Source: Dickeya solani IPO 2222 (GTDB taxonomy: Bacteria; Pseudomonadota; Gammaproteobacteria; Enterobacterales; Enterobacteriaceae). Taken from it: a stretch of 32,000 bases of DNA. Of this stretch, positions 1 to 32,000 are shown in pieces. The notes beneath the pieces are model-generated. The model saw only the letters and a program-made list of their open reading frames with translations. It ran no database searches and was not told the origin of the DNA. The DNA lies in assembly GCF_001644705.1 (NCBI RefSeq), contig NZ_CP015137.1, forward strand, positions 2,280,001 through 2,312,000. The letters run 5' to 3'. Positions within the stretch are counted from its first letter, which is position 1. The number at the start of each line of letters is the position of its first letter. Both the position numbers and the translations under genes were made by a program.

Positions 1-347
1 CCGGGGACGCGCCGCAGCAGGCGATGGTCGATGCCAATCAGATGCAGCAGATGTTCATCAACTTATTGAAAAACGCCGATGAAGCGATGGCGCCCGGGCA
101 GGGTGAAATCGTGCTGCGCTGGAAGGTGATTGCCCGGCAACTGCATATCGAGATTATCGACCAAGGCAAAGGGGTGGCGAATATCGAAAACCTGTTCGTG
201 CCGTTTTATACCACCAAGACACATGGCAGCGGCATCGGACTGATTCTGTGCCGGCAGATTGTCGAAGGCCATGACGGGCATCTGACGCTGGAGAACCGTA
301 AGGATGCAGAAGGTTGTGTCGTCAATATCTTCCTGCCGCTGGGATGA
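1..347 (+). CDS. vfmI: Sensor histidine kinase, C-terminal HATPase_c portion (5' end lies outside the window)
   Basis: The frame is open from the window edge. Motifs: N-box-like 'QMFINLLKNADEA', 'IDQGKG', and G2-like 'GSGIGLILCRQIVEGHDGHL'. Stop at 345-347. The symbol is tentative and comes from the position upstream of the PPTase in a vfm-like locus. Confidence 0.8.
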   Translation, partial: GDAPQQAMVDANQMQQMFINLLKNADEAMAPGQGEIVLRWKVIARQLHIEIIDQGKGVANIENLFVPFYTTKTHGSGIGLILCRQIVEGHDGHLTLENRKDAEGCVVNIFLPLG

Positions 348-1074
348 CCTGGCGGCGAGAACATGGCCGTATCCCCACTGTGTTGTAGTACCGCGTGCGC
401 AGCTGGCGTGCCCGGCAATCGTCGCTCAGGCTCGTCAGGCCTGCGGCATGTCGCCGGATGTGGCGTTGGCGTCCCGCCAACTGGCGGAAGGCATGCTGCG
501 TACCTTGCTGGCGCCGCTGTGTCAGCAAGAGGCCGCCGCATTACGCTTTGAGCGTAACCCGCATGGCAAACCGTTTTTGCCACAGCATCCGACAATTCAG
601 TTCAATCTATCCCACACTCATAGCGCCTTTGCTTTTGCGTTTGCGCGCCACAGCGCGGTGGGTGTGGATGTGGAAAGCTGTCAGGGTCATGTGGACCGTA
701 AGCGGTCAGTGGCCAGACGTTTCTTTCACCCTGACGAAATCCGCTGGCTGGATGCGTTTGATGACGTGCGATTCCTGCCGGCGTTCACCTGCTTGTGGAA
801 CCGCAAAGAGGCTTATATCAAAGCGCTGGGGTTAGGGTTGCACAAATCGCTGGCATCGTTCAGCTGCCTGGCCGACAGTCAGGGGGCTATTCGGGTGGCG
901 GATACCGGACAGATTAGCGATTGCCGGCTGGATGAAGCGTGGATTGCGGGGGAGCCGTCCGTCGCGCTCAGCTGCTGCCTTTTCCCCGCGAAATCGACCG
1001 AGCCGGATGCATGGCGCCTGCTGATACTGCGGGATGACGCGCCGGAAAACCGCGCATCGCTTCAGCAGCCGTGA
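304..1074 (+). CDS. vfmJ: Sfp/EntD-type 4'-phosphopantetheinyl transferase
   Basis: Motifs 'GKPFL', 'FNLSHTHSAFAFAFA', 'GVDVE' and 'WNRKEAYIKALGLG'. The start is uncertain: the ATG at 304 overlaps the kinase 3' end by 44 nt. The symbol is tentative. Confidence 0.8.
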   Translation: MQKVVSSISSCRWDDLAARTWPYPHCVVVPRAQLACPAIVAQARQACGMSPDVALASRQLAEGMLRTLLAPLCQQEAAALRFERNPHGKPFLPQHPTIQFNLSHTHSAFAFAFARHSAVGVDVESCQGHVDRKRSVARRFFHPDEIRWLDAFDDVRFLPAFTCLWNRKEAYIKALGLGLHKSLASFSCLADSQGAIRVADTGQISDCRLDEAWIAGEPSVALSCCLFPAKSTEPDAWRLLILRDDAPENRASLQQP

Positions 1075-1709
1075 TGGTCTATCAGGCTGGCCACGCCGTT
1101 GCTGGTATGAACCAGCGTATCCGGTGCTACTCTGACTCTGGCGCCGGTGGTGACGGTTCCACTCAGCTGTCGCACGTGGCATAACCGCGCGTCTACGCCC
1201 ATGGCGATGTTCACGACGGCTTCTTGCGCCGAAAAAGCCGGTTCATGGGTATTGAACGATGACCCCATCGCCAGCGACAGGTCGAGCTGACGCGTGTTGC
1301 CCGCGACATTGATCTCCGTGCCCATGCTGCCGTCAACCGTGAATGTGTCGGGCGAAACCGCACAAGCGGGAACGGCCATTTTGACGCCTGCCTGTGCCTT
1401 GATCGTATTAATCGGTGCGCCGATAGTGACCGTAATCGCCGCGCCGTGATCGCGCAGGATACTGTCATCGCTGGAATGGTTTTCGATTATCAGACTCTGT
1501 CCCTGAGGGCGGATGACCAGCTTCTCCAGAACATCCTGTCTGGCGCTGGCCTCCACGCGGTATCCATTACCGCAAACCAAAGTGACGCTCAGGCCACGGC
1601 TAACATCCAATGTCGTAAAGGAGGGCACATCCACGTTTTGCTGATTCGCCGGTGAACAAGCCACCGTCAATGGCAGCAGCACCAGCGCGGAACAAAGCAG
1701 CGCTTTCAT
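1062..1709 (-). CDS. Exported protein or probable lipoprotein with beta-helix-like repeats (DUF2807/GIN-domain-like)
   Basis: Signal peptide 'MKALLCSALVLLPLTVAC' followed by repetitive G-x-G beta-strand pattern. SD 'GGGAGAGAGG' lies upstream. Its 3' end overlaps the convergent PPTase gene by 13 nt. Confidence 0.65.
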   Translation of the reverse strand: MKALLCSALVLLPLTVACSPANQQNVDVPSFTTLDVSRGLSVTLVCGNGYRVEASARQDVLEKLVIRPQGQSLIIENHSSDDSILRDHGAAITVTIGAPINTIKAQAGVKMAVPACAVSPDTFTVDGSMGTEINVAGNTRQLDLSLAMGSSFNTHEPAFSAQEAVVNIAMGVDARLCHVRQLSGTVTTGARVRVAPDTLVHTSNGVASLIDHHGC

Positions 1710-1994
1710 TCCTCTCTCCCTTCTCCGTTGCTATCCCTGCCATGCCAGCCTGACGTCCCATATCAGGAGGGAACCCGCGGCCAGTTTATCCTTGTCTGGC
1801 CGATACCCGTCTGAATATTCATCCCTTGCTTCAGTCGAGGCGGTTCAGTTACATCCTTGTCTCTTATCGCCAGCAAGCCAGCGAAAGCTTTCCCTGATTG
1901 CTATTATGCATAGCGGAATTATCCATTTTTGTCTGAAATTGAGAACTGTTCTGATAAATGCGGCTAATAAATAGTGCGGCAAGATCGCGAAGGG

Positions 1995-2933
1995 TCAGAA
2001 CGGCGCGTCAGCGTGTCGGATTCGGCAACTGCCGATCCAGGCACCCAGACCGACGGACAGCATGACGTGGGGCTTGCCGGACTGAATGGCGGGCAACGCG
2101 GCTGGTAGCAACAGCAGCGGATCGACGGTGTAGCAGTGACCGATATTCGGCATCAGACCGAGTGCAATGTTTTCCAGCGGATGTTGATGACGGCGGGAAT
2201 AATTGAGCCAGCTTAACCGATTGACGTTGTGCGGTAAGAGATGGAGATGTGTCGGGTTGCCTGACTTTGTATTTTGTAACGCATCGGAAATCAGCTCATC
2301 ATGAGCTTGATAAAATGCTTTTTTGACGTGCTCGCTACCATGAATGCCTTCATGAAACTCTGGTCGTTGTCCAGTATAGACAGGCCCTATTTGGAAGCCG
2401 GATGGCTGATTTTCCAGCAGCAGTGCTGCGAAGGCATCACCAACTATAGTACAACCGGGAAAATATCGCTCCTGAATAGCAAATGCAGATAAGGTATCGC
2501 CGGCAATGATCGCCACCCGCTTCGCTCGTTGCTGCGACAGCAGCCGTTGAGCCAGCGCCAGCGCCCAAAACAGCGTGGCGCAGTTTTGCTGGTCGAGTTC
2601 GTAGCAGGGGGCATGATCGCGAATAAACGGATGTTCACGGCCAAGCTGGGTCAGCCAGGGTTCTCGCTCCGCCGCCTGCACCGGCATGCCGTGAGCGTAG
2701 ATCAGCACATCAGCCGGGCGCTCGGGGTGCGGCGACTGGCGCTGTAACTCGCTGAGCAGCCGGTGGAACACCGAGGCCAGCGGCACGTTGCTATCCAGCG
2801 CCGCCACCTGCCGAAAGCCGAACAGTTGCGAGAAGACCCGCGCTTCCGACGCGCTGGCGCCCGCGGCGAGAATAATATCACTGGCGTTCAGTCTCTGCTC
2901 AGGCACCCAAGTCACAAAGCGGGTCAGCCGCAC
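1995..2933 (-). CDS. KASIII (FabH)-like thiolase-fold enzyme, divergent
   Basis: Candidate Cys in 'QQNCATLFWAL', His in 'LLPHNVN', and a 'NIGHCYTVDP' block where FabH has 'GNTSAAS'. Paralogue of 5049-5972. Confidence 0.8.
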   Translation of the reverse strand: MRLTRFVTWVPEQRLNASDIILAAGASASEARVFSQLFGFRQVAALDSNVPLASVFHRLLSELQRQSPHPERPADVLIYAHGMPVQAAEREPWLTQLGREHPFIRDHAPCYELDQQNCATLFWALALAQRLLSQQRAKRVAIIAGDTLSAFAIQERYFPGCTIVGDAFAALLLENQPSGFQIGPVYTGQRPEFHEGIHGSEHVKKAFYQAHDELISDALQNTKSGNPTHLHLLPHNVNRLSWLNYSRRHQHPLENIALGLMPNIGHCYTVDPLLLLPAALPAIQSGKPHVMLSVGLGAWIGSCRIRHADAPF

Positions 2934-2970
2934 TATTATTTCTGCCTCTGCAATTATTCCTGTCCCTGCA

Positions 2971-3828
2971 TTATTCCAACCCCTGCAATGCGACTGCGCT
3001 GAGCGTGTCCTGATAATGAATCAGCAGCAGATAATCACGGCCTGGCTGGTAATTTTCCGCCAGCGTCACAAACGGCGCGGCGCACACCAGATGCGGATTG
3101 GCGGCGATACCGGTCAGCGCCGGCGGCAGCGCCGCCAGTAGCAGCGGTTCCGCCACCACGCATAGACGGTCTTGCCGCAGGGCAAAGCGCTGGCATAACT
3201 GGACCACGGTTTGCGCCAGGGTGTCGGCAGTGGGCTGCGGGTGGCGACAGAAACCCTGATAGCGCAGCGGCTGCTCATGGCAGCTGACGGAAAACAGGCA
3301 GGCGTTGTTTTCCGGGGCGAGCGATTCAAGCAGGGTGGAGTGATACGGCAGGCTGCTCTGGTCGGCGATCAGCAACAGCGAGTCATGGTCGTCTTCCTGC
3401 TGGCAATTGGCGATGCTGGAGAGCGCAAACAGCGCCGCATCCGGCCCGCGATCGCTGATGGTCAGCGCCAGGCAGGCCGGCAGCCTGAGCGATTCGATCA
3501 CATAGTTGATCACCGAACTGCCAAGGTGTAAATCCGGTGTCCAGTGCGCCATCAGCACACTGTCGATATGCGACAGATCGTTTCTGGCCCGATAAACGGG
3601 CAGCAACTGACCGATCATGTTGATGAACGAGGTCAGGTCGCTGGTCCGGCTGCCGCATTGCAGGTTGGTCATCCTCTCATGCCAGTCAAGACCATTGCTG
3701 GCGAAGAACCGGGTGGCGTAGCTGTGCCAGTAATACTCCTGCGCCGGGCTGATCGCCTGCCGCGGCATGCTGGCGGGCGACGCAAAGCGGCGGTGCAGTA
3801 TCGACCGTGGGTCAAGATACGTGGGCAC
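2971..3828 (-). CDS. Conserved unknown protein; possible catalytic-Cys-less KS-like protein (paralogue of 13212-14120)
   Basis: Shared blocks 'AHWTPD', 'SDRG..A.LFAL', 'LLIADQ' and 'CAAPFV' with 13212-14120. GTG start overlaps the upstream ACAD gene by 17 nt. Confidence 0.65.
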   Translation of the reverse strand: MPTYLDPRSILHRRFASPASMPRQAISPAQEYYWHSYATRFFASNGLDWHERMTNLQCGSRTSDLTSFINMIGQLLPVYRARNDLSHIDSVLMAHWTPDLHLGSSVINYVIESLRLPACLALTISDRGPDAALFALSSIANCQQEDDHDSLLLIADQSSLPYHSTLLESLAPENNACLFSVSCHEQPLRYQGFCRHPQPTADTLAQTVVQLCQRFALRQDRLCVVAEPLLLAALPPALTGIAANPHLVCAAPFVTLAENYQPGRDYLLLIHYQDTLSAVALQGLE

Positions 3829-4948
3829 AGACGCCTCCCCTGGCAGTGTAGCAACGGAAACTGTTCATCAGATGGATATTGGCGGTGCCTTCCATGTATT
3901 CGAACGCCAGCGCGTCGCGACAGCGACGGCGCAACGGCGCGTCTTCCAGCCACGCCTGCTCGCCCAGCAGATGCGGCATGCAGTGCGCCACCGTTTCCAC
4001 GAACAGGGTACAGCGTCGTTTCAACTGGCTGGTGAGGTGGTATTGCGGCCGACCGGACTGGTAACGCTCGGCGATTTCCGACAGCTGCTGTCGCAGCAGA
4101 TGATAAGTGCGCCACTGCTGGGCGCGCCAGCGTTGTTGTTCGGTGTTTAGCGCGGTGTCGTCCAGCACGCGCAGCAGCCCATAGGCGGTGCCGAGCGCCA
4201 TGGCGCCGACCATGGGGCGGTGGCGTTCGAACACCTGCCCCAACGCGGTCAGCCCCTGGTTCAGTCCTTTGCGGTCATAGCCCAGAATACGATCCGACGT
4301 GACCGGCAGCCCGTTGATCTCGATTTCCGTCAGGTTAGAGCCCTGCAGCCCGAACTGCTCAAGCGGCGTAATCGTCATATGAGAGGCGGCTTGTTCCGGC
4401 TCTACCATCACCAGCCGCTGGAGGTTGCCTTCACGGGCGAAGACCAGCCCAACGGACGCCAGTTGCGCGCCGCCGATAAATTTCTTGCGAGCGTGCAGTA
4501 CGTAGCCGTTATCGGCTGGCGTCAGTGAAGAGGTGATCGATTGCGTATCGGAGCCGACTTCAGGCTCGGTGACGGCAAAAAACGCCCAGCAAGGTGGCTG
4601 GTTAAAGCGGGAGAAGAAGAATGCCTGCTGCTCCGGCGTGCCCAATATCGTGACCGCTCGTGCCGACAGCGAGGCGCCGGGCAACATCATCAGACCGCTG
4701 GCGTCGAAGCGGCTAAGGTACTCCAACATGTCGATATGATCGCTATAGTGGCAGGCCTGATAGTCCCAACCCCGGAACGGAATGAATTTAGGCGGAATGC
4801 CAATATAGGCGATGGTATAAAGCAACTCATCCTCAAGACAGGATAACGCCCGGCTACGATCGGATTCTACCTGACTGGCCGCCTGCCGTAATTTTTCGCC
4901 CAGTGCATCCAATTCTTTTAATACATTACTGAACGTAAGAGCCTTCAT
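3812..4948 (-). CDS. Acyl-CoA (or acyl-carrier-protein) dehydrogenase family flavoenzyme
   Basis: 'FAVTEPEVGSD' and C-terminal 'FEYMEGTANI' (catalytic-Glu region). Start moved to the ATG at 4948 ('MKALTF'), which has SD 'AGGA' 7 nt upstream. Confidence 0.85.
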   Translation of the reverse strand: MKALTFSNVLKELDALGEKLRQAASQVESDRSRALSCLEDELLYTIAYIGIPPKFIPFRGWDYQACHYSDHIDMLEYLSRFDASGLMMLPGASLSARAVTILGTPEQQAFFFSRFNQPPCWAFFAVTEPEVGSDTQSITSSLTPADNGYVLHARKKFIGGAQLASVGLVFAREGNLQRLVMVEPEQAASHMTITPLEQFGLQGSNLTEIEINGLPVTSDRILGYDRKGLNQGLTALGQVFERHRPMVGAMALGTAYGLLRVLDDTALNTEQQRWRAQQWRTYHLLRQQLSEIAERYQSGRPQYHLTSQLKRRCTLFVETVAHCMPHLLGEQAWLEDAPLRRRCRDALAFEYMEGTANIHLMNSFRCYTARGGVCAHVS

Positions 4949-5048
4949 GTTCTGTCCTGTTAGTCGAGTCGCAAAAAATACCATTCGCACGGTAATTATG
5001 TACCTTATCGGGAATAATAGTGGTGTATTGCCCGATATTGCGTTTTGG

Positions 5049-5972
5049 TTAAATCTTGATCAGTAACGATGAGTAGGTCGCGCCCAGCCCCACGCTGACC
5101 AGCAGCACGGTGTCGCCTTTGCGCAGCCGCTGCTGTTGCTGCAACTGGCACAGGTTGATAAACGGGTCGGCGCCAAAGCAGTGACCATAGCGCGAGACGT
5201 TTTCCAGAAAGATTTTCTCTCGTGGAAAATTCATCAACTGCGCCAGATGATGCCACGACGAGAGATTGACGTTATGAGGGGCGATCCAGTCAATACAATC
5301 AATGGTTACGCCGGCTTTGTCCAGCGCTGCTTGCAGGTGCCGGCAGGTAAAATCAATATAATGCTGCCCGAAGTCGGAGGTCTCGTGCTCATCGGCACCT
5401 TTCTGGATGCTGAAACGTCCGTCCTGACCGGTATAACGGCTGAGGATCGCCGGGCCGTCGCCCTGACGGCTCAACAGCACCGCACAGGCGGCTTCGCCCA
5501 TCAGGGTGGTGTCTTTGATCAGCCTGACCCTGGGGTGAAAGGCTTTCTCGCCGATCAGTATCAGGCCGAAGCCGTCGGGCGAGAGCTGTTTTAGCAACCA
5601 TTCCGCCGCGGTGAGCGGGGTGGCGCAGTGACCCATGGTCAGGCTGGCGAATTCGGTCTGGGGTGAAAAGCGATCCAGCCAGGACGGTGTCTGGCTCACG
5701 GTTTCGAACACCCGCACGCAAGGTACGGTATGGCAGTGCACGACATGGCTGATGGCGGCGAAAGCCTGCGGCCGGTTGCGCTGCATCTGGTCGACAACCG
5801 GCGTCAGCAGTTCGTCCAGCGTGCCGGGGCCGCCGTGAAAGCGGCGTAACCCGTAAAAACGGTCAAACATGCGTACATCAAGCCGGGTCAGGCCGACTTC
5901 CTGCGCGACCTCGTCCAGTGATTGTATTACGGGCGGAAACGCGACTTCTATCGCCTCAAGGTGTCCTAGCAC
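5049..5972 (-). CDS. KASIII (FabH)-like thiolase-fold enzyme, divergent
   Basis: Candidate Cys in 'TMGHCATPL', His in 'IAPHNVN', and 'RYGHCFGADP' in place of the FabH Asn block. GTG start with SD 'AGGAG'. Confidence 0.85.
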   Translation of the reverse strand: MLGHLEAIEVAFPPVIQSLDEVAQEVGLTRLDVRMFDRFYGLRRFHGGPGTLDELLTPVVDQMQRNRPQAFAAISHVVHCHTVPCVRVFETVSQTPSWLDRFSPQTEFASLTMGHCATPLTAAEWLLKQLSPDGFGLILIGEKAFHPRVRLIKDTTLMGEAACAVLLSRQGDGPAILSRYTGQDGRFSIQKGADEHETSDFGQHYIDFTCRHLQAALDKAGVTIDCIDWIAPHNVNLSSWHHLAQLMNFPREKIFLENVSRYGHCFGADPFINLCQLQQQQRLRKGDTVLLVSVGLGATYSSLLIKI

Positions 5973-6082
5973 AAGCGCACTCCTGGCGGTTAGCGGGGTG
6001 AAAAAGAGCGAACGGCGTGTCCGGCGTCATGGTATGGGGTGTTTCATGATATGTGGCGTTTCATAGCGGCGGCGCGACGGGG

Positions 6083-6595
6083 TTAGCGTGGGTAAAGCCG
6101 GCAGTAACGGTAGACGACCGGTGTAGCGTCGGCGCATGGACTGATGCGGCGCAGCGGGTCGCTCAGATACAGCACGGCGCTATCGTGGTCCAGCAGCGTA
6201 CCGGCCAAATCACGTTCGGCCTGTATCCGCCCCTGCGCTTTGATCCCCAGACTGTGATGAAAACCCGGCGCGGCATAGAGCAGGCTTTGCAGCAGCGGGG
6301 TGCGGAACTGGAGCGGCGCGCCGTGATACTCGTACAGCAGGATGCTGTTGGCATGGCTGGCGCAAAAATGGCGGCAGAGAGCGATGACGTTGGCGGCATG
6401 CAGGCCGAATGGGTCGCTGTGGACCGGCTCATGTAGAAACCAGGGAATATCGGGATCGGCATGATTGAGGGCAAACCAGGGAGACAACAGGGCATGCTGT
6501 TGCGCGGTTAACGGGGTCGCGCGGGTTTCCACCGCCAAACTGCCGGTTTCCTGCACTAGCGAGCGGCTAACGGGGGCCAGCGCCGGGTGTGCCAT
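6083..6595 (-). CDS. Hypothetical protein (170 aa), operon member
   Basis: The ATG lies 1 nt after the stop of the upstream ACAD gene (TAG-C-ATG). I recognised no family. Confidence 0.55.
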   Translation of the reverse strand: MAHPALAPVSRSLVQETGSLAVETRATPLTAQQHALLSPWFALNHADPDIPWFLHEPVHSDPFGLHAANVIALCRHFCASHANSILLYEYHGAPLQFRTPLLQSLLYAAPGFHHSLGIKAQGRIQAERDLAGTLLDHDSAVLYLSDPLRRISPCADATPVVYRYCRLYPR

Positions 6596-6596
6596 G

Positions 6597-7730
6597 CTAC
6601 ACCCCCCGATAACCGTGGTTGATCAGGTGGATAAAGGTGGTGCCTTCGGTGTATTCAAAGGCTTTCACGTCGCGCCAGGCTTTCGCCAGACGTGGATATT
6701 CGCCCAGCGCGGCGGGCGGCGCATGATGAATGACGGCCATCACCACCTGCTCGGCCACCCGGGTGGCGGTGATTTTTGCCAGTCCGGCGTCGCGCCCGCA
6801 GGTTTCCCCTTGCTCAAAACGTTTGCAGACCATCCGGGCCTGCGACATGGCCGCCTGCAACTGCCGCCGGGCTTTCAGCAACCAGGCGGCGCGGGGCGTG
6901 GCCCAGCGCTGCTGCAGGGCGAGGTCGAGCGCGGAACGGGCGACGCCAAGCGCAATCGCACCGACGCAGGGGCGCAGCGAGTCGAAGGTTACCATCGCGG
7001 AGCGGGCAAAGCGCTCGGTCGGTCTCAAGTGTTGACCCAGCAGCGCGCTGTCCGGTACGAACAGATCCCGAAACGTCAGATGCGACACGTTGCAGCCCGG
7101 TACGCCGTTGATCGGGATACGTTCGGCGAACACACCATCCTGATGACGTGGCGCAAAGGTGAAGACATTGATGCCGAGCGGGCCGGACGCGGTGCGGGCA
7201 AACAGCACCCCGGTGTCGGCAATGATCCCATTGCCAATCAGATATTTCTCGCCGTTGACCAGCCAGCCGCCGTCCACCTTGATAGCGCTGGTCTGGATTT
7301 GCTGCGCATCGCTGCCCACTTCCGGCTCGGTCATGGCAAAGCAGCTCCAGGTCAGCTCGCGGCTAAACTGGGAGAAGAACGCATCCTGCTGTTCCTGGCT
7401 GCCCATATTTTCCACCACCAGCGCCGCCATGCCGGGTCCCGGCGCGGCGAACAGCAGGTTGGGGTCAATGTAGCCAAACGATTCGTAGGCTTCGCACCGC
7501 AGGGGCAACGGCAGCGTGCGCAGGGCGACGCCATCGTCCTCCAGCCAGCAGGCTGGCCGGTAGTCGGCTGGCACGCCCAGCGTATTGAGCATCGGCGCCA
7601 GCGAATACTGTGCGGTAAGGCGCGCTTTTTCCGGGGCGATATCGATTTGCCCGCCAAGGTGACGCCCCTCGGGCAGGGTGTCTTCGATCAGGTGCTTCAG
7701 CGGTGCCAGGAAAAGGGCGTAATCATTCAC
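6597..7730 (-). CDS. Acyl-CoA (or acyl-carrier-protein) dehydrogenase family flavoenzyme
   Basis: 'FAMTEPEVGSD' and C-terminal 'FEYTEGTTFI'. The GTG start shares a GTGA overlap with the upstream stop. Paralogue of 3812-4948. Confidence 0.85.
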   Translation of the reverse strand: MNDYALFLAPLKHLIEDTLPEGRHLGGQIDIAPEKARLTAQYSLAPMLNTLGVPADYRPACWLEDDGVALRTLPLPLRCEAYESFGYIDPNLLFAAPGPGMAALVVENMGSQEQQDAFFSQFSRELTWSCFAMTEPEVGSDAQQIQTSAIKVDGGWLVNGEKYLIGNGIIADTGVLFARTASGPLGINVFTFAPRHQDGVFAERIPINGVPGCNVSHLTFRDLFVPDSALLGQHLRPTERFARSAMVTFDSLRPCVGAIALGVARSALDLALQQRWATPRAAWLLKARRQLQAAMSQARMVCKRFEQGETCGRDAGLAKITATRVAEQVVMAVIHHAPPAALGEYPRLAKAWRDVKAFEYTEGTTFIHLINHGYRGV

Positions 7731-8158
7731 GCGGTTTCTCCTTGTGCGATCAGACTGGTGCTGCCGGACATGATCTCCATGATGCCCGCCTCCGGTTTAT
7801 ACAGATGGCTGGCCAGCGGCCCCTGCGGGTAGGCATGAAACGGGCGCGTCAGCGTCAGCCAGCCGTCGTCGCGCAGCTGTTGATATCTTTTATTGAAATC
7901 ATCCACTTCAAAGCAGATGTGGTAGGGCAGGCAATCCTTGTTTTCCCTGTCCAGCATGCCGCTCAGCAGCCGGTTTTCCGGCAGCGGTTCCACCAGCTCA
8001 ATCTGCATGTCGTGGCGGGTTGTGTTCATGAAGGTGACGTAAATCTGCTGCGCGCTGACTTTTTTGCGGTGCACGGTGATCTGCGGGAAAAAGGTCGCCA
8101 TTGCTGCAATAGTGGTATCGCTATTCCTGACGATGTATCCAAGATGGCTGAATTTCAT
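7727..8158 (-). CDS. VOC/glyoxalase-fold protein (methylmalonyl-CoA-epimerase-like)
   Basis: 143 aa. 'MKFSHLGYIV', 'IELVEP' and 'YHICFEVDD' fit the typical VOC pattern. Confidence 0.75.
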   Translation of the reverse strand: MKFSHLGYIVRNSDTTIAAMATFFPQITVHRKKVSAQQIYVTFMNTTRHDMQIELVEPLPENRLLSGMLDRENKDCLPYHICFEVDDFNKRYQQLRDDGWLTLTRPFHAYPQGPLASHLYKPEAGIMEIMSGSTSLIAQGETA

Positions 8159-8255
8159 GACTTTTCCCCCGTCAATACCGTTTGTATCAGACTACCGGTG
8201 ACAGCAGTTTTTTTTTATGCCTGCTTGCAGGTCGTACCGCTATTTCGGGGAAGTG

Positions 8256-9779
8256 TTACTTCGGTAGGGCTCCTGCATCGGTTTCGCCTTGCCGCATCAG
8301 CGCCTGGCGGTCGGTTTTGCCGTGCAGCGTCAGCGGAAACGGGCCGGTGAACCGGATGACGCGCGGCACCATGTAAGTGGGCAGCCGCTGCGCCAGATCG
8401 CGCCGTAGACTGTCACGATGGGCAGTGGTGTCGATGTTCAAATGGACGCATAACACCAGTTCAGCTACAACGTTATTGTTTTTCTCAATGATCACCGCTG
8501 ATTGTTTTACCTGATCGCATTGGCTGGCGGCTTTCTCTATTTCGGCCAGATCGATTCGATTACCGTGCCATTTGATTTGGCTATCATTGCGCCCCTGAAT
8601 GAACAGTTGCCCCTGTTCGTCCAGATAGCCGATATCGCCGGTACGGTAATAACGTTCATTATTCTTATAACCAAATGCCTGATTGGCAGGCAGATCATTT
8701 GGTAAATACCCCACACCGACCTGGGGGCCCAGAATGACGATTTCGCCGTGTTGACCAGCCGGAAGTGGTTTTTCCCTCTCATCCCAGACCACAATGCGGT
8801 TTGTGCCTTGCGGTTGTCCCAATGGCAACGCGCCTACCGTTTTGGCGTCAATAATGGGGGGTAAACATAAGGCGTGGGTGACACAGGTAGTTTCGGTGGG
8901 ACCATATGCGTGCCGTACTTCTGCCTGAGGAAACCGAGTTTGCAATGTTTGTACCAATGAGGGAGAAACCGGCTCCCCACCAACGAAAATCACACGTAGT
9001 TCAGGCAGACTTTTGGCGTTGAACTGGCGATCCATACACATAATGTCTAAAAAGCTGGGTGTGGAAAACCAACTGCTGGCTTTTACTGCGGATTCGGTGA
9101 GCAACTGCAGGTTCTTGCGGGGGCGGATATTATTACCGTGATTGAGCATCATGACCGGTTTGCCTGCAGCCAGTGAGGGGAAAAGGTCCATAACCCCCAT
9201 ATCGAAAGACAGGCAGGCATGATTAACGTGACTGCCGGGGAAGCGTTCTGCTTCAAGGCTGGGGATGTACCAGTTAGAAAACGCAGCAAAATTCCCATAA
9301 CTGATTTTCACCCCTTTCGGTTCGCCGGTGCTGCCGGAGGTGGTCAGAATATAAAAGAGTTGTTCTGGTGAAGGGATAACCGCCGGGAGCAAATGGCTCC
9401 TGTCCGGCAGACTGGTCGTGATGATGGTCGGTGCCGGCAATGAGGGGAATGCGGTTCGCGGTTCACATGTCAGCAGTATCAGGTCTGTCTGAACCATTGC
9501 GGCGATCCGCTCGATACGGGCTGCCGGGTTGGCGATGTCGGTAAAGGTGAACGGAATGGCTTCAAACGCGCAGGCCAGCATGGCGGCGGCGGCGTCTAAC
9601 TGCTTGTGGCCGTAAATCATGACGCAGCGCGGCGTGTGTCGGCGCAACACCTGGCGAATGCCTTCCACCCGGCGTCCTAGCTGCGCGAAGGTATAGCTGC
9701 CGCTGTCGTTGACGAGGGCGAGCTGCTGCGGGTTTTCCCGCATTTGTGTCTGAATCGGATTAAGAACTGACGAAAACAT
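8256..9779 (-). CDS. vfmP: Stand-alone amino-acid adenylation enzyme (DltA/NRPS A-domain-like)
   Basis: 'LTTSGSTGEPKGV', 'YGPTETT', 'YRTGD', 'GRNDSQIKWHGNRIDLAEIE' and 'LHGKTDRQ'. Start moved to the ATG at 9779 ('MFSSVL'), overlapping the upstream gene by 20 nt. The symbol is tentative. Confidence 0.85.
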   Translation of the reverse strand: MFSSVLNPIQTQMRENPQQLALVNDSGSYTFAQLGRRVEGIRQVLRRHTPRCVMIYGHKQLDAAAAMLACAFEAIPFTFTDIANPAARIERIAAMVQTDLILLTCEPRTAFPSLPAPTIITTSLPDRSHLLPAVIPSPEQLFYILTTSGSTGEPKGVKISYGNFAAFSNWYIPSLEAERFPGSHVNHACLSFDMGVMDLFPSLAAGKPVMMLNHGNNIRPRKNLQLLTESAVKASSWFSTPSFLDIMCMDRQFNAKSLPELRVIFVGGEPVSPSLVQTLQTRFPQAEVRHAYGPTETTCVTHALCLPPIIDAKTVGALPLGQPQGTNRIVVWDEREKPLPAGQHGEIVILGPQVGVGYLPNDLPANQAFGYKNNERYYRTGDIGYLDEQGQLFIQGRNDSQIKWHGNRIDLAEIEKAASQCDQVKQSAVIIEKNNNVVAELVLCVHLNIDTTAHRDSLRRDLAQRLPTYMVPRVIRFTGPFPLTLHGKTDRQALMRQGETDAGALPK

Positions 9780-11304
9780 AGCGTTTGCCTTTGTCGAGCG
9801 CCTGCCGGGTGACATGTTGGCGGTCCAGCTTGCTGTTGTGGTTGAGCGTGGCATCATCCACCGGGTACCAGAATTTGGGCACCATATAGAGCGGGAAGTA
9901 GCGGCGCAGATAAGCCGTCAGCGCCGGGAAAATATCCGTCTGGCCGGACAGGATAAACGCCTGCAATCCCTGCGGCGTGCCGTGCAACAGCCAGGGGGTG
10001 ACGATGGCGTCCTGTACCTGCGGGTGTTCGCGCAGCGCGTTTTCGATGTCGCTGAGGACGATGCGGTAGCCCTGAATTTTCAGTTCGCTGTCTTCCCGGC
10101 CATGAAAATAGAGCAGGTTATTTTGCAGCGAACCGATGTCGCCGGTGCGGTAGCTGCGCGTACCGTCGGGCTCGATGACGAAACGTGCCTGCTGGACGGG
10201 CGGTGCGTTCAGGTAGCCCTCGCCGACCGCTGGGCCGGCAATGACGATTTCCCCGCGTTCGCTGTTCGCCGGGGCATTGATGCGCAGTTCGACGCCGGGG
10301 CGTACATAGCCCAGCGGCAGCGGCGCGTCGTCATCGAGCATGGCGGGGATGATGTCGCAGGCGGTGACGGCGACCGTACACTCCGTCGGGCCGTAGGTAT
10401 TGACGATACGACAGCCGGGAAACGCCTGCCACAGGGCGCTGACGATTTCCTTCGTCAGCACTTCGCCGCAAAAGATAAAGGTGTTCAGCCGCGGCAGGTT
10501 GTCCTGACGGAACGTCCGATCTCTCAGATAATTACGAGTCAGCGCCGGAGTGCTGACCCAGGTTTGCACCCCGGCATCGGCATGACGGGCGATCATCTTG
10601 CGGGTATTGATGATGTCGCGGTAATCCAGCACCGAAAGCGGCTGACGATAATGCCACGCCAGCCACAGCTCGTACTGGGAGACGTCGAAGCAGTAGCGAA
10701 TGTTGCCGCTGATCGGGCCGGGGGCGGGAAACGCGTCGGCCGCCCAGCGAACAAAATGCGCCAGATTGGCATAGCTCACCCGAATGCCTTTGGGGGCGCC
10801 GGTGGTGCCGGAGGAAAACATGATGTAGGCCATGCCGCTGATCGTGCCCCGGCCGAACGCCAGCCCCATCTGGTGACAATGGTCGGTCAGTCGGGGAGCG
10901 AGCATATCACCTAATGCCGTTGACACCGTCAGTGCGGGAATGTCGATATCTGGTGCCGCCTGCCCGGTGGCGTTGAGCAACAGCCCGGCCTGGATGCTGT
11001 CGGCGATAAAGCGCAGGCGTTCGTCGCTGTTGTCGGTTTCCACCGGCGCCACCGGATGACCGGTCAGCAGGCAGGCCCACCAGGCGATCAGGCAGGTCGG
11101 ATGCTTGTGGCCGTACAGCAGCACCGGCGCGCGCTGGCGATACCCGCTGGCTTCATGATGCGCCTGCAACCGAGCCGCCAGCGCCAGCGCCCCCTGATAA
11201 AGCTGGTGATAGGTCAGGTCGCCTTCGGTGTGATGACAGGCGGGAGTGTGTACGCCGTCAAACCGGGCGAACACGGTGGTCAGGTACTGCCACGACGCGA
11301 TCAT
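9760..11304 (-). CDS. vfmO: Stand-alone amino-acid adenylation enzyme (DltA/NRPS A-domain-like)
   Basis: 'FSSGTTGAPKGI', 'YGPTECT', 'YRTGD', 'GREDSELKIQGYRIVLSDIE' and 'NSKLDRQ'. The ATG at 11304 forms an ATGA overlap with the carrier-protein stop. The symbol is tentative. Confidence 0.85.
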   Translation of the reverse strand: MIASWQYLTTVFARFDGVHTPACHHTEGDLTYHQLYQGALALAARLQAHHEASGYRQRAPVLLYGHKHPTCLIAWWACLLTGHPVAPVETDNSDERLRFIADSIQAGLLLNATGQAAPDIDIPALTVSTALGDMLAPRLTDHCHQMGLAFGRGTISGMAYIMFSSGTTGAPKGIRVSYANLAHFVRWAADAFPAPGPISGNIRYCFDVSQYELWLAWHYRQPLSVLDYRDIINTRKMIARHADAGVQTWVSTPALTRNYLRDRTFRQDNLPRLNTFIFCGEVLTKEIVSALWQAFPGCRIVNTYGPTECTVAVTACDIIPAMLDDDAPLPLGYVRPGVELRINAPANSERGEIVIAGPAVGEGYLNAPPVQQARFVIEPDGTRSYRTGDIGSLQNNLLYFHGREDSELKIQGYRIVLSDIENALREHPQVQDAIVTPWLLHGTPQGLQAFILSGQTDIFPALTAYLRRYFPLYMVPKFWYPVDDATLNHNSKLDRQHVTRQALDKGKRYVFVSS

Positions 11305-11609
11305 GCACAAGGGACACCGTGCTCCAGCTGCGAGTGAATGAAACGGCCGAGCGAGTCGATGGTGCTGAGCTGCTGGCTGTCCAGCGTTACCGGGTCGATG
11401 GATAAGCCTTCGATCATCTCTTCCAGATACATCATCAGCTCGATGAAAATGCCGCTCTCGAACCCTAAATCCCGCTCCAGATCGGTGTGCGGATGCAGTT
11501 CCGACAGGTCGTCGGTTTCCAGCACCATGCCGATCGCCGTGACGATCTTCTGGTAATAAAAGTCCGGGCGGTAGCCGGTGTTGGACGCGTAATCAGTATG
11601 CAATGACAT
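11301..11609 (-). CDS. Small carrier protein (ACP/PCP-like, 102 aa)
   Basis: 'DLGFESGIFIELMMYLEE' resembles the LGxDS phosphopantetheine attachment helix. The size and the position between adenylating enzymes fit. Confidence 0.65.
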   Translation of the reverse strand: MSLHTDYASNTGYRPDFYYQKIVTAIGMVLETDDLSELHPHTDLERDLGFESGIFIELMMYLEEMIEGLSIDPVTLDSQQLSTIDSLGRFIHSQLEHGVPCA

Positions 11610-11614
11610 CGACG

Positions 11615-13198
11615 TTACTCCATCAGACCGGGTTGCGGGCAGACCTGAGCCGTTGCGCCCGCCGTCAGTTGTTCCTGCAGCAGTGAACGGTTGATTTTGC
11701 CGTTAGGGTTCAGCGGCAGTTGCGACATCAACCGGAAGCGGTGCGGCACCATGTGCGACTCCATCTGGGTTTTGCTCCAGCGCGACAGCGCCTTCTCGTT
11801 GAGATCGCCGCGGGTAACCACGCAGGCGATGATTTCGTCGCCGTAAATCGGGTGCGGTACGCCGAGTACCACCGCCTGCACGACTTGCGGGTGGCGGTTG
11901 AGCACGGCTTCCACCTCTTTCGGCGCCACTTTTTCGCCGCAGCTTTTCAGCATTTCGTCCCGACGGCCGACGAAATAGAGCAACCCTTGTTCGTCCAGCC
12001 GACAGATGTCGCCGGTGTACAGCACCCGCTCGCCCGGCAGCAGGCCGGGGCGCAGCTTTTCGGCGCTCTTCTCTTCATTGCGCCAGTAGCCGCACATGAC
12101 GGTCGCACCGCGGATCACCAGTTCGCCGGTGGCGTCGCGGGTATGGCGCTGGCCGTTGTCGTCCACCACCCACAGTTCGGTGTTGGGAATGGCGATACCG
12201 ACGCTTTGCGGGTGGGTGGCGAGGTATTCCGGCGGCAGGTAAGTGCAGCGGTGGCACTCGGTCAGCCCGTACATCGAGTAGATATGCGCCTGTGGAAAGA
12301 TGGTGTGCAATTGATCGATATCGCCGGCATGCAGCGCGGCGGCGGTGTTGGTCACGGTGCGGATGGCGCCGAAGTTATAGCGGGACGCCAGCGGCGCGAT
12401 CAGGCGTAGCATGGTCGGCACGATCGGCAGTACGGTGGCGCGCAGGGTGACCATGCGCTGCAATGACAGCAGCGGACGCCGGAAATCCGGTTCTACGATC
12501 AGCGTACACTGCGCCAGCGCCGACATGATCACCTGATACAGACCGTAATCGAAGCTCATCGGGATCATCGACATGATGCGGTCATCACTGCGCAGTTGTA
12601 GGTAACCGGCCACCGAACCGGCGGCAGTAATCATATTGCGCCGGCTCAGCATCACCCCTTTAGGATGGCCGGTCGAGCCGGAGGTATAGATGATGCAGGC
12701 CAGATCGAGGTCGATGCCCGTCGACTGCCGGTCGCGCTCGACGGAGATGCGATACGGTTCTTCCACCAGCGCGGCCGCCACGTCGTTGCTGAAAAAGACC
12801 CGGGTGTGGCGATTGTATTGTTGCCAGTGCTCGCCCGCCTGAGCGATGCCGATTTCGTCTTTCAGGGCGCGATCGGCAATCAGCAACCGGCAGCCGGCGT
12901 TGTCCACCAGCCAGCTCAGTTTGCCGGCTTTGGTGTCCGGGTTCAGCGGAATAAAGATCGCCCCCAGATACTGTAGCGCCCAGAAATAGAGCACGAACGT
13001 CAGTGAGTTCGGCAGGCAGACGATCACCCGGTCGCCTTTTTCCACCCCGTTTTCCCGCAGGTGGTCCGCCAATTGCCGGGCCTGCAGGCGCAGCATAAAC
13101 CAACTGACCTCGCGGTCGGTGTCGATGACCGCGGTTTTGTTGGCGGCTTCTTTGGCTGCCCGGTCGAGCCAGGCGGTCAGGTGGGTAATGTTCGTCAT
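11615..13198 (-). CDS. Acyl-CoA synthetase / fatty-acyl-AMP ligase family adenylate-forming enzyme
   Basis: 'YTSGSTGHPKGV', 'YGLTECH', 'YTGD', 'GRRDEMLKSCGEKVAPKEVE' and 'NPNGKINR'. Start moved to the ATG at 13198 ('MTNITHL'), which has SD 'AAGGA'. Confidence 0.9.
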   Translation of the reverse strand: MTNITHLTAWLDRAAKEAANKTAVIDTDREVSWFMLRLQARQLADHLRENGVEKGDRVIVCLPNSLTFVLYFWALQYLGAIFIPLNPDTKAGKLSWLVDNAGCRLLIADRALKDEIGIAQAGEHWQQYNRHTRVFFSNDVAAALVEEPYRISVERDRQSTGIDLDLACIIYTSGSTGHPKGVMLSRRNMITAAGSVAGYLQLRSDDRIMSMIPMSFDYGLYQVIMSALAQCTLIVEPDFRRPLLSLQRMVTLRATVLPIVPTMLRLIAPLASRYNFGAIRTVTNTAAALHAGDIDQLHTIFPQAHIYSMYGLTECHRCTYLPPEYLATHPQSVGIAIPNTELWVVDDNGQRHTRDATGELVIRGATVMCGYWRNEEKSAEKLRPGLLPGERVLYTGDICRLDEQGLLYFVGRRDEMLKSCGEKVAPKEVEAVLNRHPQVVQAVVLGVPHPIYGDEIIACVVTRGDLNEKALSRWSKTQMESHMVPHRFRLMSQLPLNPNGKINRSLLQEQLTAGATAQVCPQPGLME

Positions 13199-13211
13199 GG
13201 CGTATCCTTCA

Positions 13212-14120
13212 TCAGGCAGGAGGGCGGGTGAAAGGCCCATCGTGGCAAGGCTGGTAGTGCAACACACAGGCGGTAAGGTGACGCGATTCCGGCACCGCCA
13301 GCAGATAACGCCGGCCCGGCTGCGCATGGTGTTTCAGGTATACGAACGGGGCGGCGCACAGTAACGACTCCGCCACGGCCGTCGGTTGAAGTTCGGGAAA
13401 CGCGCCCTGCAGCGCCGTCATCAACGACGGGGAGCCCAGCAACGTCAGTGTGTCCGTCGTGGGCAGGCGCGAGAGCAACTGCCGCAGGGTTTCTATCGGG
13501 GCGCCGTTTTCGGCGTAAGGCTGGCGATAATACCCTTCAAATATCAGCCCGCTGGCCTGATGGGGCGGGCGTTTTTCTATCCGCATCAGGCAACAGTTCT
13601 TTTGGGGACGCAACTGCGCCAACCGCTCGCTGGGGTAAGGCGCCACGTCCTGATCGGCGATCATCAGCAACGCTTCGCGCCGGTTGTCATCGCTGGCCAG
13701 ATAGTCGTCGATGGCGTGCAGCGCAAACAGCGGCGCCGCCAGCCCGCGATCCGACACCGACAGCCCGAACGCCTGTCGGGCGTTGCAGGCGTGGATCAGC
13801 GCGTTGGATACCGCACAGCCGAGGTCGCTGTCCGGCGTCCAGTGGGCGAACATCACCAGATCAAGCTGCTGCAACGCATGACGCGCCTGCAATTCGGGCA
13901 GCAGCGCCTGCATCATCGCGGTAAAGGTGTGACGGCCGCTGTTAAGCCAGCGGGTCAGCAGGGCGTCGTCCGGCTCCAGCTTGTCATCGTGAGAACGGAA
14001 AAAGGCGCGCAGGTAATCCGCCATCAATGCCTGACTGGGATGCGGGGCCAGCAATGCGGCCTCGCTTTCGGGCGCAAAAGCGCGCCATACCAGGTCATCC
14101 GGCTGGATACACAACGTCAT
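13212..14120 (-). CDS. Conserved unknown protein; possible catalytic-Cys-less KS-like protein (paralogue of 2971-3828)
   Basis: The ATG at 14120 forms an ATGA overlap with the decarboxylase stop, so the 421-aa ORF-track call is over-extended. Contains the block 'SVSDRGLAAPLFALHAIDDYL'. Confidence 0.65.
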   Translation of the reverse strand: MTLCIQPDDLVWRAFAPESEAALLAPHPSQALMADYLRAFFRSHDDKLEPDDALLTRWLNSGRHTFTAMMQALLPELQARHALQQLDLVMFAHWTPDSDLGCAVSNALIHACNARQAFGLSVSDRGLAAPLFALHAIDDYLASDDNRREALLMIADQDVAPYPSERLAQLRPQKNCCLMRIEKRPPHQASGLIFEGYYRQPYAENGAPIETLRQLLSRLPTTDTLTLLGSPSLMTALQGAFPELQPTAVAESLLCAAPFVYLKHHAQPGRRYLLAVPESRHLTACVLHYQPCHDGPFTRPPA

Positions 14121-15442
14121 GGCGTATCCCCGCAGAGGTCGACCGGCTGTTGCCGGGCCAGCAGTTGTTCCGTGGTTTCCGGCTGGCGTATCAGCGTGAG
14201 GCGTCGACCGTCCACCATCACTTCCACCGGGTAACCGAAACTGAGGAACGAACCCGGCGACGCGGTTAGCCCGTAAGCACCGGAGTGGGTGATGCCGATC
14301 AGATCGTCGACCTCCAGCGTCGGCAACTGTACGTTGTCGCCCAGCAGATCGGTGGGCGTGCAAAGTGGCCCGCTGACCTGATAAGGCTGCAACGGCCGCC
14401 CCTGGTTGTCGCCCAGCCGCAATAACGGAAAGTTTTTGCGCAGCATGCTGTTCAGGCCAGCCGCCGCACTGTGACAATTGGCACCGCCATCGCAGACGGC
14501 GAACGTTTTCCCGCCGGCGGTTTTCAGGGTGTTGACCCGGGTGACGAACAGGCCGGCTTCCGCCACCAGATAACGCCCCAGTTCGATGATGATTTGCGTG
14601 TCGGCGGCCTGGCGACGGAAGTCCGCCACGATTGACGCGATGGCCTCGCCCAGCGCCGGCAGATCCAACGGCGCTTCTTTCGGAAAATAGGGGACGCCGA
14701 AACCGCCGCCGACATCGACGAAATCCAGCGTTAATTGGTACGTATCGCGCAGATCTAGCGCCAGTTGCAGGATATTACGGGTGTTGTCGGCGATGGCCTG
14801 AGCGTTAAGGATCCGGGTGCCCAGATAAACATGAAAACCGCGCAGGGAAACGGAGGGCCAACGGTGCAGGCTGGTCAGCACGGTATGCAGGGTATCCAGC
14901 GTCATGCCGAACTGGGTGGGTTTGCCGCTCATCACCAGCCGGGCGTGCTCGCTGCTGAAATCAGGGTTGATGCGTAGCGCCACCGTCTGCACGGTATTGG
15001 CCTGCGCGGCCAGCCGGTTGAGGTTATCCAGCTCCGCTACCGACTCCACCACTACTGCCCGAATACCGCAGTCAATGGCGAATTTCAGCGCAGGCAGGGA
15101 TTTTCCCGGCCCGACATACAGGATGTGCTGCGGCGAGACGCCCGCCGCCAGCGCGGTTTTCAGCTCGGCGGGCGAGCAGACCTCACACCCTGCTCCTTGT
15201 TCCCTCAGCGCTTTGACCACCGAAAGATTGGGATTGGCTTTCAGAGAATAATAAATCGCGGTTCCGGTTGGCAGTTGCTGGCGGAGTTGCTGAAGCTGGC
15301 GACGTAACTGGCGGGCGCTGTAAACATAGAAAGGCGTGTCGATGCGGTCGGCAATATCGGCAACAGATACTTCTTCTACATAGCCGTTGGCGAACAGCGA
15401 GCCTGCATCCGATTGGGAAAGGGGGTGAGCGGGGTCAGCCAT
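14117..15442 (-). CDS. PLP-dependent decarboxylase, Orn/DAP/Arg decarboxylase fold (LysA-like)
   Basis: 'YYSLKANP' (PLP lysine), 'DVGGGFGVPY', 'ELGRYLVAEAG' and 'CDGGAN'. The start overlaps the upstream carrier-protein gene by 8 nt. Confidence 0.9.
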   Translation of the reverse strand: MADPAHPLSQSDAGSLFANGYVEEVSVADIADRIDTPFYVYSARQLRRQLQQLRQQLPTGTAIYYSLKANPNLSVVKALREQGAGCEVCSPAELKTALAAGVSPQHILYVGPGKSLPALKFAIDCGIRAVVVESVAELDNLNRLAAQANTVQTVALRINPDFSSEHARLVMSGKPTQFGMTLDTLHTVLTSLHRWPSVSLRGFHVYLGTRILNAQAIADNTRNILQLALDLRDTYQLTLDFVDVGGGFGVPYFPKEAPLDLPALGEAIASIVADFRRQAADTQIIIELGRYLVAEAGLFVTRVNTLKTAGGKTFAVCDGGANCHSAAAGLNSMLRKNFPLLRLGDNQGRPLQPYQVSGPLCTPTDLLGDNVQLPTLEVDDLIGITHSGAYGLTASPGSFLSFGYPVEVMVDGRRLTLIRQPETTEQLLARQQPVDLCGDTP

Positions 15443-15746
15443 GATGAAGCCGCTCGCGCAGGAAACGCGTCAGACTGGTCAAATTCTGGAAGGCATCAAA
15501 AACGCGGTCGTCCGTCAGGTCGAACAGATCGCCGTTTAGGTTGTAGGCCGCTTCGCAGTGGTCGCTGAGTACGGCAATCAGAGTGACGATATTGATAGAA
15601 TCCAGTCGCCCCTCTTCGCCGAACAGTGGCGCTCCCTGAAAGATCTCGGCGATACGGCCGTTATCGACGCCAATCGCGGTGAGTTTGTCGCGCAGGAGGG
15701 TATACAACGTGTCATCATCATGATGAGTAATTACCGGATAATCCAT
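15435..15746 (-). CDS. Small carrier protein (ACP/PCP-like, 103 aa); first gene of the minus-strand operon
   Basis: 'GRLDSINIVTLIAVL' is an attachment-Ser motif. Start moved to the ATG at 15746 ('MDYPVI'), which has a strong SD 'AAGGGGAG'. Confidence 0.65.
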   Translation of the reverse strand: MDYPVITHHDDDTLYTLLRDKLTAIGVDNGRIAEIFQGAPLFGEEGRLDSINIVTLIAVLSDHCEAAYNLNGDLFDLTDDRVFDAFQNLTSLTRFLRERLHHG

Positions 15747-15880
15747 TCTACTCCCCTTATCTGTCTCTCTGACGGGAGTATAACCAGCGTTATTCAGGCG
15801 TTTTGTTTGAAATTGCATGCCAGCCGATGCGGGAGGACCAATATTGTCAGATCGGCGGTAAAATGGGCATAGTGTCTTCT

Positions 15881-15895
15881 GATAACTGCGTTATC
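15881..15895. promoter_or_regulatory. Perfect 6-3-6 palindrome GATAAC-TGC-GTTATC upstream of the biosynthetic operon
   Basis: Read directly. It lies about 135 bp upstream of the first operon gene, inside a roughly 720-bp divergent intergenic region. Confidence 0.25.
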
Positions 15896-16464
15896 GCGTT
15901 TTTTGTTCGAATGTTTCTATCATCGACATTCTGCTGGGAGCGTGTGCGAAATATAATAGGGTGTGATCTGAGCGTTCCGTCAGGTATAGCAGGCAACAGG
16001 GATATTCGAGGCATAGCAGAATGCAGAGCGAAAATAAACAGAGGGAGAAAATGACCTTTCTCTCTCCTGCGAACCTTGGAGGATAACAAGAGAGAGAAGG
16101 GCTAACAATATAGCGTTATTGCCCACCATACTGAGGGTTACAGATAGATTGGCCGCCTGCATTCACCTCCGTCACTGACTTATGCCAGCTTCCGGCGATT
16201 CACTGGGTTGCCGCCTTCCTGCTACCCGAATTATTTAGGGCATAGAATTAATAAACTAACAAATATTTCCCTGGTGTGCGCCAATTTGGCTTTCCGATCT
16301 TTAAAGCAGAACGGATGTTTTTATTTTTGTGTTTGATGTTATTTTTTGAAAATTCTAAGGATTTTGTATCGGGAAAGATAGTTAGACTTAGGTATAGGTT
16401 GATACTATACTTTCGTGCCGTTATGGTCGGGCTGAGCTGTCGCACGCGATTTTGGGAGAGTTGG

Positions 16465-17217
16465 ATGTCTATAACATTCTCTAACGTTGACTTCATCAAT
16501 AGCACAATACAAAACTATCTTAACCAAAAGTTAAAAAGTTATGGCGACCCCAAGTACGCCTATTTAATCATGAACAAGAAGAAACCGACGGATGTTGTGA
16601 TCATCTCCAACTATCCGACGGAGTGGGTTGATATTTACAGAAATAACAATTATCAGCATATTGACCCGGTGATTCTGACTGCTATCAACAAAATTTCCCC
16701 TTTCTCCTGGGATGATGAGCTGGTAATCAGTTCAAAACTGAAGTTTTCCAGAATATTCAATCTCTCCAAAGAATATGACATTGTTAATGGTTATACCTTT
16801 GTGTTGCACGATCCGGGTAACAATCTGGCCGCCTTGTCTTTCATGATTGAGGAACACCGCAGCGAAGAACTGGAAAAAATTGTTCAGAATAATAAAGATA
16901 AATTGCAAATGCTGTTGATTTCGGCCCATGAAAAACTCACCTCTCTTTACCGAGAGATGAGCAGAAACAGAAACAACAGTAAGTCGCAGGAAGCCGATCT
17001 TTTCTCACAAAGAGAAAACGAAATTCTCTACTGGGCAAGCATGGGAAAAACCTATCAGGAGATTGCGCTTATTCTCGGTATCACCACCAGTACAGTAAAA
17101 TTTCATATCGGCAACGTTGTGAAAAAACTGGGCGTGCTGAATGCCAAGCATGCTATCAGGCTCGGCGTTGAAATGAATCTGATCAAGCCAGTGGGACCAG
17201 CAAAGGCAAGGTCTTAA
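16465..17217 (+). CDS. expR: LuxR-family acyl-homoserine-lactone receptor ExpR
   Basis: 'MSITFSNVDFINSTIQNYL...' followed by an autoinducer-binding domain. C-terminal HTH 'ENEILYWASMGKTYQEIALILGITTSTVKFHIGNVVKKLGV'. Start at 16465 with SD 'GGGAGAG'; the ORF-track start at 16276 is over-extended. Confidence 0.95.
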   Translation: MSITFSNVDFINSTIQNYLNQKLKSYGDPKYAYLIMNKKKPTDVVIISNYPTEWVDIYRNNNYQHIDPVILTAINKISPFSWDDELVISSKLKFSRIFNLSKEYDIVNGYTFVLHDPGNNLAALSFMIEEHRSEELEKIVQNNKDKLQMLLISAHEKLTSLYREMSRNRNNSKSQEADLFSQRENEILYWASMGKTYQEIALILGITTSTVKFHIGNVVKKLGVLNAKHAIRLGVEMNLIKPVGPAKARS

Positions 17218-17821
17218 GCTGCTCGGGTTCGGCGTCTGTTATCTGTGTAATGCGTTCGATCAGCGCGTATCGACTTTCATCGTCAGTGGGCAGGTGCAGC
17301 AGATAGATTTTCTCCTGTTTTTCCGATAACCCTTGCTGAATGATGGAAATGCGCCAGCCTGAACGTTTTAACAAGGTCAGCATAGGGTGGCTGACAATGG
17401 TGAGTATCCCGTCATAATGGCATTTTCTGGCGTAATTGATCATGGCAAGAAATAATGTCAGACAAGCTGGGTTACGGGTGCCAATCAAATTTCTCACCCG
17501 ATCGCGGTCGACGAAAAACCGGCTAGATTCAATGTAATTTCCTTCGGGGATATTGAGACCGTCGAAATAAGAGAAAAATGTGCCAGTAATCATGTTGGGA
17601 TATTTAATTTCTATAAATCTGACACTGCAAATTATTTTTCCTTCCTTGACGCCTAACAAGTAGGTCGTATGTTCATTATCGTACTCGTCAAATTCCATCC
17701 CGTTAATACAGTTAACGGTCCAGTCCAGACGGTCCTTAAATGTCTCTTTGCGTAGTGTAAACACCTCATCCAGCTTGTTATTTGACATTAAGCTAAAACC
17801 TACATCAAATATTTCTAACAT
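17183..17821 (-). CDS. expI: LuxI-family acyl-homoserine-lactone synthase ExpI
   Basis: 'MLEIFDV...FTLRKETFKDRLDW...EFDEYD...SRFFV...TIVSHPMLTLLKRSGW'. ATG at 17821 with SD 'GGGGGA'. Confidence 0.95.
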   Translation of the reverse strand: MLEIFDVGFSLMSNNKLDEVFTLRKETFKDRLDWTVNCINGMEFDEYDNEHTTYLLGVKEGKIICSVRFIEIKYPNMITGTFFSYFDGLNIPEGNYIESSRFFVDRDRVRNLIGTRNPACLTLFLAMINYARKCHYDGILTIVSHPMLTLLKRSGWRISIIQQGLSEKQEKIYLLHLPTDDESRYALIERITQITDAEPEQLKTLPLLVPLA

Positions 17822-18397
17822 ATTTCCCCCTGTCATCACTTTTGTGTCTTTTTACGCGAAACTCACCTGGTGGGGATATATGTTAACGTTTTTACCGCTT
17901 GCTTTTCCAGCGTGATTATTTGCGTCCATTTAAGGAAAGTTTATTTTCATTAGTTGACATATTATTTCCTTTTCTATCCTCATTGTGGCGGCTGCCAACA
18001 GGACAATTCCCTCTGCTGTCGTAGTAAAACCCGTCTGGACTGGTACAGGTGGTCCGACGTGGTTAACGGTCATGCACCGTCTGGTCGGTGTTTTTTGGGC
18101 ATAAAGCGGCGGTATGATTAATTGGCGGACAGGGTTGCCGCCATAAATATTGACGTCGATTTGGCAAGGGGCGTGATGTGCTGTAATCCCTGCTTTCCGA
18201 CATACCGTTTCCACCTGACGAGGCCGGCTAGGGTATTCAGACGATGTGCGTGAAGGTGATACTAAAAAAGTATCAATCACGATGAGAAACTGTGTTTAAT
18301 TGATGAAAGTATTAGCGTGGTAATGATGTATTCGTTTTGTCATTGTCATCTGATAGAGCTGCACGGATGATAACAAACTGAAAAAAGGGACTGACAT

Positions 18398-21085
18398 ATG
18401 CAGAAAAACACGATGTTCAGACAGACGTTGCTGGTTGCGCTGGTGCTGGCGGTTACAACGGCAAACCATGCGGCGATTGCCGCGGAAAGTTCGGGGTCAG
18501 GAGCCACGGCGTCATCGGCCGCGGCCGCGGCGGTTGGGACGATTGATCAGGTTTCGTTTGGCAACAGCGCGTCGGAGAAAAGCCATAGTCTGATCGACAA
18601 TAACAGCCAGACGCTCTCCGGCGGGCTGGGCGAATCCGCCCGCAAATTACTGCCTCTCAGCCCGGCGGGCGTTTACGGCGGCAGCCTGACGGTTACCCTG
18701 CGGGTGGATCCGCTGCGCCGTAACTACGTTTCCGTCAAGCTGTGGGGAGAAGATGACGGTAACTACGATACCGGCCGCCTGTACTTGTATATCGTCAGGG
18801 ATGGTGTTGACTATCAGGTCGGCTACCGTCACGAAGGCGACTATGCGCCGCTCAGCGTTACCCATTGGAATAAGCCGTTGCCTGGGCGCTTCTTCTACTC
18901 AACCACCTTGCTGCCTTATGCGATGACCAAAGGAAGCAGTACCGTTACCCTGAAAATCGTTTCTACCGGCCGTCTCTATCCGTTCGGCAACGGCGGCCCG
19001 GATGCCAGCAATCCGTATCAGTACGCGATGAATGTGCCGAGCCGCGGGATTTACCGGGCTTACACCCATGTTGAGCCGTTCCTCGACGTTTCGGGCGAAA
19101 GGCAGGGCAGTGCGCCGGCGGTCAGCACCCGTCCTTCTCCGGGCGATGAGATGCTGGGCGCGAATGGTTCGTTCCGCGTTGCCATCAATAACCGCATCAC
19201 CAGCCTGCTTGGCAAGGAGCCGACAACTGCGGATCTCTCCGGCGGAGATCTGCGGTATCTCGCTCATGCGTACGCCATTCCGGAACTGAAAAGCTACCAA
19301 AATCCGGCGGTGGTGAGCCAGGTCGTCGCCACACTGGATGCTTACGCCGCGCAATACTATGCCGACAACAACACCGTGAAAAATTGGGGGGGAAATTTTG
19401 GCTCGCAGGGTCAGGCGATCTATTACCTGCGCGAGATGCTGACTGCCGATATCCTCAATGCATCTGTCAGTTATGGTGCTGCCGGTACTAAAAAACGCCG
19501 TATCGCCTGGGCCGATATGCTGTTTGCCAGCCGTGAGTACGGCCGGTTGCAAAATCGCCTGAGATTGAGCAACCAGAACCTGATAGCCAATACCAGTATC
19601 TACTTCGCCAACAAAGGTATGCTGGTGCTGAAAGATTCGCGCGCTTTCCCGGAGGAAACCGCGCAGCGCTATATCAAGGAAGCTGTCGGGCTTTTAGCGT
19701 GGAGCGGTGATGATAAGGCGGACAGTAATGGTAATGGCCTGCCGGATGATGGCGGTTGGAAACCGTTTGGCAGCAACTACTATCAGGTCACCGACAAAGG
19801 CCAAACCCGCGAGTGGGGCTATGTCGGCGCGGGGTATGGGGAAGTGCAGTCGTATCTGGCGGAATATTATCGTGTCACCGGTAATGAGGATTTCCGCACG
19901 CAGATGGTGAAAATGACCAAAGCGCGCGCGCCGTTCCGCCGTCCGGCGATTGAAATCGGTAATGGCGCCACCTACCGTTCGATGGAAGCGATTGGCCTGC
20001 TGGCCTGGCGCGGCGCGCATGAAAGCGACGGCAATTTCGCTGGTTACATCGCTTATGCCGACGCGGTGAATACCAACGAACGCGCTAAGGCGTTGCGTGT
20101 CGCCGCCGCCAGCAAAGATGCGACGCTCATGGGTTACGCCAGACAAATGCTGGACGATAATCAGTTCTTCGCCAACCTGGGTGGGTCGGAGTCCGCGTTT
20201 GAAGCGCTGGACGTATTCGCCGATTATCAGACGATCAAAGCGGCGAGCGACAGCGGTGTCCGTCTGCCGATGACGGACGGACAGCCTGACTTTGCCTGGG
20301 TGGATGAAGAGAACGCTATCGCCGCGATCAAAAAGGGAGATGAACGCCTGTGGCTGAGCGCTTACTGGGAGGCGAAAGCGGGGACGGGCATCAACGGTCT
20401 GGCGCGTTTCCACTTTAGTACGTCCGGCTATGACCAATATGGCGTACTGGAAACCACGCCGATCTTCCGATCGACCTCGGTGTATGCGCGCCCCAACATC
20501 ATCGATATGCCGGAGAAAACCCCTTACACACCGCCCAACCCGCCGGATAACGCCTATGCCGGCGAGCTGCTGCCGCTGGGGTCGACGCCGACCGATGCGT
20601 CCAGTGATGATCCGTTCCGGGGGAAGGCCGACTTTTATGCTTTGCGCTTCGGCCACTATCTGATGGGGATTAACGCCAACGCCAGCAATAGCTACGTGCT
20701 GAAAACGCCGGTCGGCTTCAACGCGGCGGAAGACTTGGTTTCGCAGCGAACGCAATCGGGCGATGTGACCGTAGGGCCGCGTACCAGCGTGGTGCTCTAT
20801 CTGGATGGTACCCGTGATGCTAAACCGGTGCCCGGCACACCGCTGTACCTGAAAGCGCAGAGCAGCAACGGCGTCACCGGACTATCCTGGACGGCAGCGT
20901 CTGGCGCCGAGCGCTACAAAATATTGCGTGCCACCGGTGAAAACGGTGACTACCAGACGGTTGCCACCGTGAGCGCTAACGCCTACAGCGACAGTTCAAA
21001 AGTACCGACTGGCGGCTACTACTACCGGGTTGTTGCCGTGAACGGCAATGGCGAAAGCTACCCATCAATGTGGAGCCATCCCTGA
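18398..21085 (+). CDS. Large exported protein of unknown function with a C-terminal fibronectin type III domain
   Basis: Signal peptide 'MFRQTLLVALVLAVTTANHAAIA'. C-terminal 'LSWTAASGAERYKILRATGENGDYQTVATVSANAYSD...YYYRVVAVNGNGES' is a classic Fn3 pattern. I saw no HExxH motif. Confidence 0.85.
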   Translation: MQKNTMFRQTLLVALVLAVTTANHAAIAAESSGSGATASSAAAAAVGTIDQVSFGNSASEKSHSLIDNNSQTLSGGLGESARKLLPLSPAGVYGGSLTVTLRVDPLRRNYVSVKLWGEDDGNYDTGRLYLYIVRDGVDYQVGYRHEGDYAPLSVTHWNKPLPGRFFYSTTLLPYAMTKGSSTVTLKIVSTGRLYPFGNGGPDASNPYQYAMNVPSRGIYRAYTHVEPFLDVSGERQGSAPAVSTRPSPGDEMLGANGSFRVAINNRITSLLGKEPTTADLSGGDLRYLAHAYAIPELKSYQNPAVVSQVVATLDAYAAQYYADNNTVKNWGGNFGSQGQAIYYLREMLTADILNASVSYGAAGTKKRRIAWADMLFASREYGRLQNRLRLSNQNLIANTSIYFANKGMLVLKDSRAFPEETAQRYIKEAVGLLAWSGDDKADSNGNGLPDDGGWKPFGSNYYQVTDKGQTREWGYVGAGYGEVQSYLAEYYRVTGNEDFRTQMVKMTKARAPFRRPAIEIGNGATYRSMEAIGLLAWRGAHESDGNFAGYIAYADAVNTNERAKALRVAAASKDATLMGYARQMLDDNQFFANLGGSESAFEALDVFADYQTIKAASDSGVRLPMTDGQPDFAWVDEENAIAAIKKGDERLWLSAYWEAKAGTGINGLARFHFSTSGYDQYGVLETTPIFRSTSVYARPNIIDMPEKTPYTPPNPPDNAYAGELLPLGSTPTDASSDDPFRGKADFYALRFGHYLMGINANASNSYVLKTPVGFNAAEDLVSQRTQSGDVTVGPRTSVVLYLDGTRDAKPVPGTPLYLKAQSSNGVTGLSWTAASGAERYKILRATGENGDYQTVATVSANAYSDSSKVPTGGYYYRVVAVNGNGESYPSMWSHP

Positions 21086-21325
21086 TAAAACAGAGCCGGC
21101 AACGGTTTCCTGACAGGGAGTGAACTCCTCGCCACACGTGTCTGCTCTGACGGCTGGCGCGTGTGGCATTCTACTCTTGCCGCCTTTTCGCATGTTCCTA
21201 CGTATTCCGTTGATTTCCTTTGCTCTCCGGCGTGTTCCTCTAACGAAATGGCTTTGCGGATGGTTTTCCTGCGCCGACTTCCTCGTGATGCCGCCGGAAT
21301 GCACCTGCCAGCCTCGTCCAAAAAG
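21084..21325 (-). ncRNA. Candidate GGA-rich small RNA (CsrB/RsmB-like RsmA sponge?). Hypothesis only.
   Basis: The minus strand carries 11 GGA triplets, mostly as AGGAA. There is a 10-bp hairpin (21131-21140 / 21158-21167) and a weak minus-oriented hairpin plus U-run at 21084-21112. A weak sigma70-like promoter is present (TTCAGT-17-TATCAC, minus strand, about 21330-21358). I see no credible CDS. Confidence 0.3.
21194..21240. repeat. Five consecutive 10-bp phased units, each containing T(T/C)TCC / TTCC
   Basis: The plus strand reads GTTCCTACGT ATTCCGTTGA TTTCCTTTGC TCTCCGGCGT GTTCCTC. TCC falls at 21196, 21206, 21216, 21226 and 21236. Confidence 0.7.
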
Positions 21326-21499
21326 ATGGGTGATAGTGGGTGCCAGTAATCTACTGAATACCCTGTTTTTTCATATTTCTGACATAAGACTGTGATATGG
21401 ATCGCACTTTTTGTGAAGTGAGGTATAGTTACTGTGGTGATAATTGACTTGTCATTTACGAACACCCTCAACAACGAAAATGTAAAAAAGGAAGCTACC

Positions 21500-21745
21500 A
21501 TGAATATGAAAACTGTCTTTACCGCCATCGCACTGAGCACACTGTCTGTCGGCGCTTTTGCTGCAACGGAAATCCAGTACCCGCAGGGTCAGGAAATCGG
21601 CAGCATCTCCGCCAGCGCCAACACGCTCGACAGCCTGCAGGCTCAACTGGCCTCCAAAGCGGATGCCGCCGGCGCCAAATCGTTCCAGATCACGTCTGTC
21701 CAGGGCGACGATACGCTGCACGGCAACGCGGTTCTGTATAAATAA
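21500..21745 (+). CDS. Small exported DUF1471 protein of the BhsA/YcfR/YdgH stress-protein family
   Basis: 'MNMKTVFTAIALSTLSVGAFA' signal peptide. 'GSISASA..LDSLQAQLASKADAAGAKSFQITSV.G..TLHGNAVLYK' closely parallels E. coli BhsA. SD 'AAAGGAAG'. Confidence 0.85.
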   Translation: MNMKTVFTAIALSTLSVGAFAATEIQYPQGQEIGSISASANTLDSLQAQLASKADAAGAKSFQITSVQGDDTLHGNAVLYK

Positions 21746-21836
21746 CGTTATCGATGAGGTTGGGAACCATACCCCTTGTCCTACCCTCAATCATCATGAG
21801 TACCCCCCTCCTTTGTGTCTGTTTTATGCTGTTATT

Positions 21837-21860
21837 AACCGGGCTTCGCCCGGTTTTTTT
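21837..21860 (+). terminator. Rho-independent terminator
   Basis: AACCGGGC-TTC-GCCCGGTT stem-loop followed by a T7 run. Confidence 0.7.
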
Positions 21861-21882
21861 ATACCGATAGCCGCCAGAAATA

Positions 21883-22101
21883 TTATTCAATCCGGAATAT
21901 CTGGGGATATTTATCGCTGGCTTCTTCGTGGAAGATATCATCCAGCCAGACAGGAATTTCCTCTTCCGCCACATCATCTGGTATCACCACGTCGTGCAGA
22001 GGCGAATACTTTCTTTCATTCAGGTTGACGCGAAATACCAGCCACTGCTGCTGGTGTCGCTTTACCCCAATAATCCGGCCAAACACGTTATAAATCAGCA
22101 C
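21883..22101 (-). CDS. Small conserved hypothetical protein (72 aa)
   Basis: GTG start with SD 'GAGGA'. Acidic C-terminal half. I cannot name a family. Confidence 0.5.
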   Translation of the reverse strand: MLIYNVFGRIIGVKRHQQQWLVFRVNLNERKYSPLHDVVIPDDVAEEEIPVWLDDIFHEEASDKYPQIFRIE

Positions 22102-22439
22102 AGGTATTTCCTCTGGATATGAGCGGCGTGTGCCGTCAAGATTTAATGTGTTTATGTCGTTTTAACAAGGGAAATTACGTAGCGAAAAAACGAGCGTCGC
22201 ATTGATACAGCGGGAGTGCCGGGTGTTTTAACGTATTTGGACGACAGCGACGGTCTTGAAAACCGGTGATTGGGATGACCGACGTCAATGATGGGTTGCT
22301 ACATGGAGTGTAGGGTTATCACGGCATAATGATCGTCAGTGGTAAAGACAGTGTACCGGTTGATATATTATCACCGCAGCGTAGTCGATCTGCATGTCAG
22401 GTTACATAATATTCAATCAAATAACGCAAGGAGCTTAAC

Positions 22440-22856
22440 ATGCCAGGAGCGGCTCGCTTAAATGACATCGGAAGCGGACATGATTGCTTTCCCGATACCC
22501 CGGTAACAGAAGGCAGCACTGACGTATTGATTAATGGCCTCCCGGCCGCACGCGTTGGCGATACGGTAAAAATGCACGGATGTCCCTGTCCTCAGGGGCC
22601 TCATGGTGTGCATGGTAGAAAAATAGCATCAGGATCTTCTACGGTATCGATTAATGGGAAATCTGCCGCGCGAATAGGTGACGACATTGATTGTGGCGGC
22701 CTCCTTGTTTCCGGCAGCAGCAACGTCATTATTGGTGATATACCCTATAAATCTCCAGTGCAACACTGCGTTGAAGCGGCGGTAAAAAGGCGCGATCCTT
22801 TGATCTCTTTTTCAGATATCGTGGAGAATATCGCTCCTCCCCGGTGGAGCCGGTAA
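22440..22856 (+). CDS. PAAR-domain protein (T6SS spike tip) with a roughly 38-aa C-terminal tail
   Basis: 'INGLPAARVGD', 'INGKSAARIGD', His/Cys ligand pattern 'GSGHDC', 'HGCPCPQGPHG' and 'SSNVIIGD'. SD 'AAGGAG'. Confidence 0.9.
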   Translation: MPGAARLNDIGSGHDCFPDTPVTEGSTDVLINGLPAARVGDTVKMHGCPCPQGPHGVHGRKIASGSSTVSINGKSAARIGDDIDCGGLLVSGSSNVIIGDIPYKSPVQHCVEAAVKRRDPLISFSDIVENIAPPRWSR

Positions 22857-23008
22857 TGAGTAATACAACGTATCTGGTGCCAGTGGGCACTGGCGGTTTT
22901 GAGATTGCATGTCGATTTGGACCTGTTTGCGGGAATAATACTACCTGTATACCGGTCCGTATCACGCAGGTATGTCCTTTTCGAGATTATTCATTGTTTT
23001 TTAAATAG
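22856..23008 (+). CDS. Unlisted 50-aa Cys-rich ORF translationally coupled (TAATG) to the PAAR gene; possibly a 5' gene remnant
   Basis: Translated by hand: MSNTTYLVPVGTGGFEIACRFGPVCGNNTTCIPVRITQVCPFRDYSLFFK. It runs across the GC-to-AT composition break at about 22975 and overlaps the convergent gene by 22 nt. Confidence 0.3.
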   Translation: MSNTTYLVPVGTGGFEIACRFGPVCGNNTTCIPVRITQVCPFRDYSLFFK

Positions 23009-23478
23009 TTTTTTATATCCGAGTATGTTTTATACTTAAATGTGAATTTACTATTCTGATTGATACCATCAAACCCAGAGAGTTTATTATCTTTGGATAT
23101 CCGGTCATTTGACTTCAAAATTCCATTGTGAATACGATAACCTTTAATTTCATATAGCGTCCCATCAATATCAGCGCCGGGGTGATATTGTTTCCATGAA
23201 ACAAGGACTATAATATTTCTTGCTCTTTCTAAATTTATAAAGAAGACGGTATCTATATGCGCCTTACCGCCTTCTGGTTCATAAGTATCTATAATGTATT
23301 GCTTATCTTGATCTTTCTGCAATAGCACAACATTATTGTCATCTTTTTCAATAAACAGTATTTCTGATTTATTCTCTAACGAGAAAGGGCCGTGAACGAT
23401 CTTTGATGACCAAGAGAAAAATGGGATAAATAAAACAATAAGCAATAAATAGTTAGATGGAGTATTACATTTCATCAT
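22987..23478 (-). CDS. Exported hypothetical protein (163 aa), AT-rich island
   Basis: Start moved to 'MMKCNTPSNYLLLIVLFIPFFSWSS' (signal-like), which has SD 'AAGGTG'. No family recognised. Confidence 0.6.
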   Translation of the reverse strand: MMKCNTPSNYLLLIVLFIPFFSWSSKIVHGPFSLENKSEILFIEKDDNNVVLLQKDQDKQYIIDTYEPEGGKAHIDTVFFINLERARNIIVLVSWKQYHPGADIDGTLYEIKGYRIHNGILKSNDRISKDNKLSGFDGINQNSKFTFKYKTYSDIKNYLKNNE

Positions 23479-23506
23479 AACACCTTGTTGATTTACTCGT
23501 ATTAAT

Positions 23507-24241
23507 TTATTTCTCATCCAATGAGAAATCATCAGCGGTAACCCAGGCAATCAGTGCCTTACCGGATTTAATTTCATATCTTATTTTATAAAATAATCCA
23601 TTATCACTCATATCCAGCAGTTTAAAGCGATCTCCGGTGATCAGGTATGATTTTTTCTTATCCGTTATTATTGGAGAATTTAATAATGTTGTTTTCTCCA
23701 CTGATACTATACCAAACAGTGGTGTTCTCTCAGAGTAGATACTCCCATCATTTAGAATTTCAGTCTCGTTAGCTACATCCTCTTTAAAATAAGTGCGTTT
23801 AATCATACCACAACCTACACATGCATCGCGGAATATGAGCGTCCATTTATCATTTGATATCTGGTAAATATCTTCATTCCATTTCCCCTCATCTTTCCAT
23901 AAACTAATCACATTGTTTTTATTGACGGAGTAGTTGCATATGGATTTCTTTTCGGGTAGAACAGGTTTTTCATTTATTCCATTCTCTGTTATCAAGAATA
24001 GAATTGAGCATTTGTTAATGTCGCTATTTGTTGTTGCAATCAGGTACTTTCTTCCAGTAATTATTGCTGATGTTGTCTTTTCATAACCATTGTTAATCAT
24101 ATTTCTGATGTTATTGGGAACAGAAAAACCATCACAATAATCTTTACTACATAGAGTTTCATCTGCAAGTGTTGTGAATGAGATGAGGAAGAATAAAACT
24201 AAAAAAGTTCTCTTTAAGGTGGTGAGCTTCATCTTATTCAC
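23507..24241 (-). CDS. Exported hypothetical protein with an SH3b-like C-terminal segment
   Basis: Signal peptide 'LKRTFLVLFFLISFTTLADE'. C-terminal 'SYLITGDRFKLLDMSDNGLFYKIRY'. Confidence 0.7.
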   Translation of the reverse strand: MNKMKLTTLKRTFLVLFFLISFTTLADETLCSKDYCDGFSVPNNIRNMINNGYEKTTSAIITGRKYLIATTNSDINKCSILFLITENGINEKPVLPEKKSICNYSVNKNNVISLWKDEGKWNEDIYQISNDKWTLIFRDACVGCGMIKRTYFKEDVANETEILNDGSIYSERTPLFGIVSVEKTTLLNSPIITDKKKSYLITGDRFKLLDMSDNGLFYKIRYEIKSGKALIAWVTADDFSLDEK

Positions 24242-24280
24242 CTTGGCAATAGCTTGTTAGTTAAGCTTAAAATGTTATTT

Positions 24281-25225
24281 TTATAATGTTAGCTCTGAGC
24301 AGAGCATATTACCATCTGTATTTTTGTTCTTGTCTGAAACATACCTGACTCGACACCATTTATCATCATCCTGAATTGACAGTAAGGTAATGTTATCCCC
24401 CTTTATTAGGTAAGAGTTCTTGGGGTTTTTATTTTCATCATAGAAAAAAGATTTATCTGATTTTACTTTAAATGTTGAATATTTTTCACAATCATTAGAT
24501 TTCTTTCCATTTTCTACCACGATAGGTATCAATGATATTTGATCATCCTTATTTTTTTCTGCTTTGATATGGGCATTGTCCGCAGCTTTTGAGTTATATT
24601 CTAGCCACGTATTTTTATTGTATGACTGGCATTGCCCATGCTTATCAGTGAGTAATATTTGGTATTCATCGTTTAGCATGGCACTTTTATTTTTATATAT
24701 TTTATAAATTAAACTATCTTTCCCACGAAAGAGAATTAATGGAATGTAAGTTGTTTTTCCATTTAAAAAATAGGATGTATCTACCGTGTCAATATTATTT
24801 GATACATCATTAATTTGTTTTTCAACAAGATCCATATAATCATCTGAAACCGGTGTGTTTAACCCGCACAAGCCTTCTTTCGAAGCAACACCGTTTTGTT
24901 TGCTTTTTATATCGACATATAGACAGTCTGCATAAAAATTACCGTTTTTAAATTGCAATGTCATATAAGCGGTATAGTCATGCAAAGAACGGGCTGAGAC
25001 AATAATTGATGGTTTATTATTAAAAAATCCAAACGAAACAGCAGGATTACCGGTATAGTTTTCTTCAAAATTTAAAACCCCCTTTCCCTTTTCACTCACC
25101 GCATAGATTTCCCCTTTATTTTTATCGTAGCCGTAATTGATGTTCGATTCGTCAGCTATTGCTGAATTATTGATTAGTGAGCATAATAAGCATGCTGCTT
25201 TCATTTTCATGATTGACATTCTCAA
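24281..25225 (-). CDS. Exported hypothetical protein with an SH3b-like C-terminal segment
   Basis: Signal peptide 'MKMKAACLLCSLINNSAIADE'; the start could be Met1, Met6 or Met8. C-terminal 'SYLIKGDNITLLSIQDDDKWCRVRY'. Confidence 0.7.
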   Translation of the reverse strand: MRMSIMKMKAACLLCSLINNSAIADESNINYGYDKNKGEIYAVSEKGKGVLNFEENYTGNPAVSFGFFNNKPSIIVSARSLHDYTAYMTLQFKNGNFYADCLYVDIKSKQNGVASKEGLCGLNTPVSDDYMDLVEKQINDVSNNIDTVDTSYFLNGKTTYIPLILFRGKDSLIYKIYKNKSAMLNDEYQILLTDKHGQCQSYNKNTWLEYNSKAADNAHIKAEKNKDDQISLIPIVVENGKKSNDCEKYSTFKVKSDKSFFYDENKNPKNSYLIKGDNITLLSIQDDDKWCRVRYVSDKNKNTDGNMLCSELTL

Positions 25226-25282
25226 TACTTAAATGCGTTTATACTGGTGCTGACTAATTTTTATTATTTTGTTAATCGTAAA

Positions 25283-25669
25283 TTAGGGAAGTATACTGTC
25301 AAAGTACTTTATTTCATCCAGATAATTTTCGACGAGGCAATTGTTCATCCTAGTAGTTTCTGCATCTGTTTCTTTAGATTCAGAAATTTCAAACTGGCAT
25401 TTTTTTTCTATTGTCAAATCCCAAGATTTTCTCAGTTCAAAAATTAATCTTTTCTTTTCTGGGTTATCTTCAATGGTTTTTTTGATAGCCTGATCCAGTT
25501 TCTTAAGAGCAGTAGCTTTATCATTTTCTGATTTAACATCGATACTGTTTAACTCATTTTTTTCTTTTTCAGAAAAAGCAGAAAAACAGTGGGGTACATA
25601 AATAAATAACAAGGTTATTATGGTTATGAATTTTTTATTTCTGTTGTAATTCACCTTATAGATCTCCAT
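25283..25669 (-). CDS. Small exported protein, DUF1311/LprI (lysozyme-inhibitor)-like by motif pattern
   Basis: Signal 'KKFITIITLLFIYVPHCFSA'. 'L..L..AIKK......K..L...RKSW....EKKC ... NNCL.....DEI..F' resembles the DUF1311 L-x-Q-x-W-x-R-x-C ... C ... R core. The start is ATG 25669 or GTG 25654. Confidence 0.5.
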   Translation of the reverse strand: MEIYKVNYNRNKKFITIITLLFIYVPHCFSAFSEKEKNELNSIDVKSENDKATALKKLDQAIKKTIEDNPEKKRLIFELRKSWDLTIEKKCQFEISESKETDAETTRMNNCLVENYLDEIKYFDSILP

Positions 25670-25975
25670 AATAACAAATACTAATAGAATATTTTCCTTG
25701 AGCTGAATTTTATTGCCAGTCAGATGACAAGTCTAGTCTTTTAATAACTGATTACTATGATTATGGTACAGCATAGCAATGAAATGATGCAGTAAGTGAA
25801 ACTATTTTAATTGCAAGTCGTAATCAAAAAAGATAGATAACATAGTGTTAAGATAAAAGAACATCTGATAAGATACGATTGAATTAGAACCACCTTGCTA
25901 AAGGTGATATATCTCTCACTGGCTATCATATTCGATATTTTGTTTTTCAGATGAATTTTATAAAAGGAATTTTTT

Positions 25976-26725
25976 ATGAAAAAAATAATAATGACAATCA
26001 TGATTTTAATATCATGTAACGCAATGGCGGAAGAGCTAAGTCATGATATTAAGGCAACGCCATTAATTAAGGTCAATAAAAAAGATAGTGAATACAATCG
26101 TATTTGTTTATACTTAAATGAAAAATGTAATAGTTATTCGGCCGAAATATGGAAAGAGGGGAAAGTCAGTGATGCCTACTATCTTATTGATAAATCACCA
26201 CAAGTCATGAAAATAATAAAAGATGGAAATTCATATAAGGTTAGTGGCGGATGGTCATTCAGGGATTACCATCATAGTAATGAAAAGAAAGACAACAGTG
26301 ATGATATATTATCTCCGACTGGTTTTATAATCTATCCTGCTATATATCCAATCAAAAAAAATAAAATATCATTAGCTTTGGTTTATAAATGGGAAACCAG
26401 TTATTCTGGTGGTGGAAAAGAAGATAACTATGCTGATTTTATTATGCTTAATGATGATAATTCATATAAAGTAGCATTCTCCGATATTCCATTCTCATCA
26501 AAAGAAAGTATAAAAGCATGCTTTAAAGAAGATGATTATAAGAAAAAATCACATTGCGATGATGAAAACTGGAGTGTGTTGTCTATAAAATATCAAGATA
26601 CAGGGAAGGAGTATTATGAATGGGAATTCGTAACTAAATATTATTCATGGCCGGCCTTTGAAGATAAATCAAAAATGAAAGTTGAAATTAATAAAGAGAA
26701 AAGATATCCATTTGAAATAAAATGA
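25976..26725 (+). CDS. Exported protein or possible lipoprotein (249 aa), unknown function
   Basis: 'MKKIIMTIMILISCNAMAEE' can be read as a lipobox (LISC) or as an AMA-EE signal-peptidase I site. Convergent with the 806-aa gene. Confidence 0.7.
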   Translation: MKKIIMTIMILISCNAMAEELSHDIKATPLIKVNKKDSEYNRICLYLNEKCNSYSAEIWKEGKVSDAYYLIDKSPQVMKIIKDGNSYKVSGGWSFRDYHHSNEKKDNSDDILSPTGFIIYPAIYPIKKNKISLALVYKWETSYSGGGKEDNYADFIMLNDDNSYKVAFSDIPFSSKESIKACFKEDDYKKKSHCDDENWSVLSIKYQDTGKEYYEWEFVTKYYSWPAFEDKSKMKVEINKEKRYPFEIK

Positions 26726-26735
26726 TAATGAAATG

Positions 26736-26756
26736 GCCACCTATATAATAGGTGGC
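26736..26756. terminator. Hairpin between convergent genes (likely bidirectional terminator)
   Basis: GCCACCTAT-ATA-ATAGGTGGC, a 9-bp perfect stem. The flanks are T-rich on the minus-strand reading. Confidence 0.55.
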
Positions 26757-26772
26757 TTAATAGCATTATACC

Positions 26773-29193
26773 CTATTCCAATCTTTGAATTCTGCTTCTA
26801 ATATCAGAAATTACTCTCCTGTTATTTGAATTTTCATAAAGAGATAATGCACGCCTGTAAGCTTTTAATGCCTCGAATTTGTCTTTTTTTGTTCCCTCTT
26901 CATTGCTGAATGGGTCATGGTAACATCCCCAACTATATGCATATACGCGATAGTTGTAGATAGCACTTTCTTCAAAAGAAAAAACACCATTTTTTTCAAG
27001 GGTGTTAAGATGTTTTGCACCTAAAACGGAGACGATTTTTTCAAAATATTGCAATCTGTCTATATACCCGTTAAATCCACCGTTAATTCGGGCTGTTACC
27101 ATGTTTAAATCATCTTTTTGTGCGTTTTCTTTCACTTTTTTATAAACACAATAAAACCAGAATGCGGAAAGAACACAATGAGGATACTCAGTGACTCTCT
27201 CTTTGGCGCTTGATGTTGAAACAAAATCCTCACCCACGTGTTGACCATAGCTACTATATGTATCTTCGTGAGTTAACTGGATTAGCCCTCTGCCAAACCA
27301 CGGTGCATAACTTTTTCTATCACCACCTTTTTCTTTCGTATATATAAGGCCACCACTCTCATGACATACTTGTGCCAGAAAATGTGCTTTCTCTCTACAT
27401 GTGTTTATTTCATATTTTTTGAACCCATCATTAAACGTTTTTATATAACGTTCTAATGTTTCTTTTCCAGCTTGAGGTGCAATGACAGATAGCTCATCCA
27501 ATGTAATATCTCGTCCGCAGGCACACTGATTTCTTGTAGCAATAGCATCCAAAAACTCCACCGGATGAAAATGCCAAACAGGCTTGCCCGATTTAAACTC
27601 AGGTATTTCACTCATCCATGCCATATCATCTCGCCATTTCTTCAGATACGGCATCATTTTCGGGTAGCTATCGTTATTAAGAAAAGACTGCCAGTGTTTA
27701 TGCTTGCTGTCGCCAAACCATTCACTATCATGTTTGACTATCAGCCGACGTACCAGCTCAGGTGCATTATTCTCTCCCGAATGTAGCCCTTCGAAGATAC
27801 GTCTCTCAAACGCAGCCAGTTCGTATTGTGATAAATTACCGTCATTATTCTGGTCGATGACTTTCACCAGCTTTTTATACGTCTCGGACCCCTGTTGGCT
27901 TTCAAACTCGGTATCTCCCCGAATGGATTGTGATACCCAGTCAAAGATGCCTTTTAGAAAATATTCTTTTAGCAGGGAACCGAAATCGTCCGTCGATGCT
28001 TCTTCCAGCGCAGTAAATCCCAGCTTAGATAAGTCATGTTGGCTTAACTCGTCTACATCTTCGCATTTAATCCAGTTATCAGCGGTGAGTTGAAACCATG
28101 TTGTACCCTGTGCTTCTATCTGGTTGGTCTTATCGCGAGGTAGAATTCTTCCGGCATTCATGCCTTTGGTCATATCATTTGTTGGTGTGAATGTTGTTTC
28201 GGCACCTTCACCGGATCTCTGATATAACGGCTTTCCTTCTTTTATCTTCACAAAAGCCCGGCCGGTTTTAATCCCCTTGGGATTAGAGAGAAAACCGGGC
28301 ATATTGGTATCAACGCTGATGACTTCAATGTGCGAATAAAAGTCTACCTCCACACGATTGGAATCAGATTTGTCGGGAGCGTTATCTTCTGCTAAAAAGC
28401 CGATCGCGTCTCCGGCGTTGATCGAAAATTTCTCTTCGGGGATGACCACCGTGTCATATTTTCCCTGCTCAACGGCTTTGGTCATCCATTCCGGCATACG
28501 GTGATAGCGAGGGGCCGTTTGTTTGACAAATTTATCTTGCAGAGAAACCCAGAATTTTTCTTCACTCACTTTCCCGTCTTTCAGACGCTGTGCCAGCCCG
28601 AAAACATCATTACTATTTTCGCGTTCTACTTTGAATGTTTCCTGCTTTGACACCACCAGTAGATCATTTTCTTTGAGTGTGATATTTCCCGCTTTAGGCA
28701 ATTTTTGCCCGCTGATTTCCCGGCCGTTGTATTCGTTTGTCGGTAAGCTATTTATATTGGGTTTGACACGATAACAATTCATCAGCGCTGGGTAGACTGA
28801 AGCAGGGGCAAGGTGCATATACAGCGTGTAAAACGTCAACCACGTGCTCTGGTCGTCCGGATTCGGTTTATGTTCCGAACGCACCAGCAGAAATGTGCTG
28901 GAATAGCGCAGTTGATATTTGTCATACGGCGCGGTGCAGTAGTTTTTATTGATGCGCCATGCCACCACGTTTCCGCTGGCGATACACTGAAGTGGAACCG
29001 CCTTGTCGGCGTTGATTGAAGTCAGTACTGATTCTGGAGCGCTATGACGGCTGATATGGATGCCGCCATGCCACTGTCGGTTACTGCTGGCCAGCCACCA
29101 GCCATCGGGTTCGTGCCGCAAAACGTTCAGTAACGTATCCAGACTGTCGTAATCCTTTCCATCCGCTTTTCGTATCGGATAACACGTATCCAT
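26773..29193 (-). CDS. 806-aa signal-less multi-domain protein: degenerate M23/LytM-like N-terminal region, EF-hand loop, and a GH19/lysozyme-like C-terminal domain. Candidate T6SS peptidoglycan-targeting effector.
   Basis: GH19-type block 'AHFLAQVCHESGGLIYTKE...YAPWFGRGLIQLTHEDTY...SAFWFY...ARINGGFNGYIDR'. EF-hand 'DQNNDGNLSQYE'. M23-like 'WHGGIHIS' and 'INAGDAIGF...YSHIEVIS'. SD 'AGGGAGA'. No N-terminal signal peptide. Confidence 0.85.
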   Translation of the reverse strand: MDTCYPIRKADGKDYDSLDTLLNVLRHEPDGWWLASSNRQWHGGIHISRHSAPESVLTSINADKAVPLQCIASGNVVAWRINKNYCTAPYDKYQLRYSSTFLLVRSEHKPNPDDQSTWLTFYTLYMHLAPASVYPALMNCYRVKPNINSLPTNEYNGREISGQKLPKAGNITLKENDLLVVSKQETFKVERENSNDVFGLAQRLKDGKVSEEKFWVSLQDKFVKQTAPRYHRMPEWMTKAVEQGKYDTVVIPEEKFSINAGDAIGFLAEDNAPDKSDSNRVEVDFYSHIEVISVDTNMPGFLSNPKGIKTGRAFVKIKEGKPLYQRSGEGAETTFTPTNDMTKGMNAGRILPRDKTNQIEAQGTTWFQLTADNWIKCEDVDELSQHDLSKLGFTALEEASTDDFGSLLKEYFLKGIFDWVSQSIRGDTEFESQQGSETYKKLVKVIDQNNDGNLSQYELAAFERRIFEGLHSGENNAPELVRRLIVKHDSEWFGDSKHKHWQSFLNNDSYPKMMPYLKKWRDDMAWMSEIPEFKSGKPVWHFHPVEFLDAIATRNQCACGRDITLDELSVIAPQAGKETLERYIKTFNDGFKKYEINTCREKAHFLAQVCHESGGLIYTKEKGGDRKSYAPWFGRGLIQLTHEDTYSSYGQHVGEDFVSTSSAKERVTEYPHCVLSAFWFYCVYKKVKENAQKDDLNMVTARINGGFNGYIDRLQYFEKIVSVLGAKHLNTLEKNGVFSFEESAIYNYRVYAYSWGCYHDPFSNEEGTKKDKFEALKAYRRALSLYENSNNRRVISDIRSRIQRLE

Positions 29194-29381
29194 TTGTTCT
29201 CCCTTGCACCGCCAGTGCGATCGGCCTGATCGCTAACGGTTTCTTCCTGAATGCAAGCGGCTAACATACCCCTTATCTATGGATCATGCCAGATGATTGC
29301 CGTGCGGGAAGGGGTTCCTGAATAGCTGGTGATAAGTGTGATCCTATCTCTGTCAGTGTAGAAAAAATGAGCGCTGATTTA

Positions 29382-29702
29382 CTACCCAACCGTTTTCACT
29401 AATGTCAAAATCTCTACCCGTTTCTCTGGTGACAGCCTCAAAAACGCCAGCATCAATTCTGCCAATTCATCATCAGCGGTGTAAAAGAATGCCAGCGGGA
29501 CGTCGAGCGCGTTCGCGAGTTGTTGAGCGGTGTCAATACTGACTTCGTGCACGCCCTTTTCATATCGGTTAATGCGAGTGCTTGCCACAAATTCATCGAT
29601 CCTGGCGGCGATGCCTAGTTTTTTCTGTGACAAGCCTTTTGCGAGCCGGGCTTGCTTAAGTCGTTGACAGAAAACGTCATGGTAGTTTGGTCTTGATTTC
29701 AT
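29382..29702 (-). CDS. XRE-family HTH transcriptional regulator (106 aa)
   Basis: 'LKQARLAKGLSQKKLGIAARIDEFVASTRINRYEKGVHEVSIDTAQQLANALDVPLAFFY'. Paralogue of 30080-30397. Confidence 0.85.
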   Translation of the reverse strand: MKSRPNYHDVFCQRLKQARLAKGLSQKKLGIAARIDEFVASTRINRYEKGVHEVSIDTAQQLANALDVPLAFFYTADDELAELMLAFLRLSPEKRVEILTLVKTVG

Positions 29703-29703
29703 G

Positions 29704-29720
29704 ACTACGAGAATCGTAGT
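29704..29720. promoter_or_regulatory. Operator-like inverted repeat ACTACGA-GAA-TCGTAGT (proximal, abuts the XRE start codon)
   Basis: Perfect 7-3-7 inverted repeat, 1 nt from the ATG at 29702. Confidence 0.6.
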
Positions 29721-29735
29721 TTTTTCTTGAGTGAG

Positions 29736-29756
29736 ATACTACGAATAACGTAGTAT
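29736..29756. promoter_or_regulatory. Operator-like inverted repeat ATACTACG-AATAA-CGTAGTAT (distal, shared by divergent promoters)
   Basis: Its centre is 34 bp from the proximal repeat. It reads TAGTAT (-10-like) on both strands; TTGAGT lies 18 bp upstream on the + strand. Confidence 0.55.
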
Positions 29757-29799
29757 TTGCTGTGTCTGTTCCTTTAACAGTGACGAGTTAGGAGGCTGG

Positions 29800-30057
29800 A
29801 TGAAAAAGGATTGGCATCAGGCGGACATTATCGCCGCTTTACACAAGCAACGTACCTCAATGGCGGCGCTTTCCCGTTCCGCGGGTTTAAGTGCATCAAC
29901 ACTGGCGAATGTATTGGTCAGGCCCTGGCCCAAGGGTGAATGGCTGGTTGCCGAGGCGCTGGGAATTCACCCGGCCGAGATATGGCCGAGCCGGTATTAC
30001 GGTCAGGATGGTGAATTGATTGATCGTAAAATCAGAATAAGAGCGAGGCAGTGTTAA
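29800..30057 (+). CDS. Ner/Nlp (SfsB)-family small DNA-binding protein
   Basis: 'DWHQADIIAALHKQRTSMAALSRSAGLSASTLANVLVRPWPKGEWLVAEALGIHPAEIWPSRY' closely parallels E. coli Nlp and phage Mu Ner. SD 'AGGAGG'. Confidence 0.85.
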   Translation: MKKDWHQADIIAALHKQRTSMAALSRSAGLSASTLANVLVRPWPKGEWLVAEALGIHPAEIWPSRYYGQDGELIDRKIRIRARQC

Positions 30058-30079
30058 GCTGGTTCCGCTTTGTCTCCGG

Positions 30080-30397
30080 TTATTTATTTTCTAACGATGC
30101 AAGCAATTCGGTTTGCTGTTCCTTGGGCAAGTCGGCAAACAGCAGGATCATTTTTGCCAGATTGTCATCGTCAGCGTAGAAATAAGCCAGAGGGACATTG
30201 AGCGCTTCTGCGAGACGCTTCGCCGTCACGATATTCGCTTCATGCACACCCTTTTCATAGCGATTAATGCGTGCGCTGGCAACAAACTCATCAATCCCGG
30301 CTGCGATACCCAGCCCTTTCTGGGACAGCCCACGCAGTAAGCGAGCATCCTTGAGGCGTTGACTGAAAATATCATGGCGTTGCTGACGGGTGTTCAT
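30080..30397 (-). CDS. XRE-family HTH transcriptional regulator (105 aa from Met8; the ORF-track start at 30418 is an alternative)
   Basis: 'LKDARLLRGLSQKGLGIAAGIDEFVASARINRYEKGVHEANIVTAKRLAEALNVPLAYFY'. The Met8 start gives the same N-terminal length and the same repeat-N1-ATG geometry as the paralogue. Confidence 0.8.
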   Translation of the reverse strand: MNTRQQRHDIFSQRLKDARLLRGLSQKGLGIAAGIDEFVASARINRYEKGVHEANIVTAKRLAEALNVPLAYFYADDDNLAKMILLFADLPKEQQTELLASLENK

Positions 30398-30398
30398 A

Positions 30399-30415
30399 GC
30401 TACGATATTCGTAGT
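30399..30415. promoter_or_regulatory. Operator-like inverted repeat GCTACGA-TAT-TCGTAGT (proximal)
   Basis: One mismatch to the ACTACGA-N3-TCGTAGT pattern. It lies 1 nt from the ATG at 30397. Confidence 0.55.
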
Positions 30416-30432
30416 CATGGTGGGGTTTAGAT

Positions 30433-30449
30433 ACTACGATTATCGTAGT
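30433..30449. promoter_or_regulatory. Operator-like inverted repeat ACTACGA-TTA-TCGTAGT (distal)
   Basis: Perfect 7-3-7 repeat. Its centre is 34 bp from the proximal repeat. It overlaps a TAGTAT -10-like hexamer (minus strand), with TCGACT 16 bp upstream. Confidence 0.55.
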
Positions 30450-30507
30450 TATAGTCGATGCTTCTGTTTAGTGCCGATGCGATCAGGCGGAAAACGGAGT
30501 ATAATAA

Positions 30508-30537
30508 GCAACAAAAACGCCCTGAAAACAGGGCGTT
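30508..30537 (-). terminator. Rho-independent terminator of yicC
   Basis: The minus strand reads AACGCCCTG-TTTT-CAGGGCGTT followed by TTTTTGTT, about 28 nt after the yicC stop. Confidence 0.75.
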
Positions 30538-30564
30538 GTAATAGTCAGTGGAACGGTGCGGAAA

Positions 30565-31428
30565 TTATTCGATATTTTGAATCTGCTCGCGCATCTGCTC
30601 AATCAGCACTTTCAGTTCGATGGCGGAGGTGGTGACGTCGGTGTTGATGGATTTGGAACCCAGCGTGTTCGATTCACGGTTGAATTCCTGCATCATGAAG
30701 TCCAGACGGCGACCGACGGCTTCCTGCTTGTTGAGGATTTTGTAGGTTTCCCGCACGTGGGCTTCCAGCCGGTCGAGCTCTTCGGCTACGTCGATGCGTT
30801 GCGCCAGCAGTACCAGTTCCTGCTCCAGCCGGTTGCCGTCGAGCTGCACCTGCGCCTCGTCCAGCTTGCTTTGCAGTTTTTCACGCTGCCATTGCAGAAT
30901 ATTCGGCATATGGGCGCGAACCTTGGCGACTTCGGCGCTGACGCCCACCAGCCGCTGTTCAATCAGCGCTTTGAGCGCGTTGCCTTCGCTTTCGCGGGCG
31001 ATAATAAAGTCGTCCAGCGCGGCTTCCAGCGCCTGCATCAATTCGGCGCTGATGGCGTCCAGATCCTGCTCCTGCGCCGACATCACCCCCGGCCAGCGCA
31101 GAATGTCGAGTGGGTTGACCTCGCCTTCGTCGCTTTGCATTTTCACCCAGTTCGCCGCGGTTACCAGCTGTTTGGCCAGTTGCTCGTTGAGGATGAGTTG
31201 CCCCTGCGCGCGCGGGTCCAGCTCAAAACGCAGGCCGCACTCGATTTTGCCGCGGGTCAGGCGGTTACGGATGCGTTCGCGGATTACCGGCTCTAAGCTG
31301 CGGAACTGCTCGGGTAAACGGATATAGGTTTCCAGATAACGCTGGTTTACGGAGCGGAGCTCCCAAGCGGCGCTACCCCAGTCACCCTTGATTTCTCGCC
31401 GGGCGTAAGCGGTCATGCTACGAATCAT
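30565..31428 (-). CDS. yicC: YicC-family stress-induced protein / endoribonuclease
   Basis: 'MIRSMTAYARREIKG...WELRSVNQRYLE...FMMQEFNRESNTL.SKS...ELKVLIEQMREQIQNIE' is near-collinear with E. coli YicC (287 aa). The ORF-track N-terminal extension to 31512 is rejected. Confidence 0.95.
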   Translation of the reverse strand: MIRSMTAYARREIKGDWGSAAWELRSVNQRYLETYIRLPEQFRSLEPVIRERIRNRLTRGKIECGLRFELDPRAQGQLILNEQLAKQLVTAANWVKMQSDEGEVNPLDILRWPGVMSAQEQDLDAISAELMQALEAALDDFIIARESEGNALKALIEQRLVGVSAEVAKVRAHMPNILQWQREKLQSKLDEAQVQLDGNRLEQELVLLAQRIDVAEELDRLEAHVRETYKILNKQEAVGRRLDFMMQEFNRESNTLGSKSINTDVTTSAIELKVLIEQMREQIQNIE

Positions 31429-31557
31429 CGGTGCATACCTGTTAAGAAGTGATGGGGTAATTATAACGGGCGGTTTGCCAAAAGCGACAGCGGTAACGGA
31501 CTGACAAATCACAGCTTCCGGCCGAACTGCGCGGTGGCCGGAAACCGGTGGAAGCGT

Positions 31558-32000
31558 TTACGCCGCTTCCAGCAGCGGCAGGCACTGACTGGCGAGTTCG
31601 CGGCACTTGCTTTTCAGCACCTGTTTGAGTTGCAGGATCTCGTGGGATTGCGGGATGTCGCGGCGGCTGATCAGCATCACCTCAAACGGCAACGGCTGGC
31701 TGATGGGCACGATTTTGAGCTGATCGGCATAGCGGCGGGCGGTAAACAGGTCGACGATGCCGGTGCCGCCACCTGCCAGCACCATATCGGCGATCACCGA
31801 GTAGGTCTTGATGTACAGCGAGGCCGCCGGTTTGAGGCGACGGTCGCGCAGGGCGCGGTGGACGACCTGGCCCAGTGGGTCCTGCTGCTGCATCATCAGC
31901 AGGTTGTTATGGCACAGCCATTCCAGCGACACCGGCCCCTGTTGCGGGCTGTCTTTCGGCAGAATCGCCACCATACGTGACTGGCACAACGGCTCGGCCA
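31558..32000 (-). CDS. LysR-type transcriptional regulator, C-terminal substrate-binding part (5' end outside the window)
   Basis: The frame is open to the window edge. The pattern is typical of a LysR effector-domain C-terminus ('...GTGIVDLFTARRY...IVPI...'). The assignment is by pattern only. Confidence 0.6.
   Translation of the reverse strand, partial: AEPLCQSRMVAILPKDSPQQGPVSLEWLCHNNLLMMQQQDPLGQVVHRALRDRRLKPAASLYIKTYSVIADMVLAGGGTGIVDLFTARRYADQLKIVPISQPLPFEVMLISRRDIPQSHEILQLKQVLKSKCRELASQCLPLLEAA

What the first reader, a model, noticed from the sequence alone, without database searches (positions are those of the whole stretch)
1..15818. Carrier-protein-dependent biosynthetic locus built only from stand-alone enzymes, linked to a sensor kinase and adjacent to expR/expI (Vfm-type quorum-sensing locus)
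Seen in the sequence: a kinase 3' end and an Sfp-type PPTase face a minus-strand gene chain. In order it runs carrier protein, PLP decarboxylase, unknown, acyl-AMP ligase, carrier protein, A-enzyme, A-enzyme, VOC protein, ACAD, unknown, KASIII-like, ACAD, unknown, KASIII-like. The chain is stitched together by start/stop overlaps: ATGA at 14117-14120 and 11301-11304, GTGA at 7727-7730, 8 nt at 15435-15442, 20 nt at 9760-9779, 17 nt at 3812-3828, and TAG-C-ATG at 6595-6599. I recognise no condensation domain (no HHxxxDG), no thioesterase and no modular PKS/NRPS protein. Chain assembly must therefore use non-canonical catalysts, and the KASIII-like enzymes are candidates. From memory, this content and the neighbourhood to expI/expR fit the vfm cluster of Dickeya, a second quorum-sensing system controlling virulence whose signal molecule has not been chemically identified. 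If that is right the locus itself is known, but its chemistry is the open question.
Basis: partly seen in the sequence, partly recalled or inferred. Interest (0 to 1): 0.7.

Follow-up and report, generated by a model that had tools for sequence, protein, structure and literature searches.

The report
Dickeya Vfm quorum-sensing biosynthesis operon
This stretch is the already-published Vfm quorum-sensing gene cluster of the potato pathogen Dickeya solani, next to its classical expR/expI pair; the locus is known, but the signal it makes is still unidentified.

Summary
Bases 1-15818 hold the 3' end of vfmI (sensor kinase), vfmJ (Sfp-type PPTase) and vfmX. They also hold the 14-gene minus-strand operon vfmY-vfmK...vfmW, followed by expR/expI. 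Every protein tested is an exact match to Dickeya solani entries. The VfmO and VfmP specificity codes (DVYVICTVAK and DMMFFGACVK) equal the published vfmO2/vfmP2 variants, which places the window in Vfm genetic group III. All seven start/stop junctions are as stated. No condensation motif or thioesterase motif was found.

- VfmK is closest to BtrK, a decarboxylase that acts on a carrier-protein-bound amino acid.
- The "unknown" VfmV, and by paralogy VfmL, is predicted to have a thiolase/KASIII fold without catalytic residues. VfmS may be a half-thiolase fold, on a weaker model.
- VfmT and VfmW carry Cys-His-His where FabH has Cys-His-Asn.
- Syntenic vfm-like operons occur in Pseudomonas, Rahnella, Lonsdalea, Xenorhabdus and Vibrio.

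The most likely mechanism is a stand-alone thiotemplate pathway: carrier-bound decarboxylation, DltA-like amino-acid loading, then PqsBC-like dead-partner/KASIII pairs. This is inferred, not shown. A July 2026 paper still calls the signal uncharacterised. Novelty: already known. Interest: moderate.

The parts
1..347 (+). 3' end of vfmI, the sensor histidine kinase (HATPase_c domain)
   Evidence: Pfam HATPase_c, E 2.5e-20. In an assembly that holds the identical VfmP, the same gene is 439 aa and is followed upstream by the sigma54 response regulator vfmH.
304..1074 (+). vfmJ, Sfp-type 4'-phosphopantetheinyl transferase
   Evidence: Pfam ACPS, E 9e-17, plus AASDHPPT_N. NCBIfam HetI/AcpT-like hits lie below the cut-offs. 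The public gene call is 252 aa.
1062..1709 (-). vfmX, a DUF2807/GIN-domain protein with a lipoprotein-like N-terminus; reported dispensable for signalling
   Evidence: Pfam DUF2807, E 3e-11. Exact match to D. solani ANE75573.1. A vfmX null mutant keeps Vfm activity (PMC9306890). Conserved at the operon end in all related loci.
1995..2933 (-). vfmW, a KASIII-like condensing enzyme with Cys-His-His at the FabH triad positions
   Evidence: Pfam ACP_syn_III. PDB sequence hits CorB and MxnB-type ketosynthases, E 2e-4. Residues at the triad positions. Named oxoacyl-ACP synthase VfmW, with polymorphism linked to vfmP, in PMC9306890.
2971..3828 (-). vfmV, a thiolase/KASIII-fold protein that lacks the catalytic Cys, His and Asn (putative non-catalytic partner of VfmW)
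   Evidence: No Pfam, NCBIfam or PDB sequence hit. AlphaFold2 model with pLDDT 85.5 and pTM 0.87. Foldseek against PDB gives probability 1.0 and E about 1e-11 to AbyA1, BioZ and FabH. Triad positions. Always immediately upstream of vfmW in related loci.
3812..4990 (-). vfmU, an acyl-CoA-dehydrogenase-like flavoenzyme (the public call starts at ATG 4948, 378 aa)
   Evidence: Pfam Acyl-CoA_dh_M and Acyl-CoA_dh_1. 27% identical to VfmR, with a shared ...FEY(T/M)EGT... C-terminal motif. Alternative start.
5049..5972 (-). vfmT, a KASIII-like condensing enzyme with Cys-His-His
   Evidence: Pfam ACP_syn_III_C, E 6e-22. FabH PDB hits align PHNVN with PHQAN and GHC with GNT. Triad table.
6083..6595 (-). 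vfmS, a 170-aa protein of unknown function, possibly a half-thiolase fold
   Evidence: No Pfam or NCBIfam hit. Profile search of PDB finds nothing significant. AlphaFold2 model is only pLDDT 70.7. Best Foldseek hits are FabH, HMG-CoA synthase and CerJ, E 3.5e-4, TMq 0.4-0.48. No profile similarity to VfmV/VfmL.
6597..7730 (-). vfmR, an acyl-CoA-dehydrogenase-like flavoenzyme
   Evidence: Pfam ACAD M and C domains. PDB hits are generic ACADs at E 3e-21 and L-prolyl-PCP dehydrogenase 6af6 at E 6e-16. NCBIfam PigA/RedW hits lie below the cut-offs.
7727..8158 (-). vfmQ, a VOC-superfamily protein (Glyoxalase_4, methylmalonyl-CoA-epimerase-like)
   Evidence: Pfam Glyoxalase_4, E 1e-12. NCBIfam methylmalonyl-CoA epimerase, 40 bits, below the cut-off.
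8256..9779 (-). vfmP, a stand-alone DltA-like adenylating enzyme, variant vfmP2
   Evidence: Pfam AMP-binding. NCBIfam DltA subfamily, 330 bits. PDB DltA 3dhv, E 3e-72. Code DMMFFGACVK equals vfmP2. Exact match to D. solani ANE75580.1.
9760..11304 (-). vfmO, a stand-alone DltA-like adenylating enzyme, variant vfmO2
   Evidence: Pfam AMP-binding. NCBIfam DltA subfamily, 326 bits. Code DVYVICTVAK equals vfmO2. 31% identical to VfmP.
11301..11609 (-). vfmN, a stand-alone carrier protein
   Evidence: Pfam PP-binding, E 2e-6. Source names it 'acyl carrier protein [Dickeya solani]'.
11615..13198 (-). vfmM, an adenylating (ANL) enzyme that is probably amino-acid activating (527 aa from ATG 13198)
   Evidence: Pfam AMP-binding plus AMP-binding_C. 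Best NCBIfam hit is TIGR03098, the exosortase-A-associated ligase that pairs with decarboxylase TIGR03099, below the cut-off. Best PDB hits are the LgrA module-2 A domain at E 7e-82, 3wvn/3wv4 at E 2e-66, and beta-aminoacyl-ACP synthetases.
13212..14120 (-). vfmL, a paralogue of vfmV (thiolase fold by inference, no catalytic residues)
   Evidence: 34% identity to VfmV, E 7e-34. No Pfam hit. Homologues found only in Dickeya and Musicola by the word-based search. In Rahnella its homologue sits next to an extra KASIII gene.
14117..15442 (-). vfmK, a fold-III PLP decarboxylase closest to BtrK (acts on a carrier-protein-tethered amino acid)
   Evidence: PDB BtrK 7ru7/2j66 at E 5e-82 (279 bits), against 190 bits for the best diaminopimelate decarboxylase. 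Best NCBIfam hit is TIGR03099 at 368 bits.
15435..15746 (-). vfmY, a small carrier protein (103 aa) and first gene of the operon
   Evidence: No Pfam hit. Weak ACP hit 9ls6 at E 0.088, with the GxxLDS motif in register. hhalign against the VfmN family gives E 0.013, end to end. UniRef names are 'Carrier domain-containing protein' and 'Acyl carrier protein'. Shine-Dalgarno sequence and start.
16465..17217 (+). expR, LuxR-type AHL receptor (outside the finding's coordinates, but part of its claim)
   Evidence: Pfam Autoind_bind, E 1e-37, plus GerE. The public call is 250 aa.
17183..17839 (-). expI, LuxI-type AHL synthase, convergent with expR and overlapping it
   Evidence: Pfam Autoind_synth, E 7e-90.

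Best explanation
This is the biosynthetic arm of the Vfm quorum-sensing locus of Dickeya solani, Vfm genetic group III. It comprises the operon vfmY-K-L-M-N-O-P-Q-R-S-T-U-V-W, plus vfmX, vfmJ and the 3' end of vfmI, and it abuts expR/expI. It makes the still-unidentified Vfm signal, which published work says is sensed through VfmI/VfmH.

Proposed route, with each step marked as shown or inferred:
1. VfmJ converts the two small carrier proteins VfmY and VfmN to their holo forms. Inferred from domains.
2. VfmM adenylates an amino acid, most plausibly an acidic one through its side-chain carboxylate, and loads it on a carrier protein. VfmK then removes the alpha-carboxyl while the substrate is still tethered, giving a beta-alanyl- or GABA-type thioester. 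Inferred from VfmK's closest relative BtrK and from the published BtrJ/I/K, VinN/L/O, FlvN/L/O and CtaD/E/F cassettes.
3. The DltA-like enzymes VfmO and VfmP each activate a small amino acid. Their pockets set the strain specificity of the signal. This is shown genetically and by biosensor assays in the literature.
4. Units are joined without condensation domains by two KASIII-type enzymes, VfmT and VfmW, which carry a conserved Cys-His-His. Each probably works as a heterodimer with a catalytically dead thiolase-fold partner: VfmV with VfmW, and VfmL or VfmS with VfmT. The model for this arrangement is PqsBC of the Pseudomonas quinolone signal pathway. Inferred.
5. The two ACAD-like flavoenzymes VfmR and VfmU and the VOC protein VfmQ tailor carrier-bound intermediates by desaturation, oxidation or epimerisation. 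Inferred.
6. Release needs no thioesterase. It probably occurs by intramolecular cyclisation of an amino-keto thioester. This step is speculative.
For: Identity of the locus:
- Exact protein matches to D. solani, and shared 90% clusters with D. dadantii 3937 vfm proteins.
- The same gene order in an assembly that carries the identical VfmP, including vfmH next to vfmI.
- VfmO/VfmP codes equal vfmO2/vfmP2, which is group III.
- Published naming and transcription units, and adjacency to the AHL genes.

Step 2:
- VfmK against BtrK gives E 5e-82 and 279 bits, against 190 bits for the best DAP decarboxylase.
- The best NCBIfam hits for VfmK and VfmM are the paired exosortase-associated decarboxylase and ligase families TIGR03099 and TIGR03098.
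- vfmY and vfmK overlap by 8 nt.
- VfmM hits 3wvn/3wv4 (VinN by my recollection) and beta-aminoacyl-ACP synthetases.
- Precedents are described in PMC11350588 and PMC11284099.

Step 3:
- DltA-like hits.
- Asp235 and Lys517 are retained.
- Biosensor specificity follows the vfmO/vfmP variant (PMC9306890).

Step 4:
- The VfmV model has pLDDT 85.5 and a thiolase fold with Foldseek probability 1.0.
- VfmL is its paralogue.
- Neither has Cys, His or Asn at the FabH triad positions, whereas VfmT, VfmW and all of the roughly 35 homologues aligned have Cys-His-His.
- V lies directly upstream of W in every related locus.
- In Rahnella the VfmL homologue sits next to an extra KASIII gene.
- PqsBC precedent: PqsC lacks the Asn and PqsB lacks all three residues (PMC4807248).
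- vfmW polymorphism tracks vfmP.

Absence of condensation and thioesterase domains.
Against: - No product is known, and no enzyme of this operon has been assayed. Steps 2 and 4-6 rest on homology and gene context alone.
- VfmV and VfmW have no detectable sequence similarity to PqsB or PqsC. The heterodimer idea is therefore an analogy and was not tested.
- The VfmS model is weak (pLDDT 70.7), and VfmS has no profile similarity to VfmV/VfmL.
- The carrier-protein assignment of VfmY is statistically weak.
- Which carrier protein serves which adenylating enzyme is unknown.
- VfmM's substrate cannot be read from its sequence, and its best NCBIfam names are acyl-CoA ligases.
- Part of the pathway (vfmAZBCD) lies outside the window and was not examined.
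- Related clusters in other genera carry an alpha/beta hydrolase, a P450 and a luciferase-like monooxygenase that Dickeya lacks. Release and tailoring may therefore differ, or may use enzymes encoded elsewhere.
Confidence: 0.85

Rival explanations
1. The peptide-type bonds are made by the adenylating enzymes themselves. VfmO and VfmP act like VinM or BtrJ, activating a small amino acid and transferring it directly to the free amine of the carrier-bound omega-amino acid made by VfmM and VfmK. The KASIII-type proteins then serve only for a later extension or ring closure.
For: [quoted passage not shown] It works in the same kind of cassette (A enzyme + ACP + PLP decarboxylase) (PMC11284099). The Vfm operon has that cassette, two further A enzymes predicted to take small amino acids, and no condensation domain. 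There are only two carrier proteins for three adenylating enzymes.
Against: VfmO and VfmP resemble DltA (E about 3e-72) far more than any other stand-alone A enzyme in PDB, and DltA loads a carrier protein. This model gives no role to four or five thiolase-fold proteins or to two ACADs. The link between vfmW and vfmP polymorphism suggests that a KASIII enzyme handles the VfmP-derived unit directly.
Confidence: 0.3
2. The KASIII-like enzymes VfmT and VfmW are acyltransferases that form C-N or C-O bonds, as CerJ and ChlB3 do, rather than Claisen condensing enzymes. On this view they replace NRPS condensation domains directly, which is.
For: There is no condensation domain. CerJ, ChlB3 and DpsC-type KASIII-like acyltransferases appear among the sequence and fold neighbours. 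The literature regards the product as a non-ribosomal peptide.
Against: Both enzymes keep Cys and His and add a second His. From my own knowledge, that is the triad of decarboxylating KAS I/II enzymes and not of the KASIII-like acyltransferases. VfmW's only PDB sequence hits besides FabH are the C-C-forming ketosynthases CorB and MxnB. Neither argument is decisive.
Confidence: 0.2
3. VfmL, VfmV and VfmS are not inert partners. They are enzymes with a new active site built on the thiolase scaffold, for example a cyclase, a decarboxylase or a release catalyst.
For: The VfmV/VfmL family has its own invariant polar residues across 40 sequences at 31-95% identity: AHWTPD, Arg127, Gln157, Tyr162 and Ser164. 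The operon lacks an obvious release enzyme. The family is small and unannotated, with 100 clusters among 1.84 billion representatives and no Pfam hits.
Against: Conserved residues are also expected at a heterodimer interface or a shared substrate tunnel, as in PqsB. No catalytic motif is recognisable.
Confidence: 0.2
4. The locus is an ordinary secondary-metabolite cluster unrelated to Vfm signalling, or it is not the vfm locus at all.
For: None was found. Database names such as 'diaminopimelate decarboxylase' and 'D-alanine--poly(phosphoribitol) ligase' could suggest housekeeping roles if read alone.
Against: Exact identity to D. solani proteins and membership of the same clusters as D. dadantii 3937 vfm genes. 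Published signatures match. Mutants in vfmK and other vfm genes lose virulence and signalling according to the literature.
Confidence: 0.02

Closest known systems
Vfm quorum-sensing cluster of Dickeya (vfmA-vfmZ; Nasser et al. 2013; Hugouvieux-Cotte-Pattat et al. 2022, PMC9306890)
   Same: It is this locus. The genes and their order are the same, the proteins are identical to D. solani entries, the vfmO2/vfmP2 signatures match, and expI/expR lie next door.
   Different: Nothing differs. The window covers only vfmI (3' end) through vfmY. vfmA-H lie beyond the left edge.
Carrier-protein-tethered amino-acid decarboxylation cassettes: BtrI/BtrJ/BtrK (butirosin), VinL/VinN/VinO (vicenistatin), FlvL/N/O, CtaE/D/F (closthioamide)
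   Same: A stand-alone carrier protein, an adenylating enzyme and a fold-III PLP decarboxylase are encoded together. VfmK's best solved relative is BtrK (E 5e-82).
   Different: The loader is an ANL enzyme, as in Vin and Flv, not the ATP-grasp BtrJ. The substrate is unknown. The downstream partners (KASIII pairs, ACADs) are unlike those of the aminoglycoside or macrolactam pathways.
PqsBC, the heterodimeric FabH-like condensing enzyme of the Pseudomonas quinolone signal pathway (PMC4807248)
   Same: A FabH-like catalytic subunit without the canonical Asn is encoded next to a shorter thiolase-fold protein (about 280 aa) that lacks all three triad residues. Both systems make a quorum-sensing signal.
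   Different: There is no detectable sequence similarity. VfmT and VfmW have His where PqsC has Val. Vfm has two catalytic subunits and two or three dead partners. The substrates are probably carrier-bound aminoacyl units, not anthranilate-derived 2-ABA and octanoyl-CoA. The heterodimer was not demonstrated.
Type II (stand-alone) NRPS systems such as DltA/DltC and PltF/PltL/PltE or PigI/PigG/PigA
   Same: Free-standing A enzymes with the Asp235/Lys517 code, free-standing carrier proteins, ACAD-like flavoenzymes in the same operon, and a dedicated Sfp-type PPTase.
   Different: There is no condensation domain, no downstream modular synthetase and no thioesterase. The ACADs are only distantly related to the prolyl-carrier dehydrogenases (E 1e-16 against 1e-21 for generic ACADs).
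KASIII-like head-to-head condensing enzymes that make small signals or pyrones (CorB/MxnB, DarB/StlD, PpyS)
   Same: Weak sequence hits of VfmW to CorB and MxnB, and of VfmT to DarB and StlD models. All are stand-alone KASIII scaffolds that join two thioester-bound chains.
   Different: The hits are marginal (E 1e-4). Those enzymes keep Cys-His-Asn and act as homodimers.

Membership tests
Dickeya vfm quorum-sensing locus | Orthology to the vfm genes of D. dadantii 3937 or D. solani | tested here: met
   Ten of ten and then eight of ten window proteins are exact matches to deposited Dickeya proteins. The clusters also hold 3937 proteins ADN00594, 595, 598, 600 and 602.
Dickeya vfm quorum-sensing locus | Gene order vfmI-vfmJ facing vfmX and vfmW...vfmK-vfmY | tested here: met
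   Unit names come from PMC7912708 and bioRxiv 10.1101/2023.09.17.558112. The locus-tag spacing between expI and vfmI in strain 3937 (18 genes) equals the gene count in the window.
Dickeya vfm quorum-sensing locus | VfmO/VfmP specificity signatures equal to a published variant | tested here: met
   DVYVICTVAK equals vfmO2 and DMMFFGACVK equals vfmP2, which is group III, the group of D. solani IPO 2222T (against Table 1).
Dickeya vfm quorum-sensing locus | Adjacent to the expI/expR AHL genes | tested here: met
   Pfam hits at 16276-17839. Adjacency is stated in PMC8860905.
Dickeya vfm quorum-sensing locus | Remaining units vfmAZBCD, vfmE and vfmFGH are present | not testable with these tools
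   They lie beyond the left end of the window. Only vfmH was seen, next to vfmI, in locus L019, which carries the identical VfmP.
Dickeya vfm quorum-sensing locus | Produces an extracellular signal sensed by VfmI/VfmH | not testable with these tools
   Known from the literature only.
Carrier-tethered decarboxylation cassette (BtrIJK / VinLNO type) | Fold-III PLP decarboxylase closer to BtrK than to free-substrate decarboxylases | tested here: met
   BtrK at 279 bits against 190 bits for the best diaminopimelate decarboxylase.
Carrier-tethered decarboxylation cassette (BtrIJK / VinLNO type) | Dedicated stand-alone carrier protein encoded alongside | tested here: inconclusive
   VfmY overlaps vfmK by 8 nt and has the LDS motif. 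The statistics are weak, however (E 0.088, E 0.013), and there is no Pfam hit. UniRef names it a carrier domain protein. VfmN is a clear PP-binding protein.
Carrier-tethered decarboxylation cassette (BtrIJK / VinLNO type) | Adenylating enzyme that loads an acidic amino acid by its side-chain carboxylate | tested here: inconclusive
   VfmM is an ANL enzyme whose PDB hits include 3wvn/3wv4 and beta-aminoacyl-ACP synthetases, and its best NCBIfam hit is TIGR03098. The substrate cannot be deduced.
PqsBC-type heterodimeric FabH-like enzyme | Catalytic subunit with a non-canonical triad (Asn missing) | tested here: met
   VfmT and VfmW have Cys-His-His, conserved in all of the roughly 35 homologues aligned. 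The alignments agree.
PqsBC-type heterodimeric FabH-like enzyme | Adjacent thiolase-fold partner that lacks all triad residues | tested here: met
   VfmV model and fold search. Triad positions. There is no invariant Cys, and no invariant His or Asn in the C-terminal half where the FabH His and Asn lie. The V-W adjacency is conserved. For VfmL this holds by paralogy only.
PqsBC-type heterodimeric FabH-like enzyme | Sequence homology to PqsB/PqsC | tested here: not met
   VfmV has no PDB sequence hit at E up to 10. No PqsC entry appears among VfmW's three PDB hits. The claim is therefore that Vfm may work like PqsBC, not that it is a member of that family.
PqsBC-type heterodimeric FabH-like enzyme | Physical heterodimer | not testable with these tools
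   No multimer prediction or experiment was available.
Type II NRPS | Stand-alone A enzymes and carrier proteins with a dedicated PPTase | tested here: met
Type II NRPS | Condensation domain for peptide-bond formation | tested here: not met
   No Pfam condensation hit and no HHxxxDG in six frames.

The most novel reading that the evidence does not exclude
The Vfm operon encodes a condensation-domain-free assembly logic that has not been described. A carrier-tethered decarboxylated amino acid and two DltA-activated amino acids would be joined by two PqsBC-like pairs, each made of a dead thiolase-fold partner and a Cys-His-His KASIII enzyme. The same machinery, with its own kinase, sigma54 regulator and ABC transporter, is spread through Pseudomonas, Rahnella, Lonsdalea, Xenorhabdus and Vibrio. 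Vfm-type molecules would then be a widespread class of Gram-negative signals, not a Dickeya speciality.
Probability: 0.3. Interest if true: 0.75.

Novelty: already known. Interest (0 to 1): 0.4.

Why it matters
Vfm is the dominant virulence-controlling quorum-sensing system of the soft-rot pathogens Dickeya. Its signal has resisted identification since 2013, which blocks rational quorum-quenching.

The locus itself is not new. What this analysis adds is a set of concrete, testable assignments:
- a BtrK-type decarboxylation on a carrier protein;
- dead thiolase-fold partners for two unusual Cys-His-His KASIII enzymes;
- amino-acid loaders that set strain specificity.

It also shows that close syntenic relatives exist in easily handled genera such as Pseudomonas and Rahnella. 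Those organisms could offer better producers for isolating the molecule.

Tried and rejected
- Megablast of 1-16000 against the plasmid collection found only short AMP-binding matches. These later led to the Rahnella megaplasmid locus.
- A Pfam, NCBIfam and PDB sequence search of VfmL, VfmS and VfmV found nothing. VfmV and VfmS were therefore modelled; VfmL rests on its paralogy to VfmV.
The 5-sequence alignment gave only a moderate model, so the half-thiolase idea for VfmS stays tentative. hhalign of VfmS against VfmV/VfmL was not significant.
- I tried to link the VfmV/VfmL family to annotated ketosynthases by sequence. The exhaustive profile search found only 100 clusters, and ten distant members had no Pfam hit. 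The fold assignment therefore rests on the model alone.
- The Rfam scan of the whole window found nothing.
- Promoter and terminator consensus scans around the operon ends were no better than shuffles and were not used.
- Literature searches for an identified Vfm signal found none.
- I considered and rejected two readings. VfmK is not a housekeeping diaminopimelate decarboxylase, because BtrK is clearly the better match and the gene sits in this operon. VfmO and VfmP are not true DltA cell-wall enzymes, because of the Gram-negative host, the operon context and the published data.

Full report
**What is in the sequence.**

The window's left half carries, on the plus strand, the C-terminal ATPase domain of a histidine kinase (..347) and an Sfp/ACPS-type phosphopantetheinyl transferase (304-1074). 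Facing them on the minus strand is a DUF2807 gene (1062-1709), followed by a tight chain of 14 genes running from 15746/15818 down to 1995.

Pfam assigns the chain as follows:

| Position in chain | Assignment |
|---|---|
| 1 | small protein, no hit |
| 2 | Orn/DAP/Arg-type PLP decarboxylase |
| 3 | no hit |
| 4 | AMP-binding |
| 5 | PP-binding |
| 6, 7 | AMP-binding (two genes) |
| 8 | Glyoxalase_4 |
| 9 | acyl-CoA dehydrogenase |
| 10 | no hit |
| 11 | KASIII C-terminal domain |
| 12 | acyl-CoA dehydrogenase |
| 13 | no hit |
| 14 | KASIII |

The remaining gaps are between -20 and +110 nt. No HHxxxDG motif occurs in any frame of 1-15818, and no GxSxG occurs in any of the proteins. A LuxR-type gene and a LuxI-type gene follow at 16.3-17.8 kb.

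There are two small corrections. The first carrier protein most likely starts at 15746 (103 aa, behind a GGGGAG Shine-Dalgarno sequence), not at 15818.

**What it is.**

Every protein I looked up is an exact match to deposited Dickeya solani proteins. Examples are ANE75573 to ANE75586, several of which are labelled strain IPO 2222. They sit in the same 90%-identity clusters as D. dadantii 3937 proteins ADN00594, 595, 598, 600 and 602. An assembly carrying the identical VfmP has the same gene order and shows the sigma54 response regulator next to the kinase.

The literature names the units vfmY-vfmK...vfmW, vfmX and vfmFGHIJ (PMC7912708; bioRxiv 10.1101/2023.09.17.558112). It also states that the AHL and vfm clusters are adjacent (PMC8860905). 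In strain 3937, expI and vfmI are 18 locus tags apart, which equals the gene count in the window.

The ten-residue specificity codes I extracted are DVYVICTVAK for VfmO and DMMFFGACVK for VfmP. These are the published vfmO2 and vfmP2 variants, which define Vfm genetic group III, the group of D. solani IPO 2222T (Table 1 of PMC9306890).

A paper of July 2026 still calls the signal 'still-uncharacterized' (PMC13395407). I found no paper or preprint that reports its structure.

**What the parts say about mechanism.**

(a) Decarboxylation on a carrier protein.
- VfmK's closest solved relative is BtrK, the L-glutamyl-[BtrI ACP] decarboxylase. It scores E 5e-82 and 279 bits, against 190 bits for the best diaminopimelate decarboxylase.
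- The best NCBIfam hits for VfmK and VfmM are a pair of families that occur together, TIGR03099 and TIGR03098. Both scores are below the cut-offs.
- VfmM's best PDB hits are NRPS adenylation domains, entries 3wvn/3wv4 (VinN by my recollection; the file calls them 'Non-ribosomal peptide synthetase'), and beta-aminoacyl-ACP synthetases.
- Published cassettes of this type load Asp, Glu or 3-methyl-Asp onto an ACP through the side-chain carboxylate and then decarboxylate the tethered amino acid. They are BtrJ/I/K, CtaD/E/F, FlvN/L/O and VinN/L/O (PMC11350588; PMC11284099).
- vfmY overlaps vfmK by 8 nt and carries a GxxLDS carrier-protein motif. Its statistical support is weak, but UniRef names it a carrier domain protein.
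- I infer that VfmM, a carrier protein and VfmK together make a beta-alanyl- or GABA-type thioester.

(b) Amino-acid loading.
- VfmO and VfmP are DltA-like and 31% identical to each other.
- Published biosensor work shows that their variants determine which strains can talk to each other.

(c) The 'unknown' proteins.
- VfmL and VfmV are paralogues (34% identity).
- An AlphaFold2 model of VfmV, built on 40 homologues, has pLDDT 85.5 and pTM 0.87.
- Foldseek places the model in the thiolase/KASIII fold with probability 1.0 and E about 1e-11. The hits include AbyA1, BioZ, FabH and type III PKSs, with 732 hits at E<=0.001.
- The family has no invariant Cys, and no invariant His or Asn in the C-terminal half where FabH's His244 and Asn274 lie.
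- VfmS gave only a moderate model (pLDDT 70.7). Its best fold hits are again FabH, HMG-CoA synthase and CerJ, covering about half of those proteins. That assignment is tentative, and profile comparison with VfmV/VfmL is not significant.

(d) The KASIII enzymes.
- VfmT and VfmW, and all of the roughly 35 homologues aligned from the related loci, carry Cys-His-His (motifs PHN[VI]N and GHC). FabH and the other aligned PDB ketosynthases have Cys-His-Asn.

(e) Internal duplication.
- The operon is duplicated within itself. ACAD, small or dead thiolase-fold protein and KASIII occur twice, as R-S-T and U-V-W. The A enzymes, carrier proteins, ACADs and KASIIIs are each paralogous pairs.

**Most likely mechanism.**

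The best precedent for a FabH-like subunit without the canonical Asn, encoded beside a shorter thiolase-fold protein with none of the triad residues, is PqsBC. PqsBC is the heterodimeric condensing enzyme of the Pseudomonas quinolone signal pathway (PMC4807248).

I therefore propose that VfmV/VfmW, and VfmL or VfmS with VfmT, form such pairs. The pairs would join carrier-bound amino-acid-derived units by Claisen-type chemistry. The two ACADs and the VOC protein would tailor the bound intermediates. Release would occur by cyclisation, since no thioesterase is present.

Supporting context:
- vfmV lies immediately upstream of vfmW in every related locus.
- In Rahnella the VfmL homologue sits next to an additional KASIII gene that Dickeya lacks.
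- vfmW polymorphism tracks vfmP.

None of this is shown experimentally. VfmV and VfmW have no sequence similarity to PqsB or PqsC, so the claim is 'works like', not 'is a member of'.

The rivals are:
- amide formation by the A enzymes themselves, as VinM does;
- KASIII-like acyltransferase chemistry, as in CerJ and ChlB3;
- a new catalytic role for the dead-looking proteins.

My confidence is about 0.97 for the identity of the locus. It is about 0.6 for carrier-tethered decarboxylation by VfmK and about 0.4 for the heterodimer model. It is lower for the tailoring and release steps.

**Distribution.**

Reviews call the cluster unique to Dickeya (PMC8860905; PMC10616651). A 2023 preprint adds Prodigiosinella.

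Starting from VfmV, I found syntenic operons of the form M-N-O-P-(Q)-R-(S)-T-U-V-W-...-X. Protein identity to the window is 29-62%. The carriers are:
- Pseudomonas maumuensis, P. citri and several other Pseudomonas strains;
- Rahnella;
- Lonsdalea;
- Xenorhabdus vietnamensis;
- a Vibrio strain.

In Pseudomonas the locus also has the convergent PPTase, kinase, sigma54 regulator and MacB-type ABC transporter genes.

The Rahnella aceris megaplasmid p2 carries the whole set, from HlyD-F-G-H-I-J to Y-K-L. These relatives have extra genes: an alpha/beta hydrolase, a P450, a luciferase-like monooxygenase and a WelO5-like oxygenase. Whether they act as quorum-sensing systems is unknown.

**Verdict.**

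The finding is real and correctly interpreted, and it concerns an already known locus. Its remaining interest lies in the unsolved chemistry. The assignments above give specific experiments for that chemistry.

Noticed in passing
L001 (Pseudomonas maumuensis CP077077.1), L002 (Vibrio sp. VNB-15), L005-L018 (Rahnella, Pseudomonas, Lonsdalea, Xenorhabdus vietnamensis, a Pseudomonadota MAG), L020 (Rahnella aceris plasmid p2, NZ_CP093330.1 135027-175291): Syntenic vfm-like operons occur well outside Dickeya. In Pseudomonas and Rahnella they include the PPTase, kinase, sigma54 regulator and ABC transporter genes. The reviews I read describe Vfm as Dickeya-specific.
   Followed up: partly
L001 7054-7875, 11789-14150; L002 11806-13155, 13833-14606; L020 8442-10797, 14711-15442, 22577-23482: The non-Dickeya clusters carry extra genes that are absent from the window. 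These are an alpha/beta hydrolase between S and T, a P450 and a MupA-type luciferase-like monooxygenase after W, a WelO5-like oxygenase in Vibrio, and a third KASIII (Cys-Tyr-His) next to the VfmL homologue in Rahnella.
   Followed up: partly
window 22440-29193: This is a low-GC stretch (29-33% GC at 23-27 kb, against 56-63% in the vfm operon). It holds a T6SS PAAR protein (22440-22856), five ORFs without any Pfam hit, and an 806-aa protein annotated as glycoside hydrolase family 19 (26773-29193). It looks like a T6SS effector/immunity-type island and is conserved in D. dadantii 3937.
   Followed up: partly
window 18398-21085 (+): This 895-aa ORF has no Pfam or NCBIfam hit here. GenBank and UniRef name it 'fibronectin type III domain-containing protein' or 'cellulose 1,4-beta-cellobiosidase'. 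Its function is unclear.
   Followed up: no
window 16000-18000: The expR/expI pair has much lower GC (41-42%) than the adjacent vfm operon. The two genes converge and overlap by 35 nt (17183-17217).
   Followed up: no
window 14117-15442, 13212-14120, 8256-11304, 2971-3828: Public names for these genes look misleading. VfmK is called 'diaminopimelate decarboxylase', VfmO and VfmP 'D-alanine--poly(phosphoribitol) ligase', and VfmL in one UniRef entry '(S)-2-hydroxy-acid oxidase'. VfmV is annotated with two different starts (265 or 285 aa). Conservation of the N-terminus across genera favours 285 aa.
   Followed up: partly
window 6083-7730: In the 90%-identity protein collection, the exact 170-aa VfmS sequence sits in a cluster whose representative and most members are the 377-aa ACAD VfmR, encoded 1 nt upstream (TAG-C-ATG). 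This is probably a clustering artefact, possibly arising through a fused R-S gene call in some assembly. I did not resolve it.
   Followed up: no
L004 (D. undicola 2B12) compared with the window: Against this group IV strain, VfmP (68%) and VfmW (80%) are clearly more diverged than their neighbours (88-95%). This reproduces the published linked polymorphism of vfmP and vfmW (PMC9306890).
   Followed up: yes

Follow-up and report, generated by a model that had tools for sequence, protein, structure and literature searches.

A predicted WHIX-class T6SS effector of Dickeya solani and its probable PAAR carrier

The effector gene and its island

The window analyzed here is a 32,000-nucleotide stretch of the Dickeya solani IPO 2222 genome, and coordinates are counted from its first letter. 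It contains an 806-aa ORF on the minus strand together with a PAAR gene and a group of putative immunity genes:

22440..22856, plus strand: PAAR spike-tip protein, 138 aa (Pfam PAAR, E = 1e-22), probable effector carrier
22987..23550, minus strand: putative orphan TsiP-family immunity gene, 176-187 aa, matching genes downstream of other effector alleles
23507..24241, minus strand: putative orphan immunity gene, 241-244 aa, signal peptide, corresponding to the immunity gene of an alternative Dickeya allele
24281..25225, minus strand: orphan immunity-like gene, 309-314 aa, signal peptide, matching L007:13493-14431
25283..25669, minus strand: small signal-peptide ORF, 123-128 aa, without a match to any immunity gene examined
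25976..26725, plus strand: probable cognate immunity gene, 249 aa, N-terminal signal peptide or lipobox (MKKIIMTIMILISC...)
26773..29193, minus strand: effector gene, 806 aa, without signal peptide, predicted WHIX subclass I / TseP-type T6SS cargo effector

The 806-aa ORF described in an earlier note on this DNA was confirmed, and no signal-like hydrophobic stretch can be read at its N-terminus. All motifs listed in that note are found where it had placed them, namely WHGGIH (aa 41-46), SINAGDAIGF (aa 257-266), FYSHIEV (aa 285-291), FLAQVCHESGG (aa 605-615, including E612), E621, GRGLIQLT (aa 634-641), FWFY (aa 678-681) and INGGFNG (aa 703-709), with an EF-hand loop, DQNNDGNLSQYE, at aa 447-458; its two nucleotide ranges correspond to aa 35-295 and 575-725 as claimed. 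Searches returned 1,132 homologues. The exact protein is present in D. solani genomes, and in some strains it is annotated as a truncated 462-aa version. Apart from the PAAR gene, no T6SS core genes are found in the window, the core T6SS cluster of D. solani lying outside it, and no vgrG is present within 10 kb of the effector. Inverted repeats were sought as inversion scars that could explain the orientation of the effector relative to the PAAR and immunity genes, yielding only short AT-rich chance matches.

The 249-aa ORF is convergent with the effector, with 47 bp between the two stop codons, and is 45-47% identical (E about 1e-76) to the gene located directly downstream, on the same strand, of effectors of the same subtype at three loci (L005, L095 and L096). 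This similarity indicates that 25976-26725 is probably the cognate immunity gene. It is unrelated to TsiP, and its placement on the opposite strand is unusual and counts against our overall account. Three of the four ORFs beyond the cognate gene match immunity genes of other alleles. The ORF at 23507..24241 shares 72% identity (E = 4e-126) with the gene immediately following a 775-aa D. solani allele (P0004; L091:10329-11048), while that at 24281..25225 shows 30% identity over its full length (E = 5e-46) to the gene downstream of a second Pantoea WHIX effector. The TsiP-family ORF at 22987..23550 is 49% identical to the gene downstream of allele P0003 (L090:10376-10711), 35% identical to L095:8335-8826 and 29% identical (E = 5e-14) to a TsiP-like gene downstream of Aeromonas piscicola tseP. 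The fourth ORF, 25283-25669, resembles neither the 135/136-aa immunity proteins that accompany the Pantoea and E. coli orthologues nor the other neighbors tested, and its assignment as a DUF1311/LprI-type immunity protein was rejected, Pfam being unsupportive. The exported candidate immunity proteins that had been proposed next to the effector are borne out by both adjoining signal-peptide ORFs and immunity homologies. This assigns a probable cognate immunity gene on the opposite strand, and the array of orphans bears on strain competition among soft-rot Dickeya.

Domain architecture of the effector

The following features, all on the minus strand, were assigned within the effector:

29056..29073: WHxxxH motif (W41 H42 G G I H46), the defining and name-giving WHIX motif, equivalent to TseP H19/H23
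28324..28332: H288-I-E290 ('HIEV'), invariant in 90/90 relatives; H288 equivalent to TseP H359
27820..27855: EF-hand loop D447-E458, between predicted helices 429-445 and 456-471, a feature shared with TseP
27562..27735: block from 'VKHDSEW' (aa 486-492) to 'WHFHP' (aa 540-544), end of the WHIX domain; E491 equivalent to TseP E539
27538..29193: WHIX domain, aa 1-552, comprising a beta-rich body (aa ~44-400) and, C-terminal to it, a helical region (aa 410-552)
27019..27516: predicted compact ('loopless') GH19-type muramidase domain, aa ~560-725, assigned by PDB matches, fold and Glu pair
26776..27018: C-terminal tail subdomain, aa 726-806, a short beta-hairpin and three helices

Sequence and model comparisons support a GH19-type peptidoglycan hydrolase as the predicted activity of the C-terminal domain. 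The GH19 family of Pfam (PF00182) by itself stays below its curated threshold, with 20.7 bits (E = 4e-4) against a gathering score of 25.5, but matches to endolysins are significant at both the profile and the fold level, upholding the GH19-like domain proposed earlier. Single-sequence searches of the PDB with phmmer retrieved the endolysin 9ms7 (E = 7e-14) and TseP-C (8xcl, E = 1e-11), and a family profile retrieved the same two entries at E = 1e-27 and 3e-26, respectively. In Foldseek, 9ms7 aligned with a TM score of 0.79 (rmsd 2.9 Å, probability 1.0), followed by 9eoi (0.69) and 8xcl (0.53), and GH19-type chitinases and endolysins account for 39 of the best 41 matches. The candidate catalytic residues E612 (nt 27358-27360) and E621 (nt 27331-27333) both align with Glu in 9ms7. 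The tail that follows is confidently folded in the model (pLDDT 94-98), and sequence searches with it gave only weak matches to a single TPR/Sel1-like motif (E about 0.02). It is common to relatives from Cronobacter, Pantoea, Enterobacter, E. coli, Erwinia and Lonsdalea, and the combined GH19 and tail cassette is widespread, with 102 representative clusters at E<=1e-30.

Public records label the protein 'chitinase' or 'GH19 family protein'. In an alternative explanation, it would be a phage-derived endolysin or a secreted chitinase without any tie to the T6SS. The closest solved structures of the C-terminal domain are indeed phage endolysins, and the C-terminal half of the gene has a low GC content of 36%. 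However, phage genes are absent nearby, as is the signal peptide that a secreted chitinase would carry, and exported immunity proteins are encoded alongside the effector. The N-terminal domain adjoins vgrG or PAAR genes, orthologues immediately following vgrG in Pantoea-type T6SS clusters and in E. coli, and more than 98% of genomes encoding WHIX proteins also encode a T6SS (PMC12135965). In addition, the homologous TseP-C digests peptidoglycan (PMC11893102). We consider the phage or chitinase origin highly improbable and rejected it on genomic context; the position of the orthologues directly after vgrG agrees with the antibacterial T6SS effector first suggested for this ORF. Correcting the database label 'chitinase' for a gene of a plant pathogen is of local value.

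The N-terminal 552 residues likely represent a delivery or loading domain, as suggested by homology and by published relatives, whereas the earlier note had seen no recognizable delivery domain (MIX, Rhs or VgrG). The entire domain is conserved across effectors with GH19, GH73, GH24, GH108, pesticin-like and CHAP C-termini and is 42-43% identical (E 1e-138 to 1e-154) to that of effectors tipped with GH73 or GH108. The WHxxxH motif is present in 88/88 aligned relatives, and the block at the end of the domain is similarly constant (S490 and W492 in 90/90, H488 and H543 in 89/90 and H541 in 88/90 relatives). An AF2 model of the domain (pLDDT 88.8, pTM 0.88) has no significant structural neighbor in the PDB or BFVD according to Foldseek. 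According to published work (Fridman et al. 2025, PMC12135965), the WHIX domain alone suffices to mediate secretion, and the final 14 aa of VgrG4 bind in its predicted cavity; the N-domain of TseP is reported to bind VgrG2. A 2026 paper states that the working of WHIX at the molecular level is still unexamined.

Based on its sequence, the effector is a T6SS toxin of the published WHIX class, subclass I, with a TseP-type architecture. Its cluster-mates at 90% identity (WP_226054264, WP_238550330, WP_263064244, WP_174254521, WP_023641248 and WP_284603740) appear in the tree file of Figure 1B of the WHIX paper and also in its CLANS files, so the suggestion that the architecture may be undescribed does not hold. 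The architecture was published between 2021 and 2025 and the protein is already in the WHIX catalogue, meaning that the finding as first stated adds little. Our literature search found no Dickeya-specific report on this locus.

The EF-hand, in agreement with its earlier assignment, has a canonical 12-residue loop with flanking helices and represents a candidate Ca site. Loop positions 1, 3, 5, 6, 8 and 12 are canonical (D447, N449, D451, G452, L454 and E458) and the loop is mostly conserved in 90 relatives, with Pfam scores below threshold.

M23 peptidases are characterized by the consensus motifs xHxGxDxx, xGxxIGxxG and HxHxE. At the motif level, the N-domain resembles these with 'WHGGIHIS', 'AGDAIGF' and 'SHIEV', respectively, which had led to its description as a degenerate M23-like region. 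Compared with M23/LytM peptidases (PF01551), for example 3SLU, the M23 comparator used in the TseP paper (PMC11893102), HxxxD is replaced by HxxxH (aa 42-46) and HxH by HxE (aa 288-290). The Pfam family Peptidase_M23 (PF01551) gave no match at E<=1 for the full-length protein or at E<=10 for aa 1-295 and 296-552, and a family-profile search of all PDB sequences found no M23 chain at E<=10. Foldseek with the whole 552-aa N-domain model as query yielded no match at E<=1e-3 and no M23 protein among the 50 matches listed, the top PDB matches being cupins at a TM score of about 0.1, which represents noise. With Pfam, the PDB profile search and Foldseek (PDB, BFVD) all without a match, we rejected M23 membership, and the likeness is one of motifs without profile or fold support.

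The residues of the histidine metal site proposed on this M23 basis coincide with the reported Zn-dependent amidase site of TseP. The TseP N-domain freed tri- and tetrapeptides, an activity that EDTA suppressed and Zn brought back (Wang et al., eLife 2025, PMC11893102), and mutating H19, H23, H109, H339, H359 or E539 abolished its activity (PMC11893102). These residues correspond to H42, H46, H127, D270 (not His), H288 and E491 of the Dickeya effector, five of the six being present. The earlier idea of a dual hydrolase, in this published form, would make the N-domain also a Zn-dependent N-acetylmuramoyl-L-alanine amidase, so that glycan strands and peptide stems would both be cut, an activity that is compatible with, and would add to, a role in delivery. 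Across 90 relatives, six His and two acidic positions show little or no variation, a pattern that fits a metal site better than a groove that simply binds a peptide. On the other hand, D270 at the position of TseP H339, combined with a Gly in place of H127 in 51/90 relatives, indicates that the published TseP ligand set is not conserved family-wide, and neither an amidase nor an M23 profile or fold match was found for the domain. The WHIX paper assigns the domain a cavity-based loading role and reports no toxicity for it, and in subclass II relatives WHIX is preceded by a distinct amidase or peptidase domain (PMC12135965), which would be redundant if WHIX itself were an efficient amidase. A Tae4-like match in our family-profile search of the PDB corresponds to such an extra domain. 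We regard an additional amidase activity as a tentative and somewhat doubtful proposal.

Spike carrier and proposed mechanism

The PAAR gene, correctly placed about 4 kb away in the earlier note, is located 3.9 kb from the effector, and its functional link to the effector is backed by a tail motif. C-terminal to the PAAR domain, aa 100-138 (nt 22737-22853) form a 39-aa extension whose last residues are ...IAPPRWSR. In a census of about 20 loci with shared ancestry, 15/17 long ORFs terminating just upstream of WHIX effectors have a hydrophobic-Ser-x ending, compared with a background rate of 3.2%, and about eight tail types can be distinguished (IPSR, RFSR, VPSR, GFSE/VSE, VFSH, PLSD, LYSG and NFSS). 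Enterobacterales commonly have Arg as the terminal residue and Burkholderiales Glu. Among PAARs, the tailed proteins terminate in WSR, TSR, LSR or ISR and the tail-less ones in ...VIIG or ...NALVG. The likeness of the ...PPRWSR extension to the spike endings upstream of WHIX effectors makes the neighboring PAAR, and not a VgrG, the probable carrier of the effector in Dickeya, as inferred from comparison of loci. Four D. solani loci encode exactly the same PAAR protein (100% identity), and two loci with differing toxin alleles have an identical PAAR tail. Two D. solani records lack a PAAR gene call, but their DNA is 100% identical and intact, indicating that the gene was simply not called; we rejected the idea that it is a pseudogene.

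Alternatively, the effector could ride a VgrG encoded elsewhere in D. solani, with the neighboring PAAR being an unrelated, generic tip. All published loading data for WHIX concern VgrG (Awe1 with VgrG4 and TseP with VgrG2), most orthologues examined directly follow vgrG, and Cronobacter orthologues are orphans without a spike gene within 8 kb. The PAAR gene is also convergent with the effector and distant from it, whereas PAAR is directly upstream at other tailed-PAAR loci. A second WHIX effector in Pantoea (L007) follows a tail-less 85-aa PAAR, showing that PAAR adjacency does not always come with a tail, and the published VgrG4 tail ends in ...SFSGR, one residue out of register with the hydrophobic-Ser-x motif (PMC12135965). 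Nevertheless, the Dickeya PAAR extension shares the C-terminal ending of those VgrG tails and is constant across Dickeya alleles. Moreover, Enterobacter ludwigii, Pectobacterium carotovorum and one further assembly have the order Hcp-VgrG-tailed PAAR-WHIX effector, and the VgrGs at these three loci lack the motif, terminating in ...SEDNH, ...APDRR or ...APLRP. We consider loading onto a distant VgrG unlikely.

The hydrophobic-Ser-x ending common to spike proteins adjacent to WHIX effectors, and also found on tailed PAARs, is the point of wider interest. WHIX effectors may read a C-terminal 'tail code' consisting of a hydrophobic residue, Ser and one terminal residue on either VgrG or PAAR, and in Dickeya, Pectobacterium and Enterobacter this code may have moved to a PAAR extended by ~40 aa, making PAAR the direct carrier. 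We see the case for such a code as evenly balanced. If true, it would provide a sequence-level rule pairing WHIX effectors with their spike carrier that is directly testable, and would explain the constancy of the WHIX domain and PAAR tail amid swaps of toxin and immunity genes in Dickeya.

Overall, the locus very probably encodes an antibacterial WHIX/TseP-type T6SS cargo effector with a PAAR carrier and convergent immunity gene in a polymorphic hotspot. In the proposed mechanism, the WHIX domain (aa 1-552) would dock the effector on the T6SS spike by forming a cap over a spike protein's C-terminal tail, in Dickeya probably the PAAR extension. After injection into the periplasm of a rival, the GH19-type domain (E612/E621) would cut the glycan strands of peptidoglycan and cause lysis, while the exported 249-aa protein would shield the producer. 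WHIX domains are 96-97% identical among Dickeya alleles with differing toxin domains. The locus may accordingly be viewed as a toxin hotspot in which the WHIX domain and PAAR tail are kept and toxin domain and immunity gene are swapped among Dickeya strains, IPO 2222 having likely retained three or more orphan immunity genes directed at other alleles.

Comparison with known systems

The founding member of the WHIX class is V. alginolyticus WP_005373349.1 and its characterized member is Awe1 of Aeromonas jandaei (Fridman et al., PLoS Biol 2025, PMC12135965); chitinase-like C-termini are the most common type, with 2,242 unique proteins (PMC12135965). The Dickeya effector shares with WHIX effectors the WHxxxH motif, a bipartite N-domain of ~550 aa, a C-domain predicted to target peptidoglycan, an adjacent signal-peptide immunity gene and nearby spike genes. 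Awe1 belongs to subclass II, possesses two toxin domains and is loaded on VgrG4, whereas the Dickeya effector has a single toxin domain extended by an 80-aa helical tail, an adjacent tailed PAAR and an inverted immunity gene.

TseP of Aeromonas dhakensis SSU, with the homologues AHA_1849 and PSPTO_5204 (Liang et al. 2021; Wang et al., eLife 2025, PMC11893102), has the domain order N-domain, EF-hand and GH19-like lysozyme, and the structure of TseP-C is available as 8XCL (PMC11893102). The same order is found in the Dickeya effector, as are most of the reported amidase-site residues. Three collinear BLASTP segments (E 6e-18, 3e-14 and 3e-11) connect it to the TseP orthologue of A. piscicola, which shares 96% identity with 8XCL across a 114-aa query fragment, and span the WH motif, HxE block, EF-hand, KHxSEW and GH19 domain. 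A numbering offset of -26 that fits six N-domain residues suggests that TseP E663 may be the second Glu, equivalent to E621. In both proteins the GC content of the C-domain is about 10 points lower, and the Dickeya island contains a TsiP-family gene. Identity to TseP is only 24-31%, however, and TseP-C is of the long GH19 type, with a ~45-60-residue insertion between the catalytic Glu pair and GRGLIQ and no tail. While tseP follows PAAR-VgrG and has TsiP directly downstream, this arrangement is not found in Dickeya, where the TsiP homologue occurs only as an orphan (22987-23550) and the probable cognate protein is the unrelated 249-aa one.

GH19-type phage endolysins (PWe2 9ms7, P. aeruginosa 9eoi, KTN6 gp46 8p8e and SPN1S 4ok7) match the C-domain in fold and catalytic Glu pair, with TM scores of 0.61-0.79. 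These endolysins, about 180-220 aa long, act as independent proteins, are released through phage lysis and lack a WHIX domain, tail subdomain and immunity gene. P. aeruginosa TseT, in work ascribed to Burkinshaw et al. in 2018, is reportedly a PAAR-dependent cargo effector whose loading needs a chaperone and co-chaperone. Like TseT, the Dickeya effector is a non-fused cargo effector proposed to ride an extended PAAR. TseT depends on chaperones, whereas the Dickeya island contains no chaperone gene (DUF4123 or DUF1795) and loading would instead proceed by insertion of a short C-terminal tail peptide into the WHIX cavity.

Domain organization of a WHIX effector in Dickeya solani

The open reading frame at 26773..29193 on the minus strand is genuine and encodes 806 aa, and every motif that the earlier note had read from it is found in place.

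Motifs of the 806-aa effector (residue numbers)
41-46, N-terminal part: WHGGIH
257-266, N-terminal part: SINAGDAIGF
285-291, N-terminal part: FYSHIEV
447-458, EF-hand loop: DQNNDGNLSQYE
605-615, C-terminal part: FLAQVCHESGG (with E612)
621, C-terminal part: E621
634-641, C-terminal part: GRGLIQLT
678-681, C-terminal part: FWFY
703-709, C-terminal part: INGGFNG

The identical protein is present in many D. solani genomes under the labels 'glycoside hydrolase family 19 protein' or 'chitinase', and the DNA is 100% identical among four D. solani loci. In several D. solani and D. dadantii records, that of IPO 2222 among them, the annotated product is only 462 aa long (P0122 and P0126, from the same 90% cluster). 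Truncation or a frameshift in some strains may account for this, or simply a difference in annotation. The gene is located in an island bordered by expI/expR genes on one side and yicC on the other, with a low GC content of 29-46% compared with about 55-63% across most of the flanks.

A homology search with the effector returned 1,132 matches. The first ca. 68% of the protein is kept at 38-45% identity in proteins with GH19, GH73 (PF01832), GH24, pesticin-like, CHAP or other C-termini. A constant N-terminus combined with varied C-termini is characteristic of polymorphic toxins built on an unvarying delivery module, and homology assigns residues 1-552 to the WHIX domain, the 'WHGGIHIS' string singled out in the earlier note being the name-giving motif. 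WHIX domains are known from 4,434 proteins, 2,242 of them with chitinase-like C-termini, are sufficient for T6SS secretion and possess a deep cavity predicted to cap the VgrG C-terminal tail (Fridman et al., 2025; PMC12135965). Six members of the effector's 90%-identity cluster (WP_226054264, WP_238550330, WP_263064244, WP_174254521, WP_023641248 and WP_284603740) all appear in the Figure 1B tree file of that paper, whose C-terminal CLANS file likewise contains five of the six, so the effector is already catalogued. The S1 Dataset of the same paper comprises 12,071 WHIX loci. The architecture that the earlier note considered possibly undescribed is a known one, that of WHIX subclass I and TseP. 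In the relatives P0082, P0097, P0100 and P0102 from Yersinia, Serratia and Enterobacter, WHIX is preceded by about 150 additional residues with similarity to the structure of the Tae4 amidase (4hz9, E=1e-15), which makes these proteins 'double-blade' subclass II effectors; in P0078, M23 and GH24 domains instead follow the WHIX domain.

Curated profiles alone said little about the domains, with sub-threshold Pfam matches to GH19 (20.7 bits, cut-off 25.5) and EF-hands and nothing useful from an NCBIfam search; the identity of the C-terminal domain was settled by comparison with solved structures. A sequence search aligned residues 562-726 with the GH19-type endolysin PWe2 (9ms7, E=7e-14) and with chain 8xcl (E=1e-11), and a family-profile search strengthens these matches to 1e-27 and 3e-26, respectively. 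The AlphaFold2 model of the full-length effector (pLDDT 89.6) superposes with 9ms7 at a TM of 0.79 and an rmsd of 2.9 Å, further structural matches being 9eoi, 8p8e, 8xcl and 4ok7. The two Glu of 9ms7 align with E612 and E621. The final 81 residues (726-806) form a small hairpin and three helices, represent the highest-confidence region of the model (pLDDT 94-98) and yield weak matches to a single TPR-like motif in sequence searches. This tail is not peculiar to Dickeya and is common to relatives in Cronobacter, Pantoea, Enterobacter, E. coli, Erwinia and Lonsdalea. Searching residues 553-806 against 1.84 billion representatives identified 102 clusters at E<=1e-30, most of which comprise the GH19 domain and about 60 residues of the tail, located C-terminally in proteins of roughly 250-1,185 aa. 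The GH19 domain and tail constitute a recurring toxin cassette.

Immunity genes, toxin alleles and neighbouring genes

Genes surrounding the effector (window positions)
22440-22856 (+): PAAR, spike-tip gene
22987-23550: putative orphan immunity gene, 49% identity to the gene after P0003 (allele of another Dickeya strain), 29% to a TsiP-like gene
23507-24241: putative orphan immunity gene, 72% identity to the gene after P0004 (775-aa D. solani allele)
24281-25225: putative orphan immunity gene, E=5e-46 to the gene after the second Pantoea WHIX effector
25976-26725 (+): 249-aa signal-peptide ORF, probable immunity gene
29382-29702 (-): XRE-type HTH regulator
29800-30057 (+): Ner-like HTH_35 gene
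30080-30418 (-): XRE-type HTH regulator

The 249-aa ORF is convergent with the effector, with 47 bp between the stop codons, and is its probable cognate immunity gene because homologues with 45-47% identity are found on the same strand directly downstream of same-subtype effectors at three loci. In contrast, sister-subtype orthologues (Pantoea P0020, E. coli P0024) possess an unrelated 135-136-aa immunity protein in its place. The homologue is co-directional with the effector in Cronobacter and two other assemblies while the Dickeya gene lies on the opposite strand, which is that of PAAR, suggesting an inversion of the effector and its regulators. No inverted repeats were found flanking the presumed inversion.

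Alleles in other Dickeya strains have WHIX domains that are 96-97% identical and toxin domains that differ. Each is followed by its own small gene, after which the 249-aa gene persists in full or with a truncated 5' end. Of the four ORFs that separate the 249-aa gene from PAAR, three resemble immunity genes belonging to other alleles; they are predicted to be an array of orphan immunity genes, and the locus a hotspot of polymorphic toxins.

The two XRE-type genes are paralogues (191 nt at 72% identity) with the Ner-like gene between them. Near-identical palindromes (29700-29719/30400-30419 and 29734-29754/30429-30449; core ACTACG..CGTAGT) overlap or precede each XRE start. Together with these sites, the trio spans 29382-30449. 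It immediately precedes the effector gene in every Dickeya allele examined and, given this constant position, may control effector expression. Between yicC and the regulators, additional cargo is inserted in other Dickeya strains (L090:2286-6197 and L091:4812-6606, the loci of P0003 and P0004, corresponding to window ca. 30450-30560), namely a 501-aa protein with cytidine-deaminase/MafB19-deaminase domains in one strain and ASCH, acetyltransferase and AAA_18 genes in another, which gives the site the appearance of a general hotspot for integration.

At 304-15818, the window contains a secondary-metabolite-type cluster with a phosphopantetheinyl transferase, two KAS III-like enzymes, an acyl-CoA dehydrogenase, two adenylating enzymes and a PLP-dependent decarboxylase, presumably resembling the Dickeya Vfm quorum-sensing locus. 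The expR-like (16276-17217, +) and expI-like (17183-17839, -) quorum-sensing genes are convergent and overlapping and occupy a patch of low GC content (41-42%). An 895-aa signal-peptide protein encoded at 18398-21085, whose sole Pfam match is a weak C-terminal fibronectin type III domain, is kept at the same position in all Dickeya loci examined.

T6SS context and predicted docking on the PAAR tail

No vgrG was found within 10 kb of the D. solani effector and no T6SS genes in the remainder of the window. Orthologues of the same C-terminal type are located directly 3' of vgrG in Pantoea-type T6SS clusters and in E. coli. The extreme C-terminus of VgrG4 is required for WHIX binding (Fridman et al., 2025; PMC12135965). 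In a small sample of phylogenetically related loci, VgrGs preceding WHIX effectors share an ending of a hydrophobic residue, Ser and one final residue, which occurs in 3.2% of background open frames.

Endings of VgrGs whose genes immediately precede a WHIX effector gene
...NIPSR: Pantoea, Dryocola, Scandinavium
...GRFSR: E. coli, Lelliottia
...FVPSR: Aeromonas
...FGFSE or ...FSVSE: Burkholderiales
...DVFSH: Vibrio
...KPLSD: Rosenbergiella

The PAAR protein of the window (138 aa) consists of a PAAR domain and a 39-aa extension, the end of which (...IAPPRWSR) most resembles the VgrG tails of E. coli and Lelliottia (...PPRRGRFSR). In Dickeya undicola, Enterobacter and Pectobacterium, tailed homologues terminate in ...QWSR, ...YTSR, ...LLSR, ...LISR or ...MLSR, and PAARs without a tail in ...VIIG or ...NALVG. 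E. ludwigii, P. carotovorum and one further assembly show the order Hcp, VgrG, tailed PAAR, WHIX effector, and the VgrG C-termini at these three loci lack the hydrophobic-Ser-x motif. The Dickeya PAAR tail is unchanged between loci with differing toxin domains. We infer that in Dickeya the WHIX domain would dock on the PAAR tail. Against this, the PAAR gene is convergent with the effector and 3.9 kb away, and the published VgrG4 tail (...SFSGR) is one residue out of register. Moreover, a second WHIX effector (764 aa) in a Pantoea agglomerans T6SS cluster (L007:10868-13491) comes after a tail-less 85-aa PAAR, so two WHIX effectors may depend on a single VgrG tail type (...NIPSR) or another loading route may exist. 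The shared ending and its proposed transfer to PAAR were not found in the accessible WHIX and TseP literature. A 2026 paper still calls WHIX function at the molecular level unexamined, and docking on the PAAR tail is cheap to test.

Overall, the earlier note was partly right. The candidate T6SS peptidoglycan-hydrolase effector postulated there, with its predicted activity, is borne out by the GH19-type fold and profile matches and by the orthologues after vgrG, and so are the EF-hand (loop 447-458), neighbouring immunity genes (249-aa ORF) and a relevant PAAR (tailed); novelty and M23 membership are not.

The M23 question and comparison with TseP

TseP combines a Zn-dependent amidase N-domain, an EF-hand and a C-terminal lysozyme, and its N-domain was superposed on 3SLU by its authors (Wang et al., 2025; PMC11893102), which overlaps with the M23 assignment of the earlier note. 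The GH19 half of the profile support expected there was obtained (9ms7, 1e-27 by family profile) and the M23 half was not. Peptidase_M23 gave no Pfam match even at E<=10 with the N-domain split into two halves, no M23 chain was found in a PDB profile search at E<=10, and Foldseek of the N-domain model (pLDDT 88.8, pTM 0.88) returned no significant neighbour. The motifs are HxxxH and HxE as opposed to HxxxD and HxH. M23 membership of the N-domain was rejected on these grounds.

An Aeromonas piscicola locus encodes PAAR, VgrG, an 871-aa TseP orthologue (96% identity to 8XCL over a 114-aa query fragment) and a TsiP-like gene. The Dickeya effector matches this orthologue in three collinear segments. 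Taking TseP numbering as A. piscicola numbering minus 26, TseP H19, H23, H109, H359 and E539 correspond to H42, H46, H127, H288 and E491, and the H339 position is occupied by D270. Among 90 relatives, H42, H46, H288, E290, H488, S490, W492, H541 and H543 are fully or almost fully conserved, but the H127 position is Gly in 51. The six His in this set (H42, H46, H288, H488, H541 and H543) would line the cavity of the WHIX domain. The many invariant His are compatible with a putative metal site, but the published TseP ligand set is not conserved family-wide. The GC content of the TseP C-domain drops by about 10 points (Wang et al., 2025; PMC11893102), and the Dickeya effector follows the same pattern, its GC content falling from 46% over the N-domain to 36% over the C-domain.
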